NCBI GenBank assembly: GCA_900316245.1
Contig: ONCE01000011.1
Coordinates: 1,827 to 65,826 of the forward strand
Direction: 5' to 3'
Origin: an uncultured Bacteroidales bacterium
Lineage (GTDB): Bacteria > Bacteroidota > Bacteroidia > Bacteroidales > UBA932
DNA: 64,000 nucleotides
The notes beneath the pieces are model-generated. The model saw only the letters and a program-made list of their open reading frames with translations, did not search any database and was not told the DNA's origin. Shown one piece after another: positions 1 through 64,000 of this stretch (within the stretch, counting starts at the first letter, position 1; each line of letters begins with the position of its first letter). The position numbers and the translations under genes were made by a program.

Positions 1-1532
1 CTGTCCACCGTTTCCGTACCCTGGACCGCGAAGATCTTGGCAATGCGCTCTTCCACTTTCTTTTCGGCCTCTGCAAATTCAGGGGCGTTGGTGTCCGTCT
101 TGGGCTCGGAGAACTTATGGGAAAGATAATCGCCGATGGTGTAAGGCAGGATGAAATAGCCGTCTGCCAGACCCTGCATAAGGGCCGATGCACCCAGACG
201 GTTGCCGCCGTGGTCGGAGAAGTTGGCTTCACCGATGGCGAACAGGCCGGGAATGGTGGTCTGGAGGTCATAGTCTACCCAAAGGCCGCCCATGGTATAG
301 TGGATGGCCGGATAAATCATCATAGGCTCTTTCCAGGGAGATACGGAAGTAATCTTCTCGTACATCTGGAACAGGTTACCATAACGCTCTTCCACTCTCT
401 GGTGACCCAGACGCTTGATGGCGTCGGAGAAGTCAAGGAATACGGCCAGGCCGGTTTCGTTTACACCGAAGCCGGCGTCGCAACGCTCCTTGGCGGCACG
501 GGATGCCACGTCACGGGGAACGAGGTTACCGAAGGCCGGATAACGGCGCTCGAGATAGTAGTCTCTGTCTTCTTCGGCAATCTGGGAAGGCTTGATCTGA
601 TGAGTACGCAGTTTCATCACGTCCTCTTTCTTCTTGGGCACCCAGATACGGCCGTCGTTACGCAGGGACTCGGACATCAGCGTCAGTTTGCACTGCTGGT
701 CTCCGTGAACGGGAATACAGGTAGGGTGAATCTGGGCAAAGCAGGGGTTGGCGAAGAAAGCACCCTTGCGGTATGCCTGCATGGCAGCCGAACCGTTGGA
801 GTTCATGGCGTTGGTGGAGAGGAAATAGGTATTTCCGTAACCACCGGTGGCCAGAACCACGGCGTGGGCACCGAAGCGCTCGATTTCACCGGTAATGAGG
901 TTGCGGGCAATGATACCCTTGGCCTGACCGTTGATGATGACCAGGTCCAGCATCTCGTGACGAGGGTAACTCTTCACGGTGCCGGCGGCAATTTCTTTAT
1001 TCAGGGAAGCATAGGCACCCAGCAACAGCTGCTGACCGGTTTGACCGCGGGCATAGAAAGTACGGCTTACCTGCACACCGCCGAAGGAACGGTTGGCCAG
1101 GTATCCGCCGTATTCACGGGCAAAGGGAACACCCTGAGCTACGCACTGGTCAATGATAGCTGCACTGACCTCTGCCAGACGATATACGTTTGCCTCACGG
1201 CTGCGGTAGTCACCACCTTTGACGGTGTCAAAGAACAGGCGGGACACGGAGTCGTTGTCGTTCTGGTAGTTCTTGGCAGCATTGATACCACCCTGTGCAG
1301 CGATGGAGTGTGCACGGCGGGGGGAGTCGCTGATGCAGAAAATCTTGACGTTGTAACCCATCTCACCCAGAGATGCAGCTGCAGAAGCACCGCCAAGACC
1401 GGTACCCACCACAATGATTTCAAGTTTGCGCTTGTTGTTGGGGGAAACCACCCGGATGGAACTTTTACGCCTGGACCATTTTTCCTTAAGCGGTCCTTCC
1501 GGAATTTTGGAATCTAATTTAGGATCTGCCAT
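1..1532 (-). CDS. sdhA: Fumarate reductase/succinate dehydrogenase flavoprotein subunit (5' part; gene runs off the left edge)
   Basis: Not in the ORF track. Manual translation from ATG at 1532 gives [19 protein letters not shown]...[21 protein letters not shown]...[20 protein letters not shown]..., i.e. the FAD-binding GxGxxG and the covalent-FAD His motif (AHSIAAQGG) of Bacteroidetes FrdA/SdhA. Confidence 0.95.
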
Positions 1533-1566
1533 ATAGTTATTTGTTGGTATTTTTATTCCAGTCTTG

Positions 1567-1574
1567 CAAAGATA
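1567..1574 (-). promoter_or_regulatory. Bacteroidetes sigma-A -7 element (TATCTTTG) upstream of sdhA
   Basis: caaagata at 1567-1574 is TATCTTTG on the minus strand and matches TAnnTTTG; 34 nt from the ATG. Confidence 0.7.
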
Positions 1575-1603
1575 CGTATTTTTAGTGACTTTTTTAGGAC
1601 TTT

Positions 1604-2413
1604 TTATAACTTATAAGGTAAACAAGGCACTTTGTCCGGTTTTCCAAGGGATGCCCACATAGTATTTCCCTCAAAAGTAATGGCGCAGGAGGTGATATCC
1701 CGCAGGATGGGTTTACCCGAACAGGATATGTTCTTTACAAAGAAAGTATGGTCCCATTCTTCCATAGGAACATAGCTGGAAGCCAGAATCTTATGGGCCT
1801 TGATATACCTATCTACACCTTTTCTGTCTTCTATCCTGCCAGTCGTGGTAAAATTGGTTACCACCCGGTATCCCAACGGTTCCCGGTTCACGTCGAACTT
1901 GGTCCAGCTGGAATTGTTGACTTCATAATAAGCAGCACCGCCCTGATTGTCAATGACACCGAAATTGGCTTCCACATACAGAGGACGGCTGAGCGTATCC
2001 AAAAAATGCTCGAAATCTTCCAGCGTAGCGCAAATCTCCAAAGCCCTGTACATAAGGATACCTTCCCGGTCCATCATATCGGCCGGAATGTCGTCATCCT
2101 TCAAATCATAGGTAGCCGTATTCATAATGGCAAAACCGGTCTCATTCTCTCCGGCCCAGGCCTCGTGGGTTCCCAGAGGAACCTTTGCCAGGGGATTGGT
2201 TCTCCAGTCTGCATTGACCAGGCACATCATACGGTACTTTTCTCCCTGGAAATACTCCACGGCTACATCCTGACAGCTGGAATCCCGGTGCTTGAACATC
2301 ACCGCCTTTCCATCCTTGGTATATTTGCCGCTTACAATGACAGAAGTGCAGGCCAGGGAAGGAATGCACACAAACAAAAGCACTAAAAGGCTAAAATAAC
2401 GAACCGCTTTCAT
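1604..2413 (-). CDS. Secreted N-terminal nucleophile (Ntn) cysteine hydrolase, C45/C59/C69-like
   Basis: Signal peptide [21 protein letters not shown] followed by CTS, then [17 protein letters not shown] and ANFGVID segments typical of Ntn hydrolases. Confidence 0.7.
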
Positions 2414-3431
2414 CTGGAGAATATTTACGTTGATTCAGATAACTTTCCATACCCAGATGGGAATAAGCCAGATCCGTGGCTACACGGCCTCTCTGGGTAC
2501 GGATAATGAAACCTTCCTTGATCAGGAAAGGTTCGTATACTTCTTCCAAGGTTCCCGCATCTTCGCTTACGGAAGTGGCCAGGGTACCGATACCCACGGG
2601 GCCTCCCTTGAAAGTGAGGATGAGCGTACGGAGAATCTTGTTGTCAATGGCATCCAGTCCGCGTTTGTCAATCTTGAGTTTATTGAGGGCAAAACGCGTG
2701 ATTTCCAAATTGATGCGTCCGTCTCCCAATACCTGGGCAAAATCCCGGACGCGCTTTAACAAAGCATTGGCGATACGGGCAGTACCGCGGCTTCTGAGGG
2801 CAATTTCATAAGCTGCATCCTCGTCAATTTCCAAAGCCAGGATGCGGGCGCTGCGGAGTACGATCTTCTTGAGGTCTTCCGTATCGTAATACTCCAGGGC
2901 GCAGTTGATGCCAAAACGGTCCCGCAGAGGAGCCGTAAGCAGACCGCTTCTGGTAGTGGCACCTACCAAAGTAAAAGGATTGAGCGAAATACGCACAGAC
3001 CTGGCCCCTGGACCCTTGTCAATCATAATGTCTATGACATAGTCTTCCATGGCCGAATAGAGGTATTCCTCCACTTCCGGAGAAAGGCGGTGGATTTCAT
3101 CTATGAAAAGGACATCTCCGGTTTCCAGGGAAGTGAGAAGACCGGCCAGGTCTCCGGGTTTATCCAGTACAGGACCGGAAGTAACCTTCATATTGACGCC
3201 CATTTCGTTGGCAATGATATGTGCAAGGGTGGTCTTACCCAGACCGGGGGGGCCGTGGAAAAGAACGTGGTCCAGGGCTTCTCCCCTCAGTTTGGCCGCC
3301 TTTATATAAATGCCCAGGTTGGACACAATTTCCTTCTGACCGGTAAAATCGTCCAGCCCCTGCGGGCGGATAATTCCGTCAAATTCATTATCTTTGCGCT
3401 CGATTGTGTCGTGAGGATCGAATTCGTTCAT
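2391..3431 (-). CDS. ruvB: Holliday junction branch migration helicase RuvB
   Basis: [12 protein letters not shown], Walker [35 protein letters not shown] and [18 protein letters not shown] motifs. Confidence 0.98.
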
Positions 3432-3700
3432 AGGGCGGTTAGATTCAAATCAGATACAAATATAGTTTTTTTATTTTTAAGGAGTTTGTTTTTGATAGGT
3501 TTGTTGAAAAGTTGATAACTTTCTTCAAGTGATTGAAAACTAATTTTTTAAAAGTAAAAGTGATTGTTGAAAAAAGCAGGATGACCTGTTGAGGAAATGT
3601 GAATGGCTTGAACACCCATTTTCTTTAACTCCTGAAAATGAGTTATCAACAGGGTTATCAACAGCTTTTCAACAGGGAAAATGAAGGGAATGTTGATAAG
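3432..3700. other. Candidate replication origin (oriC) / DnaA-box cluster
   Basis: AT-rich divergent intergenic region with six exact TTWTCAACA 9-mers (3502-, 3565-, 3643+, 3655+, 3666+, 3691-) plus degenerate copies; each is one mismatch from the DnaA box TTWTNCACA. Confidence 0.6.
3457..3464 (-). promoter_or_regulatory. -7 promoter element (TATATTTG) for ruvB
   Basis: caaatata at 3457-3464, 25 nt upstream of the ruvB ATG. Confidence 0.65.
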
Positions 3701-6700
3701 TGAAAAATCTTCCTCCCTGCTGCAAAAACAACTTCAAAATGCGTCTGAAGTATTTTGCAGTGGGCTCTTCTTGTCTGCCCGCTGGGCGGTGGTATCCCAG
3801 ACCGCTCCTGAAAAGACCAACCTGATCGTACTCCCCACCCGCGAGTCGGCCGAGTATTGCAGTGCAGACCTCTATAATCTTATAGAGGGAGACTGTGTCT
3901 TCTTCCTTCCCGAGTCGGGTAAGACGGTGGAAAGAAGCAACTACAAATCCTCGCTGGGCGTCCAACGCACCGCCGCCATAGGAAAGATACTCCAGGGGGC
4001 CGATGAAAAACTGTTCATCGTAACCTACCCGGAAGCCCTGGAAGAGAAAGTTCCTTCCCAGAAGAAGTTGGAAGGAGCCCTTTTCACCATATCGGCCGGA
4101 GAAAACCTGGCCTATGAAGCCCTCCGGACCCGCCTGCAGGAAGAAGGCTTCGAAAAAGTGGATTTTGTATCGGCCCCCGGCCAGTTTGCCGTGCGCGGTG
4201 CCGTCATAGACATCTTTTCCTATTCCCTTGAGAAACCCTATCGCATCACCTTCTTCGGAAACGAGGTAGACAAGATCAATACCTTCGACTGCAATACCCA
4301 GCTGTCCATAGACAAATTGGACAGGGCCGATATATACCCGGACATAGCAGCCAAGGAAGCCGAAGAAGAAGGAGTCTCGCTCCTTACCTTGTTAAAGGCC
4401 GATACCACCGTCTGGCTGGATTCTTCGGATATGTATAAGGAAAGGGACTTCTATAAGGATTTATCGGCCTTCCAGAGGGTCTATCTGGATATCCCGCTGA
4501 GCCGGCAGGATGTAGAAAGCATTCCCTTTCACATTGCTCCCCAGCCGGTCTTCAACAAGAACTTCGAACTCCTGATTTCCGACATCCGCTCCCGGATAGA
4601 GAGCAATTACAAGGTCTATATCTTCGGAGAAAAGGAAAGCCAGCTGGAGCGCCTCCGTTCCATTATGCTGCAGGACGAGCACGCCGTGCTTCCGGAGTTT
4701 GTAAAGGACAAGAATATCCACGCCGGTTTCATAGACAACGACAACAAAGTCTGCTGGTATACGGACCACGAGATCTTTGACCGTTTCCACCGGGTGCGCC
4801 TCCGCAGGACCGTGGACAAGTCCGAACAGCTTACCCTCAATGATCTGAGTTCCTTCAACCTGGGAGACTATGTGGTGCATATAGACCACGGCGTAGGTGT
4901 GTTTGGAGGACTGGTCAAGATGAAGGACGACCACGGCCGGATGAAGGAAGTGGTCAAACTCATCTACAGCGGGGGAGACGTGGTGTTTGTTTCGGTCCAT
5001 TCCCTGCACAAGATTTCCCGTTTCCGCTCCAAGGAAGGGGAGGCTCCGCGCATCAACAAACTGGGTTCCAAGACCTGGAGCAACCTCAAGAGTGCCGCTA
5101 AGGCCCGAGTCAAGGACATAGCCAAGGAACTCATCCAGCTGTATGCCCGCCGCCGGGCTTCGCAGGGCTTTGCCTTTTCGGCCGATACTTACCTTCAGGA
5201 AGAGTTGGAATCTTCCTTTATGTATGAGGATACCCCGGATCAGGAAAGGGCTACCAAAGCCGTCAAGGAGGATATGGAGGATACGTGCCCGATGGACCGC
5301 CTGGTTTGCGGTGATGTGGGTTTCGGCAAGACGGAAATTGCCATTAGAGCAGCTTTCAAGGCCGTCTGCGATTCCAAGCAGGTGGCTGTATTGGTACCTA
5401 CAACCATCCTTTCCCTGCAGCATTACGAGACCTTCAAGGCCCGTCTGGCCAACCTGCCCTGCAATGTGGAATATGTGAGCCGCCTCAGGACCGCCAAGCA
5501 GATTTCAGACATCAAGAAGCGCCTCAAGGAAGGAAGTATAGATGTGCTCATCGGCACGCATAAAATCCTGGGAGACGGCTTCGAATTCAAGGATCTGGGA
5601 CTTCTGATCATAGACGAAGAGCAGAAATTCGGCGTGGCCGCCAAGGAAAAACTGCGCAAGTTCAAAAGTTCCGTAGATACCCTTACCCTTACGGCTACCC
5701 CCATTCCCCGTACCCTGCAGTTCTCCCTGCTGGGCGCCCGGGACCTGTCCATCATCCAGACTCCCCCGCCCAACCGCATTCCCATCCAGACGGAAATCAT
5801 CCTCTTCAACGAGTCCGAGATCAAGAGCATCATCAACTACGAACTCAACAGAGGCGGCCAGGTCTTCTTCCTGCATAACAAGGTAGAAGAACTTCCGGCC
5901 ATAGAAGATATCCTCCACCGGCTCATACCGGATATGAAAATCTGCGTGGCGCACGGCCAGATGGAAGCCAAGGAACTGGAAGACCGGATGCTGGCCTTTA
6001 TGAGAGGGGATTATGACCTCCTGCTCTGCACCACCATCATCGAGAACGGCCTGGATATCCCCAACGCCAATACCATCCTGGTCAACCAGGCCCAGAACGT
6101 GGGTCTGAGCGACCTCCATCAGCTCAGGGGCCGCGTGGGCCGCTCCAACAAGAAGGCTTTCTGTTACCTCATCGTTCCGCCGCTCATCAGCATTACCGAC
6201 GATGCCAGAAGGCGCCTCCGGGCCATCGAAGAGTTTTCCGACCTGGGCAGCGGTTTCAACATTGCCATGCAGGACCTGGACATCCGCGGCGCCGGCAATC
6301 TGCTGGGGGCCGAACAGAGCGGCTTCATCTCCGATATGGGCTACGAAACCTACCAGAAGATCCTGACGGAAGCGATGGAAGAACTGGGTATGGAAACCCA
6401 GGTGGTTCAGCGCACGGGCCACGAAAAGTTTGTGGACGACTGCACCATAGAAACCGACCAGCCTGCCCTCATTCCCGACGACTATATAGACATAACGGCC
6501 GAAAAGATCCGCCTGTACAAGCAGCTGGACGCCCTTACCGACGAGCGGGAGATAGACCGCCTGGCCAAGCAGGTGGAAGACCGCTTCGGCCCGCTTCCCC
6601 TGGAGGTGCAAAACCTTCTTTTTGTAGTGAAAATAAGGAATTTGGGCAGCGAGATGGGCTTTGAGAAGATCATCATCAAGAACGGAATGCAGATTATGTT

Positions 6701-6881
6701 CTTTGTGAACAATCCTATGTCTCCGTACTACAAGTCCAAGCGCTTCGAGACCATCCTCTCCCGCGTGAACGAGAATCCAACCCTTTTCAAGTTCAACCAG
6801 GACGGAGGCAAGCTGCGCACCGTTTCCCGCGGGGTGAATACCCTGTCATCGGCCCTTCATATTTTGAAAAAACTCCAATAA
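3681..6881 (+). CDS. mfd: Transcription-repair coupling factor Mfd
   Basis: UvrB-like N-terminus (GQFAVRGAVIDIF), CarD-like RID (GDYVVHIDHGVG), CGDVGFGKTE, DEEQKFG, TATPIPRT, QLRGRVGRS and a TRCF C-terminus. Start may be ATG 3690. Confidence 0.97.
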   Translation: MKGMLISEKSSSLLQKQLQNASEVFCSGLFLSARWAVVSQTAPEKTNLIVLPTRESAEYCSADLYNLIEGDCVFFLPESGKTVERSNYKSSLGVQRTAAIGKILQGADEKLFIVTYPEALEEKVPSQKKLEGALFTISAGENLAYEALRTRLQEEGFEKVDFVSAPGQFAVRGAVIDIFSYSLEKPYRITFFGNEVDKINTFDCNTQLSIDKLDRADIYPDIAAKEAEEEGVSLLTLLKADTTVWLDSSDMYKERDFYKDLSAFQRVYLDIPLSRQDVESIPFHIAPQPVFNKNFELLISDIRSRIESNYKVYIFGEKESQLERLRSIMLQDEHAVLPEFVKDKNIHAGFIDNDNKVCWYTDHEIFDRFHRVRLRRTVDKSEQLTLNDLSSFNLGDYVVHIDHGVGVFGGLVKMKDDHGRMKEVVKLIYSGGDVVFVSVHSLHKISRFRSKEGEAPRINKLGSKTWSNLKSAAKARVKDIAKELIQLYARRRASQGFAFSADTYLQEELESSFMYEDTPDQERATKAVKEDMEDTCPMDRLVCGDVGFGKTEIAIRAAFKAVCDSKQVAVLVPTTILSLQHYETFKARLANLPCNVEYVSRLRTAKQISDIKKRLKEGSIDVLIGTHKILGDGFEFKDLGLLIIDEEQKFGVAAKEKLRKFKSSVDTLTLTATPIPRTLQFSLLGARDLSIIQTPPPNRIPIQTEIILFNESEIKSIINYELNRGGQVFFLHNKVEELPAIEDILHRLIPDMKICVAHGQMEAKELEDRMLAFMRGDYDLLLCTTIIENGLDIPNANTILVNQAQNVGLSDLHQLRGRVGRSNKKAFCYLIVPPLISITDDARRRLRAIEEFSDLGSGFNIAMQDLDIRGAGNLLGAEQSGFISDMGYETYQKILTEAMEELGMETQVVQRTGHEKFVDDCTIETDQPALIPDDYIDITAEKIRLYKQLDALTDEREIDRLAKQVEDRFGPLPLEVQNLLFVVKIRNLGSEMGFEKIIIKNGMQIMFFVNNPMSPYYKSKRFETILSRVNENPTLFKFNQDGGKLRTVSRGVNTLSSALHILKKLQ

Positions 6882-6885
6882 TTGG

Positions 6886-6893
6886 TAAATTTG
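6886..6893 (+). promoter_or_regulatory. -7 promoter element (TAAATTTG) for the coaX operon
   Basis: Matches TAnnTTTG; 6 nt before ATG 6900. Confidence 0.6.
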
Positions 6894-6899
6894 CGGGCT

Positions 6900-7628
6900 A
6901 TGTCCAACCTGCTCATAGAAATAGGAAACACCGCCCTCAAGGCCGCTTGGGCCCAGGGAACCACCCTCGGAAAAACTTTCCGCTACCAGGGAGAGAAGTA
7001 TATTGATTTCATTCTCTCTCTCACCCAGCGCGAGAAGCCTTCCGTGATGGTGGTCTCTTCCGTCTATCCGCTTTCGGCCCAGGAGATCGAGCAGTTGGAA
7101 AAGGAGTGTGAGAAACTGTTGCTGCTGGACCCGGACCACCGGGAAAAACTCCTTTCCTACGGGCTTCCCGCGTACCTTTCCTATGACCGCGCTGCCGCCA
7201 TCGTGGCCGCCCGGCATCTGTTCCAGGGAAAGGGTTGCACCATCGTGGACTTCGGCACCACGCTTTCCATTGATTTTACCTCGGAAGAGGGGCTTTATAC
7301 CGGGGGTAATATTTCTCTCGGATTCCGCACCCGCTTCAAGGCGTTGAGCCGCTATTCCCGCTCCCTTCCCCTGGTGGACAGCCCGGAGAATCCGGAGACG
7401 GTGGGCCTTTCGGAGAAAGGTTCCATCGAGAGCGGAGTGGTTTCAGGCATCATATTTGAAATGGAGGGCTACCTGAACCTTCATCCGCAAAACGTGGTGG
7501 TATTCACCGGCGGCGACGCGAATTATTTTGCAAAACGGATGAAAAGTTCCATATTTGTAATTTGTAACCTCGTTTTGATGGGGTTGGCGTTAATGGCAGA
7601 AGAGTATGTTCGCAAGAATGAGAAATAG
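6900..7628 (+). CDS. coaX: Type III pantothenate kinase
   Basis: IEIGNTALK, DRAAA, VDFGTTLSID, GGNISLG and FTGGDA motifs. ATG 6900 is preferred over the ORF-track start 6882 because of the promoter position. Confidence 0.9.
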   Translation: MSNLLIEIGNTALKAAWAQGTTLGKTFRYQGEKYIDFILSLTQREKPSVMVVSSVYPLSAQEIEQLEKECEKLLLLDPDHREKLLSYGLPAYLSYDRAAAIVAARHLFQGKGCTIVDFGTTLSIDFTSEEGLYTGGNISLGFRTRFKALSRYSRSLPLVDSPENPETVGLSEKGSIESGVVSGIIFEMEGYLNLHPQNVVVFTGGDANYFAKRMKSSIFVICNLVLMGLALMAEEYVRKNEK

Positions 7629-8898
7629 TTTGATCGCACTGGTTTTGCTGGTGTTTACGGCCGGGTCCCTGGGGGCCCAGACAGACGGAACCCACGGTGG
7701 TTTTTCGCCTTATTCCGTCTTTGGTCTGGGGCAGATGCACCAGAGCGGTACCACTTGGAACCGCGGAATGGGAGGAGTAGGAATTGCCGCCCGCAACCAC
7801 CGGTTCATCAACATTCTCAATCCGGCGTCCATGACCGCCCGCGACTCCCTCTCCTTTATGGCCGATATGGGCCTGGGCGGCCGTATGTCGCTGTTCACGG
7901 AAGAGGGCAAGAAGGCTTTCAACACGGTGGCCAACATAGACGACATTGCCATTTCCTTCCCTATGTGGCGCCACACGGCCTTTATGGTGGGCCTTACCCC
8001 GCTGAGCGACGTAGGCTACAACATTTCCTACCGGGAAATGGATGTCTATTCGCAGGAGCGCACTTTCACTTCCGTCGGCAAGGGCGGCACCTATCAGATT
8101 TTTGCCGCTGCCGCCGCCACTTTCTGGAACCGCCTCTCCGTGGGTGCCCAGTTCAACTATCTCTTCGGTAACATAGCCAAGGTATCTGGCGTCACCAACG
8201 GAGACGAATCCTACCGTACAATGGTATCCGGAGACTCCCTGCAGGTAAACAGCGTTACCGCCAAGTTCGGTATCCAGTATGAGCAGCCCATCGGCGTGGG
8301 TTCCTATATCACGGTGGGTGCCACGTATAAGCTTTCTTCCCGCATCAACGGCCACAGCGTGCATTTCCGCGAACTCGGAAGCTACGACCGCAAAACCGAA
8401 ACCGCAGAACTGAACCAGAAGGGCCTCCGTATGGGAGACGAACTGGGAATAGGCGTCAGCTACCGCCAGGCAGACAATTTCCTGGCAGAAATCGACTACA
8501 CCCGCACCAACTGGACCAACAGCCGGCTGGATCAGGTAAAGGGCTTCTCCAATGTGGGAGACGTGGTCTTTGCCCCCTCGGTGGGCCAGGCCGTCCGGGC
8601 CGGTGTGGAGTTCACCCCCAACCGAAACGATATCCGTTACTTCCTCCGCCGCTGCACCTATCGCGCCGGCGCGTACTTTGAGCAGTCGTACTACACCGTA
8701 GACGGTGCCCACGTCAATTCCCTGGGTGTCACTTTGGGTATGACCCTGCCCGTTTTCCGCTGGTACAACGGTCTCAGCGTGGGTCTGGAGTTTGGCCGCC
8801 GCGGCCTCGCTACCTCCCAGGTCAAGGAGAATTATTTTGGTTTTAACCTGGGATTCAATATCTTTGACATCTGGTTCCAAAAGCGTGCTTATCAGTAG
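7606..8898 (+). CDS. Outer-membrane beta-barrel protein (FadL/PorV-like), conserved downstream of coaX in Bacteroidetes
   Basis: Signal peptide; SPYSVFGLG...RGMGGVGIA...NILNPAS N-terminus; alternating beta-strand pattern; aromatic C-terminus (DIWFQKRAYQ). Confidence 0.75.
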   Translation: MFARMRNSLIALVLLVFTAGSLGAQTDGTHGGFSPYSVFGLGQMHQSGTTWNRGMGGVGIAARNHRFINILNPASMTARDSLSFMADMGLGGRMSLFTEEGKKAFNTVANIDDIAISFPMWRHTAFMVGLTPLSDVGYNISYREMDVYSQERTFTSVGKGGTYQIFAAAAATFWNRLSVGAQFNYLFGNIAKVSGVTNGDESYRTMVSGDSLQVNSVTAKFGIQYEQPIGVGSYITVGATYKLSSRINGHSVHFRELGSYDRKTETAELNQKGLRMGDELGIGVSYRQADNFLAEIDYTRTNWTNSRLDQVKGFSNVGDVVFAPSVGQAVRAGVEFTPNRNDIRYFLRRCTYRAGAYFEQSYYTVDGAHVNSLGVTLGMTLPVFRWYNGLSVGLEFGRRGLATSQVKENYFGFNLGFNIFDIWFQKRAYQ

Positions 8899-8942
8899 TG
8901 TGGCACGCAGATTGCGAAAGACAAAATTTAAAAATTAAAGAT

Positions 8943-10277
8943 ATGAAAAAATTAGCTCTGATTTTCTTCGCCGCCCTGGCTGTTTTCTCCAGCCAGAATG
9001 CTTTTGCACAGGGTAATTCCCGTTTTGGTCACGGCAAAGACAGCGCGGACTGCGTACTTTACCTAAACTACTATCAGGAGTACTACAAGCAGAAGAACTA
9101 CGACTCTGCCCTGCCCAACTGGCGTAAGGCTTATGCCGTGTGCCCTGCTACGGCCTCCCAGAACATGTTCATTCACGGTACCACCCTTATGACCCGTCTG
9201 TACAACCAGACCAAGGATGCTGCCGCCCGCAGCGCCATCGTGGACACCATCCTGGCCCTCCAGGATCAGCGTATGGCCGCTTACCCCAAGAACAGAATTT
9301 CCATTCTGAACAACAAGGGTCAGCATATCATCAACTATCGCAGCAACGATGCCGCCTTCACTTACAAGAACCTGGGCGAGATCGTTGACGAACTGGGCCC
9401 CCAGGCCAACGGACCCCTGCAGGTAAACCTGCTCCAGTCCGCCATCGGCCTGTATCGTGAGAACAAGCTCAGCGCTGACGATGTGATCGCTACTTACGAC
9501 AAGGTTACCGCCAACGTCGAGGCCGCCCAGCCCAAGAACGACGCCGAGAAGGAAGACCAGGCCAAAGTAAAGGCCGCCATCGAGTCCATCTTCGCCGAGA
9601 GCAAGGTAGCTTCCTGCGAGAACCTCCTGGCCATCTTCGGCCCCCGTTACGAGGCAGACCCCAACAACCTGGCCCTGGTTTCCAACATCGTGAAGCTTAT
9701 GAACAGCGCCGACGACTGCGCCTCCAACGACCTCTATCTCAAGGCTGTTACTTCCATGTACAACCTGGATCCTTCCTATCGTAGCGCTTACGGCCTGTAC
9801 CGTCTGAACGCCGCCCGCGACAACGTGGCCGACGCCTGCCGTTACCTGGAAGAGGCCATCGCTTCCGACGAGTCCGACGAAGCCACCGATGCTCAGTACT
9901 ACTATGAACTGGCCGCCTTCGCTTACAAGAACAATATGCGCAGCAAGGCCAGTGAGTCTGCCAAGAAGGCCATCGATATGGACTACGGTTATGCCGGCAA
10001 GGCCTATATGATCCTGGGCAACCTCTGGGCTTCCGCCTCCTGCTCCGGTGATGTGGACAAGTACGCCCGCTACTGGGCTGCTACGGACTACTATCAGAAG
10101 GCCCGCAGTGCAGATCCTACCCTCGCAGAGGATGCTTCCGCCAGCATCTCTTCCGTGAGCCGCTACTATCCGGAAGCTTCCGAGATCTTCATGTACGACC
10201 TCAGCGCAGGTCAGTCCTACACCGTATCCTGCGGCGGTATGTCCGCCTTCACCACGGTGCGTGTCAGCGGCCGCTAG
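8943..10277 (+). CDS. Periplasmic TPR-repeat protein
   Basis: Signal peptide MKKLALIFFAALAVFSSQNAFA; helical TPR-like repeats (YDSALPNWRKAY, GKAYMILGNLW, YWAATDYYQKA). Confidence 0.75.
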   Translation: MKKLALIFFAALAVFSSQNAFAQGNSRFGHGKDSADCVLYLNYYQEYYKQKNYDSALPNWRKAYAVCPATASQNMFIHGTTLMTRLYNQTKDAAARSAIVDTILALQDQRMAAYPKNRISILNNKGQHIINYRSNDAAFTYKNLGEIVDELGPQANGPLQVNLLQSAIGLYRENKLSADDVIATYDKVTANVEAAQPKNDAEKEDQAKVKAAIESIFAESKVASCENLLAIFGPRYEADPNNLALVSNIVKLMNSADDCASNDLYLKAVTSMYNLDPSYRSAYGLYRLNAARDNVADACRYLEEAIASDESDEATDAQYYYELAAFAYKNNMRSKASESAKKAIDMDYGYAGKAYMILGNLWASASCSGDVDKYARYWAATDYYQKARSADPTLAEDASASISSVSRYYPEASEIFMYDLSAGQSYTVSCGGMSAFTTVRVSGR

Positions 10278-10903
10278 TGAACTCTCACAACATATTGAAG
10301 ATGACAGCAAGCGCTCTGGCGCTTGCTTTCGTCGTTTATTCCTGCAAGGGAAACCTGTCGGAAGCCGAGAAACTGGACCTGGACGTGACGCCCATCCAGA
10401 CGGTGGACGATATGTTCTTTGTCCGCTCGGAGAACGGAAAGCTCAAAACGCGCGTAGAATCCCCCAGAATGGAGGTTTTCGAGCACGATACGGTGGCTTA
10501 CGACCTCTTCCCGCGGGGCATCAAAATCTTCGGTTATTCGGAGGAAGGCCTGCTGGAAACCACCATTGTGGCCAAGCACGCCCGCCACGACAAGAACCGC
10601 CCCGGCAAGGGAGAACTCTGGAGCGCTTTCGGAAACGTGGTGGTGAAGAATATCGTGAAGCAGGAGACTATGGAAACCGATACGCTTTACTGGGACGGAG
10701 CCGCCAAGGAAATCTGGACCAACTGCTACGTAAAGATGTATTCCCCTTCCGGTTATATGCAGGGATACGGGATGCGTTCGGACGAAATGGCCCGCAACGC
10801 CATTCTGCTCCAACCTTTCGACAATGAGTTCGTAGTGGAAAGCGACAGCACCCGCGTGCTCCTTGACTCCATTAATTTTATAGGTCCCTTGTTAAAAAAA
10901 TAG
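10277..10903 (+). CDS. lptC: LPS export ABC transporter periplasmic protein LptC-like (lipoprotein)
   Basis: Lipobox-like VYSC; FPRGIKIFGY, GNVVVKN, ETDTLYWD and GYGMRSD segments of the Bacteroidetes LptC family; synteny. Alternative ATG at 10301. Confidence 0.7.
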   Translation: MNSHNILKMTASALALAFVVYSCKGNLSEAEKLDLDVTPIQTVDDMFFVRSENGKLKTRVESPRMEVFEHDTVAYDLFPRGIKIFGYSEEGLLETTIVAKHARHDKNRPGKGELWSAFGNVVVKNIVKQETMETDTLYWDGAAKEIWTNCYVKMYSPSGYMQGYGMRSDEMARNAILLQPFDNEFVVESDSTRVLLDSINFIGPLLKK

Positions 10904-10924
10904 TGGTATTTACAAGAAAATTAG

Positions 10925-10932
10925 TAACTTTG
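10925..10932 (+). promoter_or_regulatory. -7 promoter element (TAACTTTG) for the PpiD-like gene and ychF
   Basis: Matches TAnnTTTG and is followed by an A-rich leader. Confidence 0.65.
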
Positions 10933-11002
10933 CAGCCCTTATGCTTACCTTTTTGGGTATTGCGAAGGAAAAATAAGGAAATAATACAAAAATAATAACA
11001 AA

Positions 11003-13084
11003 ATGGCAGCTCTTGAGACCATCAGAACTAAGTTTGGCATTGGTGCATCCCTCATCATTGCCTTCGGTCTTTTACTCTTCCTTGTGAACCCGTCCGACAT
11101 CATCCAGACCATCCAGTCTACTTCTTCCAAGAACGATGTCGGCAAAATCAATGGGAAATCAATCTCTTATTTGCAGTTTGACAGCGAAGTCCGTGAGTTG
11201 GACGAGGTCCGTAAAATGATTTCCGGCGCCTCTTCTTCCTCCGAAAGCGACCAGGCCCAGGTCCGTGAAATGGCTTGGCAGAATATGGTAGACCGCTACC
11301 TGGTGGTTCCTACCATTGAGAAAGCCGGCATCCACGTGGGTCAGCAGGAGCAGATCGATATGTTCGTGGGTGACAATGTCTCCCCGGTTGTATCCAGCTT
11401 CTACGGCTTCTATGACGAGGACGGCACCTTCTCCGTCGAGCGTGTCCGCGACCTGATGGAAGGCGCTGAAACCAGCGAGGCCTATCGCCAGATCCGCGAC
11501 TACCTCCAGAACGCCGTCCGTTCCAACCGCTTCAACGAGAAATACATCGGCCTGTTCAATGCCGGTACCTATGTGAACGCCCTTGAGCGCAAGCGCGCCA
11601 TCGAGGAGAACAACACCACCGCCAGCGTGGACTTCGTAGTGGCCCCCGCTACCTTCTTCCCCGAGGATTCCACCGTCGTGGTCTCCAAGGCCGAGGTAGA
11701 GAAATTCTACAAGGACCACAAGGAGAGCTTCCGCCGCGTGGCCGGCCGTGACGTGCGTTACGCCGTGTTCGAGCTCAAGCCCTCCCAGGAAGACATTGCC
11801 AACAGCAACGCCAAGTTCGTGGGTCTGTATGACGAGTTCTCCACCACCGATAACGTCCGCGCCTTCCTCCAGAAGAACTCCGACCGCAAGTGGGACGACG
11901 CCTGGTACAAGGCCGGTGAACTCCGTACCGTCAATGCAGACGTGGACGCTTTCGTAAGCGCCAACAAGGAGGGTGTTTCCCCTGTTTATCAGAACGAAAA
12001 CACCTTCTATGCCGCCCGCATCCTGGCCAACGCCGCCATTCCGGATTCCGTGTATGTCCGCCACATCATGCTGGTGGGCGAGAACGCCAAGCATCAGGCC
12101 GACAGCCTCCTGCGCGTTGTGAACAAGAACAACTTCTCCACCCTCGCTACCCTCTATTCCGCCGACAAGGGCAACGCCCAGGACGGTGAGATGGGTAACC
12201 TCGGCTGGATGACCAAGAATATCATGATCAACGGCTTCGAGCCCGTGATGGAAGCCAAGGTGGGCGTTCCCTTCATCCTGAACACCCAGTACGGCACCCA
12301 CGTGGTGGAAGTGGTGAAAGCCACCGCTCCCGTTGCCAAGAAGAAGGTAGCCATCTTCGAGAAGGAAGCCGCCATCTCCAAGGAGACCGAGCGTACCATC
12401 TCCGAGCAGGCCCGTCTGCTGGCCGTCCGTTCCCAGGGCAAGCTGGAGAACTTCAAGACCGTCTGCGACACCACCGGCATCTACGCCCGTTCCCTCAGCA
12501 TCACCGAGGCTACGGACAGCTATGGCGCCATTTCCCACGCCAAGGAAGTGACCCGCTGGGCCTTTGACAACAAGCCCGGTAAGGTTTCCGACGTGATTCC
12601 CGTGGACAACAAGTACTACTTTGTGGTGGCCGTCGAGAAGGCCCACAAGGAAGGCTACGCTCCCGTCAACGAGGTTTACGAGACCATCCGTTCCCAGGTA
12701 TACCGTGACAAGTACGCCCAGAAGCACGCCCAGGATGTAGCTGCCCAGATCGAGGGCCTCTCTTCCCTGGAAGCCGTTGCTGAAAAGGTCGGAACGCCCG
12801 TTTCCAGCCTCACGGACGTTACCTTCTCCACCTCTTCCGCCCCCGCCACCGAGCCCGCTTTCATCGGTGCCGTGGCTGCTGCCAAGGAAGGCACGCTGAG
12901 CGGCCCCGTTGCCGGTCTGCTGGGTGCTTATGTGTTCCAGGTGAACGGTCGCGACATGGGTTCCTACTACACCGAGGATGACGCCAAGGCCGCCCAGGCC
13001 CGCTTCGCCTCCTACTACGACCAGATGATCCTTCCCATTATGATGGACAAGACGGTCAAGGACAACCGTGCCCGCTTCTATTAA
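11003..13084 (+). CDS. PpiD/SurA-family membrane-anchored periplasmic chaperone / peptidyl-prolyl isomerase
   Basis: MAALETIRTK N-terminus with a TM helix, SurA_N-like domain, parvulin segment (VRHIML...YSADKG...GNLGW...TQYGTHVVEV), C-terminal DNRARFY. Confidence 0.88.
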   Translation: MAALETIRTKFGIGASLIIAFGLLLFLVNPSDIIQTIQSTSSKNDVGKINGKSISYLQFDSEVRELDEVRKMISGASSSSESDQAQVREMAWQNMVDRYLVVPTIEKAGIHVGQQEQIDMFVGDNVSPVVSSFYGFYDEDGTFSVERVRDLMEGAETSEAYRQIRDYLQNAVRSNRFNEKYIGLFNAGTYVNALERKRAIEENNTTASVDFVVAPATFFPEDSTVVVSKAEVEKFYKDHKESFRRVAGRDVRYAVFELKPSQEDIANSNAKFVGLYDEFSTTDNVRAFLQKNSDRKWDDAWYKAGELRTVNADVDAFVSANKEGVSPVYQNENTFYAARILANAAIPDSVYVRHIMLVGENAKHQADSLLRVVNKNNFSTLATLYSADKGNAQDGEMGNLGWMTKNIMINGFEPVMEAKVGVPFILNTQYGTHVVEVVKATAPVAKKKVAIFEKEAAISKETERTISEQARLLAVRSQGKLENFKTVCDTTGIYARSLSITEATDSYGAISHAKEVTRWAFDNKPGKVSDVIPVDNKYYFVVAVEKAHKEGYAPVNEVYETIRSQVYRDKYAQKHAQDVAAQIEGLSSLEAVAEKVGTPVSSLTDVTFSTSSAPATEPAFIGAVAAAKEGTLSGPVAGLLGAYVFQVNGRDMGSYYTEDDAKAAQARFASYYDQMILPIMMDKTVKDNRARFY

Positions 13085-13101
13085 TAGAAACTGATGACTT
13101 T

Positions 13102-14205
13102 ATGTCTTTAAAGTGTGGAATCGTAGGCTTGCCCAACGTGGGCAAGTCTACTTTGTTTAATTGCGTGAGCTCCGGCAAGGCCCAGAGCGCCAACTTCCCG
13201 TTCTGCACCATTGACCCCAACGTGGGTTCCACCAATGTGCCGGACAAGCGCCTGGAAGTGCTCACGGAAATCTGCCAGCCCAAACGTACCATTCCCGCCA
13301 CGGTGGAAATCGTGGACATTGCCGGTCTGGTAAAGGGCGCCTCCAAGGGCGAGGGCCTGGGAAACCAGTTCCTGGCCAACATCCGCGAATGCGATGCCAT
13401 CCTGCACGTGCTGCGTTGCTTTGACGACGGCAATATCGTGCACGTAGACGGCTCTGTAGACCCCGTCCGCGACAAGGAGGTGGTAGACACCGAACTCCAG
13501 ATCAAAGACCTGGAAACCGTAGAAAACCGCATCAAGAAGGTGGAAAAGATGGCCACCACCGGCGGAGACAAGGAGGCCAAGAAACTGCTCAGCCTGCTGC
13601 TCCGTTACCGGGAAGCCCTGCTCAAGGGTGAATGCTGCCGCACCGTGGTCCCCGAGAACGCGGAAGAGGAGCAGATGGCCAAGGACCTCTACCTCCTTAC
13701 CAACAAGCCCGTGATGTACGTCTGCAACGTGGACGAGGGCTCTGCCGCTACCGGAAACGCTTATGTGGAGGCCGTCCGCGCCGCAGTGGCCGCCGAAAAC
13801 GCCGAGATTCTGGTCATCGCCGCCAAGACCGAGGCCGAGATTGCCGAGATTGAAGACTACGACGACCGCCAGATGTTCCTGGAGGAGATGGGCCTTTCCG
13901 AGTCCGGCGTGGTGCGCCTCATCCAGGGCGCCTACAGCCTGCTGGGCCTCCGCACCTTCTTCACCGCAGGAGCCGACGAATGCCGCGCCTGGACCATCGT
14001 GGCGGGGGACAAAGCACCCCGCGCCGCCGGTGTCATCCACACGGACTTCGAGCGCGGTTTCATCCGGGCCGAGGTAATCAAGTACGAGGACTTTGTCCAG
14101 TACAAGACCGAGGCCGCCGTCCGTGCCGCCGGCAAGATGGGCATCGAAGGCAAGGACTACGTGGTCCAAGACGGCGACATCATGCATTTCCTCTTTAACG
14201 TTTAA
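13102..14205 (+). CDS. ychF: Redox-regulated ATPase YchF
   Basis: GIVGLPNVGKST, NFPFCTIDPN, DIAGLVKGASKGEGLGNQFL and TGS domain (AAGVIHTDFERGFIRAE...DGDIMHF). Confidence 0.97.
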   Translation: MSLKCGIVGLPNVGKSTLFNCVSSGKAQSANFPFCTIDPNVGSTNVPDKRLEVLTEICQPKRTIPATVEIVDIAGLVKGASKGEGLGNQFLANIRECDAILHVLRCFDDGNIVHVDGSVDPVRDKEVVDTELQIKDLETVENRIKKVEKMATTGGDKEAKKLLSLLLRYREALLKGECCRTVVPENAEEEQMAKDLYLLTNKPVMYVCNVDEGSAATGNAYVEAVRAAVAAENAEILVIAAKTEAEIAEIEDYDDRQMFLEEMGLSESGVVRLIQGAYSLLGLRTFFTAGADECRAWTIVAGDKAPRAAGVIHTDFERGFIRAEVIKYEDFVQYKTEAAVRAAGKMGIEGKDYVVQDGDIMHFLFNV

Positions 14206-14232
14206 CGGAAAAAATGCATTATCTTTAGAGGC

Positions 14233-15180
14233 ATGAAAACATTGTTTTTGTGCCTCTTTTTATTGTTTTCTCCCCAGGACAGCCTCCGGGTGATGTTCTG
14301 GAACCTGGAAAACTTCTTTGACTACAAGGATGACTCTTTAAGCACTTCGGACCGGGAGTTTTCGGCCCGGGGAGACCGGCGCTGGACCAGGAAGCGCTTC
14401 CAGACCAAGTGCAACTCCATTGCCAAGGGCATCCTCTGGGCCGGATCGCAGGAGGGCGGGCTTCCGGATGCCATCGGCCTGGCCGAAGTGGAAAATGCCT
14501 TTGCCCTGCGGCGCCTGCTCCAAAATACGGCGCTCCGTAAGCTGGACTATCAGATTGTGCACTTTGATTCGCCGGATCCCCGCGGGATAGACGTGGCGCT
14601 GCTGTACCGCCGCAGCCGTCTCCAGCTGGTGGATGCCAAGCCTTGTCATCTCTTCGGCCCGGATTCGGCCCTGATGACCACGCGGGATATCCTCCTGGCG
14701 CGCTTTCAGAGGGCCGATGGAGGAGAAGTAGCCCTGCTGGTGAACCACCATCCCTCCAAGTATGGAGGACTGCTGGAGTCGGAGCCCCGGCGGCGGGTGG
14801 CGGTGGAGAGGCTTCGCTTTCTGGCCGATTCTCTTCAAGCCCTGGGCGTGCAGGAGATTGTGGCTATGGGAGACTTCAACGACACGCCCGCCAATCCCGT
14901 CTATAAGATTCTGGAACCCACGCTTCATAACCTGGCGGCACCCCTGCACCAAAAAGGCGAAGGCACCATCAAATATGACGGAGGCTGGGAACTGATAGAC
15001 CTTTTCTTTGTGTCGGAAAGCCTCCGGGAATCGGCCATGAAGATTCTGCAAATCCCTTTCCTGATGACCAAGGACAGCGGCCACGCGGGCACCAAACCCC
15101 TGCGAACCTATTCCGGTCCGCGCTACCAGGGGGGCGTATCGGACCACTGTCCCATCTGGCTGGAATATCAGATAAAATGA
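14233..15180 (+). CDS. Endonuclease/exonuclease/phosphatase family protein (exported)
   Basis: FWNLENFFD, GLAEVEN, DPRGIDVALLY, VNHHPSKY, MGDFND and SDHCPI motifs. Confidence 0.88.
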   Translation: MKTLFLCLFLLFSPQDSLRVMFWNLENFFDYKDDSLSTSDREFSARGDRRWTRKRFQTKCNSIAKGILWAGSQEGGLPDAIGLAEVENAFALRRLLQNTALRKLDYQIVHFDSPDPRGIDVALLYRRSRLQLVDAKPCHLFGPDSALMTTRDILLARFQRADGGEVALLVNHHPSKYGGLLESEPRRRVAVERLRFLADSLQALGVQEIVAMGDFNDTPANPVYKILEPTLHNLAAPLHQKGEGTIKYDGGWELIDLFFVSESLRESAMKILQIPFLMTKDSGHAGTKPLRTYSGPRYQGGVSDHCPIWLEYQIK

Positions 15181-15181
15181 T

Positions 15182-15189
15182 TATATTTG
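15182..15189 (+). promoter_or_regulatory. -7 promoter element (TATATTTG) for galK
   Basis: Matches TAnnTTTG, 26 nt upstream of the ATG. Confidence 0.6.
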
Positions 15190-15215
15190 TGTGATAGACA
15201 TAAATAACACTAGAA

Positions 15216-16361
15216 ATGAAAGAAAAAATCCAGGAAAAATTCAAGTCTCTCTTTGCAACGGAGGGAACGTTGTATATGTCCTCGGGCCGCATCAATCTCA
15301 TTGGCGAGCACACGGACTACAATGGCGGTTATGTGTTCCCCGGTGCCATCAACTGTGGCATCATGGCGGCCATCGAGCCCAACGGAACCGACACGGTGAA
15401 AGTCTTCTCCATTGACAAGGACGAGTACGTGGAGTTTGGCCTGTCGGAAGATAGCTTGCCGGAGCAGCACTGGCCCCGTTACATCTTTGGCGTATGCCGG
15501 GAGATCCTCAAGCGCGGCGGTAAAGTGGAAGGCTTCAACGCCGTGTTTGCCGGAGACGTGCCCCTCGGTGCCGGCCTCAGTTCTTCGGCCGCCCTGGAAA
15601 GCACTTTTGCCTTTGCCCTCAACGAACTGTTCAACAACGGTTCCATCGATAAGTTTGAACTGGCCCGCATTGGCCAGAGCACGGAGCACAACTACTGCGG
15701 TGTCAAGTGCGGCATTATGGACCAGTTTGCCTCCCTCTTCGGCAAGGAGGGCGCCCTGATCCGCCTCAACTGCAAGACCGGCGAGTACAAGTACTTCCCG
15801 TTCCATCCCCAGGGCTACAAGGTGGTCCTGCTGGATACCTGCGTGAAGCATAACCTGGCCAGCAGCGCCTACAACAAGCGCCGCGAGTCCTGCGAGCGGG
15901 CCGCCGCCGCCATCAAGGCCAACCATCCGGAGGTGGACTTCCTCTCCGACGCCAAGCGCGTCTGGCTGGACGAGGTCCGCGACAAGATTTCCGAAGAGGA
16001 CTTCCTGAGGGCCGAATACGTGATTGGAGAGGTCCAGCGTGTGCTGGATGTCTGCGACGCCCTGGAGAGAGACGATTACGAGACCGTGGGCGAAATGATG
16101 TACCAGACCCACTTCGGCCTGAGCAAGCTCTACGAAGTCTCCTGCGAAGAGCTGGATTTCCTCAACAAGCTGGCCCGCAAGTGCGAAGTTACCGGCTCCC
16201 GCGTGATGGGCGGCGGCTTCGGCGGCTGCACCATCAATCTGGTCAAGGAAGAACTCTACGACACGTTCGTGACCACAGCCCTGGAGCAGTTTACCCAGAA
16301 GTTCGGCCACGCCCCCAAGATTTACAACGTAGTCATCAGCGATGGCGCTCGCAAACTGTAG
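15216..16361 (+). CDS. galK: Galactokinase
   Basis: GRINLIGEHTDYNGG, VPLGAGLSSSAA, CGIMDQ and GSRVMGGGFGGC GHMP-kinase motifs. Confidence 0.96.
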   Translation: MKEKIQEKFKSLFATEGTLYMSSGRINLIGEHTDYNGGYVFPGAINCGIMAAIEPNGTDTVKVFSIDKDEYVEFGLSEDSLPEQHWPRYIFGVCREILKRGGKVEGFNAVFAGDVPLGAGLSSSAALESTFAFALNELFNNGSIDKFELARIGQSTEHNYCGVKCGIMDQFASLFGKEGALIRLNCKTGEYKYFPFHPQGYKVVLLDTCVKHNLASSAYNKRRESCERAAAAIKANHPEVDFLSDAKRVWLDEVRDKISEEDFLRAEYVIGEVQRVLDVCDALERDDYETVGEMMYQTHFGLSKLYEVSCEELDFLNKLARKCEVTGSRVMGGGFGGCTINLVKEELYDTFVTTALEQFTQKFGHAPKIYNVVISDGARKL

Positions 16362-16956
16362 CCACTGCCACAAATCCACGGAGGTAGAACTCCGCCAGAG
16401 CATCAACGTGGGCCAGGACCCGGACTTGAAAGCCCGGGTCAAGGACGGCTCGCTCTTCGTGTGGGAGTGCCCCTACTGCGGCCATCGCAACCTGGCCCTC
16501 TATCAGACCCTGTATCACGACCCTGATGCCCATTTGATGGTGTGGCTCCTCCCGGGGGACGAAATGCCGCCAAAAGCCGTGGAAGAGGCCGTTAAAGAGC
16601 TGGACGGGTATACGCTCAGAAGAGTTCGCGAAGTAGGAGACCTTATAGAGAAGGTAAATGTCCGGGACGCCAACCTGGAAGACACCGTCCTGGAGGTGTG
16701 CAAATGGGTTACGCTCCAGGAAATGGCCGCCAAAAACCCCGAAGCCGCGGAGGCCCGCCTGCGTTTCCTCCGCCTGGAAGGGGCCGATCACGACCTGGTG
16801 ATGGCGCTCCCCCTTAACGGCCAGATGCAGGTGATTAACGTAGGATTCAATGTCTACGAAGACGCCCGCGGCATCCTGGCGCGCAACCCGGCGGTGAAAC
16901 CCGCCGAAGGCTTCGCCGAGGTCAATCAGGACTGGGTCAATCAGTTCTTCCGTTAG
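16342..16956 (+). CDS. CpXC domain-containing protein (putative zinc ribbon)
   Basis: CSHC...SINVGQDPDLKARVKDGSLFVWECPYCG...LYHDP pattern matches the CpXC family. Confidence 0.8.
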   Translation: MALANCSHCHKSTEVELRQSINVGQDPDLKARVKDGSLFVWECPYCGHRNLALYQTLYHDPDAHLMVWLLPGDEMPPKAVEEAVKELDGYTLRRVREVGDLIEKVNVRDANLEDTVLEVCKWVTLQEMAAKNPEAAEARLRFLRLEGADHDLVMALPLNGQMQVINVGFNVYEDARGILARNPAVKPAEGFAEVNQDWVNQFFR

Positions 16957-19900
16957 AAATCAAACGACAGGATTAGGGAAACCGAGTAGGGCTTTTTCTG
17001 CTCGGTTTCGCTGTATATGCTTCCTCCCAGCCATGAGAAAGAGACGCCGAGTGTGGTATTGGTGGAGAGAAACAGGATCTCGCCCATCTTGGCCACGAAA
17101 TCGGCTCCGGCGCTCCACAGGAACTCCTTTTGGGCCAGCCCCGTGAAGTCTGCGTGCGGGGTCAGGACAAAGTTGCGGATATAACCCAGGGCCGGAATGG
17201 ACAGGTCTCCCAGATAGATGGGGATGGCATAGTCGGCCGTAACGCGCCACTGCGTGCGGTAGTTGTTGGAGAGATAGCTTCCAATCGCAGAGTTGAACCC
17301 GCGCGGCAACACTCCTACGCTGACATCTCCGAAGAGAGCGTCTCCCAGCTGGTGCTGGACGGTGCCGGTAAGCTTGAGGCCCTGCGTGCGCCAGAGGCCC
17401 GGAAGATAGGCATAGGTATAGCCGAAGACCACCGGACGGAAGTGCTGGAGGCTCCAGGGACGCAGGCTCAGGCCGCCTTCTACTCCAATACCCCAGCGGG
17501 GGTAGGTAAGGGACCTGGCGGTAGGCAGCATCACATAGCCGCGGGCCGATACGCTGAACTGCTGCATCAGCACGTTCCGGGGTTCCTCGGCCCCCCTGAA
17601 CTGCAGGAGGGGAGACAATTCTTCCACCGCCGTGTTGTACTCGTACCGGACGGGACTCAGGCAATAGACATTGTTGGAGAAGGTATATTTGAGCTGCGGG
17701 ATGAATCCGTACAGGATGCCGCCCTTGCGGGAGGAGAGGGGCACATAAGCCCGGAGGGTGGCCGTAAAGAGGGGCGCGTTGCGGATGCTGGAGGTATACA
17801 GGCGGGTCATCTGATTTCCCCTGTAAAGTTCCGTATAATTGTATTGGCGGGCCCGGCGGTCTCCTACGTCCAGTTTGATGTCAAAGACGGGATAGCGGCC
17901 CTCGTAGGTGGCTTTGGCGTGGAAAGCGCCCCGCCAGCCTTCCTCCTTGTCCGGGTCCGGATGAATGGCGGCGCCCACCTGACCGGAAAGGGTTCCCAGG
18001 GTATTCTGGAAGAAGCCCGAGACACCCGGAGAAAGATACTGGTAACTGAATTCGAAAGAGCCGCTCATAATGGCGTCGGCGTCGGCATACAGGGGCAGCC
18101 AGGTATGCAGCCGCAGGGGATGCAGCAGCTTGTGATAGGGCTTGGGGGCCGATAGGGGCACTTCCTCGGAGTAGTCCGGGCCGGGGCCCAGGGCCTGCTC
18201 CTGCGCCGTGAGGGCGTCTTCGATGGTATAGGCGTGAAGATCGTCATACCGGACCTCCCGGGGCTTTTGAGAAGCCGTAGGAACGGAGAAGAGCAGCTTT
18301 CCGTCCAGGGTCTGGGAAATGCAGTACAGCGTATCGCCCACCTCCCGGAAATCCGTGGCGCCGTAGCGGGTGCTGGTGAGTTGGAGCAGCTTCCCGTCGG
18401 AGGGGCTGAAACGGTAACGCTCGTTCACGCCCGTACGGTCCGATACCCATTCCAGGTCTTCTCCGGCCGAACAGAGGTTCACCACCTTCTGGTGCGTAGG
18501 AGCCAGGACGGTTTCCCAGGAAGAAGAACCGGCTCTATAAAGGCCGAAACCTTCCCGGTTCAGGCCCATCAGATAAAGGTCTTCCCCTATCCAGGCGCTT
18601 TCCGTGAGCTGAATCCCTTCCGGGGCCACCTGCCGCCGTAGCACCGATCCATCCTGGGCCGACAGGACAACCAGATAGGACTCGCCGGTAACGGCGTATT
18701 CCACCACGGCCAGCCGGTTGCCGTCCGGAGAAGGCCTGGGGTTGAAATAGCGGTGCCCGGGAACCAGGTCCCGCGTGTGCCCGGTCTTCACGTCCAGATA
18801 CCGGACGGCCGAAGTGCCGTCCAGGCTCCAGCGAATGTGGGGGATGATTTCCGTCCAGTAGATGCGGCCCCTGACCGGGTCGTAAGCCAGCGGCGAGGCC
18901 TGCGAGGAGAACGTCCTCACCCTGCGGATGCGGCCGTCCTTGATGCTCACCAGCTCGTGGGTGCGCAGGTAACCCTCCCGCACGGCGTAAAGGGTTCCGT
19001 CGGCCCAGACGGGCGAGGAGTAGTTGAGGGGGAAGGGTTCCGCCGGCGTAACGGGCTCTCCCAACGGGATGAAGGGAGCACGGGCGGCGGCATCGGCCTG
19101 CCAGACGTCGTTGAAGGCGTGCATAATGTCCACGAAGGCCTTGTCGGGGAACTTGCCGGAGAGTTGCCGGATTACCTTGCTGTAGTTGTAAGGTGCAATC
19201 TGCAGGGGGTTCTTGAGCGATTTCTCTATGCCTTCGGCCGTATAATAGGGGGCCGAATAGAGATACCGCATACCGCCCATCAGCATATAGCCGGCCTTGT
19301 AATAGTCCGGGGTATACTTCTTATAGGAGCCCTTGCTCCAGCGGGTGAGGTTTCTCCAGTCTCCCTGGTCGAAAGCCACCTGCATATAGTTCAGGAAATC
19401 GGCCGTACGGGCACGGGTACCGCGGGCCAGGCCCGTTTCCACGGCCACGGCGTCGCCTTCTCCGCGGATCGATGCCGCATAGAGCATCCAGCCCAGCGGC
19501 GCGGCGCCCTGTCCCATCACGTAGGACAGGCCCTTGAAGAGGCCGGCGCTTTCCAGCTTCTCCAGCTGCGCCTGGTGCCGGGGCTCGTGGGCTGCCAGTT
19601 CCACCTCCCAGGAGGCAGGATTGGGGCCATACGACTCCGGGGTGGTATAGAAGTCCATCCGGGTGGGCGCATAGGCTACCGACCCGTTGGTGGTCAGATG
19701 GTGCGTATGCAGCACTATAGGAAAGATGTGACGCCAGCGGGCGCTTTGCGGCGTGTAGCGGATGCTTCGGCCTATGGGCTGCCGGAACTGCTCCATCAGG
19801 CGCAGATAGCTGCGGGCCAGGGAATCGGCCCCTTCCGGATAGATGATGCGGTAATAGGGGCTGTCTATGCTGTACCAGCGTAAGTGGCCGGGATCCGTTC

Positions 19901-19976
19901 CCGGCGAGTAAAACTGTGCCCTCAGGCCGAAGCAGACGGCCAGAAGCAGCAGCAGGGTGAGGGCAAACTTACGCAT
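16953..19976 (-). CDS. Large outer-membrane protein: HExxH metallopeptidase-like domain, TolB/WD40-like propeller, Omp85-like barrel
   Basis: Signal peptide; HEPRH motif followed by EGDAV; PD40-like repeats (FNPRPSPDGNRLAVV); beta-rich C-terminus ending LSFDF. Confidence 0.7.
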   Translation of the reverse strand: MRKFALTLLLLLAVCFGLRAQFYSPGTDPGHLRWYSIDSPYYRIIYPEGADSLARSYLRLMEQFRQPIGRSIRYTPQSARWRHIFPIVLHTHHLTTNGSVAYAPTRMDFYTTPESYGPNPASWEVELAAHEPRHQAQLEKLESAGLFKGLSYVMGQGAAPLGWMLYAASIRGEGDAVAVETGLARGTRARTADFLNYMQVAFDQGDWRNLTRWSKGSYKKYTPDYYKAGYMLMGGMRYLYSAPYYTAEGIEKSLKNPLQIAPYNYSKVIRQLSGKFPDKAFVDIMHAFNDVWQADAAARAPFIPLGEPVTPAEPFPLNYSSPVWADGTLYAVREGYLRTHELVSIKDGRIRRVRTFSSQASPLAYDPVRGRIYWTEIIPHIRWSLDGTSAVRYLDVKTGHTRDLVPGHRYFNPRPSPDGNRLAVVEYAVTGESYLVVLSAQDGSVLRRQVAPEGIQLTESAWIGEDLYLMGLNREGFGLYRAGSSSWETVLAPTHQKVVNLCSAGEDLEWVSDRTGVNERYRFSPSDGKLLQLTSTRYGATDFREVGDTLYCISQTLDGKLLFSVPTASQKPREVRYDDLHAYTIEDALTAQEQALGPGPDYSEEVPLSAPKPYHKLLHPLRLHTWLPLYADADAIMSGSFEFSYQYLSPGVSGFFQNTLGTLSGQVGAAIHPDPDKEEGWRGAFHAKATYEGRYPVFDIKLDVGDRRARQYNYTELYRGNQMTRLYTSSIRNAPLFTATLRAYVPLSSRKGGILYGFIPQLKYTFSNNVYCLSPVRYEYNTAVEELSPLLQFRGAEEPRNVLMQQFSVSARGYVMLPTARSLTYPRWGIGVEGGLSLRPWSLQHFRPVVFGYTYAYLPGLWRTQGLKLTGTVQHQLGDALFGDVSVGVLPRGFNSAIGSYLSNNYRTQWRVTADYAIPIYLGDLSIPALGYIRNFVLTPHADFTGLAQKEFLWSAGADFVAKMGEILFLSTNTTLGVSFSWLGGSIYSETEQKKPYSVSLILSFDF

Positions 19977-19981
19977 AGTTT

Positions 19982-20626
19982 CTAGGGCAGCAAGGTCAGT
20001 AATTCGGCGAAATCATCAATAATATACGTAGCACCGGCGGCGGCGAGGGCCGAACGGGAGGCATTGCCGTAGGTGACGGCGCAGGTAAGGGCTCCGGCAC
20101 GGGATCCCATCAGGATATCTACCGGCATATCGCCCACAACCAGGGTGTCTTGGGCCGAGTAGCCCATTTCCCGAAGGGTCTTGAGGACGGGCTCGGGGTC
20201 CGGTTTGGCTTTGTCCACGCTGTCGGCGCCCAGGACGTAGGAAACGAGCGGGGCAATGCCCATATCCTGCAGGAAGCCCTTCAGGGAGGCCGAAAGGCGG
20301 GAGGAGGCCACGGTAAGCACATACCCCCTTTGGTGCAGGGTGACCAGCGTCTCTTTCACGTGCGGGAAGAGCTGGGGAATCATAATCTTGCGGTTCTTTT
20401 CGAAGATGGCCCGGTAGGTGGCGGCGCAGGTGGCGGCCGCTTCGGGCGTGAGCCCCGGCAGAAGCTGGTCGAAGCCGGCTTCCAGCGGAACGCCTATGGT
20501 GGCGGCGATGGCGTCTTCCGAAGCCTCCGGGTAGCCCAGTTGCTTCAGCGTCTGCCGCATAGTGGTTACAATGTTGCCCCGGGTGTCTCCCAGCGTACCG
20601 TCAAAGTCAAAAATAATCAGTTTCAT
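19982..20626 (-). CDS. HAD-family phosphatase (phosphoglycolate phosphatase-like)
   Basis: FDFDGTLGD motif I, ASSR motif II, KPDPEP and VGDMPVDI motifs. Confidence 0.9.
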   Translation of the reverse strand: MKLIIFDFDGTLGDTRGNIVTTMRQTLKQLGYPEASEDAIAATIGVPLEAGFDQLLPGLTPEAAATCAATYRAIFEKNRKIMIPQLFPHVKETLVTLHQRGYVLTVASSRLSASLKGFLQDMGIAPLVSYVLGADSVDKAKPDPEPVLKTLREMGYSAQDTLVVGDMPVDILMGSRAGALTCAVTYGNASRSALAAAGATYIIDDFAELLTLLP

Positions 20627-20629
20627 AGG

Positions 20630-21577
20630 CTAGAAAGGCAAGGCATCATAAAAGAGACTGTACGAAGGGATGAAGAAAAGGAGCAGCAGCAGGGCCAGCC
20701 ACCCCGGAAGGAGGCAGAAGAAAAGCACGGCCCAGATAATGCCCGTTACGGGCCAGAGCAGCAGCCGGACCAGGAAACGGGCCGAATTGCAGAAAGCCTT
20801 GTCCTTGATCTTCAGGCAGAGAATCTCGGCGGTAAGCCACATAGGGAAACTGAGGATGGCGGCCAGGATCCAGAAGGGCAGAAGCAGGAGCCTCTGCCAG
20901 AGGGCCAGCTTTCCGGAGGGGGCGGAGGGCCATACCAGGGCGGAAAGGCGCTGATGGAGCTCTTCGCGGAAAGCCCGGTACTGTTCGGCCTCGGACAGAT
21001 CCGAATGGGCGGCCAGGAAAGCGTTTACATCCATAGGTTCGCCGTATTGGAGGTGGGCAAACCTTCTGTAATGGAAAAAGTCTCCGTAATTGATGCCGGT
21101 GGGCACCACGTAGGTCTGGCGCTGGGCTGCGCTGCGGAAAGCGATGCGGGCAATGCCCTTCTGGATGGGCTGAAGTTCGCGTCCGGGCGTGTGGCGGCCT
21201 TCCGGAAAAAGGCAGAAAGGCACCTCGTGGGCCAGCACCTCGTCTATCTCATCAAAGGTCTTGTAGTTGTCTGTAACGGTCCTCAGGCCGTCCCTCTCCC
21301 GGGTCAGGGGAAGGATGCGCAGGAAGCGGAGCGCCTTTTCGGCCGCGGGTTTCCGGAAAATGTCGGCCCGGGCGCCAAAGGCCGTGGGCTCCCTGCGGGT
21401 CTGCAGCACCACCAGCGCATCCAGCAGCGTGTTGGTGTGGTTGGGGGCAATGATGACGGCTCCCGAATCCGGAAGTTCTCCCTGGGTTTTGAAAACTCCG
21501 TAGCTCTCCCGGGTGCAGAGGTCTACATAGGGCCTGAGCAGGCTGTAGAGGCGGTTATGTTCCCAAATCTTAGGCAT
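20630..21577 (-). CDS. 1-acyl-sn-glycerol-3-phosphate acyltransferase (PlsC family)
   Basis: NHTNTLLD (HxxxxD), FPEGRH motif and C-terminal TM helices. Confidence 0.85.
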   Translation of the reverse strand: MPKIWEHNRLYSLLRPYVDLCTRESYGVFKTQGELPDSGAVIIAPNHTNTLLDALVVLQTRREPTAFGARADIFRKPAAEKALRFLRILPLTRERDGLRTVTDNYKTFDEIDEVLAHEVPFCLFPEGRHTPGRELQPIQKGIARIAFRSAAQRQTYVVPTGINYGDFFHYRRFAHLQYGEPMDVNAFLAAHSDLSEAEQYRAFREELHQRLSALVWPSAPSGKLALWQRLLLLPFWILAAILSFPMWLTAEILCLKIKDKAFCNSARFLVRLLLWPVTGIIWAVLFFCLLPGWLALLLLLFFIPSYSLFYDALPF

Positions 21578-22523
21578 TTCTCCTGCTGAAATTGAAGATG
21601 GTGGCTACGGTAAGGCCGGAAACGATGTGCCAGATGCCCCACCAGGCCGTAATGACCAGCATGCCTCCGTGCGGCGGGAAATTGGCAAAGAGGGAGGTTC
21701 CCAGCATCAGGGCCAGGCCCAGGCCGGAGTTCTGGATGCCGGTCTCGATGGTGAGGGTGCGGCGGTCGCGGAACGGGACCTTGGCCAGAGTACCCACACC
21801 AAAGCCTATGCTCAGGGCTAGGAAATTATGGATGAGCACCACCAGGAAGATGTACTTGATGCATTTGACGAAGGCGTCCAGGTTGCTGCCGAAGGAGAGC
21901 ACCACCATCCCCACGAAAATGACGATGGAGAGCCACTGCAGGGGCTTTTTGAGGGCCGATGCCACCTTGGGCAGGTATTGGCTGGTAAGGATGCCCAGCG
22001 CCAGCGGAACGCCCAGCAGGATAAAGATGGTCTTGAAGACATCCCACAGAGGAATCACCAGGGTGGGGATTTCGGCTGCCACGGCGGCGCTGTGCAGGTA
22101 GATGGACCCCCAGCACCAGAAGTTGAAGGGCGTCAGGATGACCGCCAGGGCCGTGGAAATGGCCGTCAGGCTTACGGAGAGCTCGATGTTGGCCTTGGCC
22201 AGGGAACTCATGAAGTTGGAGATGTTGCCGCCCGGGCAGGCTGCCACCAGGATCATCCCCAGGCCCATCATCGGCGAAATCCAACCCGTGAGAAGGATGG
22301 CCAGCAAACAGGTGAGGGCCGGCAGCAGTACCAGCTGGCACAGGAGACCCAGCAGGACGCTCTTGGGCTTTTTGAAAACCTCCACGAAGATGTGGGGCTT
22401 GATGCCCAGGGCCACGCCGTACATCACGAAGGCCAGGATTATATTGATGGTATTCATCCCACCGGCATTCAGGGTAACCTGGATGCTGTCGATGGTATTC
22501 ATAACTTCTTGCGTCATCATCAA
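21570..22523 (-). CDS. Bile acid:sodium symporter (BASS/SBF) family transporter
   Basis: Multi-TM protein with ACPGGNISN and IETGIQNSGL motifs. Confidence 0.92.
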   Translation of the reverse strand: MMMTQEVMNTIDSIQVTLNAGGMNTINIILAFVMYGVALGIKPHIFVEVFKKPKSVLLGLLCQLVLLPALTCLLAILLTGWISPMMGLGMILVAACPGGNISNFMSSLAKANIELSVSLTAISTALAVILTPFNFWCWGSIYLHSAAVAAEIPTLVIPLWDVFKTIFILLGVPLALGILTSQYLPKVASALKKPLQWLSIVIFVGMVVLSFGSNLDAFVKCIKYIFLVVLIHNFLALSIGFGVGTLAKVPFRDRRTLTIETGIQNSGLGLALMLGTSLFANFPPHGGMLVITAWWGIWHIVSGLTVATIFNFSRRNA

Positions 22524-22532
22524 GTTAAAGTT

Positions 22533-23414
22533 TTAGTCGTAGATTACAAGGCCGTCATAGGCTGGCGCCACGCCCTCCGGCAACTCGCGGCAAAACTCCG
22601 CGTGGGGCGGGAAGGAATGGCTCAGGTGGGTGAGCCAGGTGTGTTTGGCGCCAATGCGGGCACTCAGTTCCAACGCCTGCTCCAGCGAGAAGTGGGAATG
22701 GTGGGGATAATACCCCACGGTGTTGAGGGTTACGTGCTCCAGGCCCCGGAGCTTCCCCAGCTCGGTCTCGGGCAGGGAGCTCATATCCGTAATGTAGGCA
22801 ATGTTGCCAAAGCGGAAACCCAGTACGGGCATCTGGTCGTGGTACCCGCGGATGGGAATCACGTTGGGACGCTCGTGCGGGGCCTCGACCACGGTGTTGT
22901 CCGTGGGGAGAAGGCTGCCGTCGGGCTGGCGGTAGTAGTAACCCTTGTTGCGGACCCACTCCAGGTCTCCGGTTCCCTGAAGCGAGTCTACCCGGAAGGG
23001 ACGCTCGTCTATGAGGTGGACGTGCCACTCCGGCGCGCCCGGGTACTTGTCTTCCGCAAAGGCGTAGGCATAATCGTTCCGGAGGGTCTTCAGGACTTTC
23101 TCCTCGCAGTAAATCTCGGCGGCTTTCTTGTCTATGTAGTTGAACGAGCGCACGTCGTCCAGGCCGCCGGTATGGTCTTTATGGTTGTGCGTGAGGAGGA
23201 TGGCATCCAGGTGGCGGATATCGGCCCGGAGCATCTGGGTGCGGAAATCCGGCCCGGCGTCCACGAGGATGTTGAGCCCGTCCATCTCTATAAAGGCCGA
23301 AGCCCGAAGGCGTTTGTCCTTTTCATCGGCCGACTGGCATACGCGGCACTGGCACCCGATAATGGGCACCCCCTGCGACGTTCCCGTCCCCAGAAATGTG
23401 AGCTTCACACTCAT
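22533..23414 (-). CDS. MBL-fold metallo-hydrolase (PhnP-like)
   Basis: FLGTGTSQGVPIIGC.C..C, DAGPDFR, THNHKDH (HxHxDH) and THLSH motifs. Confidence 0.9.
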   Translation of the reverse strand: MSVKLTFLGTGTSQGVPIIGCQCRVCQSADEKDKRLRASAFIEMDGLNILVDAGPDFRTQMLRADIRHLDAILLTHNHKDHTGGLDDVRSFNYIDKKAAEIYCEEKVLKTLRNDYAYAFAEDKYPGAPEWHVHLIDERPFRVDSLQGTGDLEWVRNKGYYYRQPDGSLLPTDNTVVEAPHERPNVIPIRGYHDQMPVLGFRFGNIAYITDMSSLPETELGKLRGLEHVTLNTVGYYPHHSHFSLEQALELSARIGAKHTWLTHLSHSFPPHAEFCRELPEGVAPAYDGLVIYD

Positions 23415-24751
23415 AGCACTATCTTTTCCAAAGTGTTCACCCGCTTGGGGTCATAAGGCCGCTCCACGCGGATGTAATTGCCCGTGTAGCCGCCCATAAT
23501 GCCGTTCTTGACGGACGATTCCCACAGGACGGTCTCTTCCAGGCCCTGGTTGGCGGCCACAAACTCGGCGTGCAGTTCTTCGCACAGGGCTTCCAGCCGG
23601 GCCACGCGCTCGGTCTTGAGGCGGTCCTGCACCTGGTCCTTCCACTCGGCCGCCCGCGTGCCGGGACGGCGGGAGTAAGGGAAGACGTGGATGAAGGCCG
23701 GCCGTACGCGTTCCTTCAGGAAGGCATAGGTCTCCTGGAACAGTTCTTCGGTCTCTCCCGGCAGTCCCACAATCACGTCTATGCCAAAGAACACCTTGGG
23801 CTCTCCGGACCGTTCCATAGCCTGCCGGATATAGTCGATGCGGCTGGCAAACAGGGCGGTGTCATATTTTCGGCCCACTTTCTTCAGAAGCGTATCGCTG
23901 CCGCTCTGCAGCGGAATGTGGAAATGCCGCTGGAACTTGGTTCCCGAGGCAATCCAGTCCACAATTTCCGGCGTAATGAGGTTGGGTTCGATGGACGAAA
24001 TCCGGTACCGCTCAATCCCTTCTACCTTGTTCAGGGCCTTCAGCAGATCCAGGAAAGTCTCTCCGGTAGTTCGCCCGAAGTCTCCCGTATTCACCCCTGT
24101 GAGCACCACTTCCTTCACGCCTTCGGCCGCAATGCTTTCGGCCATCTTCACGCACTCGCAGATGGGAATGTTCCGGCTCCGGCCCCTGGCAAAGGGCACC
24201 GTGCAGTAAGCACAGAAGTTATCGCACCCGTCCTGCACCTTCAAAAAGCTCCGGGTCCTCTCGCCTGTACTGTAGGCGCCAAACACTCCGCCTCCTTTGT
24301 TTGACGTTGCGGAGGGTATTGCCTCTGAAACCCTCCGCTTCGCTACGTCCCTCCCATCGGCTTCGCCGACGGGCCCCTCCCCCTCATTGCCGGGGGCGGC
24401 AAAGGTTTCCGAGGCAACACCCTCCGCAACGTCTGTTAAGATATGGGACTTCTCCGTGGCCCCAAAGACCTTCCAAACACCTTCGATGGAGAGGAGCTGT
24501 TCCTTTCGGAGTTCGGCGTAGCAGCCGGTAACTACGATATGGCCCTCGGGGTTGGTCTTGTGTGCGCGGCGGATGAGGTTGCGGGACTTCTTTTCGGCCG
24601 TTTCCGTGACGGCGCAGGTATTGATGAGGTAGACATCGGCCTGGGCGGTCCAGGGGACGACCTCCCAGCCGGCGGCTACAAAACCGCGCTCGTAGGTGGA
24701 CGTCTCGGCGTAATTGAGCTTGCAGCCCAGGGTGGTGAATGCTATCTTCAT
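23411..24751 (-). CDS. mtaB: tRNA N6-threonylcarbamoyladenosine(37)-C2-methylthiotransferase MtaB
   Basis: TLGCKLNYAE, NTCAVT, TGCYA N-terminal cysteines; radical SAM CDNFCAYC; RTRSFLKVQDG; FHIPLQSG. The interdomain linker contains a palindromic insertion. Confidence 0.9.
   Translation of the reverse strand: MKIAFTTLGCKLNYAETSTYERGFVAAGWEVVPWTAQADVYLINTCAVTETAEKKSRNLIRRAHKTNPEGHIVVTGCYAELRKEQLLSIEGVWKVFGATEKSHILTDVAEGVASETFAAPGNEGEGPVGEADGRDVAKRRVSEAIPSATSNKGGGVFGAYSTGERTRSFLKVQDGCDNFCAYCTVPFARGRSRNIPICECVKMAESIAAEGVKEVVLTGVNTGDFGRTTGETFLDLLKALNKVEGIERYRISSIEPNLITPEIVDWIASGTKFQRHFHIPLQSGSDTLLKKVGRKYDTALFASRIDYIRQAMERSGEPKVFFGIDVIVGLPGETEELFQETYAFLKERVRPAFIHVFPYSRRPGTRAAEWKDQVQDRLKTERVARLEALCEELHAEFVAANQGLEETVLWESSVKNGIMGGYTGNYIRVERPYDPKRVNTLEKIVL
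24303..24433. repeat. 131-bp palindromic (MITE/REP-like) element inside mtaB, read in frame
   Basis: 30-bp terminal inverted repeats, 28/30 identical (gacgttgcggagggtattgcctctgaaacc at 24303-24332; ggtttccgaggcaacaccctccgcaacgtc at 24404-24433). Confidence 0.8.
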
Positions 24752-25458
24752 GCGCTAAGGATCAAAAACACACAGGGTCTTTTCCCTATGGTGATGGGGT
24801 TGGACTTCCACTCCGCCACCGTACGGGTCTGGATGAACTGGTCGGGGCAGGTGAGGTTGGCGGCCACGCAGACGCGTGTGTGGCCGTTCAGGCAGGCCAG
24901 CAAATCTGCCAGCAGGGAATCGTTGCGGTAGGGTGTCTCGATGAGAATCTGCGTCTGGCGGGCGGCGGCAGACCTTTTTTCCAGGGTCTTGATGGCCGAC
25001 CGGCGCTCCTCCGTCTTGGCGGGGATGTAGCCCACGAAGGCGAACGACTGGCCGTTGAGGCCCGAGGCCATCAGGGCCAGCATCAGGGAAGACGGACCCA
25101 CCAGGGGGACCACTTCGATGCCGTGGCGGTGGCACAGGGCCACCAGCAGGGCGCCGGGGTCTGCCACGGCGGGAAGGCCGGCCTCGGAGAGGAGGCCCAC
25201 GCATCGGCCCTCTTCAAACAGCCTGGCAAAGGCTTCCACCTCCTGCGGACGGGTGTGCTCGTTGAGCTCGTGGAACTCCAGCCCGTCAATGTGCCCCTTG
25301 AGCCCTGCGGCCGAAAGGAAACGCCGTGCGGTGCGGAGTTCCTCCACCACAAAGCAGTCCAGGGTGGGAATCACTTCCAGCACGGAAGCGGGGAGCACCC
25401 GGGCCGGGTCTCCTTCTCCCAGAGGGGTGGGAATGAGGTATAACTTACCTTTGGACAT
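24748..25458 (-). CDS. RsmI-like SAM-dependent methyltransferase (tetrapyrrole methylase family)
   Basis: LYLIPTPLG, LLSEAGLPAVADPG, PLVGPSS, SGLNGQSFAF and FIETPYRN-like motifs. Confidence 0.85.
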   Translation of the reverse strand: MSKGKLYLIPTPLGEGDPARVLPASVLEVIPTLDCFVVEELRTARRFLSAAGLKGHIDGLEFHELNEHTRPQEVEAFARLFEEGRCVGLLSEAGLPAVADPGALLVALCHRHGIEVVPLVGPSSLMLALMASGLNGQSFAFVGYIPAKTEERRSAIKTLEKRSAAARQTQILIETPYRNDSLLADLLACLNGHTRVCVAANLTCPDQFIQTRTVAEWKSNPITIGKRPCVFLILSA

Positions 25459-28400
25459 GGGCTTTACCGGTTGTATCTATCTGAATTTTAACTTCTTTCT
25501 GTACCTGTTTGGCTTCCTCCAGGGCGCGCTGCTCCTTCTCGGCCCGGGTGCTGAACAGTTCCCGGAAGAGCTGGGCAAAGGTGTTGAACTCCATCTGGTA
25601 GGCGATACCGGCACCGTGGCGCTGGCTGTTGTCCAGGAAGGAGGAGAGCTGGTCTGCGGCGTGGGTGAAGAGGTTGAGCCGCAGGGCTCCGTTGCGCGTG
25701 AGTTTGATTTCCGCGTCCACGTTGCCGGCCACCTCGTTGGTGGTGGTGCCCAGCCGCTCGCGGTTGCCCACGGAGCCGTTCACGATGACGCGGTTGTTGA
25801 ACAGCTGCGTGCTCACGGCCACGTCAAAGATGTTGGAACCGTATTGGGTGGACTTGTAGTTGAGACCCAGGTCCAGAGGGATGTCCAGTTTCTGGAAGAT
25901 GTTGTTGAGCTGGCCGGACATAATACTGGACACGTTGGAGAACAGCACGTCGGAGCCTCCCACGCTGATTCCGGATTCTTCGGAGGGCAGGAAACTGCCG
26001 GCCACCAGCAGGTAGATGAACTGCTTCTGGATCTTGTCCTCGGTGTTGAAGGCGGCTTCCACCTGGGCCTGCACGGTGGGGTTCAAGTCCGGGATGTCAA
26101 TGGAGAAGTGGAGTTCCGGATTGCGGAGCTTGCCGGTGATGTCTATTCCGCAGTTCACCGTTCGGCGGGTGCTGGCGCTTTCATCGGCCGTCAGGTTGTA
26201 CAGGCTGGCCTTGGTCACATACAGGCCGTGGACGTTGAGGTCCGTGTCCATCACGTCTCCGTTGAAACGCACGGAACTGCCGTCCTGGATGGTGAAGTCG
26301 CGGCTCACCAGGCTCATCGCGCTGAAGTGGAAGTTGCCGCTGGTGAGCGTGTAGTTGCCGTTCATGGTGAACTGGCCGGTGCGGGAGCGGCTCATCAGGT
26401 CGATGGTACCGTTGCCGGAGCCCTGCAGGGAACTCTCGTTGTCCACATCAATGTACACGATGGCGTCGGGGGTGGCGTGGGCACGCAGTTCCACGATGAG
26501 GTCCGAGACCTGCTTGCCGGAGGGCGTGCGGCTGGCCATCATCCTCTCGTACGGATCCTGTTCCTGCGCCGGCTCGGTGAAGGTGAGCAGTTCGCGGGAA
26601 CTCTCTCCGCTCACGGAACCCAGCGGCACGTGCAGTTCACCGGAACGCGTGGTGGCGTCAATGGCCAGAGTAATGCGGTTGAGGTCTCCGGTCACGTCAA
26701 CCCGGCCGTCGGCGTACAGGTTGCCGAAGAAACTCTGGTCCGGCGTGTTGGGCGTATTCAGGGCGTGCATCTGTTCCACCTGCACGTGGATGTCCAGGCC
26801 CAGGTTCTTGAAATCGTTGAAGAGAAGGGCTCCCTGGACGGTTCCCTTTCCTTTCTGGCCGTCCGAGAGCTGTAGCGGGGCAAAATACAGCCCCTTGTCC
26901 TTGATTTCCAGTTTGCCCTCTGCCAGATACGGGACCCGGGTGAACTCCAGTTCCAGAAGGCCGTCCTTCAGCTCGAGGTCCTTGCTGGCAAAGTGCAGCG
27001 GCGAGCCCAGTTGGCCGGACACCTCCACCTGGCCGCCCAGAGAGCCTCCGAAGCGGGAGAAGAGGTCCGTCAGAAAAGGAGCGATATAGCCCAGGTTGAA
27101 CCCGTCCAGGCGGGCCGATGCGGAGAAGTCCTTGCTGGAAGGAGCCAGATAAGCCTGGGCGTCCAGGGAAGAGCGGCCGTTGAGCGAGTTGCGCAGGGTG
27201 GCGGCAAAACGCTTGTTCTGCTCTTCGTAGGTGCTGTAGATATGGAGCGTTCCCAGGGGTTCCCCGGAAACGTAAGTGGAGTCGCATTGGATGTTGGCCA
27301 GCAGGCCCAGGGAAGGCTGGGTGGGAGAGATGATCATAGCGTGGCCGGTAGCCAGACCCGCCAGTTCGGGCGTGCCGCCCGTGAACGTGTTGAGGATGTC
27401 CAGGTCAAAATGGTCCATATTCACGTGGAGGGTGTCGCTGCGGTTGGCCTTGATGGCACCGTCGATGAGCAGCGCCTGCCGTTCGTGCGTGGCCTGCAGC
27501 CGTCCCACTTCCACGTCTCCTCCGGCATAGAAGATGTCCTTGGATTCCACCTTCCACTCGTCTCCGCCCAGGCGGAAGTGCGATGGCTTTACCCGGCCGG
27601 TGACCTCCAGGCCGTTTTCCCCGTGCTCCAGGCCGGCCGTGAGGTTGAACGCTCCGTAGGTCTTTTCGTCGTCCTTGTTGTCAAACGTATAGCCCAGGTC
27701 CACCTGGTTGTCATCGGCCCTGAGGTCGAAGCGGTTGTTGAGCAGCCTTCGGCCTCCCAAATCCAGCGTACTGCCCGTGATGATGGCTTCCAGGGCGCGG
27801 CCACGGTTGTTGGCGTTCAGCTGGAAGTCCCGGATGTAGCGGTTGTAGTGGGCCAGTCGGCCGGAAGTTACCTGGGCCGTCAACAGACCCGTCCGGTCCA
27901 CCGTGATCTGGGCCTCGGTGTTCTTCTCCACGTACAGGCCCGGGTCAAAGAAGCCCAGCAGTTCCTGGACCCGGAGCAGTTGCAGCGCCAGGCTGTAGGA
28001 GGCTCCGCTCCAGTTCTGGGTTCCGTTGTCTCCCAGGGCGGGCAGCTCTTTGGAAACGACCAGGTCCTTCACGTCCTTGGTGAAGTTGAGGATGGATTCT
28101 GAACCCTTGTATTGCAGGGTGAGGATGCCGGAACTCACGTTGACCGTGTGCACGGTGTCCTTCTGGTGGGCGGTGATGAAGAGGTTGCCCAGCTGCTGGA
28201 CGCCCTCCTTGCTCTGGAGCGTAATGTCCGCCACGGTAACTACGCCGTCCAGGTGCCGGGCGTCGGAGCGACGGAGATCGCTGTTCACGCTGAATTTGAC
28301 GCCGGAAACCTCCCGGTTGTCCAGGTGCAGTTCGTCCAGGTCTGCATTCTCCACGTTGAGGTCGAAGCGGTACAGGGCGTCAGGGGTGTCTCCCAGGTCC

Positions 28401-29998
28401 AGCCGTCCGTTGAACCGCACCAGGAGGTTGGGGTCCAGCGAGACCAGCGCGGCCTGGAGGGATTCGTTCTTATAGCTTCCACGGGCCGAAATGTCCCGGT
28501 AGGTATATCCTTTGGCCTCCAGGGCGGCAATCCGGAGGGTGTCCACCTGCAGGTCTATCTTGCCGTCGTCCTTGAGGGCGGCATCCAGGGAAGTGCGCAT
28601 CGAGAGCGGTCCCAGGTCTTCGGTGCCCAGAATCCGGCCCAGGTCCAGACTGATGGTGGCCACCTGGCCGCCCAGGTGCAGGTCCTTGGTCTCATCCACC
28701 ACGTTGCGGATGTAGACATCGGCCAGAATGCCTCCCAGGTTGGACAGGATCTGGCCGTTGACGCCCAGGTCGTTGAGCGGGCCCTGTACGCGGCCTTCGA
28801 AATTCAGGCGCTCCCCGGGAGCGAACTGCTTCAGGTCCAGCTGGGTTTCGGGGGCCCAGGCGTGCACGAAGCCCGCCAGGCCGTCCAGGTCAAAGTCAAT
28901 TTCCCGGACGTTGATGTCGTAGGTGCCGCTGCCCTCCAGTTCCACGTCCCGGATGGTTCCACTCACGTTCACCCGGATTCCGTTGTCAGGGTCCACCGCC
29001 GTGACGTTGTCCAGGTGGATGTCGTTCACGGTGCCGCGCACGTGACCGCGGGCTATGCCGCGGAACGTGGTCTCCAGGCTGGAGAAATGGGCCACGGTAT
29101 TGCCCAGGTCCACCAGCGAGCCATCCCGGATAACCCCGTCAATGACCACTTTGTTGGTGAAATCATCGTACTCGTCCAGCGAACCTTCCAGCCTCAGGTA
29201 CTCCAGATTGACATCGGAATAGCCGTCGTTGATGTGGAGGTCCCGGATGTCCACCAGCTTCTCGCCCACGCTCAGGCGCTTGGCGTGTACCTCGTTGAAG
29301 TGCATTCCGGTGGCCCTTTCCAGGAACTGGAGGGTGGCCTCCTGGCTGGTGATATGGTTTTCGGCCACCTTGAGGTTCTCTATGTGGGCCCTTTCCAGCA
29401 GCACGCTCAGGTGGTTCCAGTCAATGACGCCTTCCGGAACCGATTCGCCGGCCAATTCCGCTTTCCGGGCCAGCGGCAGGTTCTCCATCCGGAAGGTAAT
29501 GTTTTCCAGTTCCACCACCCGGGCGGTGAGGAGGTTGCCCCAGGTGGGCTCCGTCTTCTCCGTCTTTTCGGAAATCAGGCCGAAGGCGCGTTCCAGGTTG
29601 GTGACGGTGCGTTCGGGCTTGTCGGGGTCCGGCTCCATAACCAGATTGAAGCCGCCGCCCGCAAGGCGCAGCCGGCTCACGTAAGCCCCCTTTCCGTTGA
29701 TAAGGCCCCGCAGGGAGAACTTGACGGAGAGGTTGTCCACGTACAGGATGGTGTCCAGTTCAGGGAGGGCGGGCCGGTTGTCCCGCACCACCAGGTCTTT
29801 GAGGAGGATGGCTTCCAGGGGCCGGACGGAAATGTCCTTGAACTCGATGGAAGCGTCCGAGTCTTTTTGAAGAATTCCAACTATGCGCCGGCCCAGCGCC
29901 GTCTGCACGGCGGGGGACTGAAGGGCCACCAGGCCCGCCAGCAGCAATACTGCCAGCAGTCCCAGGATCCAGAAGGTTATTTTGAGGCCCTTGCGCAT
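25445..29998 (-). CDS. Translocation/assembly module TamB-like protein (DUF490 C-terminus)
   Basis: N-terminal TM anchor followed by QSPAVQTAL, long beta-taenia repeats, C-terminal FTIQDGSSVRFNGD...STQLFNNRVIVNG...GAGIAY; divergent from tsaD as usual in Bacteroidetes. Confidence 0.85.
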   Translation of the reverse strand: MRKGLKITFWILGLLAVLLLAGLVALQSPAVQTALGRRIVGILQKDSDASIEFKDISVRPLEAILLKDLVVRDNRPALPELDTILYVDNLSVKFSLRGLINGKGAYVSRLRLAGGGFNLVMEPDPDKPERTVTNLERAFGLISEKTEKTEPTWGNLLTARVVELENITFRMENLPLARKAELAGESVPEGVIDWNHLSVLLERAHIENLKVAENHITSQEATLQFLERATGMHFNEVHAKRLSVGEKLVDIRDLHINDGYSDVNLEYLRLEGSLDEYDDFTNKVVIDGVIRDGSLVDLGNTVAHFSSLETTFRGIARGHVRGTVNDIHLDNVTAVDPDNGIRVNVSGTIRDVELEGSGTYDINVREIDFDLDGLAGFVHAWAPETQLDLKQFAPGERLNFEGRVQGPLNDLGVNGQILSNLGGILADVYIRNVVDETKDLHLGGQVATISLDLGRILGTEDLGPLSMRTSLDAALKDDGKIDLQVDTLRIAALEAKGYTYRDISARGSYKNESLQAALVSLDPNLLVRFNGRLDLGDTPDALYRFDLNVENADLDELHLDNREVSGVKFSVNSDLRRSDARHLDGVVTVADITLQSKEGVQQLGNLFITAHQKDTVHTVNVSSGILTLQYKGSESILNFTKDVKDLVVSKELPALGDNGTQNWSGASYSLALQLLRVQELLGFFDPGLYVEKNTEAQITVDRTGLLTAQVTSGRLAHYNRYIRDFQLNANNRGRALEAIITGSTLDLGGRRLLNNRFDLRADDNQVDLGYTFDNKDDEKTYGAFNLTAGLEHGENGLEVTGRVKPSHFRLGGDEWKVESKDIFYAGGDVEVGRLQATHERQALLIDGAIKANRSDTLHVNMDHFDLDILNTFTGGTPELAGLATGHAMIISPTQPSLGLLANIQCDSTYVSGEPLGTLHIYSTYEEQNKRFAATLRNSLNGRSSLDAQAYLAPSSKDFSASARLDGFNLGYIAPFLTDLFSRFGGSLGGQVEVSGQLGSPLHFASKDLELKDGLLELEFTRVPYLAEGKLEIKDKGLYFAPLQLSDGQKGKGTVQGALLFNDFKNLGLDIHVQVEQMHALNTPNTPDQSFFGNLYADGRVDVTGDLNRITLAIDATTRSGELHVPLGSVSGESSRELLTFTEPAQEQDPYERMMASRTPSGKQVSDLIVELRAHATPDAIVYIDVDNESSLQGSGNGTIDLMSRSRTGQFTMNGNYTLTSGNFHFSAMSLVSRDFTIQDGSSVRFNGDVMDTDLNVHGLYVTKASLYNLTADESASTRRTVNCGIDITGKLRNPELHFSIDIPDLNPTVQAQVEAAFNTEDKIQKQFIYLLVAGSFLPSEESGISVGGSDVLFSNVSSIMSGQLNNIFQKLDIPLDLGLNYKSTQYGSNIFDVAVSTQLFNNRVIVNGSVGNRERLGTTTNEVAGNVDAEIKLTRNGALRLNLFTHAADQLSSFLDNSQRHGAGIAYQMEFNTFAQLFRELFSTRAEKEQRALEEAKQVQKEVKIQIDTTGKAHVQR

Positions 29999-30005
29999 TA
30001 TCCTA

Positions 30006-30033
30006 CAAAATTAACAATAATTTTGTATCTTTG
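30006..30033. promoter_or_regulatory. Bidirectional promoter (CAAAATTA-N12-TATCTTTG) for the TamB-like gene and tsaD
   Basis: Two opposed TAnnTTTG elements, at 30006-30013 (-) and 30026-30033 (+). Confidence 0.75.
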
Positions 30034-30053
30034 CACCCCTAATAGTTTCAACC

Positions 30054-31076
30054 ATGGCCGATTATATCCTGGGCATAGAATCCTCCTGCGACGACACTTC
30101 CGCTGCCGTTCTCCGGGACGGTGTGCTCCTGTCCAACGTAATTGCCTCACAGCAAGTCCATAAGGACTTTGGCGGGGTGGTTCCGGAGCTGGCTTCCCGT
30201 GCCCACGAGCAGAATATCGTTCCCGTGGTTTCAGAGGCGCTTCGCCGGGCCGGCGTAGAAGCCTCGCAGTTATCGGCCATTGCCTTTACCCGCGGTCCGG
30301 GCCTGCTGGGCTCGCTGCTGGTGGGCACTTCCTTTGCCAAGGCCCTGTCCCTCTCGCTGGATATCCCCATGGTTATGGTGAACCACCTTCAGGGGCACAT
30401 CCTGGCCAACTTCGTGCGCCAGCCGGACGTCCCCGTCCGCGAACCGTCCTTCCCGTATCTGTGCCTGCTGGTTTCCGGCGGCAACTCCCAGATTGTCAAG
30501 GTGAACAGCCCCCTGGAGTACGAGATTCTGGGCCAGACCATAGACGACGCCGTGGGAGAGGCCTTTGACAAGTGCTCCAAGATGCTGGGCCTGGGTTATC
30601 CGGGTGGCCCCGTGATCGACCGCCTGGCCAAGCAGGGAGACCCCAACCGGTTCCAGTTTGCCAAGCCCAACATCCCCGGCCTGGATTACAGTTTTTCCGG
30701 CATCAAGACTTCCCTGCTGTACTTTGTGAGGGACGAACTGGCCAAGGACCCCAACTTCCTGGAAAACAACAAGGAAGACCTCTGCGCCAGCTTCCAGAAA
30801 ACGCTCATCGACATCCTGATGACCAAGCTCATCCGCGCCGCCAAGGAAACCCGCATCCGGGAAATCACCATAGGCGGCGGCGTCAGTGCCAACAGCGGCC
30901 TCCGGGAAAGGATTGTGGCCGAAGGCGAAAAGCGTCACTGGAACACCTACCTGCCGGAATTCAAGTTCACCACCGACAACGCCGCGATGATAGCCGTGGC
31001 CGGCTGGTTCCAGTACAAGGCCGGCGTCCGCACCCCGCTGGACGTGGCCCCCGTCTCCCGTATGGCCGATTTCTAG
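30054..31076 (+). CDS. tsaD: tRNA N6-adenosine threonylcarbamoyltransferase TsaD
   Basis: GIESSCDDT, GGVVPELASRAH, GPGLLGSL, NHLQGH, LLVSGG, DDAVGEAFDK, GGGVSANS and TDNAAMIA motifs. Confidence 0.97.
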   Translation: MADYILGIESSCDDTSAAVLRDGVLLSNVIASQQVHKDFGGVVPELASRAHEQNIVPVVSEALRRAGVEASQLSAIAFTRGPGLLGSLLVGTSFAKALSLSLDIPMVMVNHLQGHILANFVRQPDVPVREPSFPYLCLLVSGGNSQIVKVNSPLEYEILGQTIDDAVGEAFDKCSKMLGLGYPGGPVIDRLAKQGDPNRFQFAKPNIPGLDYSFSGIKTSLLYFVRDELAKDPNFLENNKEDLCASFQKTLIDILMTKLIRAAKETRIREITIGGGVSANSGLRERIVAEGEKRHWNTYLPEFKFTTDNAAMIAVAGWFQYKAGVRTPLDVAPVSRMADF

Positions 31077-31143
31077 GCCCTTTGGAAATGTCGCCGATTA
31101 TTCCGACCTTTGAAGGTTAGAACGACATAACCAAAAAGACTCT

Positions 31144-32250
31144 ATGGGAAAATATAAAAACGATGCCCGCGTGGTCCTGACCCTGGATGCAGGCGGCAAT
31201 TCCCTCCGCTTCAACGCCATGAAGGGAGAAGAATTCATTCTGGAAACCATCACCCTCCCTTCCAACGCCAATGACTTGGACCTGTGCCTGCAATCGATGG
31301 TAACGGGCTTCAAGACGGTCATCAACCAGCTGGGCAACGTGAAACCCGAGGCCATCAGCTTCGCTTTCCCCGGTCCGGCAGACTATCCCGCCGGCATCAT
31401 CGGCGGCTTCCTGCCCAACTTCCCGTCGTTCCGTGACGGCGTGGCCCTGGGACCGTACCTGAAGGAAGTCTTCGGCATTCCTGTTTTCATCAACAACGAC
31501 GGAGACCTCTTTGCCTTTGGCGAGGCCCTCAGCGGCGCCCTTCCGGAGGTAAACGACAAGCTGGCGGAATACGGCAGCAACAAACGCTTCCGCAACCTCA
31601 TCGGCTATACCTTCGGCACCGGCTGCGGCATTGGCTGCGTCATCAACGGCCAGCTCAACCGCGGAGACAACAGCTGCGTGGAAACCTACTGCCTGCCCAA
31701 TCCGCACATTGGCGGCGTCATCCTGGAAGACAGCATTGCCATCCGCGCCGTCAAGAGAGTGTATTCAGAGCAGTCCGGCGAACAGGATCCCAACCTGACC
31801 CCCAAGGACATCTATGACATAGCCGACGGCAAGCGCCCCGGCAACAAGAAGGCCGCCCTGGCCGCTTTTGCGGAAATGGGCCACGTGGCCGGTCTGGCCA
31901 TCGCCCAGGCCGCCCAGCTGATGGACGGCATCGTGGTCATCGGCGGAGGCATCTCGGCTTCGGCCAAGTTCTTTATGCCGGCCCTCCTGGAAGAGATGAG
32001 GGGCACCGTCCGTACCCTGGGCGGAGACGTCCTGCAGCGGGTGCAGATGAAGGTCTACAACCTGGACGACGAGGCCGAATTCGCCGCGTTTGCCAAGGGA
32101 GAGGCCCGCGAACTCAAGATTTACGGAACGGACAAGACCGTTACCTACGACCCTCAGAAGCGTATCGGCATCATCCTGGACAAGATAGGCACTTCTACCG
32201 CCATCTCCGTAGGTGCCTATGACTTCGCCCTCGCCGAACTGGACAGCTAA
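31144..32250 (+). CDS. ROK-family sugar kinase
   Basis: TLDAGG, FAFPGPADY, FINNDGDLFAFGE, TFGTGCGIG and VIGGGIS motifs. Confidence 0.88.
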   Translation: MGKYKNDARVVLTLDAGGNSLRFNAMKGEEFILETITLPSNANDLDLCLQSMVTGFKTVINQLGNVKPEAISFAFPGPADYPAGIIGGFLPNFPSFRDGVALGPYLKEVFGIPVFINNDGDLFAFGEALSGALPEVNDKLAEYGSNKRFRNLIGYTFGTGCGIGCVINGQLNRGDNSCVETYCLPNPHIGGVILEDSIAIRAVKRVYSEQSGEQDPNLTPKDIYDIADGKRPGNKKAALAAFAEMGHVAGLAIAQAAQLMDGIVVIGGGISASAKFFMPALLEEMRGTVRTLGGDVLQRVQMKVYNLDDEAEFAAFAKGEARELKIYGTDKTVTYDPQKRIGIILDKIGTSTAISVGAYDFALAELDS

Positions 32251-32299
32251 ACCACGAAGGGCCCACGAAACCCCTCCCCTCGGGGGAGGGACTTGAGAT

Positions 32300-33856
<1,557 letters not shown>

Positions 33857-33857
33857 T

Positions 33858-34814
33858 ATGAACAGACGTTTAGGCATCTTACTGCTGGTTTGCGTGGCGC
33901 TTTCCTGCGGCACAAAGAAGAAGGCGGCCCCTGCAGCGCCCGCCACCCGGGATTTCCCTATGGCCGAAGTCCCCGTAATGATTACCGAGCCCCACGAGCG
34001 GGCGGTGTGGATTGCGCAGCATTTCTGGGACCGGTTCACCCAGCCGGACAAGCTCTACGCCTGCGATTCGCTGCTGGTGAACGGCGTTCCCAACGAGAAG
34101 CTGGAGCAGCAGGTGGGCCTTTTCGCCTCCATTCTCCAGAACCTGCCGCTGCAGGACGGAATGGCGGCTATGGAAACCACCTACAACCGCCTGGAGGCCT
34201 TCCAGAAGGCCCAGCCCAAGGGAAACGTGTTTGAAAAGACATCGGCCCTGATCGGGCGCTATTTCTATGACCCCAACTCCCCCGTCCGGAACGAGGAACT
34301 GTACCTGCCGTTCGTTTCCAAGATGGCGGTTTCAGACCTGGTACCGGACAGCGAGAAAGGCCAGTACGCCTGGGATACAAGAGTGTGCTCCCTCAACCGC
34401 ATAGGCACTCCGGCGGCCGATTTCCGCTTTGTGGATACGGCCGGCCGCAACCGGACCCTGTATGGCATCAAGGCAGAGTGGACGCTCCTGATCTTCGGCA
34501 ACCCGGACTGCACCGCCTGCCGCCAGCTGATGGAGGATATGGGCGCCTCCGTGGCCATCTCCAACCTCATCAACTCCGGCCGCCTCAAGGTGGTGGACGT
34601 GTATATTGACGATGAGATAGATCTGTGGAAAGAGCGCCGGGACAGCTATCCTTCGGCCTGGATCAACGGCTACGATCCCACCTTCACCATCCGCACGGAC
34701 CGCATCTACGCCGTGCGTGCCGTCCCGTCCCTGTACCTGCTGGATCAGGACAAGAACGTGGCTCTCAAAGATTGTCCCGCAGAACTGGCGTTACAGATTC
34801 TGGAGACGCTGTAA
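33858..34814 (+). CDS. DUF5106-domain lipoprotein with C-terminal thioredoxin-like fold
   Basis: Lipobox ALSC; HFWDRF; YFYDPNSPVRNEELY; CTAC (CxxC); PSLYLLD. Confidence 0.75.
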   Translation: MNRRLGILLLVCVALSCGTKKKAAPAAPATRDFPMAEVPVMITEPHERAVWIAQHFWDRFTQPDKLYACDSLLVNGVPNEKLEQQVGLFASILQNLPLQDGMAAMETTYNRLEAFQKAQPKGNVFEKTSALIGRYFYDPNSPVRNEELYLPFVSKMAVSDLVPDSEKGQYAWDTRVCSLNRIGTPAADFRFVDTAGRNRTLYGIKAEWTLLIFGNPDCTACRQLMEDMGASVAISNLINSGRLKVVDVYIDDEIDLWKERRDSYPSAWINGYDPTFTIRTDRIYAVRAVPSLYLLDQDKNVALKDCPAELALQILETL

Positions 34815-35858
34815 TCAGGCTTCAAATACCCAGATAATGGCTTCTTCCATCACCTCTCCGGGACGGAGAACGGTGGTGGGATACTGCGGCCGGTTGGGGG
34901 AATCGGGGCAGTGCTGGCACTCTATGGCTACGCCGTCGTAGTCCTCGTACGCACGGGTTTTACCCTGAGGGCAGCCCTTGAGCCAGTTGCCGGTATATAC
35001 CTGCACGGCCGGCTGGGTGGTGAGGACGGTCAGGTGACGGCCGCTCTTGGCAGCCCATAACTGAGCCGCCTCCGAAAGCTGGCCGGGGATATAGCCGTCA
35101 ATGAGATAGCAGTTGTCGTAGCCCTTGCCGTATTTGAGGGCGGGGAAATCGGCCTTGATGTCCCGGCCGATGGTTTTGGCCTCTACAAAGTCCATGGGCG
35201 TTCCGGCCACATCCTCGGGGTCTCCCAGCGGGATGAGGTTTTCATCCGTGGGGAGATACTGGGAGGCGTTGAGTTCCAGTTTGTGGTTCAAAACGCTGCC
35301 GGAGGCCTCTCCGTCCAGGTTGAAATAGACGTGGTTGGTGAGGTTGACCACCGTGGGCTTGTCGGTTTCGGCCGTGAGGATGAGCTTGAGGGAATTGTCC
35401 TCGGCCCAGGTGTAGTGGGCCACGGCCTTGAGGTTGCCGGGGTAGCCGGCTTCTCCGTCCTCGGAGTAATAGAGGAACTCTACGGCGTCTCCCTCCACGC
35501 GGCTTTCCCAAACCTGGCTGTGGAAGCCCTGGGGGCCGCCGTGCAGGTGGTTGGGGCCGTTGTTGATGGGAAGGTTGTATTCTACTCCGTCCAGGGTAAA
35601 CTTACCCTTGGCAATGCGGTTGGCATAGCGGCCGGGCACCTTGCCGGAGCAAGGGCCGTCTCCCAAATAATCCAGAGGGTTCTTGTAACCCAGTGCTACA
35701 TCTCCCAGTTTGCCGTCTTTGTCCGGTACCACAATGGAAACGATGGCGGCTCCTATGTTGGTTAGCTGCACATAGGCGCCGGAGGCGTTTTTAAGCGTGT
35801 AAAGGAGGATCTCCTTTCCGTCGGGAGCCTGGCCCCAGGATTCTTTGGTTATGGTCAT
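34815..35858 (-). CDS. galM: Aldose 1-epimerase (galactose mutarotase)
   Basis: GRYANRI, NHLHGG, GYPGNL, NLTNHVYFNL, GYDNCY and ECQHCPDSPN motifs. Confidence 0.95.
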   Translation of the reverse strand: MTITKESWGQAPDGKEILLYTLKNASGAYVQLTNIGAAIVSIVVPDKDGKLGDVALGYKNPLDYLGDGPCSGKVPGRYANRIAKGKFTLDGVEYNLPINNGPNHLHGGPQGFHSQVWESRVEGDAVEFLYYSEDGEAGYPGNLKAVAHYTWAEDNSLKLILTAETDKPTVVNLTNHVYFNLDGEASGSVLNHKLELNASQYLPTDENLIPLGDPEDVAGTPMDFVEAKTIGRDIKADFPALKYGKGYDNCYLIDGYIPGQLSEAAQLWAAKSGRHLTVLTTQPAVQVYTGNWLKGCPQGKTRAYEDYDGVAIECQHCPDSPNRPQYPTTVLRPGEVMEEAIIWVFEA

Positions 35859-35861
35859 GGG

Positions 35862-36356
35862 TTATTTCTTTTTGTAAATCACGAATTCAAAAGTGTAGCC
35901 GGTCTCGGGGTCCGTGTGGGTCTCCGAGGTGCTCACACGCTCCCAGACGGCGGGGTCAATCTCCGGGAAGAAGACGTCTGCGTCCGGCAGCACGGTGTGT
36001 ACGTGGGTGATGTAGAGCTTGTCCATCTCCGGCATGGCGGCCCGGTAAACGGAAGCGCCGCCCATCACGAAACACTTTTCGGCCCCGGTTTCCTGGGCCT
36101 CTTTGTAGGCTTCCTCAAACGAATAGACGCACGTGACCTCCGGAATGGGGTCTCCGCCCAGGTTGAGCACGATGTTCTTTCTGCCTTTCAGCGGGCGGAA
36201 GGGCAGGGAGAAATACGTGGTGCGGCCCATAATGACCGGGAAACCCTTGGTGGTTTCCTTGAAATACTTGAGGTCTTCCGCAATGTGCCAGGGAAGTTGG
36301 TTCTTGATTCCGATGCCCCAGTTATCGGCAACGGCTACTATTAAGCATTTTTCCAT
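35862..36356 (-). CDS. folA: Dihydrofolate reductase
   Basis: IGIKNQLPWH, DLKYFK, MGRTTY, RPLKGRKNIV, GGASVY and DVFFP motifs. Confidence 0.95.
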   Translation of the reverse strand: MEKCLIVAVADNWGIGIKNQLPWHIAEDLKYFKETTKGFPVIMGRTTYFSLPFRPLKGRKNIVLNLGGDPIPEVTCVYSFEEAYKEAQETGAEKCFVMGGASVYRAAMPEMDKLYITHVHTVLPDADVFFPEIDPAVWERVSTSETHTDPETGYTFEFVIYKKK

Positions 36357-36357
36357 A

Positions 36358-37152
36358 TTATACGGCTACAGGTGCTTTGATGGCAGGCCACGGGTCATAG
36401 CCTTCCAGGGTGAAATCTTCGTATTTGAAATCGAACACGGACTTGACATCCGGGTTCAGGCGCATCTTGGGAAGCGGGCGGGGCTCGCGGGAAAGCTGCA
36501 GGGCCACCTGCTCGAAATGGTTGCGGTACAGGTGGGTGTCTCCCGTGGTGTGGATGAACTCACCGGGCTCCAGGCCGCAGACCTGGGCCAGCATCAGGGT
36601 CAGGAGGGCGTAGGATGCGATGTTGAAGGGAACGCCCAGGAACACGTCTGCGCTGCGCTGATACAGCTGGCAGGAAAGTTTTCCATTGGCCACATAGAAC
36701 TGGAACAGGCAGTGGCAGGGCGGCAGGGCCATCTTGTCCACCTCTCCGGGGTTCCAGGCGCAGACCAGCATCCGGCGCGAATCCGGGTTGTTCTTGATGA
36801 GGTCGATGACCTGGGACAGCTGGTCTATGGAGCGGCCGTCGGGGGCGGGCCAGGAGCGCCACTGGTGCCCGTACACCGGACCCAGTTCTCCGTTTTCGTC
36901 GGCCCACTCGTCCCAGATGGTGACGCCGTGCTCCTGCAGGTACCGCACGTTGGTGTTACCGGAAATGAACCACAGAAGTTCGTAGATAATGGATTTGAGG
37001 TGCACCTTCTTGGTGGTGAGGAGGGGGAATCCGTCCGCCAGGTTAAAGCGCATCTGATAGCCGAAAACGCTTTGCGTTCCGGTACCGGTACGGTCTTCTT
37101 TCAGGGCGCCGTTGGCGCGGATATGGCGCAGGAGGTCTAGATACTGTTGCAT
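36358..37152 (-). CDS. thyA: Thymidylate synthase
   Basis: [54 protein letters not shown] and DTHLY motifs. True start is ATG 37152. Confidence 0.97.
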
Positions 37153-37157
37153 GTATG

Positions 37158-37185
37158 CAAACTTACGCAAAATTCATTATCTTTG
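37158..37185. promoter_or_regulatory. Bidirectional promoter (CAAACTTA-N12-TATCTTTG) for thyA and the NSS transporters
   Basis: Opposed TAnnTTTG elements at 37158-37165 (-) and 37178-37185 (+). Confidence 0.75.
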
Positions 37186-37226
37186 CAAGCAGTAGTGTAT
37201 CAAGAAAGCCCCGGAAAAAGACGCTT

Positions 37227-38588
37227 ATGAAATCCTCACGAGAAAACTTCGGCGGCCGCATGGCCGTCATCGCCGCTTTTGCCGGTAGCGCCATTGGGTT
37301 GGGAAACATTTGGAGATTTCCCTATTTGGTAGGAGAAAACGGAGGCGCCGCCTTTATTTTCATTTACATCGCTTTCACCCTCATTCTTTCCCTGCCTATC
37401 TTTCTGGCCGAAAGTGCCATCGGACGCAGTAGCCAGGCCAACTGCCGGGCCGCGGTGGGTTTTCTGGTACCCGGCCGGGTGGGACAGATGTTCGGCCTTC
37501 TGATGGTGTTCACCCCTCTCTGGATTGTGTCTTACTACTCCGTGGTGGGAGGCTGGAGCATAGACTATCTGGTCCAGGCCTGCCATCTGGATTTTGCGCG
37601 CTCCACGCCGGACCAGCTGGCCGGGGGATTTGAGCGCTTCATTGCCCGGCCCTGGCTTCCGGTTGTGTTTCACCTGGCTTTTTTGGGCATAACCGTAGCG
37701 GTGGTGGCCTTCGGGGTCAAGGACGGCATTGAGAAGTTCTGCAAATGGAGCATTCCCACGCTGTTTGTCCTCATTGTCTTCCTGGTGGTGTATTCGGCTA
37801 CGCTTCCCGGCGCTTTCAAGGGCGTGGAATACCTGCTGAAGCCCGATTTCTCCAAGGTGACGGCCCACACTTTCATCGATGCGCTGGGGCAGTCGTTCTT
37901 CTCCCTGTCCCTGGGAACTGGCATCGTCATCACCTATTCTTCCTATGTGAAAAAGAACGAGAACCTGGTGCTGGCCGGTGTGGGAACGGCGGTGAGCGAC
38001 CTTCTGTTTGCCATCCTGGCCGGCTTTGCCATCATTCCGGCCGTATTTTCCGCCGGCATCGCGCCCGGAACCGGTCCTACCCTCATTTTCGACACTCTGC
38101 CCTTCCTCTTCTCCAGCTTGGCACAGCACGCTCCCATCCTCAGCTCCGTTGCCTCCATCCTGTTCTTCCTGGCCATTTTCATTGCGGCCCTCACCTCCTC
38201 CATTTCCCTCCTGGAAGTAGGCGTGGCCTACCTCACGGAAGAGCGGGGGCTCAGGCGCGGCTGGGCCTGCTTCCTGCTGTTTGTCCTGTGCGGAGCCCTG
38301 GGCTCGCTGTGCAGCCTTTCCTTCGGCCCGCTTTCTCACGTGAAACTGCTGGGGCTCAACCTCTTTGATTTTGCCGACAGCACGGCTTCCAACGTCTTTA
38401 TGGTGCTGGGCAGCCTCATCTCCGTGGTCCTGGCCGGCTGGGTGATGCCCCGCAAGGTTCTCTTCCACGAACTCACCAACGGGGGCGTCCTGCGTAAGAA
38501 CGCCCGCCTGTTCCCGCTCATCCTGTTCCTGATGCGCTACGTGGCCCCCATCGGCATCCTGACGCTCATCCTGTCCTCTGTCCTGTAA
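37227..38588 (+). CDS. Sodium-dependent transporter, NSS/SNF family (copy 1)
   Basis: GSAIGLGNIWRFPY, GGAAF, GQSFFSLSLG and TSSISLLE motifs; likely ATG 37227. Confidence 0.93.
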   Translation: MKSSRENFGGRMAVIAAFAGSAIGLGNIWRFPYLVGENGGAAFIFIYIAFTLILSLPIFLAESAIGRSSQANCRAAVGFLVPGRVGQMFGLLMVFTPLWIVSYYSVVGGWSIDYLVQACHLDFARSTPDQLAGGFERFIARPWLPVVFHLAFLGITVAVVAFGVKDGIEKFCKWSIPTLFVLIVFLVVYSATLPGAFKGVEYLLKPDFSKVTAHTFIDALGQSFFSLSLGTGIVITYSSYVKKNENLVLAGVGTAVSDLLFAILAGFAIIPAVFSAGIAPGTGPTLIFDTLPFLFSSLAQHAPILSSVASILFFLAIFIAALTSSISLLEVGVAYLTEERGLRRGWACFLLFVLCGALGSLCSLSFGPLSHVKLLGLNLFDFADSTASNVFMVLGSLISVVLAGWVMPRKVLFHELTNGGVLRKNARLFPLILFLMRYVAPIGILTLILSSVL

Positions 38589-39943
38589 TGAAAAAACGCG
38601 AGCATTTCGGCAGCCGGTTTGCCGTTATCATGGCCATGGCGGGCAGCGCTGTGGGCTTGGGTAATATCTGGCGTTTCCCCTATATTATGGGCCAGTACGG
38701 AGGCGCCGCCTTCATCCTGGTCTATACGGCGGCCAGCATCATCCTGGCGCTTCCCATCTTTTACGCCGAGTCCATCATAGGCCGAAGGGCCCGTACGGAC
38801 ACCTTCGGGGCCATGAGCAAACTGGCCCCCGGAACGGCCTGGCGCTGGGCGGGGCTGCTCACCATCCTCTCGCCGCTGCTCATCCTGTGCTACTATTCCG
38901 TGGTGGGCGGCTGGAGCGTGGAGTACCTCTTCAAATCCCTCTCCTTCAGCTTCACGGAAGTGCCGGTGGAAGAAGTTCCGCATTTCTTCAAACGCTTCAT
39001 TTCTTCTCCCTGGCAACCCATCTTTGTGCATACGGTATTTATGGCCCTGGTGGCCGGCATTGTGCTGAGCGGCGTCAAGGACGGCATCGAGCGCTTCTCC
39101 AAGGTGGCGATGCCCGCCCTGTTCCTCCTGATTCTCGTGATCCTGGGTTATTCCCTCACGCTTCCCGGGGCGTTCAAGGGCGTGGAGTACCTGATCAAGC
39201 CGGACTTCTCCAGGCTTACGGCCGATGCCTATGCCGCCGCCCTGGGACAGGCCTTCTTCTCCCTGTCGCTGGGCGTGGGAACCGTCCTGACCTATTCCTC
39301 GTACATTAAAAAGGACGAAGACCTTTTTGTTTCGGGCGTGGGAACCGCGGTAAGCGACCTGGCCTTTGCCCTCATCGCCGGCTTTGCCGTGATGCCGGCC
39401 GTGTTTGCCGCCGGCCTGCAGCCGGGCGGCGGTCCGGGCCTGGTCTTCGAGACCCTGCCGTACATTTTCAACAAGATGGGCGAAGGCCTGCCCATCCTCA
39501 CCACCCTTACCTCGTCCATTTTCTTTGTGGCCATCCTGGCGGCCGCCCTTACATCGGCCATCTCCATGCTGGAAGTGGGCGTGGCCTTTCTCACGGACGA
39601 AAGGGGAATGAACCGCCGCAGCGCCACGCTGCTGCTGGCTTTCCTCTGCTGGGCTGTGGGCATCCTGTGCAGCCTCTCCTTCGGTTCTCTCCGGGGAATG
39701 ACCCTCCTGGGGCTCACCTTCTTTGACTTCCTGGACCACCTCTGCTCAGACTGGCTGCTGCCGCTGGGCGGCTTCCTGTTCACGGTTTTCGTGGGCTGGC
39801 AGATGTCCAAAGATGACGTCAGGGACGAGTTCACCAACGGCGGCACCAAGAACGTGCGCGTCTTCGGCGTGGTCTATTTCCTGATGAGATATCTGGCCCC
39901 GGTGGGCATTGTGGTGATTTTCCTCACCAATCTTTTTTTGTAG
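38588..39943 (+). CDS. Sodium-dependent transporter, NSS/SNF family (copy 2)
   Basis: GSAVGLGNIWRFPY, GQAFFSLSLG and TSAISMLE motifs. Confidence 0.93.
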   Translation: MKKREHFGSRFAVIMAMAGSAVGLGNIWRFPYIMGQYGGAAFILVYTAASIILALPIFYAESIIGRRARTDTFGAMSKLAPGTAWRWAGLLTILSPLLILCYYSVVGGWSVEYLFKSLSFSFTEVPVEEVPHFFKRFISSPWQPIFVHTVFMALVAGIVLSGVKDGIERFSKVAMPALFLLILVILGYSLTLPGAFKGVEYLIKPDFSRLTADAYAAALGQAFFSLSLGVGTVLTYSSYIKKDEDLFVSGVGTAVSDLAFALIAGFAVMPAVFAAGLQPGGGPGLVFETLPYIFNKMGEGLPILTTLTSSIFFVAILAAALTSAISMLEVGVAFLTDERGMNRRSATLLLAFLCWAVGILCSLSFGSLRGMTLLGLTFFDFLDHLCSDWLLPLGGFLFTVFVGWQMSKDDVRDEFTNGGTKNVRVFGVVYFLMRYLAPVGIVVIFLTNLFL

Positions 39944-39944
39944 C

Positions 39945-42569
39945 TTAGATTCCCAGTTCGTCTTTCATGGCGCGCAGCAGGTCGAAAGCCTGCAGCGGGG
40001 TCATATTGTTGAGGTCGGCGCTCTTCAGGCGGTCCCGGAGGCTCTCCAGCAGAGGGTCGTCCAGTTGGAACATAGAGAGTTGCAGGGAGCCGTCCTTTTC
40101 CACTTTGCCGGCCTTGGTCTGGTGGGGCTTGACGGGCGTGAGGGCGCCAATGGCGTCCAGTTTCTGGCTGTTCTCCAAGGCTTTCAGCGTACGCTCGGCA
40201 CTTTCCAGGACGGGCTGCGGCATACCGGCCATACGGGCCACGTGGATACCGAAACTGTGGGCGGTGCCGCCTTCCTTGATCTTGCGGAGGAAAATGACCT
40301 CACGGCCCACCTCCTTCACCGTTACGTGGAAGTTCTTGACCCGGGGGAAGAGGCCCTCGAGGTCGTTCAGCTCGTGATAGTGGGTGGCGAAGAGGGTCTT
40401 GGCGCCCTTGCCGTATTCGTGGATGTACTCCACGATGCCGCGGGCGATGGACATTCCGTCGTAAGTGGAAGTTCCGCGGCCAATCTCGTCCAGCAGCACC
40501 AGGGAACGGGCCGATAGGTTGTTGAGGATCATGGCCGTTTCCAGCATCTCTACCATAAAGGTGGATTCTCCGCGGGAGATGTTGTCCGTGGCGCCCACGC
40601 GGGTGAACAGCTTGTCAAACCAGCCAATATGGGCCTCCTGGGCCGGGACGAAGGAGCCCACCTGGGCCATCAGCACGATGAGGGCGGTCTGGCGGAGCAG
40701 GGCGCTCTTACCGGCCATATTGGGACCGGTGAGGATGATGATCTGCTGCTTGTCCGTATCCAGATACACGCTGTTGGGAACGTATTCCTCTCCGGCGGGC
40801 ATCAGGGTTTCGATGACGGGGTGCCGGCCCTCGCGGATGTCCAGGGCCTTGCCGTCGTTCATATCCGGGCGGCAGTAGCGGTGCTCTACGGCCTGCTGGG
40901 CAAAGCCGGCCAGTACATCCAGTTTGGCCAGGATGCGGCTGTTGGCCAGGATGTCCGGAATCTGCTGCTGGATGCGGGCGATGAGTTCTCCGTACAGGCG
41001 GCTTTCGATGGCGTAGATGCGGTCTTCGGCCGTCAATATCTTTTCTTCGTACTGCTTGAGTTCTTCCGTGATGTAACGCTCCGCGTTGACCAGGGTCTGC
41101 TTGCGGATCCACTCCGGCGGGACCTTGTCGCGGAAGGTATTGCGGACCTCGATATAGTAGCCGAAAACGTTGTTGTAGGCTATCTTGAGGGAGGAGATGC
41201 CGGTTCTTTCGGCCTCCCGCTGCTGCATCTGGAGGAGGTAGTCCTTGCCTCCGGCGCTCAGGCTGCGGAGTTCGTCCAGTTCGGCGTCCACTCCGGGGCC
41301 GATGACCGGGCCTTTGCCCACCTGCATCGCCGGTTCGGGGGCCAGGACGCGGAAAATCTCCGCCTGTAACTTTTCGCAGTTGTGGAGGCCCTTCAGAAGC
41401 TTTTCCAGAGCCGGAGAGCCGGTGAGGCGGGCTTTGATGGGGCCGGTGAGCGACAGGCCTCGGCCCAGCTGCATTACCTCGCGGGGGTAGGCCTTGCCGG
41501 TGGCGATGCGGCCCAGGATGCGGTCCATATCTCCCAGCTTGCCCAGATCCATCTGGGTCTCGTCCAGCACGGAGGGCTGCTCCGTGAAGTACTGCACCAT
41601 ATCGTAGCGGGCGCCCAGCTCCTTGAGGTCCAGGATGGGCATGGCCAGCCACTGGCGCAGCAGGCGGGCTCCCATAGGGCTGGAGCACTTGTCCAGGGTC
41701 TGTACCAGGGATACGCCATCGGCCCCGGCGGCACTCTGGAACACCTCCAGGTTGCGGAGGGTGAACTTGTCCATCCACACGAAGCGGGCCTCGTCAATGC
41801 GGCCTATGGTGCAGATGTTCTTGAGACCCGTGTGCTGGGTCTGCTCCAGATAGACCAGGAGGGCGCCGGCGCTGCAGATGCCCAGCGGGAAGGGGTCTAT
41901 GGCAAAGCCTTTGAGGCTCTCTACCTGCAGCTGCCTCTTGAGGCGCTCCACGGCGGAGTCGTATACGAAGGCCCACTCGTCAATGGAAGTGGTGTAGATG
42001 TCTCCCAGGCGCTCGCGGAGGCCTTTCTCATAGCCTCTTTGCACCACCAGTTCCTTGGGCTTGAGGGAGCCTACCAGCGTGGCAATGTAGTCCAGCGAAC
42101 CCTGGGCCACCTGGAACTGGCCGGTGGATACGTCCAGGAAGGCGGCGCCGCACTGGTTCTTTTCCAGGGTGAGGCCGCAGAGGAAGTTGTTTTCCTTGGT
42201 CTCCAGCATATTCTCCCCGAAGGAGATGCCGGGGGTTACGATTTCCGTAACGCCGCGCTTGACCAGTTTCTTGGCAAATTTAGGGTCTTCCAATTGGTCG
42301 CAGACGGCCACTTTATAGCCGGCGCGCACCAGTTTGGTGAGGTAATTCTCCAGGGCGTGATGGGGGAAGCCGGCCATGGCCACGGGGCCTTTGTCTCCGT
42401 TGGATTTCTTGGTCTGAACCAGCCCCAGGACCCGTACGGCGGTGATGGCGTCGTCCGAGTACATTTCGTAAAAGTCTCCCACCCTGTACAGGAGCAGAGC
42501 CTCGGGGTGTTGTGCTTTCACCTCGAAGTAATGCCGCAGCATAGGGGTATCTTCTGCCATCTTTGCCAT
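39945..42569 (-). CDS. mutS: DNA mismatch repair protein MutS
   Basis: TPML..Y, LYRVGDFYE, AGFPHHA, TGPNMAGKS, DKLFTRVG, ESTFMVEM, DEIGRGT and ATHYHEL motifs; start ATG 42569. Confidence 0.97.
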   Translation of the reverse strand: MAKMAEDTPMLRHYFEVKAQHPEALLLYRVGDFYEMYSDDAITAVRVLGLVQTKKSNGDKGPVAMAGFPHHALENYLTKLVRAGYKVAVCDQLEDPKFAKKLVKRGVTEIVTPGISFGENMLETKENNFLCGLTLEKNQCGAAFLDVSTGQFQVAQGSLDYIATLVGSLKPKELVVQRGYEKGLRERLGDIYTTSIDEWAFVYDSAVERLKRQLQVESLKGFAIDPFPLGICSAGALLVYLEQTQHTGLKNICTIGRIDEARFVWMDKFTLRNLEVFQSAAGADGVSLVQTLDKCSSPMGARLLRQWLAMPILDLKELGARYDMVQYFTEQPSVLDETQMDLGKLGDMDRILGRIATGKAYPREVMQLGRGLSLTGPIKARLTGSPALEKLLKGLHNCEKLQAEIFRVLAPEPAMQVGKGPVIGPGVDAELDELRSLSAGGKDYLLQMQQREAERTGISSLKIAYNNVFGYYIEVRNTFRDKVPPEWIRKQTLVNAERYITEELKQYEEKILTAEDRIYAIESRLYGELIARIQQQIPDILANSRILAKLDVLAGFAQQAVEHRYCRPDMNDGKALDIREGRHPVIETLMPAGEEYVPNSVYLDTDKQQIIILTGPNMAGKSALLRQTALIVLMAQVGSFVPAQEAHIGWFDKLFTRVGATDNISRGESTFMVEMLETAMILNNLSARSLVLLDEIGRGTSTYDGMSIARGIVEYIHEYGKGAKTLFATHYHELNDLEGLFPRVKNFHVTVKEVGREVIFLRKIKEGGTAHSFGIHVARMAGMPQPVLESAERTLKALENSQKLDAIGALTPVKPHQTKAGKVEKDGSLQLSMFQLDDPLLESLRDRLKSADLNNMTPLQAFDLLRAMKDELGI

Positions 42570-42576
42570 AGGAATA

Positions 42577-42584
42577 CAAATATA
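42577..42584 (-). promoter_or_regulatory. -7 promoter element (TATATTTG) for mutS
   Basis: caaatata, 7 nt upstream of ATG 42569. Confidence 0.65.
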
Positions 42585-42605
42585 CAAATAATTTCTAACC
42601 GTCGT

Positions 42606-42718
42606 TTGGGCCAGGTGGGATTTCGTGCCGCCCACCGCGCCCGCATAACGAGCCTTTTGCGAACGGAGAGGCCAAAACAATGGGCCAGGTGGTACACGTA
42701 GAATCCCACCTGGCCCAA
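42606..42718. repeat. 113-bp intergenic element with perfect 17-bp terminal inverted repeats (MITE-like)
   Basis: ttgggccaggtgggatt (42606-42622) and aatcccacctggcccaa (42702-42718); an internal 12-bp copy tgggccaggtgg at 42681-42692. Confidence 0.75.
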
Positions 42719-42736
42719 GTCATAATCCCCAAAAGC

Positions 42737-43417
42737 CTATTTCCACCAGTTGGGTTTGGCGTAGGAGAAGTCCTTCCGCTCGGCAGCCCAGGCGTCGTTT
42801 ACGTACACCGTATCGGCCCGGTCGGTGTAAAGAATGCCGTCCAGATGGTCGCACTCGTGCTGGAAGATAATGGCCGAATAGCCGTCTACCTGCTCCGAGA
42901 CAAAGGTCCCGTCCGGCGTCAGATAGCTGATCTGCACACTGGGATAGCGGCGCACGATGCCTTGGTAAGGCGGCAGGGAAAGGCAGCCCTCGGGACCCGG
43001 CTGAGGGGTGCCGTACAGACTGTCAATCTGGATATTCAGATAGGGCTCGATGGGCTGGCCGGGCTTGTCGTAGCGCATGACCAGCACTATGCGGCGGTTG
43101 ATGCCCACCTGCGGTGCGGCCAGGCCCACGCCGTCCTGGGAAGGATCGGTAAGGGTGTGCATCATCTTGGCCAGGAGAGTCTTGAGCTCGGAAGAGGCCA
43201 GCTCCCGGTCCGAGAGGTTGGGACTGACGGCCCGCAGGATGGCGCTGTCTTGCGGCATCACGCAGACGTACATCAGGGAATCCGACTTTTCAATTACCGT
43301 CCGTTCCCAGTGGGAAAACGGATGGGAGTGTTTCCATAAGAGAAAACCCAACAGCACCACCAGGCACAGGAGGATGGGAAGCGAGGCTTTTTTGCGGAAT
43401 AGTTTCTTAGCGTTCAT
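42737..43417 (-). CDS. def: Peptide deformylase with N-terminal transmembrane/signal segment
   Basis: GVGLAAPQVG, EGCLS and QHECDHLDG catalytic motifs; hydrophobic LPILLCLVVLLGFLLW after a basic N-terminus; ATG 43417. Confidence 0.88.
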   Translation of the reverse strand: MNAKKLFRKKASLPILLCLVVLLGFLLWKHSHPFSHWERTVIEKSDSLMYVCVMPQDSAILRAVSPNLSDRELASSELKTLLAKMMHTLTDPSQDGVGLAAPQVGINRRIVLVMRYDKPGQPIEPYLNIQIDSLYGTPQPGPEGCLSLPPYQGIVRRYPSVQISYLTPDGTFVSEQVDGYSAIIFQHECDHLDGILYTDRADTVYVNDAWAAERKDFSYAKPNWWK

Positions 43418-43422
43418 AGTCA

Positions 43423-43450
43423 CAAAGGTAGTAAATATTTCCTATCTTTG
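43423..43450. promoter_or_regulatory. Bidirectional promoter (CAAAGGTA-N12-TATCTTTG) for def and the GT4 gene
   Basis: Opposed TAnnTTTG elements at 43423-43430 (-) and 43443-43450 (+). Confidence 0.75.
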
Positions 43451-43457
43451 CAGGTGT

Positions 43458-44750
43458 ATGAAGCGCGTACTGGTCATAGCCTATTACTGGCCGCCGTCCG
43501 GAGGGTCGGGGGTGCAACGCTGGGTCAAATTTGTGAAGTATCTGTCGGCCGAAGGCTGGCAGCCCGTGGTGTTTGCCCCGTCCAACGCAGATTACCCCTC
43601 CCTGGACCCGTCCTTCGAGGCCGAAGTCCCTTCCGAGGTAGAGGTGCTGCGGGGCCCCATCTGGGAGCCCTATTCGGCCTACCGGAAACTTACCGGTGCC
43701 AAGAGTACGCAAGTGACGGAAATCTCTTCCGGCAAAAAGACGCCCAAGCAGAAACTCAGTCTCTGGGTCCGGGCCAACCTCTTTGTGCCGGACCCCCGCG
43801 TGGGCTGGGTAAAACCCTCCGTGAAGACCCTCAAGGCGTATCTGGCCCAACATCCGGTAGACGCCATCGTCACCACCGGTCCGCCGCATTCCGTGCACCT
43901 GATAGGCCAGCGTCTCCACAAGGACCTGGGTACGCCCTGGATTCCGGATTTCCGGGATCCCTGGAGCCGGATGTACTACCTCAAGTACCTTCCTATGACC
44001 TCCGGCATCTGGGCCCGGCTGAGGAAGATGGAGCAGGACGTGCTGGACCAAAGTACCGCCGTACTGACCTGCACGCCGCAGGTACAGGCCGAATTCCGGG
44101 CGCAGACCCAGACGCCCGTGGCGTGCATCACCAACGGTTTTGACGAAGAAGATTTCGCCGGCCCCGCACCCAAGGGGGACGGCCTGTTCAATATCACCCA
44201 CACCGGGCTTTTCGCGGCCGACGGCAACCCCCTGGCCCTCTGGAAAGTACTGGAGAAACTGGCCAAGACGGAGCCCGGCTTCAAGCAGGAACTGCGCCTC
44301 CGCCTGGTAGGAAAAGTGGACCGGGAAGTGCTGGACGCCATAGCGGCGGCCGGCCTTTCGGACAACGTGGTGCTGCTGGGGCCCCTGAATCACGCCGAGG
44401 CCGTGAAGGAGCAGCGCAGCGCCAGCCTTCTGCTGCTGCCCCTGAGAAACGACCCCCAGTACGCCCCCATCCTGCCCGGTAAACTCTTCGAGTACCTGGC
44501 GGCCCGCCGCCCCATCCTGGGAATCGGCCAGGAAGAAGGGGCCATGGCCCAGGTAATCTTCAACGCCCAGGCCGGCATAACGGCCGACTGGGAGAACCCG
44601 GCGCCTATGCGCGCCTTCCTGGCCCACGCCTGGCAACAGCATTGCGAAGGCGGCATCCCCGCCACAACGGGGGATATAACCCCCTATACCCGCCGCGCCA
44701 CCACCCACGCGTTGGCGCAACTTCTGGAAAAAGTAACCCAAAATGAATAA
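43458..44750 (+). CDS. Glycosyltransferase family 4 protein
   Basis: MKRVLVIAYYWPPSGGSGVQRW, TTGPPHSVH, DFRDPW, ITNGFD and PGKLFEYLA motifs. True start is ATG 43458, not 43077. Confidence 0.92.
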   Translation: MKRVLVIAYYWPPSGGSGVQRWVKFVKYLSAEGWQPVVFAPSNADYPSLDPSFEAEVPSEVEVLRGPIWEPYSAYRKLTGAKSTQVTEISSGKKTPKQKLSLWVRANLFVPDPRVGWVKPSVKTLKAYLAQHPVDAIVTTGPPHSVHLIGQRLHKDLGTPWIPDFRDPWSRMYYLKYLPMTSGIWARLRKMEQDVLDQSTAVLTCTPQVQAEFRAQTQTPVACITNGFDEEDFAGPAPKGDGLFNITHTGLFAADGNPLALWKVLEKLAKTEPGFKQELRLRLVGKVDREVLDAIAAAGLSDNVVLLGPLNHAEAVKEQRSASLLLLPLRNDPQYAPILPGKLFEYLAARRPILGIGQEEGAMAQVIFNAQAGITADWENPAPMRAFLAHAWQQHCEGGIPATTGDITPYTRRATTHALAQLLEKVTQNE

Positions 44751-47232
44751 AGAACTCCTCAAGAAGATAGGCCTGGCCCTGGGCATCGTTGCGCTGTTCC
44801 TGGCGCTCAGTTACGGTTTTGTCCCGCAGGTGCTGGAAGGCAAGATCGTGAACCAGAGCGACATCTCCGGCTATGTGGGTATGTCCCACGAGATGACGGA
44901 ATGGAACAAGGCCCACCCGGACAATCCCACGTACTGGACGGACTCGATGTTTGGCGGAATGCCCACCACGGCCATCTCTACCCAGAACGGAGGAGACTAT
45001 ACGCAGCCGCTGTACAACCTGCTGTTTGCCGGCAAGCGTCCGGCCACCTGGCTGTTTGTGACTATGCTGGGAGCCTTCCTGCTGTTCCTGGCCTTGGGCG
45101 TGAGCTGGCCGGTGGCGGTGGGCGGCGCCATTGCCGTGGCTTTCTGCAGCTACAATTTCCAGATTATCCAGGTGGGGCACAACACCAAGATGCAGGCCAT
45201 CGCCCTGTTCCCCTGGGTGCTGGCGGCGCTGGTGTATACGTACAAGGCCGACGGCCGCTGGAAACGGCTTCTGGGCGCGGTCCTTTTCGGCCTCACCCTC
45301 AGTTTTCAGGTGAAGGCCAACCACCAGCAGATTACTTACTATCTGGCTATCGTGGTGCTTCTGTATGCCCTGGTGGAACTGGTCCATACCGTTAAAACCA
45401 AGCAGTGGAAGCCTTTCCTGGTGGCATCGGCCCTCCTTCTGGTGCTGGGCCTGACGGGTATTGCCACCAACACCAACAAACTGCTTCCGCTGGCCAAATA
45501 TACGCCCAATACCATGCGCGGCGGCTCGGAACTTTCCAAGGACGGCGCCAACTCCAAGGGCCTGGACCTGGATTATGCCACCTCCTGGAGCTATGGCTGG
45601 GAAGAACTTCCCAACCTGATGATCCCCAATTTCAACGGCGGTGCCTCGGCTGGTGAAGTGAACCCGGACAAGTCCGAAACCATCCAGCTCCTCAAGAAAG
45701 CCGGACAGCGCAACCTCAAGGAAACCGCCAAGAACCTGCCGCTTTACTGGGGCCCGCAGCCCTTCACGGCCGGTCCTATGTATATGGGAGCCATTTCCGT
45801 GTTCCTCTTTGTGCTGGGCCTGTTCCTGTACAAGGGGCGCAACAAGTGGTGGATTATCGCCGCCACCATCCTGGCGGTCCTTATGGCCGTGGGAAGCCAT
45901 TTTATGGCCTTTACCAAGTTCTGCTTCAACGTCCTTCCGCTGTATAACAAGTTCCGGACGGTGTCCATGGCGCTGATCGTGCTGCAGGTGACGCTGCCGG
46001 TGCTGGGTTTCCTTACGCTGGACGGCATCCTCAAAGAAGAATACAACCAGAAGGCCTTCAAGAAAGGCCTGTTCTGGGCCCTGGGCCTCACGGGCGGTTT
46101 CTGCCTGCTGGCCTGGCTGGTTCCCGGCCTCTTTGGCACCTTCTCCTCCGACGCCGACGCCCAGATGCAGGATGTGCTGGTAGACGCCCTCGTCGCAGAC
46201 CGCATCGCCCTTTTCCGGGCCGATGCCCTCACTTCCCTCCTTCTCATCCTGGTATCGGCCGGCCTCCTTTACTGGGCCTATATGCCCAAGGGACGCAAGT
46301 GGGTGGCCGCCGCGGGCATCTGCGTGCTCAGCGCCGCCAACCTCTTCATCGTGGGCAAGCGGTACCTCAACGCGGATGATTTCACCACGCCCAAGGACTT
46401 CAACAAGCCCTTCGCCGAGCGCCCGGTAGACCAGGTGATCAAGGCCGATGAAGACCCGCAGTACCGCGTGCTGGACCTGACGGTGAACGTGTTCAACTCC
46501 TCCGTTCCGTCTTACCGTCACAAAAGCGTGGGCGGCTATTCTCCCGCCAAGCTCCAGCGTTACCAGGACCTCATAGAGCACTATCTTTCCGGAGAGATCA
46601 ACGGCCTGTACAAGCAGCTCAACGAGGCCGAAGAATTGGAGGACGTAACCGAATGGATGGCCGATAAGACCCCTGTTCTCAATGCCCTCAACACTCGTTA
46701 CATTATCCTGGACGGCGGTTATCCGCCGCTGGTGAACGAGGCCGCCTTCGGCCCCGCCTGGTTTGTGGATGAGGTGGTTGAGGCGGCGAACCCCGACGAA
46801 GAAATAGCCCTCCTGGGCGCGGTTGATTTAAAGCGCCAGGCGGTGGTCCGTCATACCGACGCCCCCCTCTCCGGAGATTCTCCCGGCTCTGAAGAGCCTC
46901 GGAATGACAGTATCGAGATGACCTCCTACGCCCCCAACGAGTTGCATTATCGTTACACGGCAGCCTCTGACCGCCTGGCCGTGTTCTCAGAAATCTACTA
47001 CCCTGACGGCTGGCATGCCACCGTGGACGGGGAACCCGTGGACCTCGTCAGGGCCGACTGGACCTTCCGCGCCGCCCTCCTTCCCGCCGGAGAGCACGAG
47101 GTGGTGATGACCTTCCTCCCGGACAGCTACCGGGTGGGCGCTGCCGTTTCCCGGGCCACCTCCATCTGCCTGCTCCTGCTGCTCCTTCTGGGCCTGGGCA
47201 TGGCCTTCGTTTCTTATAAAAAGAAGTCATGA
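44743..47232 (+). CDS. YfhO-family (GT-C fold) polytopic membrane protein
   Basis: QSDISGY, WTDSMFGGMP, NHQQITYY, RGGSEL, WGPQPFT, GYSPAKLQRYQD, YAPNELHY and FSEIYYPDGW segments with many TM helices. Confidence 0.88.
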   Translation: MNKELLKKIGLALGIVALFLALSYGFVPQVLEGKIVNQSDISGYVGMSHEMTEWNKAHPDNPTYWTDSMFGGMPTTAISTQNGGDYTQPLYNLLFAGKRPATWLFVTMLGAFLLFLALGVSWPVAVGGAIAVAFCSYNFQIIQVGHNTKMQAIALFPWVLAALVYTYKADGRWKRLLGAVLFGLTLSFQVKANHQQITYYLAIVVLLYALVELVHTVKTKQWKPFLVASALLLVLGLTGIATNTNKLLPLAKYTPNTMRGGSELSKDGANSKGLDLDYATSWSYGWEELPNLMIPNFNGGASAGEVNPDKSETIQLLKKAGQRNLKETAKNLPLYWGPQPFTAGPMYMGAISVFLFVLGLFLYKGRNKWWIIAATILAVLMAVGSHFMAFTKFCFNVLPLYNKFRTVSMALIVLQVTLPVLGFLTLDGILKEEYNQKAFKKGLFWALGLTGGFCLLAWLVPGLFGTFSSDADAQMQDVLVDALVADRIALFRADALTSLLLILVSAGLLYWAYMPKGRKWVAAAGICVLSAANLFIVGKRYLNADDFTTPKDFNKPFAERPVDQVIKADEDPQYRVLDLTVNVFNSSVPSYRHKSVGGYSPAKLQRYQDLIEHYLSGEINGLYKQLNEAEELEDVTEWMADKTPVLNALNTRYIILDGGYPPLVNEAAFGPAWFVDEVVEAANPDEEIALLGAVDLKRQAVVRHTDAPLSGDSPGSEEPRNDSIEMTSYAPNELHYRYTAASDRLAVFSEIYYPDGWHATVDGEPVDLVRADWTFRAALLPAGEHEVVMTFLPDSYRVGAAVSRATSICLLLLLLLGLGMAFVSYKKKS

Positions 47233-49043
47233 AATCCGTTCGTCAGATAGCCCTGGCCCTGTTTCTTCTGGCCTTTGCCCCTTCCCTGCATGCGCAGTGG
47301 ACAGGGACCTTCAACATAAGCGGGGGATACTGGCAGATGCCCTCCCGTTCGGAGGAGGACCTGGCCTTGGAAAATGCCTTGGGAAAGGCCGGGGTGCAAA
47401 TGACGTACAAGACCCGGAAACTGCTTTGGGAAACCAACCTGAACGGACAGTTTACCAGCAAGCAGACGGATGTAATCCGCCTCTCCGTAAGCAACAAGGG
47501 CGGAAACATAGAAGAGGAAATCCGGGATGCCGCAGAGACCGAGATGCTGGACAAACTCAAGGGACAGGAGGTCTGGAACGCGGATTTTAAAACAAGAGTG
47601 CTGTTTAAACCCGCTGTGGGCCGGGAATATGAAACCTGGTTGCAGTATACGTTCAAAAGCGACGAATCGCTTACCGGGTCGGACCGCGACAAGTACAGAT
47701 ACAACAAGGAGAACGAGGACTGGGTCAACCTGGAAGAGCTTTTTATTGAATCCGCCCTCCAAACCGACCATTCGGCCCTGGGAGGCTTCCGCACCTCGCA
47801 CCGGCTGGGCTCTCCCAGGCGGGTGCTCAAAGGCGAAATCACCCTGCAGGAGAAGTGGCAGGACAAGAACAGCAGCTGGACCAAACTGAAGGGAGTGGAG
47901 GCCGAGCTGGAAAACTGGGACCTCACGGCCTATCGCCTGACCCCCAGTTCGTCCAGTCAGATTGTCAACACCTCCGTCCACCTGCAAGACTCCGTGATAA
48001 CCTCGGGCCCCGTCCGCCTGCATATAGACCCCGGCGTACGCGTCAGGGGTGAGTATACCCACGACCGCAAGAGCGGCGCCAACCTGGAACCCGACGGAAC
48101 CTGGAAGGACAGTACCCGCCTGCGGGAGACCTTTGACTTCCTGTCCTTGGCCATTGAGCCTTATCTGGTAGCGGATTTCTCGTGGTCGAAGCTTCGTGCC
48201 CATATCAACTATGCCCCCCAGATCTATGGCCGTAAGCTGACCGACGATACCCATACCCAGAACCTCCAGTTCCAGCGCCTCTACCTGGTGGGAGACTCGT
48301 ATCTGAGCTGGACGTTCTCTCCCTCCCACAAATTATACCTCAGGAGCAAGTCCTCGGTAAGCCATCCTTCCTATATCCAGATTTGCTGGTACGAGCGCCA
48401 GGGTAACTACCTGACCCAGATTTACCGGGGCAAGGAATCGTTGCGTTCCGTGCCATCGCATGCCGTCAGTCTGGAATACGAATTCAAGTACAAGCGCTTC
48501 TCTTCCACAACCACCTTCTCCTATACGTCCAAGCGCGACGAAATTGACCAGACCTTCACCAACGAGACCATCGATGGCCGCGACTATCAGGTATTTACCT
48601 GGGTCAACGCCTCCAACAGCCGGGTGCTGGGCTTCTCCGAGAAACTGGGCTGGAAGGGGAAGATTCTTACGGCCAATGTGGGCGTCAATTACAACGGGAC
48701 CCGCCGCATCCGGCAGGAAACCGGGAACATCAAGAAATCCACGGACTGGCGAGCCTGGGCCGATGCCTCCCTTCGCCTCGGCCACGGCTGGACCGTGGGG
48801 GCCGATGTGAACTACCGTAGCGCCGTAGCCACGTTCTTTACCTTGTTCAAGGGGTATTGCGCGTTCAATGCCCGGATCCAGAAAGACTTCAAAAGAATAA
48901 CCCTTACCTTGGAGGGTAAGGATTTACTGGATAAAAGGGAAGAAAAGGAGTTCATCTCAGAAAACCAGAGCGAGGCCTGGATTGAGGTTTCCCGCCTCAA
49001 CCGCCGGATGATCGTTCTGGGAATCCGCTGGAAATTCCTTTAG
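47229..49043 (+). CDS. Outer-membrane beta-barrel protein (OMP_b-brl_3-like)
   Basis: Signal peptide ending LHA; amphipathic strands; C-terminal LEGKDLLD...RMIVLGIRWKFL. Confidence 0.65.
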   Translation: MKSVRQIALALFLLAFAPSLHAQWTGTFNISGGYWQMPSRSEEDLALENALGKAGVQMTYKTRKLLWETNLNGQFTSKQTDVIRLSVSNKGGNIEEEIRDAAETEMLDKLKGQEVWNADFKTRVLFKPAVGREYETWLQYTFKSDESLTGSDRDKYRYNKENEDWVNLEELFIESALQTDHSALGGFRTSHRLGSPRRVLKGEITLQEKWQDKNSSWTKLKGVEAELENWDLTAYRLTPSSSSQIVNTSVHLQDSVITSGPVRLHIDPGVRVRGEYTHDRKSGANLEPDGTWKDSTRLRETFDFLSLAIEPYLVADFSWSKLRAHINYAPQIYGRKLTDDTHTQNLQFQRLYLVGDSYLSWTFSPSHKLYLRSKSSVSHPSYIQICWYERQGNYLTQIYRGKESLRSVPSHAVSLEYEFKYKRFSSTTTFSYTSKRDEIDQTFTNETIDGRDYQVFTWVNASNSRVLGFSEKLGWKGKILTANVGVNYNGTRRIRQETGNIKKSTDWRAWADASLRLGHGWTVGADVNYRSAVATFFTLFKGYCAFNARIQKDFKRITLTLEGKDLLDKREEKEFISENQSEAWIEVSRLNRRMIVLGIRWKFL

Positions 49044-50101
49044 ACGGAAGCGGCCAGTTTCTTGGCCAGTTCCAGGAAGGCCTGTGAGTCGGGCCGGTCC
49101 AGAAGGGCTACGGGAGCACCCTCGTCTCCGCCTTCGCGGATGCCCTGCACCAGGGGAATCTGGCCCAGGAGGGGAAGATCCAGGTCCCCCGCCATCTTCA
49201 CGCCGCCGTCCTTTCCGAATAAATAGTATTTCTCATCGGGATGTGCCTCCGGCGTAAACCAGGCCATGTTTTCCACCAGTCCGTAGATGGGTTTGTTCAC
49301 CTGCGGATTGCGGAACATATTTACCCCGCGCAGGACATCGGCCAGGGCCACCTGCTGGGGTGTGGTTACAATGACGGCGCCCGTGAGCGGAACGTCCCCG
49401 ATGAGGGAAATATGGATGTCTCCGGTTCCCGGAGGCATGTCAATGAGCAAGAAGTCCAGCGGGCCCCAGAGGGTTTGCAGGATAATCTGCTTGAGGGCCG
49501 TTGAGGCCATGGGGCCACGCCAGATGAGCGCCTGCCCGGCGCCGGACACGTGGCCCACCGACAGCCATTTGACGCCGTACTTTTCTACGGGCACAAAGAG
49601 GTTGTCGTTCTCGTCTTCTCCGTACATTTCTATGGTGGCGTCTTCCGTCCCCGTCATAGTGGGGATGGAGGGGCCGTAAACGTCTGCGTCGGCCACGCCC
49701 ACGCGGTAGCCCAGGCGGGCCAGGGCCACGGCGAGGTTCACGGCCACGGTGCTTTTGCCCACGCCGCCTTTGCCGGAGGCCACGCCAATGATGTGGCTTA
49801 CCTCCCGCAGCTGGTCCAGATTGAACTGGATACCCTTGGGTGCGGGTTTGGCGGGGTCTTTCACAATGGTGTCCACCTCAATCTCGGTGCCGCCGGGGGC
49901 GTGCCGGTACAGGCAGGCCTGCGCAGCGCCAATAAGGTAATTCTTCAAAGGGTCGGGCCGCTTGGGGAAGGCGAGGGTCACATGGATGCGACCCTCTGCC
50001 ACTTCCACAGCGTCCACCATACCCAGTTGCAGGAGGTTCATGCCCTCCTTGGCGGGGTGCTCAACCTCCTGCAGCCAGTTATAAATGTCGGATTTTTCCA
50101 T
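49040..50101 (-). CDS. mrp: Mrp/NBP35 (ApbC) Fe-S cluster carrier ATPase
   Basis: ASGKGGVGKST, DADVYGPS, WRGPM, DMPPGTGD, VTTPQ and VENMAWF motifs. Confidence 0.93.
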   Translation of the reverse strand: MEKSDIYNWLQEVEHPAKEGMNLLQLGMVDAVEVAEGRIHVTLAFPKRPDPLKNYLIGAAQACLYRHAPGGTEIEVDTIVKDPAKPAPKGIQFNLDQLREVSHIIGVASGKGGVGKSTVAVNLAVALARLGYRVGVADADVYGPSIPTMTGTEDATIEMYGEDENDNLFVPVEKYGVKWLSVGHVSGAGQALIWRGPMASTALKQIILQTLWGPLDFLLIDMPPGTGDIHISLIGDVPLTGAVIVTTPQQVALADVLRGVNMFRNPQVNKPIYGLVENMAWFTPEAHPDEKYYLFGKDGGVKMAGDLDLPLLGQIPLVQGIREGGDEGAPVALLDRPDSQAFLELAKKLAASV

Positions 50102-50106
50102 TAAAA

Positions 50107-52221
50107 CTACTTGGCGTAAGTGAGTTCATTGATGAGGTTGGTTGCTCCACCAACCTTTTCGACCATCCAGAGAACATAGCGGATGTCCACGCAGATGCAG
50201 CGCTGGAGGGCGGGTTCAAACATTACGTCGGAGCTCATGCTCTCCCAGTTGCCGTCGAAGGCCAGGCCAATCAGGTTGCCCTTGGCGTCCAGGACGGGGG
50301 AGCCGGAGTTGCCGCCGGTGATGTCGTTGTTGGTAAGGAAGCAGGTGTGCAGGGTGCCGTCCTCATCGGCCCAGCGGCCATAGTCGCCGGCCTGGATCAG
50401 GGCTTTCACCTTGGCGGGAAGGATGAACTCCGGATTGGTGGGATCTTCCTTCTCCAGCAGGCCCTGGGCGGTGGTGTAGTACTTGTACACGAGGGCGTCC
50501 TTGGGGCTGTAAGGCAGTACGGTGCCGTAGGTCAGGCGCATGGTGGAGTTAGCATCCGGGTACATGGCCTTGCCTTCCTGCCATTCCAGGAGGGCGCCGG
50601 CAAAGTGCTTGCGGGCCTCGTTGTATTTCTGGTCCGTGTTGGCAGCGGCGCCGCGGGGGCGGTTGGGCGAGCCGTACAGGGCCTCGTAACGCTTCATCAG
50701 GACGCCGTAAAGGCCGGAATACAGGCCCACGGCGGGATCGGTCATTACCTGCTCCAGGGTGGCCTGGGTCAGTTTCTCATAAGATGTGAAGACGCTGTTG
50801 GCATAGACTTCCTCCACATAGGCGGGGATGTCCATGGTGGCAAAGTCCTGGCCGGGGATCTCCAGGTAGTCTTCCTTGACGGCGCGCTGGCGGTAGAACT
50901 CCAGCTGGGCGGCGGCAATCTTTTTGTCCACCTCCACCACATAGTCGCGGTAGCGGGCCTCCACGCGGGGGAAGACGCTGGCCAGCTGGGCGGTGGTGTC
51001 ACGCTGCAGTTCGCGGGCATAGGCGTTCATCAGGGCGGTGTACATGGTCACCAGCTCAATGTCGCCCACGGACTCGGAAATCAGGGTCACGGCGCGGTTG
51101 TCGGCGGAGTTCTTGTGCACGTATTCGGCAATGTCCTCGATGGGGGTGCCGTATTTGGCGGCGCGGGCGGGGTCTGCGGCAATCCAAGCTTTGAGCTGGG
51201 CCTCTTTCTCCTCTTCGCGGCCAATGATGTTCAGGTTCTCGAAGGCGAGTTCCTCACCCTGCCATTTCTTCCAGCCGTTGGCGCTGCCGGCGTATTTGTT
51301 GGCGTACTTGAGCTGGACGGAAGGGTCTGCGCACATAGCCTCCCACATAATGTCCTGGGACACGGTGCGGGCGTCGATGCGGATGCGGTTGGTGGCGATC
51401 ATCTCATTGAGCTGGGCGGCGGTCTGGTAGCGCTGGGTGCGGCCAGGGTAGCCCATAATCATGGCGTAGTCATTCTCCTTGACGCCCTTGGTGGCAATCT
51501 TCAGGCTGCGGGCGGGCTGGTAGGGAACGTTGTCGGCGCTGTAGGCGGCCGGCTGGTTGTTCTTGTCGGCGTATACGCGGAACATGGAGAAGTCGCAGGT
51601 GTGACGGGGCCACATCCAGTTGTCGGTTTCACCGCCGAACTTGCCCATGGAGGCGGAGGGGGCGGCCACGAAGCGCACGTCGCGATAGGTCTTGTAAACG
51701 ATGAGGTAGTAGACGTTCTCGTTGTAGAAGGAGTCTACCTCGGCCCGGCAGAAGGGGTTGGCTTCTTCTGCGGCTTTGATGATCTCATCGGCCTTGGCGT
51801 CCTTGTCTTCGGCCTTTTCAATCACGCTGGTCACGTCTTCCATGGAAATCAGGAAGGTGACGGAGAGGCCCGGAGCCGGGATTTCCTCGGCCAGGCTCTT
51901 GGCCCAGTAACCGTCCATCAGGTAGTTGTGCTCGTCGGAGGACAGGTTCTGGATGCTGCTGTAACCGCAGTGGTGGTTGGTTACCAGGAGGCCCTGGGAA
52001 CTGATCATCTCACCGGTGCAGCCGCCGCCGAAGTGTACGATGGCGTCTTTGAGGGAGGTCTTGTTGATGGAGTAGATTTCCTCGGGGGTGAGCTTGCAGC
52101 CCGTGGCCTTGAGGTCTTTTCCGTTGAGTTGCTTGAGGAGGGGCAGGAGCCACATTCCTTCGTCGGCAAAGGCCGTCAGAGAGAGGGCCATAGCGGCAAA
52201 AATTGCTAGAATTCGCTTCAT
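50107..52221 (-). CDS. dpp7: S46-family dipeptidyl peptidase, DPP7-type
   Basis: DEGMW, TNHHC (His), DNWMWPRH..DFS (Asp), ITGGNSGSP (Ser). AFDGNWE has Gly at the S1 position, as in DPP7 (DPP11 has Arg). Confidence 0.88.
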   Translation of the reverse strand: MKRILAIFAAMALSLTAFADEGMWLLPLLKQLNGKDLKATGCKLTPEEIYSINKTSLKDAIVHFGGGCTGEMISSQGLLVTNHHCGYSSIQNLSSDEHNYLMDGYWAKSLAEEIPAPGLSVTFLISMEDVTSVIEKAEDKDAKADEIIKAAEEANPFCRAEVDSFYNENVYYLIVYKTYRDVRFVAAPSASMGKFGGETDNWMWPRHTCDFSMFRVYADKNNQPAAYSADNVPYQPARSLKIATKGVKENDYAMIMGYPGRTQRYQTAAQLNEMIATNRIRIDARTVSQDIMWEAMCADPSVQLKYANKYAGSANGWKKWQGEELAFENLNIIGREEEKEAQLKAWIAADPARAAKYGTPIEDIAEYVHKNSADNRAVTLISESVGDIELVTMYTALMNAYARELQRDTTAQLASVFPRVEARYRDYVVEVDKKIAAAQLEFYRQRAVKEDYLEIPGQDFATMDIPAYVEEVYANSVFTSYEKLTQATLEQVMTDPAVGLYSGLYGVLMKRYEALYGSPNRPRGAAANTDQKYNEARKHFAGALLEWQEGKAMYPDANSTMRLTYGTVLPYSPKDALVYKYYTTAQGLLEKEDPTNPEFILPAKVKALIQAGDYGRWADEDGTLHTCFLTNNDITGGNSGSPVLDAKGNLIGLAFDGNWESMSSDVMFEPALQRCICVDIRYVLWMVEKVGGATNLINELTYAK

Positions 52222-52251
52222 CTTCTTAAAAGGTTTTGTGTTGAATGCCTA

Positions 52252-52259
52252 CAAAGATA
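52252..52259 (-). promoter_or_regulatory. -7 promoter element (TATCTTTG) for dpp7-mrp
   Basis: caaagata, immediately after the rnhB stop and 30 nt upstream of the dpp7 ATG. Confidence 0.6.
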
Positions 52260-52260
52260 G

Positions 52261-52875
52261 TCAAAATAGGGAAGGTTCCAACTCTTTCACGTGGAAAGAT
52301 TTCCGGTGCCAGGGGGTGTAGCCGTATTTTCGGATGGCTTCGATGTGCTCGGGCGTAGGGTAGCCCATATTGCGGTCCCAGCCGTACTGGGGATAGTCCC
52401 GGGCAATTTGGCGCATAAAATCGTCCCGGTAGGTCTTGGCCAGGACGGAAGCGGCGGCAATGGACGCAAAGGTGGCATCCCCGTGCACCACGGTCCGGTA
52501 ATCCTTGAAACCATACGGGCCGAAGGGCCGGAACTTGTTTCCGTCAATGAGAAGGAACGCCGGGGCGGGATTGAGCCGCAGCACCGCGCGCTGCATCCCC
52601 GTCACAGACGCCCAAAGGATATTGAGCTGGTCAATCTCCTGGGCCGAAACGGCCTCCACAGCCCACGCTACGGCCTCTTTCTCGATAATGGGCCGAAGTT
52701 CCTCGCGGGCCTTTTCGCTCATCTGCTTGGAGTCGTTCAGCAGGGGATGGTGGAAGTCCGGCGGAAGGATGACGGCGGCGGCGTATACCGGTCCCGCCAG
52801 CGGGCCCCTGCCCGCCTCGTCACACCCGGCCTCCCATCGGCCCGGCTCCAGATACGGTTTTAACTGCGGGATCAA
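52261..52875 (-). CDS. rnhB: Ribonuclease HII
   Basis: GCDEAGRGPLAGPV, LNDSKQ, DGNKF, GDATFASIAAASVLAK and GYPT motifs. Probable TTG start at 52875 overlapping the upstream TGA. Confidence 0.95.
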   Translation of the reverse strand: MIPQLKPYLEPGRWEAGCDEAGRGPLAGPVYAAAVILPPDFHHPLLNDSKQMSEKAREELRPIIEKEAVAWAVEAVSAQEIDQLNILWASVTGMQRAVLRLNPAPAFLLIDGNKFRPFGPYGFKDYRTVVHGDATFASIAAASVLAKTYRDDFMRQIARDYPQYGWDRNMGYPTPEHIEAIRKYGYTPWHRKSFHVKELEPSLF

Positions 52876-53516
52876 TAGCAGACGGCGAGGCCCACGGAGA
52901 AGGTGGACTGTTTGTTGAAGCCGATGGGCTGGTAGCGGAGCATCAGGCCCATGTCTTCGAACCACACGATGGCCTTCAGGTCCAGGCGGAAGCCCGTGCG
53001 CTCACGGATGGGGTAGAAGTTGTCGTGGTAGTGGACGTCATCGGCGATGTAATCATTGTGGTAGCGGATCAGGCCCAGGCCGGGAGCCACGAAGAGGCTG
53101 GCGGCCCAGCGGCTGCTGAAGCGCTGGGTATAGCCGAAGGGGAAGGAGAAGGCCACGTCCGTGATGTGGGCTTTGGCGCGGGAGTCTTCCGCAGCCCTGT
53201 AGATGTCGCCCATAGGGACGCTTTCGAAGATGTTGCCTTTCTGGAGGTAGCGGAAATCCAGCTGGATGTCCAGGATGCCCAGGGAGACAATGCTGTTCTT
53301 GGTAATCATATACTGGCCTTCCAGGATGCAGAAATCCAGGCCCAGGCCACTGCGGGACATCCCTTCCGGAACGTTGTTCACAAGGTTGTAGGAGATGCCT
53401 ATGCGGCCGGCGACATTCCACGCCGTATCTTCGAATTTGTAGTAATTATAAGAGGATTGGGCCAGTGCGGAAAGGCTAATAATGGCCGTCACAGCCAAAG
53501 CGAACAGTTTTTTCAT
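52872..53516 (-). CDS. Hypothetical exported protein, probable small beta-barrel (PorT-like)
   Basis: Signal peptide MKKLFALAVTAIISLSALA; alternating hydrophobic strands; C-terminal aromatic residue (GLAVCY). Confidence 0.55.
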   Translation of the reverse strand: MKKLFALAVTAIISLSALAQSSYNYYKFEDTAWNVAGRIGISYNLVNNVPEGMSRSGLGLDFCILEGQYMITKNSIVSLGILDIQLDFRYLQKGNIFESVPMGDIYRAAEDSRAKAHITDVAFSFPFGYTQRFSSRWAASLFVAPGLGLIRYHNDYIADDVHYHDNFYPIRERTGFRLDLKAIVWFEDMGLMLRYQPIGFNKQSTFSVGLAVCY

Positions 53517-53537
53517 CTTTTCTGGTTTTAACTTGGG

Positions 53538-53565
53538 CAAATATAACTAAATTTCCTTATATTTG
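53538..53565. promoter_or_regulatory. Bidirectional promoter (CAAATATA-N12-TATATTTG) for the hypothetical OMP gene and EF-G2
   Basis: Opposed TAnnTTTG elements at 53538-53545 (-) and 53558-53565 (+). Confidence 0.75.
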
Positions 53566-53607
53566 TGGGCTACCAAAACAGATATTAAAAATAATCAATA
53601 ACACAAG

Positions 53608-55746
53608 ATGAAAACTTACACTACAAAAAACATCCGCAACATTGTCCTCATCGGCGCCCCGCGTTCCGGTAAGACCACCCTCTCCGAGGCCATGCTTTTC
53701 GAAGGAAAAGTGATCGATCGCCGCGGTAGCGTCGAAGAAAAGAACACCGTTTCCGATAATACCGAGTTTGAGCAGACCAACCAGAAGTCCATCAACGCCA
53801 CTCCTCTGTACGCAGAGTTTGGCGGCTGCAAGATCAACTTCATCGACGCTCCCGGTTCCGACGATTTCTCCGGTGGCGCCCTGTCCGCTTTCAAGGTAGT
53901 GGATGCCGCCATCATGGTGATGAACGGCACCGCCGGCATCGAGGTGGGTACCACCCTGTTTGCTCGCTACGCAGACCAGTACGGCATTCCTATGGTCATC
54001 GCCGTCAACCAGCTGGACCACGACAAGGCCAACTGGGAAGGTGTGCGCAACGCCATTAACGAGGAGTTTGGCAAGAAGGCTGCCATCTGCCAGTTCCCGG
54101 CTGCCCCCGGCGCCGGCCTGGAAGGCTTTGTGGATGTGATCACCATGAAGTTCTACAATAAGAAGAACGAGGAAATGGACATCCCCGCCGCCTACGCCGA
54201 CGAGGCCGAAGAACTCCGCTCCCAGCTTATGGAAAAGGCCGCAGAAGGCTCCGACGAACTCATGGAGAAGTTCTTCGAGACCATGGAACTCACCACCGAC
54301 GAAATCCGTGAAGGTCTCCGTATGGGCCTGCAGAAGGGTGAAACCATCCCCGTGTTCTGCACCGCCGCCAAGGAGAACATCGGCGTAAAGCGCCTGATGG
54401 AGTTCACCGTGAACGTGGTTCCTTCTCCCGAAGGAAAGGAAGAGCCCACCGTGGACGGCGGCACCCTCAAGTGCGATCCTAACGGTCCCGTGGCCCTGTT
54501 CATCTTCAAGACTTCCGTAGAGCAGCACCTCGGTGAAGTTTCCTACTTCAAGGTGATGAGCGGCACCCTCAACGAGGGCGCAGACCTCGTGAACCCCGAG
54601 ACCGGTAACAGCGAGCGCCTCAGCGCCATCTACGCCGTGGCCGGTGCCAAGAAGGAAAAAGTGGCTTCCCTCACCGCCGGTGATATCGGCTGCGCGATGA
54701 AGCTCAAAGCCGGCAAGACGGATGTGACCCTCGCCCAGAACGGCGTGGAAGCCATCAAGCATATGGTCTTCCCGGATGCCAAGTACCGCTGCGCCGTCAA
54801 GGCCGTGGACAAGAACGACGAGGCCAAGGTGGGCGACGCCCTCAACAAGATCGCTTCCCAGGATCCCACCATCACCGTGGAATACTCCAAGGAACTGCGC
54901 CAGACCATCCTCTCCGGTATGGGCGAGCAGCATATCAACTACGTCAAGTGGAGAATCACCAACGAGTTCAAGCAGAACATCGAGCTCTACGCTCCCAAGG
55001 TGCCCTACCGCGAGACCATCACCAAGATCGCAACGGCCCAGTACCGTCACAAGAAGCAGTCCGGCGGCGCCGGCCAGTTCGGTGAGGTACACCTGCTGGT
55101 ATGCCCTTACGTAGAAGGTCAGGAAGCTCCCAAGAACTTCAAGATTGACGGCAAGGACGTGGTCTTCAACTTCAAGAGCCAGGATATCACGGACCTCGAG
55201 TGGGGTGGCAAGCTGGAATTCTACAACTGCGTTGTGGGTGGTTCCATCGACCTCTCCTTCATGCCCGCCATCCTCAAGGGTATCAAGAGCAAGATGGAGG
55301 AAGGCCCTCTCACCGGTTCCTACGCCCGTGACATCCGCGTCTATGTATACGACGGTAAGATGCACCCGGTAGACTCCAAGGAAATCGCCTTCATCATCGC
55401 CGGCCGTAACGCCTTCAAGGAGGCCTTCCGCAATGCCGGTCCCAAGATTCTGGAACCCATCTACAATGTGGATATCTTCACCCCCAACGAGTATGTAGGA
55501 CCTTGCATGAGCGACCTTAACACCCGTCGTGGTATGATCATGAACCAGGATATGGAGAAGGGCTTCACCGTGCTCCACGCCCGCGTTCCGCTGGCAGAGC
55601 TCTACCGCTACTCCACCATCCTGAGCTCCCTCACCGGTGGTTCCGCTACCTTCCAGATGAAATTTGCCGAGTACGTCCAGGTTCCCGCCGACGTCCAGAC
55701 CAAGCTCCTGGCAGAGTACGCCGCCCAGGAAGAAGAGGAAGATTAA
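53608..55746 (+). CDS. fusA2: Elongation factor G paralog (EF-G2 type)
   Basis: IRNIVLIG..SGKTT, DAPGSDDF, VPYRETI, KKQSGGAGQFG, DGKMHPVDS and ILEPIY motifs; strongly biased codon usage. Confidence 0.92.
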   Translation: MKTYTTKNIRNIVLIGAPRSGKTTLSEAMLFEGKVIDRRGSVEEKNTVSDNTEFEQTNQKSINATPLYAEFGGCKINFIDAPGSDDFSGGALSAFKVVDAAIMVMNGTAGIEVGTTLFARYADQYGIPMVIAVNQLDHDKANWEGVRNAINEEFGKKAAICQFPAAPGAGLEGFVDVITMKFYNKKNEEMDIPAAYADEAEELRSQLMEKAAEGSDELMEKFFETMELTTDEIREGLRMGLQKGETIPVFCTAAKENIGVKRLMEFTVNVVPSPEGKEEPTVDGGTLKCDPNGPVALFIFKTSVEQHLGEVSYFKVMSGTLNEGADLVNPETGNSERLSAIYAVAGAKKEKVASLTAGDIGCAMKLKAGKTDVTLAQNGVEAIKHMVFPDAKYRCAVKAVDKNDEAKVGDALNKIASQDPTITVEYSKELRQTILSGMGEQHINYVKWRITNEFKQNIELYAPKVPYRETITKIATAQYRHKKQSGGAGQFGEVHLLVCPYVEGQEAPKNFKIDGKDVVFNFKSQDITDLEWGGKLEFYNCVVGGSIDLSFMPAILKGIKSKMEEGPLTGSYARDIRVYVYDGKMHPVDSKEIAFIIAGRNAFKEAFRNAGPKILEPIYNVDIFTPNEYVGPCMSDLNTRRGMIMNQDMEKGFTVLHARVPLAELYRYSTILSSLTGGSATFQMKFAEYVQVPADVQTKLLAEYAAQEEEED

Positions 55747-55766
55747 GTTCCGCAAACCTTACAGCG

Positions 55767-55801
55767 AAAGGTGCCATCTCTTTGGGTTGGCACCTTTTTT
55801 T
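55767..55801 (+). terminator. Rho-independent terminator after EF-G2
   Basis: 10-bp perfect stem aaaggtgcca/tggcaccttt (55767-55776 with 55788-55797) followed by a T-run. Confidence 0.85.
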
Positions 55802-55804
55802 GTT

Positions 55805-55812
55805 TATCTTTG
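55805..55812 (+). promoter_or_regulatory. -7 promoter element (TATCTTTG) for the transglutaminase-like pair
   Basis: Matches TAnnTTTG right after the terminator, 19 nt upstream of ATG 55832. Confidence 0.65.
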
Positions 55813-55831
55813 TAAGACTAACTATATATTA

Positions 55832-58318
55832 ATGAAACGGATTAGCTTATTTCTGCTTTCGCTGGGAATCCTTCTTTCCTGCAGCGAAAAAACGTATGTA
55901 AAAGATTATAATGCCCGTCTGGAGACCAACGGGGGCACCCTGGCACCTATGATGGCCCTTCCCGAGGGCATATCGGCCCAGGAAAAGGACGCCTTGCAGT
56001 TCCTTTATGCCTATATGCCCCTGGCCGACATCACGGACTATTCGCCGGAGTTCTACCTGCAGAGCGTCCGCTCCAGCCTCCGGGCCCGGGAAGAGATGGG
56101 CTGGAACGTGCCGGAGCGCGAGTTCCGCCATTTTGTGCTTCCGCTCCGCGTGAACAACGAGGACCTGGACAGCGCCCGCGTGGTGTTTTACCGCGAACTG
56201 AAGCCCCGCATCCAGGGCCTTTCGATGGAAGAGGCTATCCTGGAGGTGAACCACTGGTGCCACGAGAAGATGACCTACCAGCCTTCCGACGGCCGTACCC
56301 ACAGCCCGCTGGCTTCGCTCAAGAATGCCCTGGGCCGCTGCGGTGAAGAATCCACCTTCTGCGTCACTGCCCTCCGCGCCGTGGGCATTCCCGCCCGCCA
56401 GGTTTACACCCCGCGCTGGGCCCACACGGAGAGCAACCACGCCTGGGTGGAGGCCTGGGCCAATGGAAAGTGGCGTTTCCTGGGCGCCTGCGAGCCCGAA
56501 CCGGTGCTGGACCTGGGTTGGTTCAACGCCCCCGCCTCCCGTGCCATGCTTATGCATACCAAGGTCTTCGGCCGTTATGACGGCCCCGAAGAAGTGGTGC
56601 TGGATACGCCCGGCTATAGGGAAATCAACCTCATAGAGAATTATGCCAAGGCCGCCAAGGCCACCGTTACGGTGGTTTCGGCCCAGGGAAAACCCGTCCA
56701 GGACGCCCGCGTCAACTTCTGCATCTATAACTCCTCCGAGTTCTTCCCGGCCGTGGCCAAGTACACGGACGCCAAGGGCCAGACCTTCCTTTCGGCCGGT
56801 CTGGGTGATATGCTGGTCTGGGCCTCCAAAGACGGCGCCTATGGCTTCAAGAAGGTTCGCTTCGGCGAGGATTCCGAGGTAACCGTCACGCTGGATTCTC
56901 CCACCGGAGACCCTGTGAGTTCCGTGCTTATGGCCGTGGTTCCGCCGCCGGAGAACGTGGTCCTTCCGGAAGTCACCCCTGAGCAGCGCGCCCAGAACGA
57001 CCGCCGGATGGCCTACGAGGACTCCGTCCGCAAGGTTTATATGTCCACCTTCCCCACCCGCCAGGAAGCCCAGGTGTTCGTGGCCGAAAACGGCCTTCCT
57101 GAGTCTGCCGTCCGCCTGGTGGAGGCTTCGGCCGGCAATGGGAAAACCATCAAGGCTTTCCTTGCGGAGGCCGCTGACAAGGAACGCGCCGTCCGGCTGC
57201 TGGAAAGCCTGAGCCGCAAAGACCTCTCCGATGTGCCCGCCAACATCCTCTGGGACAGTTACAACGCCACGGAGAGCCTCCTTCCCGTCCGCATCGAGAG
57301 CGAGTTCCTGTCGCCCTACAAGGGCTGGTTCCTGGAAAATGTCCCGGCCAGCCTGCAGGAGCAGTTCCGGGGCAACGCCCAGGCCATCCTGGACTGGGTG
57401 AACGCCAATATAACGGTAGACGAAGATCCGCTGTTCTGGGACATTCCTATGTCTCCTGCCGGTGTATGGAAAGCCCGTCTGGCCAACCCCCGTTCCCGGG
57501 ATCTGCTGGCCATCGCCCTGGGCCGCACCTTCGGCGCCGAAATCAGAAGGGACCGCTTCACCTCTTCCCTCCGCTTTGAAAACGACAAGGCCGATGTGCC
57601 CACGGGGCACGTGGAGCTGAGTTACGAGCCGGTAGAGGGCATAGCCCTGCCGGAATATGGCTCCCACTATACGGTAAGCCGCATTGTGGACGGCGATCCC
57701 CAGATGATCTACTTGGGCTTCGGCGGTCCTCAGATGCGCCGTTTCGGCGTCACCAACGACCTCCCCGTGGGTGACTACATCCTCACCTCCGGCAACCGCC
57801 TGTCGGACGGCAGCACCCCGGTTACCGTAACCCTCTTCCACGTTTCGGCCGGCGCCAACCTCACGGTTCCCGTAGTTATTGAGACGGTCCTGGAGGAAGT
57901 GAAGGTGCGCGGAGAAGTGCCCGCCGGTCTTTTCCCGGCCTCCGGTTACTATGCCGCCGCCATCCTGGATGTAGGTCTGGAGCCCACCAACCACGTCCTC
58001 AACGACCTTTCGGCCGAAAAAGAGGCCCTGGAGAAATGGGGTGCCCCCATCTACCTGGTAGCCACCAGCGACGCCCAGATGGAGCGCCTGCACAGCGAGA
58101 TTGAGCAGGGTCGCTTCGGCACCCTGCCTTCCACCGTGGTCTTCATCACCAATACGGAAGGAAACATCCTGGAGGCCATTCTCAAGGGTGCATCCCTGCG
58201 GGAGGGCCAGCTTCCCGTGGTGTTCGTAGCCAACGAAAAGGGAGAAGTGTTCTTCGTTTCCCAAGGATATACCATCGGTATGGGTGCGCAGATAGCCGCC
58301 CTGGCCAAAAAACTCTAA
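55832..58318 (+). CDS. Transglutaminase-like superfamily lipoprotein 1
   Basis: Lipoprotein signal MKRISLFLLSLGILLSC; GRCGEES (Cys 56339-41), NHAWVEAW (His 56438-40), FLGACEP. True start is ATG 55832. Confidence 0.88.
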   Translation: MKRISLFLLSLGILLSCSEKTYVKDYNARLETNGGTLAPMMALPEGISAQEKDALQFLYAYMPLADITDYSPEFYLQSVRSSLRAREEMGWNVPEREFRHFVLPLRVNNEDLDSARVVFYRELKPRIQGLSMEEAILEVNHWCHEKMTYQPSDGRTHSPLASLKNALGRCGEESTFCVTALRAVGIPARQVYTPRWAHTESNHAWVEAWANGKWRFLGACEPEPVLDLGWFNAPASRAMLMHTKVFGRYDGPEEVVLDTPGYREINLIENYAKAAKATVTVVSAQGKPVQDARVNFCIYNSSEFFPAVAKYTDAKGQTFLSAGLGDMLVWASKDGAYGFKKVRFGEDSEVTVTLDSPTGDPVSSVLMAVVPPPENVVLPEVTPEQRAQNDRRMAYEDSVRKVYMSTFPTRQEAQVFVAENGLPESAVRLVEASAGNGKTIKAFLAEAADKERAVRLLESLSRKDLSDVPANILWDSYNATESLLPVRIESEFLSPYKGWFLENVPASLQEQFRGNAQAILDWVNANITVDEDPLFWDIPMSPAGVWKARLANPRSRDLLAIALGRTFGAEIRRDRFTSSLRFENDKADVPTGHVELSYEPVEGIALPEYGSHYTVSRIVDGDPQMIYLGFGGPQMRRFGVTNDLPVGDYILTSGNRLSDGSTPVTVTLFHVSAGANLTVPVVIETVLEEVKVRGEVPAGLFPASGYYAAAILDVGLEPTNHVLNDLSAEKEALEKWGAPIYLVATSDAQMERLHSEIEQGRFGTLPSTVVFITNTEGNILEAILKGASLREGQLPVVFVANEKGEVFFVSQGYTIGMGAQIAALAKKL

Positions 58319-58328
58319 ACAACAGCCT

Positions 58329-60872
58329 ATGAAAAGATTGTTCCTTTTCCTCAGCACAGCTGCGTTACTGATCTCCTGTACGGAGAAGTATTACGTAACG
58401 GATTACAAGGCCCGCCTGGCCGAGAACGGCGGCACCTTGACCCAGTTTATGACCCTTCCCGGAGGCCTGTCCCGCGAAGAGACGGAGGCCCTGCAGTTCC
58501 TCTATGCCTATATGCCTCTGGCCGATGTTACGGATTACCCTACGGAGTTCTATGTCCAGAACGTGAAGATGACCCTGGCTACCCGGGACGAGATGGGCTG
58601 GAACGTGCCGGAGCGGGAGTTCCGCCACTTCGTGCTGCCCCTGCGCGTCAACAACGAGAGCCTGGACAACGCCCGTCTGGAATTTGCAGAGGAACTTAAG
58701 CCCCGCATCAAGGGGATGTCCATGGCCGAAGCCATCCTGGAGGTGAACCACTGGTGCCACGAGAAAGTGACCTACCAGCCCTCCGACGCCCGCACCAGTT
58801 CCCCGCTGAACCTGGTGAAAAACGCTTTGGGCCGTTGCGGCGAGCAGTCCACCTTTACGGTAGCCGCCCTTCGCAGCGTAGGCATCCCGGCCCGCCAGGT
58901 ATACACGCCCCGCTGGGCCCACACCGATGACAACCACGCCTGGGTAGAAGCCTGGGCCGACGGAGAGTGGCATTTTATAGGCGCCTGCGAGCCCGAACCC
59001 GTGCTGGATCTGGGCTGGTTCAACGCCCCCGCTTCCCGGGCGATGCTGATGCATACCAAGGTGTTCGGCAAGTACGACGGCCCCGAGGAAGTGGTGCTGG
59101 AAAGCCCCAACTACACGGAGGTGAACCTCATTGACAACTACGCCAAGACCGCCCGCATCGATTTCCAGGTGGTCTGGTCTCCGGACGCCCCCAACAAGGA
59201 TGCCGGCAAGCCGGTGGCAGGTGCCCGTGTGGACTTCTGCATCTACAACTACGCCGAGTTCTATCCGGCCGTTTCCAAGTACACGGACCAGGAAGGCCGG
59301 ACCTTCACCAGCGCCGGTCTGGGAGATATGCTGGTATGGGCCTCCTACGGCCATTCCTTTGGCTTTACCAAGGTAAGTTTCGGCAAGGATACCCAGGCCA
59401 CTATTACGCTCCAGTACTATGCCGGAGACAAATATGCTTCTCCCGTGGGGGTTAAGCAGTCCTTCACCATCGTTCCTCCGCCGGAGAACGTGAAACTTCC
59501 GGAAGTGACGCCCGAGCAGCGCGCCGCCAACGATGCCCGCTTTGCCTACGAAGACTCCCTCCGCCACGCCTACGAGGCCACCTTCCCCACCCAGGAAGAG
59601 GCCCTGGCATTTGTGCGTGAGCAGGGATACGATGACCGGATGGCCGACTACATTGTCAAGGCCAGAGGCAACGCCGGGACCATTAAGGAATTCCTGGCTG
59701 CCAACGGCCATTTTGAGCGCCGCGAAGAAGTGTTGAAATCGCTCAGCACCAAGGACCTGCACGACATTACGCCGGCCCTGCTGCAGGAATATTATACGGC
59801 CGAACCTTTCTTCGGAGCCCGCGTAGAGGATGAGTTCCTCACGGACTTTTACGACTATTTCCGCTCCGAGGAAGGCTCCGCAGCCGGCCAGCACAGCATC
59901 AGCCAGATCAAGGATCCCACCGTCTGGAGCATTCCTATGTCGCCCGAAGGCGTCTGGAAAGCCAAGATGGCAGACCCCCGCTCCCTGGATATCTATACGG
60001 TATCGCTCCTGCGCGCCCGCGGAAAGGACGCCCGCAAGAACCCCGTTACCGGTGTTTTGGAAGTTAGGGAAAACGGCGGCGACTGGCGCTCCCTGTCCAC
60101 TACGGGCGGCAAGGCCGATCCCAAGGGAACCCTCCGCCTCAACTATACCCCTTCGGCCAGCCTGGACAATCCCCATTACTACAGCCATTTCACCCTGTCC
60201 AAGATTGTGGACGGACGTCCCCGCCTGCTTTCCTTTGACGAAGGCGAGGTGGATATGGGCGGCGGCGTAGACTGGGCCCACGTGTTCAAGGAAGGCTACA
60301 AGCTGGATGAGGGCACTTACCTCCTGGTGTCCGGAAACCGTCTCTCAGATGGTTCCGTGCCCGTTACTATGGTGTTCTTCGCCATCGAAGAGGGTAAGGA
60401 GACCGTGGAGGACCTGGTCATTGGAGAGCCCACCGACGGCGCCCTTCCCGTGATTGGCAACTTTGACCCCGAGAGCAAGATTACCGTGAACGGAGAAAAG
60501 GTTTCCGTCCTGTCCCAGACCGGCCGCGGCTACTTTGTGCTGGGCCTGCTGGACGTGGGCAAGGAACCCACCAACCACGCCCTCCGCGACATTGCCGCCG
60601 CCCGCGAACAGCTGGAGGCCTGGGGTGCTCCCATTGTGCTCCTCTGCCCTTCCGAAGACGCCCTCGCACGCCTTCGCAAGGAAGAAAAAGAGGGCCGATA
60701 TGGGAAACTTCCCACTACGGTCCTCTTTGGAGTGGCTCCGGAGAGTCTGCTTAAAGGCGCTCGTCCGGTTGTGATCATTGCCGACAGCTTCGGCCGCGTA
60801 TTCTTCCGCAGCGAAGGCTATACCATCGGCATGGGCAATCAGCTTTCGGCCGCTTCTACAGCCTTGAAATAG
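58329..60872 (+). CDS. Transglutaminase-like superfamily lipoprotein 2 (paralog of the upstream gene)
   Basis: Lipoprotein signal MKRLFLFLSTAALLISC; GRCGEQS (Cys 58836-38), DNHAWVEAW, FIGACEP. Confidence 0.88.
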   Translation: MKRLFLFLSTAALLISCTEKYYVTDYKARLAENGGTLTQFMTLPGGLSREETEALQFLYAYMPLADVTDYPTEFYVQNVKMTLATRDEMGWNVPEREFRHFVLPLRVNNESLDNARLEFAEELKPRIKGMSMAEAILEVNHWCHEKVTYQPSDARTSSPLNLVKNALGRCGEQSTFTVAALRSVGIPARQVYTPRWAHTDDNHAWVEAWADGEWHFIGACEPEPVLDLGWFNAPASRAMLMHTKVFGKYDGPEEVVLESPNYTEVNLIDNYAKTARIDFQVVWSPDAPNKDAGKPVAGARVDFCIYNYAEFYPAVSKYTDQEGRTFTSAGLGDMLVWASYGHSFGFTKVSFGKDTQATITLQYYAGDKYASPVGVKQSFTIVPPPENVKLPEVTPEQRAANDARFAYEDSLRHAYEATFPTQEEALAFVREQGYDDRMADYIVKARGNAGTIKEFLAANGHFERREEVLKSLSTKDLHDITPALLQEYYTAEPFFGARVEDEFLTDFYDYFRSEEGSAAGQHSISQIKDPTVWSIPMSPEGVWKAKMADPRSLDIYTVSLLRARGKDARKNPVTGVLEVRENGGDWRSLSTTGGKADPKGTLRLNYTPSASLDNPHYYSHFTLSKIVDGRPRLLSFDEGEVDMGGGVDWAHVFKEGYKLDEGTYLLVSGNRLSDGSVPVTMVFFAIEEGKETVEDLVIGEPTDGALPVIGNFDPESKITVNGEKVSVLSQTGRGYFVLGLLDVGKEPTNHALRDIAAAREQLEAWGAPIVLLCPSEDALARLRKEEKEGRYGKLPTTVLFGVAPESLLKGARPVVIIADSFGRVFFRSEGYTIGMGNQLSAASTALK

Positions 60873-61630
60873 CGATAGCTGGATACTTTCACCTCGCCAA
60901 TGGAATTCTCGTCACAGACGATGGTTCCGGCGGGGTGATTTTGTAATCCGCTCAGGGTGCAATAGTGGCTCATAGGGCCTTCGATGGCATCCTTGAGGGC
61001 GCGTGCCTTCTTGGAACCGAAGGCCAGGATCACCACTTCCTTGGCGCTCAGCACGGTGGCCACGCCAACGGTGAGGGCCTGGGCGGGAACGGCCGAAGGA
61101 TCGTTGTTGAAGAAGCGGGCGTTGACCTCGCGGGTGTCCTGGGTAAGGGTTACCACGCGGGTGCGGCTCTGCAGGGAGGAGAAGGGCTCGTTGAAGGCAA
61201 TGTGGCCGTCTTCGCCCACACCGCCCAGGAACAGGTCAAAACCGCCGGCATCCACGATGGCTTTTTCGTAGGCGGCGCACTCGGCCTCTACGTCCTTGGC
61301 GTTGCCGTTGAGGATGTGGATGTTCTCGGGCTTCTCGTCAATGTGGTCGAAGAGGTTCTGGTGCATAAAGCTGTGATAGCTTTCCGGATGGCTCTCCGGC
61401 AGGCCCACATACTCGTCCATATTGAAGGAAATCACGTTCTTGAAAGAAACCTCGCCGGCCTTGACCATACGGATGAGTTCCTTGTAGGTTTCGATGGGCG
61501 TGGAGCCGGTGCAGAGACCGATCACGAAGGGCTTGTCCGTGACGGCGGCCTTCTCGTTGATGCGCTTGGCAATATAGTGGGCAGCCCAGAGGGAGCCTTC
61601 CTTGGCGTTGTCGCGAATGATAATTTTCAT
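60839..61630 (-). CDS. nagB: Glucosamine-6-phosphate deaminase
   Basis: GLCTGSTP, FNMDEYVGL, HPESYH, GGVGEDGHIAFNEP and SRTR motifs, all intact. Confidence 0.96.
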   Translation of the reverse strand: MKIIIRDNAKEGSLWAAHYIAKRINEKAAVTDKPFVIGLCTGSTPIETYKELIRMVKAGEVSFKNVISFNMDEYVGLPESHPESYHSFMHQNLFDHIDEKPENIHILNGNAKDVEAECAAYEKAIVDAGGFDLFLGGVGEDGHIAFNEPFSSLQSRTRVVTLTQDTREVNARFFNNDPSAVPAQALTVGVATVLSAKEVVILAFGSKKARALKDAIEGPMSHYCTLSGLQNHPAGTIVCDENSIGEVKVSSYRYFKAVEAAES

Positions 61631-61634
61631 AGTA

Positions 61635-63563
61635 TTAGTAGAGCTTTAAGAATACTTCAATGGCCTGATACTCTGCCATACCCAACTGGTCGTAGAGCTT
61701 GGCGGTGTTCTGGGTGCGCTCTTCGGCCCTCTGCCAGAACTCGCGGGGGTCTTCTCCCGGGAACGGCACAATGTCCTTCTGGGACAGGTGGCGGAAGATG
61801 GCGTGGCGTTTCATGATTACCTCGTCGGGGCTCAGCGGAACGGCCATATCTACACGGCCCAGTTCCCATTCCATCCAGGCGCCGCGGTACAGCCAGACGT
61901 GGGTGTCCTTGACCCAGGCGTTGCCGCCTTCTTCCTTGATCTGCTCCATGGCTTCCAGGGCGGCCTCGGTGCACACGCGGTGCGTTCCGTGAGGGTCGGC
62001 CAGGTCACCGGCCATAAAGATCATATGGGGTTTGAGCTTCTTGATGAGGTCTTTGATGATGTCCACATCGGCCTGGGTGCGCGGATTCTTCTTGATGCCG
62101 CCGCTCTCGTAGAACGGGAGGTTGAGGAAGTGGGCGTTGGTGTTGTCGTTGAGGCCGAAGGAACGCACGGCGCCGCGGGCTTCGGAGCGGCGGATGGCGC
62201 CTTTCATCTCCAGCAGGGCGCGGGGCTCGGGTTCGCCGGGACGCTTGCTCTCGACGAGCTTCTTGACCTCTGCAAACTTGTCTGCAAAGCCCAGCTGATA
62301 GGCGCAGTCCATATGCTGGAGCACCACGTCGTCGTGAACGGCCACGTTACCGGAGGTCTCGTAGGCCACGTGGACGTCGTGACCCTGGGAGGCCAGACGG
62401 ATGAAGGTACCGCCCATCGAAATCACATCGTCGTCCGGGTGCGGGGAGAAGATGAGGACGGTCTTGGGGAAGGGCTTGGCCGATACGGGGCGGGTGCTGT
62501 CGTCGGAATTGGGCTTTCCGCCGGGCCAGCCGGTGATGGTGTGCTGGAGGTCGTTGAAGACGTCGATGTTGATCTTGTCGTACTTGGCCACGGTTTCCAG
62601 CAGTTCGCTCAGGCCGTAGTTCTGATAGTCTTTTTCCGTGAGCTTGAGGATGGGCTTGCCGGTTTCCTGGCACAGCCAGACCACGGCCTTGCGGATGAAC
62701 TTGGGCGTCCAGTCGCAGGGACCCACCAGCCAGGGAGCCACGCTGCGGGTGAGCTGCTCGGCGGCGGCCTCGTCTACGTAGAAGGAGATGTGGTCGTGCT
62801 CCTGCAGCAGGGAAGCGGGGCAGTCAGTGGTGCAGGGGCCTTCGGAAATGGCCTTGACGGCGGCGGCTTTGTCCTCGCCCCAGGCCATCAGGATAATCTT
62901 CTTGGCCGTCAGCATGGTGCCGATACCTACCGTGATGGCCTTGTCCGGCGTGGCCATGATGTCCATATTGAAGTTGGAGGACTGGCGCTTGCGGGAGTTG
63001 TAGGAGAGGCGGACGGCACGGGTGCGGGTCTTTTCGTTGGCGCCGGCCTCGTTGAAGCCTACCTGACCCTTTTCACCTACGCCAATTACCAGCAGGTCCA
63101 GGTTGCGGGCCAGGGCGTCGAATTGGGCGCAGTACTCTCCCAGTTTTTCCTGGGGAACCGTTCCGTCGGGGATGTGGATGTTTTCCTTAAGGATGTCCAC
63201 TTTGTCCAGCAGACCGTCGTGCAGGCGGCGGTTGCGGCTCTGGGCGCCACCGGCCGAAGAAGGATAATACTCGTCAATGGAGACTACCTCCACGTTCTTG
63301 AACGAGACTTTACCGGCCTCGTAGCGGCGCGCAAGTTCGTTGTACAGGGACACGGGCGTGGCACCGGTGGTGAGTCCCAACCGGAACAGGCCGTCCTTGT
63401 GGGCATTGATGGCGTCGCAGATAATGTCGGCAATGGCGTAAGAGGCGGGGCGGGATTCCGGATACACGTGGGTCCAGATTTTCTCGTAGGTGTGGAGAAT
63501 GCCCTCCGGCAGGTTCTTGTCGATGAGCCCGCCTTCGTAAGGTAAAGTGAAATGTTTACTCAT
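61635..63563 (-). CDS. NagB-like domain fused to a PIG-L/LmbE-family deacetylase domain
   Basis: N-terminal GLTTGATP, SIDEYY, GVGEKGQVGFNE; C-terminal SPHPDDDVISMGG, DPHGTH, YRGAW, HLSQKD. Confidence 0.9.
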   Translation of the reverse strand: MSKHFTLPYEGGLIDKNLPEGILHTYEKIWTHVYPESRPASYAIADIICDAINAHKDGLFRLGLTTGATPVSLYNELARRYEAGKVSFKNVEVVSIDEYYPSSAGGAQSRNRRLHDGLLDKVDILKENIHIPDGTVPQEKLGEYCAQFDALARNLDLLVIGVGEKGQVGFNEAGANEKTRTRAVRLSYNSRKRQSSNFNMDIMATPDKAITVGIGTMLTAKKIILMAWGEDKAAAVKAISEGPCTTDCPASLLQEHDHISFYVDEAAAEQLTRSVAPWLVGPCDWTPKFIRKAVVWLCQETGKPILKLTEKDYQNYGLSELLETVAKYDKINIDVFNDLQHTITGWPGGKPNSDDSTRPVSAKPFPKTVLIFSPHPDDDVISMGGTFIRLASQGHDVHVAYETSGNVAVHDDVVLQHMDCAYQLGFADKFAEVKKLVESKRPGEPEPRALLEMKGAIRRSEARGAVRSFGLNDNTNAHFLNLPFYESGGIKKNPRTQADVDIIKDLIKKLKPHMIFMAGDLADPHGTHRVCTEAALEAMEQIKEEGGNAWVKDTHVWLYRGAWMEWELGRVDMAVPLSPDEVIMKRHAIFRHLSQKDIVPFPGEDPREFWQRAEERTQNTAKLYDQLGMAEYQAIEVFLKLY

Positions 63564-63565
63564 AG

Positions 63566-64000
63566 TTATTTGAGGATCTTTTGTATTCTAAGCAATTTGC
63601 CGTCTACCGGTTCCGGTCTTACCCCCAGGAGATGGCAGAGGAGGGGGTAAAGGTCCGTGTTGCGGAAGGAGGACTGTTCTCCCTCGGTGTAAGGGGCCTG
63701 GTAGTTCACCTTGAAGTCCGGGCCCACGGCGCGGAAGGCCACCATCATATCGGTTTCCTTGCAGTCGTAACCGTGCGTGCCGCCGTCCCGGCCATTGTTG
63801 AAGCCAAACTGCCAGCCCAGATCCGGGCACACGATGATGTCTCCTACGCGGTCGGAGGTGCCGTAGTTGAGGTATTCCGGGACTTCTCCCTTCTTCCAGA
63901 CGCGGATGTGCTCCACGTCCTTGAGGCTGTTGTAAACGGTATCCAGATAGCCTTCTTTGACCCAGAGGCTGGTGGGCGTGCTGCCCACGTGCCGCTCCAG
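63566..64000 (-). CDS. Alkaline phosphatase superfamily / nucleotide pyrophosphatase-phosphodiesterase (3' part; 5' end outside the window)
   Basis: RVGDIIVCPDLGW, GGTHGYD, MMVAFRAVGPDF and DLYPLLCHLLGV are typical of the NPP C-terminus. Confidence 0.85.
   Translation of the reverse strand: MERHVGSTPTSLWVKEGYLDTVYNSLKDVEHIRVWKKGEVPEYLNYGTSDRVGDIIVCPDLGWQFGFNNGRDGGTHGYDCKETDMMVAFRAVGPDFKVNYQAPYTEGEQSSFRNTDLYPLLCHLLGVRPEPVDGKLLRIQKILK

Follow-up and report, generated by a model that had tools for sequence, protein, structure and literature searches.

A probable chromosomal replication origin in the ruvB-mfd spacer of an uncultured Bacteroidales bacterium

Results

Gene arrangement and sequence elements of the ruvB-mfd spacer

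The window analysed here is a 64 kb stretch of DNA (C28:1827-65826) from the draft genome of an uncultured gut or rumen Bacteroidales bacterium (G000), which comprises 35 contigs and 2.24 Mb and is 92.8% complete. Near the left end of the window, two genes are transcribed away from a common spacer of 258 bp (3432-3689). The left one is ruvB (2391..3431, minus strand), which encodes the Holliday-junction helicase and was identified by the Pfam domains RuvB_N, AAA_lid_4 and RuvB_C (E=3.6e-78). The right one is mfd (3690..6881, plus strand), encoding the transcription-repair coupling factor, with the Pfam domains DEAD, TRCF, UvrB_inter and CarD_TRCF_RID. A preliminary description of the sequence had called this the only divergent gene pair of the window with a long spacer. 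The divergent orientation is correct, the uniqueness is not exact: crude ORF calls reveal four other divergent gaps of 173-396 bp. The ruvB-mfd gap is, however, the only AT-rich one, with 69% AT vs 39-45% AT in the four others. The GC content of the genome is 56-58%.

The mechanical ORF listing has mfd begin at ATG 3681, but relatives share a start at ATG 3690, which gives a protein beginning with M-L-I-S. Mfd started at 3690 is aligned (tblastn) from its first residue onwards in more than 30 relatives, and this ATG is also kept in the DNA alignment of relatives, so that the true mfd start is probably 3690, not 3681. Its first four codons (M-L-I-S) are encoded by one of the repeats described below (3691-3699).

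The spacer and the adjoining start of mfd contain six exact copies of TTWTCAACA (3502-3699). This sequence has A in place of C at position 6 of the textbook DnaA box, TTWTCCACA. Positions and strands of the six copies had been reported before and proved correct when checked in the sequence; we regard all six as predicted DnaA boxes. Two of them, both TTTTCAACA, are on the minus strand at 3502..3510 and 3565..3573. Three others, TTATCAACA, TTATCAACA and TTTTCAACA, are arranged head to tail on the plus strand (3643-3651, 3655-3663 and 3666-3674), in an orientation opposed to that of the left-hand boxes. The periodicity of 12 and 11 bp described for this triple (3643..3674) is likewise correct. 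The sixth copy, TTATCAACA at 3691..3699 (minus strand), overlaps the probable mfd start codon (ATG 3690).

Degenerate copies had been noticed near 3510, 3531 and 3587. These are real and are located at 3510-3518, 3532-3540 and 3587-3595, all on the minus strand. The first, TTATCAACT (3510..3518), has one mismatch and is also a predicted DnaA box. It is the upstream member of an overlapping tandem pair, the downstream member of which is the exact TTTTCAACA at 3502..3510 that adjoins an AT-rich tract. The two boxes of the pair (3502-3518) have one base in common and are thus offset by 8 bp. The other degenerate copies have two mismatches each. TTTTCAATC (3532..3540) lies inside a second AT-rich tract and is conserved in relatives, while TCCTCAACA (3587..3595) is not conserved in the alignment.

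An AT-rich stretch beside the boxes had been pointed out as well. It was found at 3440-3500 (77-87% AT), together with the second tract at 3520-3560 (80-87% AT), and by measured composition the two flank the tandem box pair. Tract 3440-3500 is a candidate DNA-unwinding element, and tract 3520-3560 a candidate alternative unwinding site. On the plus strand the former is T-rich and precedes, on the 5' side, boxes whose plus-strand reading is TGTTGAWAA. Within this tract lies TATATTTG (3457..3464, minus strand), a regular-expression match to TAnnTTTG, the consensus of the Bacteroidetes -7 promoter element. The 'tatatttgta' block around TATATTTG is nearly invariant in an alignment of 16 sequences. 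This element is probably the ruvB promoter.

Occurrence of the box in the window and in the genome

TTWTCAACA occurs seven times in the whole 64-kb window, as compared with an expectation of 0.60 (mean of 100 dinucleotide-preserving shuffles of the window); none of the 100 shuffles reached seven. The only other exact copy in the window, TTTTCAACA at 39465-39473 (plus strand), is isolated. Genome-wide there are 38 copies in 2.24 Mb. Six of them make up a single cluster, and the only other groupings are two pairs. By a Poisson estimate, at least six copies would be found in some 200-bp window of the genome with a probability of ~5e-14. The high AT content of the spacer in a genome of 56-58% GC raises the frequency of AT-rich words, and the boxes might accordingly be a compositional artefact of an AT-rich promoter region. 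The shuffles, the Poisson estimate and the enrichment and positional conservation of the boxes in 55 relatives (see below) effectively refute such a chance origin, to which we give hardly any credence.

Similar clusters elsewhere in the genome had been named as an observation that would argue against an origin; none were found. The spacer holds the only cluster of at least three boxes in the 35-contig assembly, which at 92.8% completeness leaves an unassembled ~7% where a second box cluster could sit. A scan for TTATCCACA or TTATCAACA with one mismatch allowed revealed no rival cluster of canonical boxes in the genome apart from one look-alike. This region, C15:10342-10535, contains three copies of TTTTCCACA and was rejected as a rival origin, as the words end palindromic units which are repeated in-frame within a coding sequence. 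The units are ~55 bp long with inverted ends (GGTTGTGGAAAAT...ATTTTCCACAACC), are in-frame in the ORF C15:9977-10732 and encode repeated PVVENYFSQDFAKNQF peptides. A related unit is present in the next large ORF (C15:11482-13383). The units are similar to an in-frame palindromic element in MtaB (window 24298-24438), and they look like clustered DnaA boxes of canonical type.

Two isolated tandem pairs, each with 12-bp spacing, were seen in other parts of the genome. One (TTTTCAACAgttTTATCAACA, C18:185-205, corresponding to L007:185-205) is located between a lipoprotein gene and a gene starting MPGLIGKKVGM, which looks like that for ribosomal protein L3. Similar isolated pairs are found in the relatives L005, L009 and L012, and the C18 pair is possibly a promoter regulated by DnaA. 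The other pair (C27:98935-98955) consists of the canonical-type boxes TTTTCCACAaagTTATCCACA.

Conservation of the box cluster in relatives

In a RuvB-based scan that covered a single genome for each species, 80 loci were obtained, almost all of them from uncultured Bacteroidales of gut and rumen metagenomes. Many of them are labelled Candidatus Cryptobacteroides, and one is labelled 'Alistipes sp. CAG:514'. In ~53 loci mfd is located divergently upstream of ruvB, as in the window. For the 55 loci with standard geometry, box frequencies were determined in the 396 bp upstream of ruvB and, for comparison, in the remainder of the locus. TTWTCAACA is present at 6.9 per kb upstream of ruvB vs 0.063 per kb elsewhere in the locus (~110-fold), and the canonical TTWTCCACA at 0.83 vs 0.02 per kb (~40-fold). 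Enrichment is low for G (0.14 vs 0.027 per kb) and T (0.14 vs 0.018 per kb) at position 6. At least two exact boxes were found in 49 of the 55 loci. When the sites with at most one mismatch were pooled from the 55 loci (411 sites), the consensus was T-T-W-T-C-M-A-C-A, with an A:C ratio of 362:43 (~8 to 1) at position 6.

In the alignment of 16 sequences the order and orientation of the boxes are kept while the spacers diverge. In the direction of ruvB, the conserved array consists of one box, three head-to-tail boxes of opposite orientation, a middle box, a degenerate TTWTCAAT and an overlapping double box, TTATCAAC(A/T)TTTCAACA, which corresponds to the tandem pair at 3502-3518. It is followed by an A/T-rich block that matches tract 3440-3500 and has a nearly invariant TATATTTGTA at its end. 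L015, the closest relative (RuvB 96% identical), has TTTTCCACA at two sites where the window has TTTTCAACA, including the position of the box at 3565..3573. Relatives also retain the box triple; in L015, L025 and L031 it shows TGTGGAAAA substitutions. Since A and C are exchanged at matching positions and both spellings are enriched, the comparison indicates that they are alternative spellings of one predicted DnaA box, TTWTCMACA, with A preferred. The C6-to-A variant box of the preliminary description therefore holds as a preference for A, not as a strict replacement of C.

To what extent the A spelling is usual in the order was assessed with 201 genomes of the order and a pattern of three exact boxes in both spellings, which was too strict. 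A-type arrays were detected in nine of the 201 genomes (about six of them origin-like) and C-type arrays in two, with backwards-pattern controls matching in four and two genomes. The result lends at most weak support to the A spelling being usual in the order. The cluster upstream of ruvB is absent in the loci from Alistipes, from Prevotellaceae and from most Muribaculaceae. The address between ruvB and mfd may be specific to one family-level group.

Short direct repeats at helical spacing are reminiscent of iterons, and both flanking genes are DNA-repair genes. The cluster could thus be an operator array or a set of iterons that merely resembles DnaA boxes and is bound by another protein, such as a regulator of repair genes or an initiator of plasmid or ICE type. 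We consider this very improbable. Position 6 is enriched only for A or C, the latter being the spelling of the canonical DnaA box. Further, the flanking genes are conserved chromosomal housekeeping genes in stable synteny in ~53 genomes, no initiator or regulator gene adjoins the cluster, and the site coincides with a switch of the replication strand in relatives, as described in the following section.

Strand asymmetry

The earlier proposal of an origin had predicted a minimum of the cumulative GC skew at the locus. Stretches of 217-400 kb surrounding the locus were examined in five relatives with long contigs. In four of the five, on contigs of 217-627 kb, the minimum is within 1 kb of the box cluster. 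Its position is 324,000 in G041 (37% GC; cluster at 324,221-324,386), 418,000 in G042 (44% GC; 417,771-417,897), 204,000 in G046 (35.5% GC; 203,798-204,087) and 63,000 in G048 (45% GC; ~62.6-62.7 kb). None of these relatives has such a minimum elsewhere. The sign of the raw skew is reversed from one side of the cluster to the other in all four; from left to right the skew changes from -0.066 to +0.080 in G046 and from -0.056 to +0.059 in G041. Clean classical skew is a feature of the low-GC relatives (35-45% GC).

For the genome of the window itself the same check was uninformative. The raw cumulative GC skew of the window and of every contig of this genome has no usable minimum at the locus; on contig C28, of which only 5.3 kb are left of the locus, the minimum is at ~17 kb. 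G043, the closest relative with a long contig (54% GC, RuvB 88% identical), also has no V in the raw skew at the locus. The GC skew at third codon positions was resolved into two terms, T for gene orientation and R for replication. For G000 and G043:C1, T is ~-0.2 vs ~±0.03 for R, the third codon positions being C-rich on the coding strand. Both genomes lack a minimum in the raw skew because T swamps R; coding-strand bias dominates in this genus. What the raw GC skew follows in this high-GC genus is the orientation of the genes, and its direction can be contrary to that of the replication signal. With orientation factored out, a weak signal is obtained for G043 (R = -0.045 left and +0.012 right of the cluster). 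Right of the cluster, 81% of the coding sequence of G043 is on the plus strand.

In G000, contig C18 (plus orientation) was placed immediately left of C28 (plus orientation) by synteny with G043; this join is not in the assembly. Along this synteny-inferred join, R is -0.027 overall on C18, with values of -0.01 to -0.07 in windows between -94 and -24 kb. Less than 20 kb from the locus, on either side, it is noisy, and beyond +26 kb on C28 it is +0.024 to +0.045. The fraction of coding sequence on the plus strand is 0.39 on C18 vs 0.55 on C28. By way of the inferred join, the strand asymmetry of this genome is consistent with a switch at the locus, at a resolution of ~±20 kb. When C18 blocks (2-59 kb) are compared with G043:C1 155-233 kb, they have the inverse orientation and lie across the locus from their counterparts, at roughly matching distances. 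As judged from the two sequences, this is the pattern expected from inversions that are symmetric about an origin.

DnaA might also bind the cluster without initiating replication there. The spacer would then titrate or recharge DnaA, as datA or DARS do, or act as a divergent promoter of ruvB and mfd under DnaA control, with the origin elsewhere. One box overlaps the probable mfd start and the -7 element of ruvB is in the AT-rich tract, so that DnaA occupancy plausibly affects both genes; the tandem pairs at C18:185-205 and C27:98935-98955 suggest that DnaA acts at other sites too, and the skew of G000 resolves the switch only to ~±20 kb. A regulatory role is, however, compatible with origin function. 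The skew minima in four relatives fall within 1 kb of the cluster, the genome has no other cluster of at least three boxes to serve as origin, and no good boxes were found in the region upstream of dnaA. We therefore judge a purely non-initiating role to be unlikely.

The DnaA protein

The genome encodes a full-length DnaA (475 aa, C11:7587-9014) as cognate initiator, with an AAA+ domain (PF00308) and domain IV (PF08299). Its alignment with the DnaA of B. subtilis (8btg, E=1.4e-87) runs from end to end. The dnaA gene is located on another contig (C11) than the locus (C28), in agreement with the earlier statement that the candidate origin is unlinked to dnaA; dnaN was not found directly after dnaA. 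In G041, G042 and G043 at least, dnaA and the locus are also on different contigs. The locus of G041 is more than 300 kb from either contig end, and dnaA must therefore be at least that far away. An oriC far from dnaA has been reported to be common in Bacteroidetes (PMC4755523).

Base-specific contacts to the DnaA box are made by R399, P423, D433, H434, T435 and H439 (PMC2533591; contact list also in PMC5043019). In comparison with domain IV of E. coli DnaA (1J1V), R399, D433, H434 and H439 are conserved, while P423S, T435A and R432K are substituted. Two of the six base-contacting residues (P423S, T435A) thus differ from E. coli. From a phylum sample of 121 genomes, 30 DnaA loci were taken, and the recognition motif could be extracted from 24. 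Among these 24 motifs, position 435 is A (13 Bacteroidia sequences) or S but never T, and position 423 is S, A or K but never P. The substitutions of P423 and T435 could cause the preference for A at position 6 of the box.

Discussion

We conclude, with a probability of about 90%, that the ruvB-mfd spacer (3432-3689) together with the box over the mfd start is the chromosomal oriC of this bacterium. This reading of the sequence data, which upholds the candidate oriC of the preliminary description, is backed by the unique cluster, the conserved box order in ~55 relatives, the exchange of A and C and the skew minima in four relatives. A 200-bp region contains six exact and three to four degenerate copies of TTWTCMACA, and AT-rich elements are present, on composition, at 3440-3500 and 3520-3560. 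The expected strand asymmetry was found in four of the five long-contig relatives and, at low resolution, in G000 and G043. Counted against this reading, raw GC skew has no minimum at the locus in G000 or G043, a conserved canonical DnaA-trio array was not found beside the tandem pair, and tract 3440-3500 must double as the ruvB promoter.

Initiation could proceed as follows. The single full-length DnaA encoded on C11 would bind some nine to ten 9-bp boxes with the consensus TTWTCMACA, in two opposed groups. The left group would comprise three minus-strand boxes including the overlapping tandem pair, and the right group the three head-to-tail boxes with 11-12 bp spacing, followed by the final inverted box. 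A DnaA oligomer on the left group would open one of the two adjacent tracts of 80-87% AT, more likely that at 3440-3500 beside the tandem pair. Melting would be followed by helicase loading and then by bidirectional replication. DnaA binding, the choice of the melted tract and firing in this genome are derived here from established DnaA biology.

The oriC of E. coli, between mnmG/gidA and mioC, lies apart from dnaA and has promoters at its edges and two opposed arrays of DnaA boxes. The ruvB-mfd spacer is like it in these traits. The geometry of the candidate unwinding element and its boxes is also that of unwinding element and R1 box in E. coli, with the T-rich strand 5' of boxes that read TGTGGATAA in E. 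coli and TGTTGAWAA here. The two systems differ in the spelling of the box at position 6 and in two of six base contacts of DnaA (PMC2533591).

A tandem pair with an 8-bp offset beside an AT-rich tract, as at 3502-3518, is found in many predictions of the B. subtilis-type basal unwinding system (BUS), which combines tandem DnaA boxes, a spacer, DnaA-trios and an AT-rich region (PMC8287927). Pairs with one shared base are listed for S. aureus and Salinibacter (PMC8287927 supplement). For the one or two tandem boxes of a BUS, up to two and up to four mismatches are allowed (PMC8287927), and TTATCAACT and TTTTCAACA at 3502-3518 (minus strand) are within these limits. The same scheme includes, at 0-16 bp from the box and on the correct strand, at least three DnaA-trios (NAN, 3'-GAT-5' type; PMC8287927). 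Reading the sequence beside the tandem pair revealed no run of at least three trios with central A on the correct strand within 16 bp; the A-rich strand has a polarity opposite to that of BUS. A run of four trios, 3'-GAA AAT GAA AAT-5', follows the box at 3565-3573 after a 4-nt spacer and is not conserved in the alignment.

Predicted dnaA-distal origins of cultured Bacteroidetes (DoriC/Ori-Finder), for instance that of the large chromosome of Prevotella intermedia OMA14, likewise consist of a box cluster at the GC-skew transition (PMC4755523). Their flanking genes differ, and the ruvB-mfd location was seen only in the present family-level group. An A at position 6 also appears in DoriC-based predictions: the unwinding module of Porphyromonas gingivalis W83 (ORI10040013) has TTTTCAACA, that of Odoribacter splanchnicus TTATTAACA and that of Prevotella ruminicola TTATCAAGA (PMC8287927 supplement). 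We found no experimental tests of dnaA-distal predicted origins of Bacteroidetes, including the ruvB-mfd one, in the literature. The consensus of DnaA boxes in Mollicutes (M. pulmonis, S. citri, M. capricolum as well as M. genitalium) is TT(A/T)TC(C/A)ACA (PMC3322544). The 411 sites pooled from 55 loci give the identical consensus, which has W as its third and M as its sixth letter. Mollicutes, however, belong to an unrelated phylum, and their boxes flank dnaA; in the present group, position 6 is A ~8 times as often as C. An origin distant from dnaA is not new in kind, nor is the A6 spelling, and lineage-specific DnaA boxes are already known.

If the assignment is correct, the ruvB-mfd spacer is a landmark to which the origin is pinned in a large family-level group of uncultured Bacteroidales from gut and rumen, known as Cryptobacteroides/UBA932-like genomes from metagenomes. 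This would be of use for orienting draft assemblies, for deriving growth rates from read depth and for the design of shuttle vectors. In the high-GC genus, standard skew-based origin finders that make no correction for gene orientation would overlook the origin or put it in the wrong place, because the coding-strand bias with its C-rich third positions dominates the raw GC skew.

The A-preferring box and the phylum-wide substitutions in DnaA make up a testable case of co-variation of initiator and site. A more far-reaching proposal, which is possible but which we regard as rather doubtful on present comparisons, is that the DnaA-box code has been re-tuned throughout the Bacteroidota, the changes of P423 to S/A/K and of T435 to A/S shifting position 6 from C to A. 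In the family studied here, the origin would in addition be wired into genes of fork rescue, with the ruvB promoter in the presumptive unwinding element, the mfd start in a box and DnaA occupancy gating both.

The genome also encodes a DnaA paralog of 271 aa (L002; G000:C31, ~58.5-62 kb), which contains only the AAA+ domain (PF00308, E=2e-35) and is devoid of domain IV. In this region (L002:1480-2295 and L002:2662-3486, both on the minus strand), the paralog adjoins a short ORF with fragments of a DNA polymerase III alpha finger and an NTPase. The module could be the replication module of a mobile element or a regulator of DnaA.

Follow-up and report, generated by a model that had tools for sequence, protein, structure and literature searches.

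The question raised by this locus was why the gene for a conserved radical-SAM enzyme of an uncultured Bacteroidales bacterium should contain a long palindrome that is translated as part of the protein, and whether that palindrome arose in place or belongs to a wider family of repeats. The whole stretch of DNA analysed, 64,000 nt in length, is referred to as the window. The modelled strand of the repeat is the + strand of the window, antisense to MtaB. Positions of the repeat, its parts and the host gene are listed in Table 1.

Table 1. Position of the host gene, the palindromic repeat and its helices (P1 to P4) in the window.
Feature	Position	Strand	Basis or description
Host gene, MtaB-type radical-SAM methylthiotransferase, 446 aa	23411..24751	-	Pfam, PDB comparison, 40-sequence alignment, AlphaFold
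Whole repeat unit, 131 bp	24303..24433	+	Covariance model and inverted repeat
P1 outer stem, 5' arm	24303..24332	+	3' end of arm is the semi-conserved ...CTCTGAAACC
P1 outer stem, 3' arm, GGTTTCCGAGG...CAACGTC	24404..24433	+	28/30 complementary to 5' arm
Reduced hairpin P2, GCTTCGC (MtaB strand GCGAAGC)	24337..24343	+	Copy alignments and folds
CCCTCCC motif and hairpin P3 (CCCAT-CGGC-TTC-GCCG-ACGGG)	24349..24373	+	Invariant and covarying pairs
Hairpin P4 (CC-T-CCCCC / GGGGG-C-GG)	24376..24399	+	Conserved pyrimidine-pyrimidine mismatch

The insert in MtaB

The host ORF contains UPF0004 (residues 2-92) and Radical_SAM (residues 171-345) domains in Pfam and was assigned to the MtaB/MiaB-type methylthiotransferases on this basis. 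The initial annotation had described 30-bp inverted repeats at the ends of the palindrome. These were recovered as the two arms of P1, which are 93% complementary with 71 nt between them; an equal match was obtained in 0 of 100 shuffles. The small hairpin tcggc-ttc-gccga reported at the same time was found at 24357-24369, where it forms the tip of a longer hairpin (24353-24373). The covariance model (R1) matched the MtaB copy over its full length with a score of 119.8 bits (C28:26128-26260, equivalent to window 24302-24434). P2 is reduced in this copy and elsewhere in the family comprises a 5-7-bp stem with a CTTCG loop, as judged from alignments and folds. P3 of the MtaB copy retains the A.C mismatch conserved in the family, formed here by 24356 and 24370.

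Translation through the repeat was as originally proposed. Read on the coding strand, the repeat gives DVAEGVASET...VSEAIPSATS, and an open mirror frame runs along the other strand; approximately residues 106-150 of MtaB are encoded by the repeat. Comparison with the PDB placed the insert between residues 117 and 154 of MiaB (7MJZ), in agreement with the inter-domain linker site that had been suggested. Mean pLDDT of the AlphaFold model of MtaB was 87, with values below 50 only at residues 118-153, and the insert is a disordered inter-domain loop in this model. Placement in a surface loop or linker was compatible with the fold in MtaB, the one host checked (AlphaFold, 7MJZ).

Empty sites were sought in an alignment of 40 MtaB sequences. 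The insert was absent from MtaB of L236 (90% identical), G010 and G007, which identifies it as an insertion. The element occupied the same linker position in 11 of 34 related genes, in both orientations. MtaB tolerates the insert, and has done so over the divergence time of several species. At the MtaB site of L240, a bare arm-like palindrome was observed without the core. Bare palindromes of this kind, a further example being in TruA of G046, are better read as copies that have lost their core.

Copies, locations and empty sites

Searches with the covariance model returned approximately 20 copies in the 2.24-Mb source genome (G000), distributed over 14 contigs. These were 119-192 bp in length and all folded as long hairpins. 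Copies were present in 36 of the 41 genomes of the genus, at 0 to at least 37 per genome, the remaining five having none. Outside the genus, copies were found in 10 of the 36 other genera of the same family and, in the rest of the order, in 1 of approximately 148 genera. In all, they were contained in dozens of genomes assembled independently of one another and in metagenome contigs. The family of gut and rumen Bacteroidales in which the element has spread is probably UBA932/Cryptobacteroides.

The claim of a multi-copy family rather than a local duplication, for which a genome-wide copy count had been suggested as the check, is borne out by these numbers. A one-off local inverted duplication in MtaB, or an artefact of assembly, would be consistent with the palindromic shape only. 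Both were refuted by occurrence on 14 contigs of one genome and in dozens of independent assemblies, and by occupation of the same MtaB position in 11 other assemblies, and can be dismissed with near certainty.

Copies were most often located in short spacers at gene boundaries (16/23), several of them between convergent or co-directional genes. Their orientation relative to transcription was mixed, with both directions represented. In-frame copies were verified by Pfam in six hosts, namely MtaB, a YgiQ-type Radical_SAM_N protein, a SpoU methylase, YggS, TilS and TruA, and a FolP-like gene was the seventh. The proposed insertion in frame into conserved proteins was thus seen in six further enzymes besides MtaB. 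All of these host genes remain intact, and insert-free orthologues exist. The description of the elements as "coding-compatible" was not supported in the sense of a design. Stop-free frames were in excess, at 48 of 120 against approximately 29 expected; the excess is modest, and a dedicated coding design was rejected for this reason. The stop-free frames reflect G+C-rich composition and selection on the surviving copies.

The MtaB insert probably belongs to a family of non-autonomous palindromic DNA repeats with a defined structure, which has multiplied in one Bacteroidales family. Units of the repeat land both in short gene-end spacers and in protein loops. Within genes, frame-keeping and stop-free copies alone were observed, and these would be translated as a tolerated, disordered linker. 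Contigs of one related assembly (G010) break off at repeat copies.

Presence of the repeat at identical sites differs between species, which supports the likeness to Rickettsia palindromic elements (RPEs) drawn in the initial annotation. At three intergenic sites, the genes of relatives abut or overlap and the palindrome is absent. Whole units (arms plus core) occupy sites that are empty in close relatives, without a prior palindrome. Insertion of the core into pre-existing hairpins, for example terminators, was rejected because the three empty orthologous sites hold no palindrome. An origin of the arms as inverted copies of target sequence was also considered, and neither YgiQ nor sites 1-3 supported it; the empty allele of site 4 contains TTGTTTCCG, a match to the arm tip, as a single case.

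The 5-bp target duplication claimed for the MtaB copy (TGTTT/TGTTA) was not confirmed, the nearest insert-free MtaB genes being too diverged at the junction for a reading. Flanking direct repeats were absent from the other G000 copies with perfect arms. No duplication pattern was seen at four orthologous empty sites, whose junctions are compared between diverged species such that a target duplication of 1-3 bp could escape detection. Since there was neither a target duplication nor a conserved terminal sequence, transposition in the strict sense is without support. Near-identical pairs of copies were absent from G000, and there is consequently no evidence of very recent movement.

Core, arms and the level of constraint

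Each unit comprises a sequence-conserved core of approximately 95 nt, containing three hairpins, inside an outer stem of 20-30 bp. The core is delimited by CGGAAACC...GGTTTCCG, and two of its three hairpins have conserved mismatches. Independent folding of every copy gave the same architecture, with energies of -65 to -116 kcal/mol.

Pairing and covariation were measured in 52 copies. Paired cells amounted to 93.5%, compared with 62.6% in shuffles, and double-sided changes to 698, compared with approximately 202 in shuffles. The covariation score was 0.69, falling to 0.09-0.16 with partners slid. Double-sided changes were present at 29/29 pairs of the P1 outer stem. The CCC/GGG pairs of P3 were invariant in 52/52 copies and its apical pairs covaried; in P4, five pairs were invariant and two covaried (UA/GC/AU/CG and CG/UA). 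Pair counts were 1918 Watson-Crick, 47 G.T and 43 A.C, with a wobble excess on neither strand.

Covariation this strong, a conserved multi-helix junction and CUUCG-type loops on the modelled strand would suit a structured non-coding RNA gene or a cis-regulatory RNA, in which covariation reflects selection on the RNA fold. This reading is very unlikely. Wobble pairs make up approximately 2% and are no commoner than A.C anti-wobbles, copies occur in both gene orientations and inside coding sequences, and orthologous copies have arms with perfect Watson-Crick pairing, intermediates being absent. A search of Rfam 15 with the MtaB copy (E up to 10) returned chance hairpin matches only, none at the gathering score of a family, and four other copies returned none. 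Given that pairing is almost exclusively Watson-Crick whichever strand is read, we infer that the constraint acts on DNA and not on RNA.

Identity of the arms between copies was approximately 0.33 regardless of the identity of the core (rho 0.04, 1324 pairs). Orthologous copies of G000 and G010 had cores that were 90% and 81% identical and arms that were 35-62% identical, in flanking coding DNA of 73-82% identity. Within each species, the two arms of a copy were complementary to one another at 19/19, 20/20, 20/20 and 20/21 positions. The sequence of the outer stem is free and the pairing of the arms is required. Both arms of orthologous copies appear to change jointly, and faster than neighbouring genes. 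Joint change suggests that a hairpin or cruciform may form frequently, with correction of one arm against the other; strong selection for the DNA hairpin would be the alternative. Two constraints are separable in this repeat family, the core being fixed in sequence and the arms in pairing only. Arms that outpace the neighbouring genes and keep their complementarity provide a natural system for long-palindrome maintenance in vivo.

Conservation of the core above that of the flanking genes would not be predicted for a purely selfish, decaying insert, and could stem from a function in the host or from gene conversion among the copies. A host-serving element of the REP/BIME or ERIC type would act as a conserved binding site, or as a gene-end hairpin with a terminator or stabiliser role; it would be maintained by selection, and its genic copies would be accidental. 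The preponderance of short spacers at gene boundaries, the core identities given above and the long, stable hairpins are consistent with such a role. It is nevertheless unlikely, as the same gene junctions are without the repeat in close relatives and five genomes of the genus have no copies at all. Copies face both ways relative to transcription, seven of them are within genes, a harmful location for a terminator, and neither an Rfam match nor a wobble excess on either strand was found. In the preferred reading of a non-autonomous repeat, the conserved core with its fixed mismatches is most likely a protein recognition site. The candidate binding protein would be a nuclease or recombinase that acts in trans to spread the element, or a host factor.

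Candidate mobilising enzymes and related repeats

Searches of G000 and of the genus revealed no gene for a transposase, a nuclease or a RAYT with the element at its flanks. The check for a transposase or RAYT with matching ends, suggested by the initial annotation, was negative: Y1/HUH-like genes do occur, without the element on either side, among them three HUH-type genes in G000 whose flanks do not match it. Their number correlated weakly with copy number (rho 0.36, p=0.02); G016 has Y1-like genes and no elements, and G039 has elements and no Y1-like genes. Pairs of inverted copies were considered as autonomous elements and rejected, the G052 pair flanking an ABC permease and the G046 pair including a further in-frame genic copy as one member. 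As inverted pairs flank ordinary genes, no parent insertion sequence with matching ends is indicated. The GTAG tag of REP type is absent from the element. Replication-strand bias, for which local GC skew is a proxy only, was 17/20 in G000 (p=0.003) and 6/14 in G042. The bias in G000 failed to reproduce in G042 and is not claimed, and the signature that single-strand (IS200/IS605-like) transposition would leave may be missing.

A classical MITE would derive by deletion from an insertion sequence and would depend for its movement on a transposase that recognises the inverted repeats at its ends and duplicates the target. The repeat resembles bacterial MITEs such as ERIC, Correia/NEMIS and Coxiella QMITEs in size, strong predicted hairpin, intergenic preference, occasional in-frame genic copies and strain-variable copy number (PMC10969869). 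Size, palindromic ends, variation in copy number, non-coding nature and the presence of Y1/HUH-like genes, with their weak correlation, are in keeping with such an origin. MITEs, however, have sequence-conserved terminal inverted repeats and usually also target duplications and a parent insertion sequence (PMC10969869), and all three hallmarks are absent here. Terminal repeats are unrelated between copies, no target duplication was seen, no gene is flanked by matching ends, and Y1-like genes and elements each occur in genomes lacking the other. The MITE label of the initial annotation does not hold in its classical sense; that reading is largely refuted by the arm data and is very improbable.

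The closest functional likeness is to RPEs (Ogata et al. 2000, as summarised in PMC10969869 and PMC3733652), which are in-frame and translated, including in a tRNA pseudouridine synthase. The two have in common palindromic repeats of approximately 100-150 bp with many copies per genome, in-frame translated insertion in unrelated housekeeping genes, no dedicated transposase known and a presence that varies among related species (PMC10969869, PMC3733652). The repeat differs from RPEs in that it occurs in free-living gut bacteria from a different phylum, its three-hairpin core is conserved and asymmetric with arms that are unrelated between copies, and most of its copies are intergenic. The likeness is functional only; membership of RPE-1 to RPE-10 is not claimed and a sequence relationship is not expected. 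The repeat is read as an RPE-like in-frame family with a conserved multi-hairpin core and fast-changing, ever-complementary arms.

REP sequences are single hairpins of 8-9 bp within 20-40 nt and have a conserved tetranucleotide tag, and the 'CGTC' class of REPs is without a known mobilising gene (PMC3733652). REP, BIME and REPIN repeats are thought to move as folded single-stranded DNA and, as here, are hairpin repeats at gene ends, sometimes intragenic, in which structure outweighs sequence (PMC3733652). In contrast to REPs, the present unit is approximately 130 nt in length with four helices and has no conserved terminal tag, GACG...CGTC ends being found in the MtaB copy only. In contrast to RAYT-linked REPs, the Y1-like genes of G000 are not flanked by the repeat.

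The core was compared with the ends of alphaproteobacterial DUF559 cassettes. The module CCCTCCCA-hairpin-CGGGCCCCTCCC-hairpin, with the A.C-mismatched hairpin at the same position, was found in many Alphaproteobacteria, where a CCCTCTC/GAGAGGG hairpin also follows it and GAAACC lies upstream. These modules are arranged as inverted pairs, either with a DUF559 gene between them (L094, Pfam E=4e-43) or with nothing (L076); nuclease-less copies exist. DUF559 was multi-copy in 24 of 25 such alphaproteobacterial genomes and lay within approximately 100 bp of the module at at least 8 loci. It was also detected in 70 of 201 Bacteroidales genomes, partly inside very long open frames. We know of no publication on DUF559 genes that lie between inverted repeats of this double-hairpin kind.

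The main explanation could be made more specific by taking the repeat for a nuclease-less miniature of a larger selfish element, a DUF559 (Vsr-like) endonuclease gene bracketed by inverted double-hairpin ends. The core hairpins with fixed mismatches would be recognised by the nuclease on extruded or single-stranded DNA, and the Bacteroidales copies would either rely on mobilisation in trans or be orphans whose nuclease has been lost. This is possible, if doubtful. Stand-alone DUF559 genes were found in neither G000, the 41 genomes of the genus nor the sampled genomes of the family, so that DUF559 cassettes differ from the repeat in having an associated nuclease; DUF559 matches in the genus were confined to the C-terminal domain of an SF1 helicase. 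No match to the covariance model was obtained in sequence flanking 30 Bacteroidales DUF559 cassettes, whose ends had in common only a generic CCCTCCC-hairpin flavour. The alphaproteobacterial matches (25-35 bits) were selected by the pattern itself, so the likeness is partly built in: the end module is common to these pattern-preselected cassettes and absent from the 30 Bacteroidales cassettes. The topology also differs: Alphaproteobacteria have an inverted pair of modules, and the present repeat has one asymmetric core enclosed by a long stem.

Tentatively, the repeat may be an orphaned miniature of an undescribed mobile class whose sole protein is a Vsr-like (DUF559) nuclease and whose ends are mismatch-bearing double hairpins. 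The nuclease would recognise a mismatch that exists only in the fold (G.T on the strand read as MtaB) and make its cut at that point, and repair would carry copies of the element to new sites, protein loops among them. If this were true, each of the long arms would serve to correct the other and so maintain perfect pairing, the occurrence of the same core in Alphaproteobacteria and gut Bacteroidales would mark an old or horizontally spread system, and a DUF559-type system would be comparable to REPIN-RAYT with a different enzyme. The core, apparently in common with DUF559-flanked repeats, provides a testable enzyme candidate for transposase-less hairpin repeats.

Integron attC sites are recombined as a folded single strand, with conserved unpaired or mismatched bases and a mostly free stem sequence. 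Their conserved R and L boxes lie at the ends and the centre is variable, and they flank cassettes beside an integrase. Conserved ends with a variable centre are the reverse of the arrangement found here, and neither cassettes nor an integrase were seen. The likeness of the repeat to attC is a resemblance and not membership.

Selfish palindromes inserted in frame have been regarded chiefly as an oddity of Rickettsia and of a small number of REP-rich Proteobacteria. In the present case they occur in free-living Bacteroidales that are abundant in the gut and rumen, and affect enzymes of tRNA modification and cofactor metabolism. For annotation, such repeats lengthen conserved proteins, break assemblies and create spurious 'novel' linkers.

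A second palindrome in the window, at 42601-42723, is single-copy and unrelated to the MtaB repeat.

The palindrome in MtaB

The inverted repeat proposed in the initial annotation was recovered within the MtaB reading frame. Its 30-nt arms, spaced 71 nt apart, are complementary at 28/30 positions, and 100 shuffles of the window gave no comparable inverted repeat. The host ORF joins a UPF0004 and a Radical_SAM domain and was on this basis assigned to the MtaB/MiaB-type methylthiotransferases. Residues ~106-150 are encoded by the element, and the mirror frame on the opposite strand is likewise open, as had been noted. The suggested 5-bp target duplication at this copy was not confirmed. Relative to the known MiaB structure (7MJZ), the inserted segment lies between residues 117 and 154. 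An AlphaFold model of MtaB made with a 40-sequence alignment is of high confidence (mean pLDDT 87.2, pTM 0.85) and contains one segment with a pLDDT below 50, residues 118-153, which is coil.

The 40 aligned MtaB sequences are 65-90% identical all along, excepting the linker, whose length lies between roughly 12 and roughly 100 residues. The ~44-residue segment is missing from the nearest genes, namely those of metagenome locus L236 (90% identity to the gene in G000, the genome holding the window) and of the congeneric genomes G010 (85% overall, 89% in the C-terminal part) and G007. The MtaB element is an insertion. Among 34 related metagenome MtaB genes, 11 carry a copy at the identical linker position (7 in one orientation, 4 in the other) and six more carry one directly after the stop codon. 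The arms of MtaB copies are homologous whichever way the core points. The insertion is old, and in some lineages its asymmetric core has been inverted or exchanged.

MtaB linkers elsewhere (G010 and loci L251, L253, L256 and L296) contain other short repeat-derived peptides, which in other species read ...CHAERSEAS..., ...CHSERSEES... or ...PGQAGND/PGQARND.... They resemble translation products of small GC-rich hairpin repeats from different families, and the linker is thus a hotspot for hairpin DNA of several kinds.

Coordinates of the element, its copies and associated features.
Feature	Location	Strand	Remarks
Arms of MtaB copy	window 24303-24332, 24404-24433
Host ORF	window 23411-24751	minus	446 aa; UPF0004 residues 2-92, Radical_SAM residues 171-345
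Intergenic palindrome	window 42601-42723		123 bp, -66 kcal/mol
Copy with P4 module	G000 C27:4927-5116
Copy with P4 module	G000 C24:92616-92803
Copy with P3 extension	G000 C27:98975
Copy with P3 extension	G000 C13:56408
Best-scoring copy	G000 C13:584-719
5S rRNA gene end	G000 C13:1-97		contig edge
parE	G000 C24:92832-94751	plus	topoisomerase IV subunit B
Stop-free frame	G000 C24:92616-95375	minus	919 aa, antisense to parE
HUH-type gene	G000 C22:30123-31310	minus
HUH-type gene	G000 C10:32817-33875	plus
HUH-type gene	G000 C19:54683-55624	plus
MtaB with other linker peptide	G010 L035:1144-2379
TruA site	G046 L212:1770-1815		41-nt palindrome
TruA site	G007 L203:1770-1860		clustered hairpins
Empty site 4	G007 L377:1735-1760
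Inverted module pair around DUF559 gene	L094:1390-1930		Alphaproteobacteria; Pfam E=4e-43
Inverted module pair, no gene	L076:2860-3060		Alphaproteobacteria
DUF559 domain in long frame	G155:C1:1171583-1171906
DUF559 domain in long frame	G267:C29:19831-20142
DUF559 domain in long frame	G069:C1:2851474-2851794

Copy number and orthologous sites

To locate copies, BLAST and nhmmer were used alongside R1, a covariance model derived from ten copies. G000 (2.24 Mb) yielded about 20 complete units and a small number of fragments, spread over 14 contigs, which bears out the predicted repeat family. Within the genus, 36/41 genomes contain copies (0 to 37 or more per genome); the proportion is 10/36 in other genera of the family and 1 of about 148 in other genera of the order. 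Named matching records are Bacteroidales MAGs from ruminant, horse and chicken gut and include 'Candidatus Cryptobacteroides', 'Bacteroides sp. CAG:770' and 'Candidatus Coprenecus'; these names suggest that the genus is Cryptobacteroides, family UBA932.

Seven of the 23 G000 copies or fragments lie in frame within real genes: MtaB, a YgiQ-type radical-SAM protein, a SpoU/TrmH methylase, TruA, a FolP-like gene, YggS and TilS, the last two holding degenerate copies. The other 16 occupy short spacers directly at gene boundaries. Stop-free frames of the element numbered 48/120 against about 29 expected; with so modest an excess, a coding design was rejected and the genic copies were regarded as survivors of selection. 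The best-scoring copy is about 490 bp from a 5S rRNA gene end. G010 contigs end exactly where G000 has a copy (C126, starting inside SpoU; C74/C156, splitting FolP), and the repeat apparently breaks short-read assemblies.

The YgiQ site is filled in G000, G010 and G046 and empty in G007, G011 and G004; the TruA site is filled in G000 and G010 and empty in G004 and G011; the FolP site is filled in G000 and G046 and empty in G007, G004 and G011. At YggS a full copy is present in G010 and a decayed one in G000, and three other species are empty. The G000 and G010 copies have opposite orientations at both YgiQ and TruA. At the TruA site, G046 has a bare in-frame palindrome, GCGCTCCGGAGGGTGGAGGGATACTCCCTTCCTCCGGAGCG, and G007 has three unrelated small hairpins.

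Fold and evolution of core and arms

All full copies fold individually into one common shape. This comprises a long outer stem, P1 (20-35 bp, its strands being the arms); a junction closed by CGGAAACC/GGTTTCCG; P2, with a loop that is usually CTTCG; P3, CCCAC-stem-GCGGG with a conserved A.C mismatch; and P4, CC-T-CCCyC...GrGGG-y-GG with a conserved pyrimidine-pyrimidine mismatch. Additional hairpins are nested in the P3 or P4 loops of some copies. Two G000 copies have a common extra ~60-nt module in the P4 loop (...CCCCCTAGTTGCCCCCCTGGGGCACTTGCCCTTACGGGG...) and two have P3 extensions, so hairpin tips seem to accept further insertions.

Pairing was assessed in 52 copies from many genomes. Paired cells made up 93.5%, compared with 62.6% in shuffles; 698 cells were changed on both sides (control about 202), the covariation score was 0.69 versus 0.09-0.16 with partners slid, and double-sided changes occurred at 29/29 outer-stem pairs. 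Pairs comprised 1918 Watson-Crick, 47 G.T (21 from one doubtful pair) and 43 A.C, G.T being no commoner than A.C. Copies occur in both orientations relative to transcription, some within coding sequence, and no Rfam family matches the element. Together these results point to a constraint on DNA, as either strand or cruciform, and not on RNA.

Arm identity between copies is about 0.33 at any core identity (rho 0.04, 1324 pairs), and each copy's arms are unique within its genome. Three intergenic sites lack the element in G010 or G007; the genes on either side adjoin or overlap there, and no palindrome is present. This rules out arms as pre-existing hairpins and indicates that arms and core arrive together. 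Orthologous copies were compared at the two sites filled in both G000 and G010. At site 3 the core is 90% identical and the arms 42% and 35%, with own-arm pairing of 19/19 in G000 and 20/20 in G010 and flanking coding DNA at 78-82%; the values at site 4 are 81%, 62% and 57%, 20/20 and 20/21, and 73-77%. The arms thus change faster than neighbouring genes, in concert, while core sequence is held. We infer either that hairpins or cruciforms form often, one arm then being corrected to match its partner, or that a DNA hairpin is under strong selection. The core is a putative protein recognition site, and its conservation above the flanks would also be compatible with a role in the host or with gene conversion between copies. 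Empty site 4 in G007 reads TTGTTTCCGTACAAAG, and the arm tips of the filled allele read TGTTTCCG / CGGAAACA; this single case might suggest that GTTTCC is a preferred target word, and the core is itself bounded by that word.

The intergenic palindrome elsewhere in the window occurs once in the genome and gives no match to the element's model. The stop-free frame opposite parE was rejected as a gene on codon-position G+C (GC1 0.74, GC3 0.53); long ORFs in G000 are therefore no evidence of genes.

Related systems and candidate enzymes

Neither target duplication nor a conserved terminal sequence was seen, and no gene bracketed by the element was found. The three HUH-type genes of G000 (~310-390 aa) are diverged, with weak Y1_Tnp matches and a C-terminal helix-turn-helix-like tail. 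Similar genes are present in 26/41 genus genomes; their number correlates only weakly with element copy number (rho 0.36, p=0.02), some genomes clearly departing from the trend, and the sequence around these genes is unlike the element. The modelled strand is the locally G-rich one in 17/20 G000 copies (p=0.003) but in only 6/14 in genome G042, and no replication-strand bias is claimed.

Defining tests went against both a classical MITE and a REP-RAYT system; of the original interpretation, a repeat family inserting in frame is retained and the classical MITE is dropped. Among known repeats, the element comes closest to Rickettsia palindromic elements and to intragenic REPs (PMC10969869, PMC3733652). 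These are likewise multi-copy palindromes translated in frame in conserved enzymes, without a dedicated transposase. The present element differs in lineage, in its compound four-helix architecture, and in a conserved core fully decoupled from arms that vary freely in sequence but pair strictly. A literature search turned up no account of repeats of this kind in Bacteroidales.

Matches to the core word CCCTCCCA-N(8-16)-CGGGCCCCTCCC extend to many Alphaproteobacteria, Caulobacter, Sphingomonas and Rhodospirillales among them. In these genomes the hairpin with the same mismatch is followed by a CCCTCTC/GAGAGGG hairpin, with GAAACC upstream, and the modules form inverted pairs around a gene for DUF559, a Vsr-like nuclease, or around no gene. 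In Caulobacter, Sphingomonas and relatives DUF559 is a small gene often found between such inverted two-hairpin modules. It is multi-copy in 24/25 alphaproteobacterial genomes with the module (1-13 copies per genome), and at least 8 loci in these 25 genomes have a copy within about 100 bp of a module. This looks like a repeat-plus-nuclease system, of which our element might be an orphaned miniature. We consider that descent unlikely: the alphaproteobacterial matches were preselected by the core-word pattern itself, no stand-alone DUF559 was found in G000, the genus or the sampled family, and the sequences flanking 30 DUF559 cassettes of Bacteroidales gave no match to the covariance model, the cassette ends sharing just a general CCCTCCC-hairpin flavour with the element. 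Many Bacteroidales genomes contain a complete DUF559 domain within stop-free frames of 700-1460 aa, and these domains apparently form in-frame parts of large host genes.

Follow-up and report, generated by a model that had tools for sequence, protein, structure and literature searches.

In the genome of this rumen Bacteroidales bacterium, opposed -7 boxes of divergent genes lie preferentially about 2, 12-13, 22-23, 32-33 or 43-44 nt apart, with almost nothing between these values. Four such sites in the window, by which we mean the whole 64,000-nt stretch of DNA analysed, are in our view likely to be overlapping back-to-back pairs of ordinary Bacteroidota sigma-A promoters, each marked by its -7 box TAnnTTTG, that obey a genus-wide helical spacing rule set by phased upstream tracts. 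At sequence level, every promoter in the genome carries AnTn tracts that recur at intervals of about 10.5 bp ahead of the -7 box, and two diverging promoters can keep their tracts only when both arrays coincide, which predicts spacers of d = 12 + 10.3(k-1) and opposed boxes a whole number of helical turns apart. At spacers of 12-13 nt (N12-13), both promoters have the same self-complementary AnTn tract, at a distance of 3 nt from either box, as their first tract, and each box, which reads AAAnnT on the other strand, fills the second-tract slot of its partner. The phased tracts may bend the DNA, or narrow its minor grooves, on one helical face, which the alpha-CTD or sigma of the polymerase could use while wrapping the upstream DNA, and a dyad-symmetric layout of this kind would serve both orientations only if the boxes face the same side. 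The paired genes would then share one control region of about 40-60 bp.

Opposed promoter boxes in the window

The pattern CAAANNTA-N12-TANNTTTG has exactly four matches in the window, at 30006-30033, 37158-37185, 43423-43450 and 53538-53565, compared to a mean of 0.01 matches in the shuffled window, where four or more were seen in 0 of 100 shuffles. By crude gene calls made in this analysis, on which the counts of gene pairs and the start positions rest, the window contains five divergent gene pairs, and the motif is found at four of them. An earlier note on this DNA had described CAAAnnTA-N12-TAnnTTTG at four of five divergent pairs, and the same four sites are recovered here. Pfam confirms TamB and TsaD, thymidylate synthase and an SNF-family symporter, and peptide deformylase and a GT4 glycosyltransferase at the first three sites, and an EF-G-like protein on one side of the fourth; RuvB and Mfd are confirmed at the fifth pair. 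The "OMP" of the note (52872-53516, minus strand) has no Pfam match, and its name is unverified. The Pfam identities also bear out the statement that the paired genes are functionally unrelated.

At the first site, the minus-strand box TAATTTTG (30006-30013) belongs to the TamB-family gene (25445-29998), whose start codon, at 29998, lies 7 nt past the box, so that a leader should be absent or very short. The N12 spacer with its A/T tract (30014-30025) separates it from the plus-strand box TATCTTTG (30026-30033) of tsaD (30054-31076), which is followed by a gap of 20 nt to the ATG; an extra plus-strand box, TAATTTTG (30018-30025), lies inside the spacer and abuts the tsaD box. At the second site, the box of thyA (36358-37152) is TAAGTTTG on the minus strand (37158-37165). 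Since the start codon is only 5 nt past this box and the start call is sound, with the Pfam profile beginning at residue 2, the thyA mRNA is predicted to be leaderless or to have a 1-nt leader. Opposite to it, TATCTTTG (37178-37185, plus strand) serves the SNF-family (Na+ symporter) gene, whose probable start is an ATG at 37227 that shares its reading frame with the start called at 37260. At the third site, the minus-strand box TACCTTTG (43423-43430) of the peptide deformylase gene (42737-43417) and the plus-strand box TATCTTTG (43443-43450) of the GT4 glycosyltransferase gene (43458-44750) have start codons 5 and 7 nt past the box, respectively, in an intergenic region of 40 bp in all. Both boxes of the fourth site read TATATTTG, one on the minus strand (53538-53545), 21 nt from the start of the gene for the 214-aa protein that lacks a Pfam match, and one on the plus strand (53558-53565), 42 nt from the start of the gene for the EF-G-like GTPase (53608-55746).

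The fifth pair, ruvB (2391-3431, minus strand) and mfd (plus strand, from 3681 or 3789), does lack the N12 arrangement, as had been stated, but it is not devoid of opposed boxes. Within 3457-3503, TATATTTG on the minus strand (3457-3464) and TAGGTTTG on the plus strand (3496-3503) are 31 nt apart, which places the pair in the third helical class. Whether the plus-strand box drives mfd is uncertain, as the distance from this box down to the mfd start is 177 nt or more.

A ladder of spacings across the genome

The -7 box TAnnTTTG is found upstream of genes, its count in the window being twice the shuffled expectation, and the genome (2.24 Mb, with a coding density of 91% by crude gene calls) contains 1205 exact copies, 632 of which precede a called start on their own strand by no more than 150 nt. 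The genome-wide histogram of the spacing between opposed boxes, a check proposed in the note, is strongly non-flat: divergent pairs number 7 at N2, 19 at N12, 20 at N13, 19 at N21-24 and 21 at N31-34, with none at N16-20, while the corresponding convergent and same-strand control histograms are flat. Of the divergent gene pairs, 92 have two exact boxes separated by 45 nt or less, and in 80 of these the spacer belongs to a peak bin (binomial p = 1e-19); the bins were defined after viewing the data of this genome, and the pattern was then reproduced in other genomes. A step of 10.23 bp describes the cluster means, the maximum of the periodogram is at 10.1 bp, and the centre-to-centre distances between boxes are about 10, 20.6, 30.4, 40.6 and 51.8 bp. 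The constrained architecture proposed in the note is thus far from chance. Its fixed distance of exactly 12 nt turns out to be a coincidence of the window, and in place of one fixed 28-bp pseudo-palindrome there is a series quantised by the helical repeat.

Phased A/T tracts upstream of promoters

Phased A/T tracts are present in 409 solo promoters, which have no opposed box. In 147 strictly solo promoters, for which the gene upstream runs in the same direction and a reverse box is lacking even if one mismatch is allowed, the tract period is 10.5-10.9 bp, and the same period is found for promoters in tandem context. The AnTn-type tracts are centred about 6, 16, 27, 38 and 48 nt upstream of the TA of the -7 box, a periodicity of about 10 bp that is independent of a divergent partner. 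In the compact pairs, the opposed box falls at the position of the second upstream tract of unidirectional promoters and matches it in composition (AAA..T). At the central positions of the spacers, the A/T content is 100%, A standing to the left and T to the right, and one tract is visible in the spacer at N12-13, two at N22-23 and three at N32-33.

A compatibility score derived only from the strictly solo promoters and placed on both strands has its maxima at d = 2, 12, 21, 32-35 and 44; the offsets that maximise the match to the promoter model on both strands thus lie near the observed peaks. The score correlates with the observed spacer counts at a Pearson coefficient of 0.53 (p = 8e-5). 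This correlation is only moderate, and the solo-profile model clearly favours N12 over N13, yet N13 is equally common.

The -33 element, leaders and predicted start sites

The profile of solo promoters clearly shows T, T and G at -23 to -21, a TTG 20 nt upstream of the TA, and same-strand box pairs at N19-20 match this -33 spacing. Individually, the -33 TTG occurs in only 31% of solo promoters, 18% of promoters at N12-13 and 5% at N21-24. One conceivable source of a -33 TTG at N12 is a TTGCAA palindrome at the end of the partner's box (TAnnTTTG-CAA), the geometry of which fits exactly a 20-nt spacer between -33 and -7. We rejected this as the main cause because TTGCAA is rare in the flanks of N12 sites (1 of 19 on the left, 4 of 19 on the right) and the TTG is depleted in compact pairs.

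About 19% of promoters with an exact box have the start codon 3-9 nt past the box, with a sharp class at 4-7 nt between box and ATG, and many compact pairs flank genes predicted to be leaderless. Leaderless shares of 3.7-5.5% have been given for B. thetaiotaomicron and F. psychrophilum, to which the 19% of the present genome, counted by box-to-start distance, can be contrasted. In F. psychrophilum, the -7 box occupies -12 to -5 relative to the transcription start site (TSS) (PMC9723704), and we used this offset to predict the TSSs given here, so that the predicted TSS distance equals d+25; the sharp class at 4-7 nt between box and ATG supports such an offset indirectly. At N12-13, the predicted TSSs are 37-38 bp apart. 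Since the footprints would overlap at this distance, polymerase binding to the two promoters is predicted to be mutually exclusive. Judged from motif, position and conservation, both boxes of the pairs appear to fire; the shared phased upstream DNA is probably bent, and the two promoters probably exclude one another in their use of RNA polymerase. Competition for the polymerase, or coupling through it, is plausible from the geometry.

Alternative explanations of the spacing

One could also imagine, in line with the note, a single fixed N12 module, in which the distance is set by the opposite -7 box acting as a specific -33-like contact, or by competition for one footprint. The four exact N12 sites of the window suggest such a module, the opposite box does lie at -32 to -25 of the predicted TSS, where it adjoins the -33 TTG position of solo promoters, and the depletion of this TTG in compact pairs looks as though it had been replaced. 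We nevertheless consider the module unlikely: N13 sites are no rarer than N12 sites, other pairs fall into classes at 2, 22-23, 32-33 and 43-44 nt, and the opposite box reads CAAA, not TTG, on the relevant strand. Moreover, phased tracts occur without a partner box and predict the whole series. The related proposal of the note, that each element may act as the upstream contact for the opposite polymerase, fits the sequence to the extent that the box sits in the second-tract slot with a tract-like composition, but the phased tracts of partnerless promoters explain the series better.

A coupling between the two polymerases, by twist, supercoiling or protein contact on the same face, could select the phase and leave the tracts a secondary role, and the integral helical turns between box centres are what it would lead one to expect. 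Two holoenzymes with E. coli-like footprints cannot bind together at spacers of 2-23 nt, so that joint binding is excluded at these spacers if the footprints here are E. coli-like, and the tract periodicity is equal in unidirectional promoters, so that a partner is unneeded. Although supercoiling is known to couple divergent promoters in E. coli (PMC4469952), we regard this as an improbable account of the ladder.

The dyad-symmetric look of the sites might further suggest operators of a dimeric global regulator or nucleoid protein, an inverted duplication or a mobile promoter cassette. However, the half-sites are simply -7 boxes, they come in several spacer classes, and spacers and flanks differ between sites. 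The half-versus-half permutation test, which would by itself refute these readings, detected no similarity between the halves of a site beyond the promoter consensus: halves of the same site share 5.5 and 6.5 matches out of 18, compared to 6.2 and 6.5 across sites (p = 0.95 and 0.55). As two halves taken from one site resemble each other no more than halves taken from different sites, the palindromy reflects the shared promoter consensus only, and we give these possibilities very little credence. Chance or mere intergenic compaction, with N12 as a minimum, would fit a small and densely coding genome in which many pairs flank leaderless genes, but is already refuted by the periodic histogram and deserves the least credence of all, given that 0.01 sites are expected per window, that compaction yields a minimum rather than empty ranges at 15-20 and 25-30 with 22-23 and 32-33 refilled, and that N2 pairs exist too.

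Conservation and phylogenetic reach

The spacing rule is very sharp within the genus, weak across Bacteroidales and undetectable in other orders and classes, and is thus not general to the phylum. In 40 congeneric genomes (Candidatus Cryptobacteroides), about 1116 pairs were counted at N11-14 compared to about 38 at N16-19. In 80 congeneric loci, spacers occupy 11-14, 21-25 and 31-34, while the ranges 15-20 and 27-30 are empty. Followed in 80 congeners, the spacer of the orthologous tsaD promoter shifts between species, only among 11-14, 21-24, 31-34, 39 and 44. Because synteny is not conserved, none of the 80 tsaD-centred loci contains thyA. In 99 other Bacteroidales families, the spacer preference is significant but weak, with a median peak/trough ratio of 1.4. 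In 32 genomes from other orders of Bacteroidia, N12-13 pairs equal the backwards-pattern control (118 vs 111), and in classes beyond Bacteroidia their number is about zero. Because the rule is weak in most Bacteroidales families, even though a wide distribution is claimed for tract periodicity of the UP type, something lineage-specific is left unexplained; compaction, high G+C and differences in the polymerase are candidates for the factor behind the sharpness.

One might tentatively speculate further, and with clearly less confidence than for the phased-tract explanation itself, that sigma-A in Cryptobacteroides and some other Bacteroidales reads the -7 box together with the shape and phase of the tracts in preference to -33 sequence. 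The partner's box could then functionally replace the -33 region, giving obligatorily coupled, mutually exclusive pairs that fit the whole control of two often leaderless genes into about 40 bp. The helical phase would be under strong purifying selection, with roughly 30 in-phase pairs for each out-of-phase pair across 40 species.

Relation to known promoter architectures

The opposed-promoter ladder extends known principles of bidirectional promoters and UP elements, and the helical spacing rule itself is apparently undescribed so far; the literature searched yielded no account of the geometry of bidirectional promoters in Bacteroides or Bacteroidota. Among the closest known systems are the bidirectional promoters that Warman, Grainger and colleagues described in E. 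coli and other prokaryotes and explained by symmetry (bioRxiv 10.1101/2020.01.31.928960; PMC12825309). Both types place opposed promoters on one short stretch between divergent genes, both have discrete preferred offsets that follow from the symmetry of promoter elements, and in both a polymerase bound in one direction is expected to preclude binding in the other. In the E. coli type, the two -10 hexamers overlap, with base pairs in common, and the TSSs are 7-25 bp apart (mode 18), whereas the pairs described here have separate -7 boxes 12-13 nt apart, predicted TSSs at about 37-38 bp and a plain 10.2-bp ladder, the common part being the upstream A/T tract rather than the melting element. The N12-13 pairs, with boxes 12-13 nt apart, consequently do not belong to the class with overlapping melting elements and TSSs 7-25 bp apart, and separate divergent promoters are explicitly not counted as bidirectional by these authors. 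With the ladder, bidirectional promoters would comprise, besides those with overlapping -10 elements, a second class that is quantised by the helix.

The -7 box is shared with the canonical sigma-A (sigma-ABfr) promoter of Bacteroidota, given as -33 TTTG and -7 TAnnTTTG (Bayley 2000 and Vingadassalom 2005, cited in PMC7366714). The profile of solo promoters has its TTG 20 nt upstream of the TA, present in 31% of them, whereas the compact divergent pairs mostly lack the -33 TTG. In gene organisation and in the overlap of their upstream regions, the pairs resemble back-to-back promoters as classified by Beck and Warren. Their 1988 classification of back-to-back and overlapping divergent promoters reportedly treats individual cases, with no genome-wide helical quantisation.

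The classical UP element is that of rrnB P1. For the UP elements of most bacteria, a periodicity of about 10 bp in alternating A- and T-tracts has been published (PMC12641261). The tracts described here are similar in their alternation and period, in their location upstream of the core promoter and in their length of about 40-50 bp, but begin directly upstream of the -7 box, inside the would-be spacer between -7 and -33. We know of no description of what such a tract wave entails for divergent spacing, that is, its quantisation.

Beyond the -7 box, little is understood of how the unusual primary sigma factor of Bacteroidota recognises promoters, and a clean spacing rule offers a direct and cheap handle on the role of upstream DNA phase in initiation in this phylum. 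The ladder predicts at which divergent pairs the two genes have a single polymerase site in common, for which they may compete, and it suggests a design rule for compact two-way cassettes in gut and rumen Bacteroidales, namely N12-13 with a central AnTn tract.

Mismatched boxes and the minor N4-5 peak

When one of the two boxes is allowed one mismatch, the histogram becomes noisier, and the 12-13 peak and the troughs at 8-10 and 17-20 are kept. A minor peak at N4-5 was considered as a class of its own and rejected, as it mostly consists of an upstream same-strand box or T-tract serving the real box further downstream. Examples are C16:25804, where d = 5 occurs alongside d = 32, and the first site of the window, with d = 4 and d = 12.

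Opposed promoter boxes in the window

The window contains exactly four matches to the motif CAAANNTA-N12-TANNTTTG, which joins two opposed copies of the sigma-A −7 box TAnnTTTG across a 12-nt spacer; they start at 30006, 37158, 43423 and 53538, against a mean of 0.01 in dinucleotide-preserving shuffles; the single box occurs 34 times against 16.4 expected. By our own coding-potential calls, which are crude gene models, the window has five divergent gene pairs; the motif lies at four of them, just as the earlier note had claimed. Pfam supports the names given there for both products of the TamB/TsaD pair (30006), the thymidylate synthase/SNF-family symporter pair (37158) and the peptide deformylase/GT4 glycosyltransferase pair (43423), and for the EF-G-like GTPase (53538), but not the label “OMP” for the partner of the latter, a 214-aa protein without a Pfam match. 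The fifth pair, RuvB/Mfd, had been set apart; it does lack the N12 motif, but it has opposed boxes too, at 3457-3464 (−) and 3496-3503 (+), with 31 nt between them, the second of which may be the box for mfd.

Between ruvB and mfd, seven words resembling TTATCAACA (up to one mismatch, either strand) fall within 200 bp (3502-3699), the remaining 9 matches being spread over the other 64 kb of the window, and this cluster of DnaA-box-like repeats is consistent with the suggestion that an oriC lies here. At tsaD, two plus-strand boxes, TAATTTTG and then TATCTTTG, directly adjoin each other (30018-30033).

Spacer classes across the source genome

Following the test named in the earlier note, we tallied box pairs in the genome, an assembly of 2.24 Mb with 56% G+C, by the number of nucleotides between the boxes (d), in divergent, convergent and same-strand orientation. 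The histogram is far from flat for divergent pairs, with 7 at d = 2, then 19, 20 and 4 at d = 12, 13 and 14, 4, 5, 8 and 2 at d = 21 to 24, and 3, 7, 7 and 4 at d = 31 to 34, zero at d = 16-20 and nearly none at 6-10 and 25-30, whereas convergent and same-strand pairs give flat counts. The sole exception is an enrichment of same-strand N19 and N20 (4 and 6 cases), a distance at which the TTG of the upstream box serves as the −33 element of the downstream box. The cluster means of d are 1.8, 12.6, 22.4, 32.6 and 43.8, a step of 10.23 bp, corresponding to centre-to-centre box distances of 9.8, 20.6, 30.4, 40.6 and 51.8 bp. N12, put forward as one fixed geometry, is thus one rung of a helical ladder, N13 being equally common (20 vs 19) and further classes lying at about 2, 22-23, 32-33 and 43-44. 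By our own gene calls, 144 of the 240 divergent gene pairs carry two exact boxes, thirty-two of them at N12-13; d is at most 45 in 92 of the 144, and 80 of these 92 fall in peak bins that make up 41% of possible d values (binomial p = 1e-19), bins that were set after the data from this genome had been seen and were replicated in 40 other genomes.

A/T tracts and the probable origin of the ladder

The spacer sequence is not conserved, but A/T tracts lie 3 nt from each box; an N12-13 spacer has one tract, an N22-23 spacer two and an N32-33 spacer three. The middle 4-5 positions of N12-13 spacers are A or T in every case (100%), A to the left and T to the right. In solo promoters (n = 409), measured from the T of TA, A+T maxima are found at −4 to −9 (0.8-0.89) and −14 to −19 (0.66-0.76), and again at −25 to −29, −36 to −41 and −46 to −50, with troughs between, and TTG lies at −23 to −21. 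The tract pattern is kept, its period being 10.5-10.9 bp, in strict solo controls (n = 147), whose upstream gene runs in the same direction and which lack any reverse box, up to one mismatch allowed, over 80 nt. Each tract has A at its 5' side and T at its 3' side, and since an AnTn tract is self-complementary, it reads identically for both promoters. If tract 1 of one promoter coincides with tract k of its partner, d equals 12 + 10.3(k−1), or 1.7, 12, 22.3, 32.6 and 42.9, values which match the observed spacer classes. A compatibility score calculated from the strict solo profile alone, applied to both strands, peaks at d = 2, 12, 21, 32-35 and 44, dips at 6-10, 14-19 and 25-31, and correlates with the observed counts (Pearson 0.53, p = 8e-5). 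At N12 the partner box (C-AAA-nn-T-A, −20 to −13) overlies the second tract of solo promoters, which is A-rich and then T-rich. The −33 TTG is less frequent in compact pairs (18% at N12-13, 5% at N21-24) than in solo promoters (31%), and reaches 40% at N31-34.

Torsional or direct polymerase-polymerase coupling is possible but not needed to set the phase, because the phase signal is found in unidirectional promoters. Compaction alone cannot set the spacing, having no way to leave empty classes between filled ones, and a contact unique to N12 is contradicted by N13 and the further rungs. A mobile cassette, an inverted duplication or a dimeric-regulator operator was rejected, as spacers and flanks differ between sites and the halves within a site are as unlike as halves from different sites (permutation p = 0.95, 0.55).

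The solo profiles also have T at −4 from the T of TA in 68-69% of promoters and favour G, C or T over A at position −1, which may be an “extended −7” feature that closes the first A/T tract.

Replication and taxonomic reach

By a scan with tsaD the source organism is a MAG of Candidatus Cryptobacteroides (Bacteroidales) from rumen or gut. In 80 loci of the same genus, fetched via tsaD (1.38 Mb in total), the spacer of the orthologous tsaD promoter varies by species and takes only the values 11-14, 21-24, 31-34, 39 and 44. After de-duplication, 36 opposed pairs in these loci lie at 11-14, 22 at 21-25 and 12 at 31-34, with zero at d = 15-20 and 27-30. Across 40 whole congeneric genomes, counting here and below exact boxes only, there are about 1116 pairs at N11-14, where the backwards-pattern control gives about 21, and about 38 at N16-19, where it gives about 19, the direction being identical in each genome. 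In single genomes from each of 99 further Bacteroidales families, the totals are 1114 (control 654) and 796 (control 686), and the peak exceeds the trough in 69 genomes vs 21 with the reverse (Wilcoxon p = 5e-8, median ratio 1.4); the Bacteroidales-wide tendency is real, yet weak and heterogeneous. Other Bacteroidia orders (32 genomes) showed no N12-13 excess (118 vs control 111), and N12-13 is near zero in genomes of other classes. By exact-box counting the spacing rule is therefore sharp in the genus, weak in the order and not phylum-wide; the high chance background of A/T-rich genomes may mask a true signal beyond the genus.

The ratio of peak (N11-14) to trough (N16-19) differs strongly among Bacteroidales families, being at or below 1 in the compared genomes G147, G183 and G208 (11/14, 13/16, 11/18) and at or above about 4 in G017, G217, G231 and G220 (14/2, 12/1, 10/2, 42/11). 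Many of the opposed pairs listed for another, G014, are at N4-5, N16 and N25. Some Bacteroidales lineages may lack the spacing rule or follow another phase.

Relation to known systems and proposed mechanism

The −7/−33 promoter is established for Bacteroidota, and E. coli and archaea are known to have bidirectional promoters whose preferred offsets are explained by the symmetry of their elements; our literature search turned up no account of the geometry of divergent promoters in Bacteroidota. In the E. coli class the −10 hexamers overlap and the TSSs are 18 bp apart. The Cryptobacteroides pairs resemble that class in that one promoter model has to fit both strands, but lack its defining feature, overlapping melting elements, and are best filed as a class of putative sigma-A promoters that overlap back to back at helically quantised distances.

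A- and T-tracts alternating at about 10 bp are reported in the UP elements of most bacteria (PMC12641261), and the −7 box lies at −12 to −5 in F. psychrophilum (PMC9723704). With the box so placed, predicted TSSs are separated by d + 25 bp, which makes 37-38 bp at N12-13, where each box would lie within the upstream region of its partner, at −32 to −25. If footprints are of the size of that of the E. coli polymerase, only one polymerase could be bound at any time. For bidirectional promoters in E. coli, competition is of consequence only under strong activation of one of the two directions (PMC12825309). Integral-turn spacing would place both boxes on one helical face, and phased tracts could produce a planar bend or groove pattern that favours wrapping in both orientations.

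Predicted leaderless starts

Across the source genome, the gap from the G of the −7 box to the called start codon has a sharply bimodal distribution. In 122 promoters it measures 3-9 nt, with peaks at 4 and 6-7; no promoter has a gap of 10-12 nt and only 2 have one of 13-14, and a second, broad class lies at 15 nt or more (mode 18-25). Because of the 122 short gaps, about 19% of exact-box promoters would be predicted to yield mRNAs that are leaderless or have leaders of at most 4 nt; B. thetaiotaomicron has a published leaderless share of 3.7%, and F. psychrophilum one of 5.5%. Short gaps in the window precede the starts of thyA (37152), def (43417), GT4 (43458) and the TamB-family gene (29998), and the canonical N-terminus of ThyA supports its called start. 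Of the 35 N11-14 pairs in the genome, both genes are predicted to be leaderless in 5 and one gene in 15. The entire def/GT4 intergenic region (43417-43458) is 40 bp long, namely 5 nt, box, N12, box and 7 nt, and thus holds two predicted promoters with two starts that appear leaderless, and nothing else that is non-coding.
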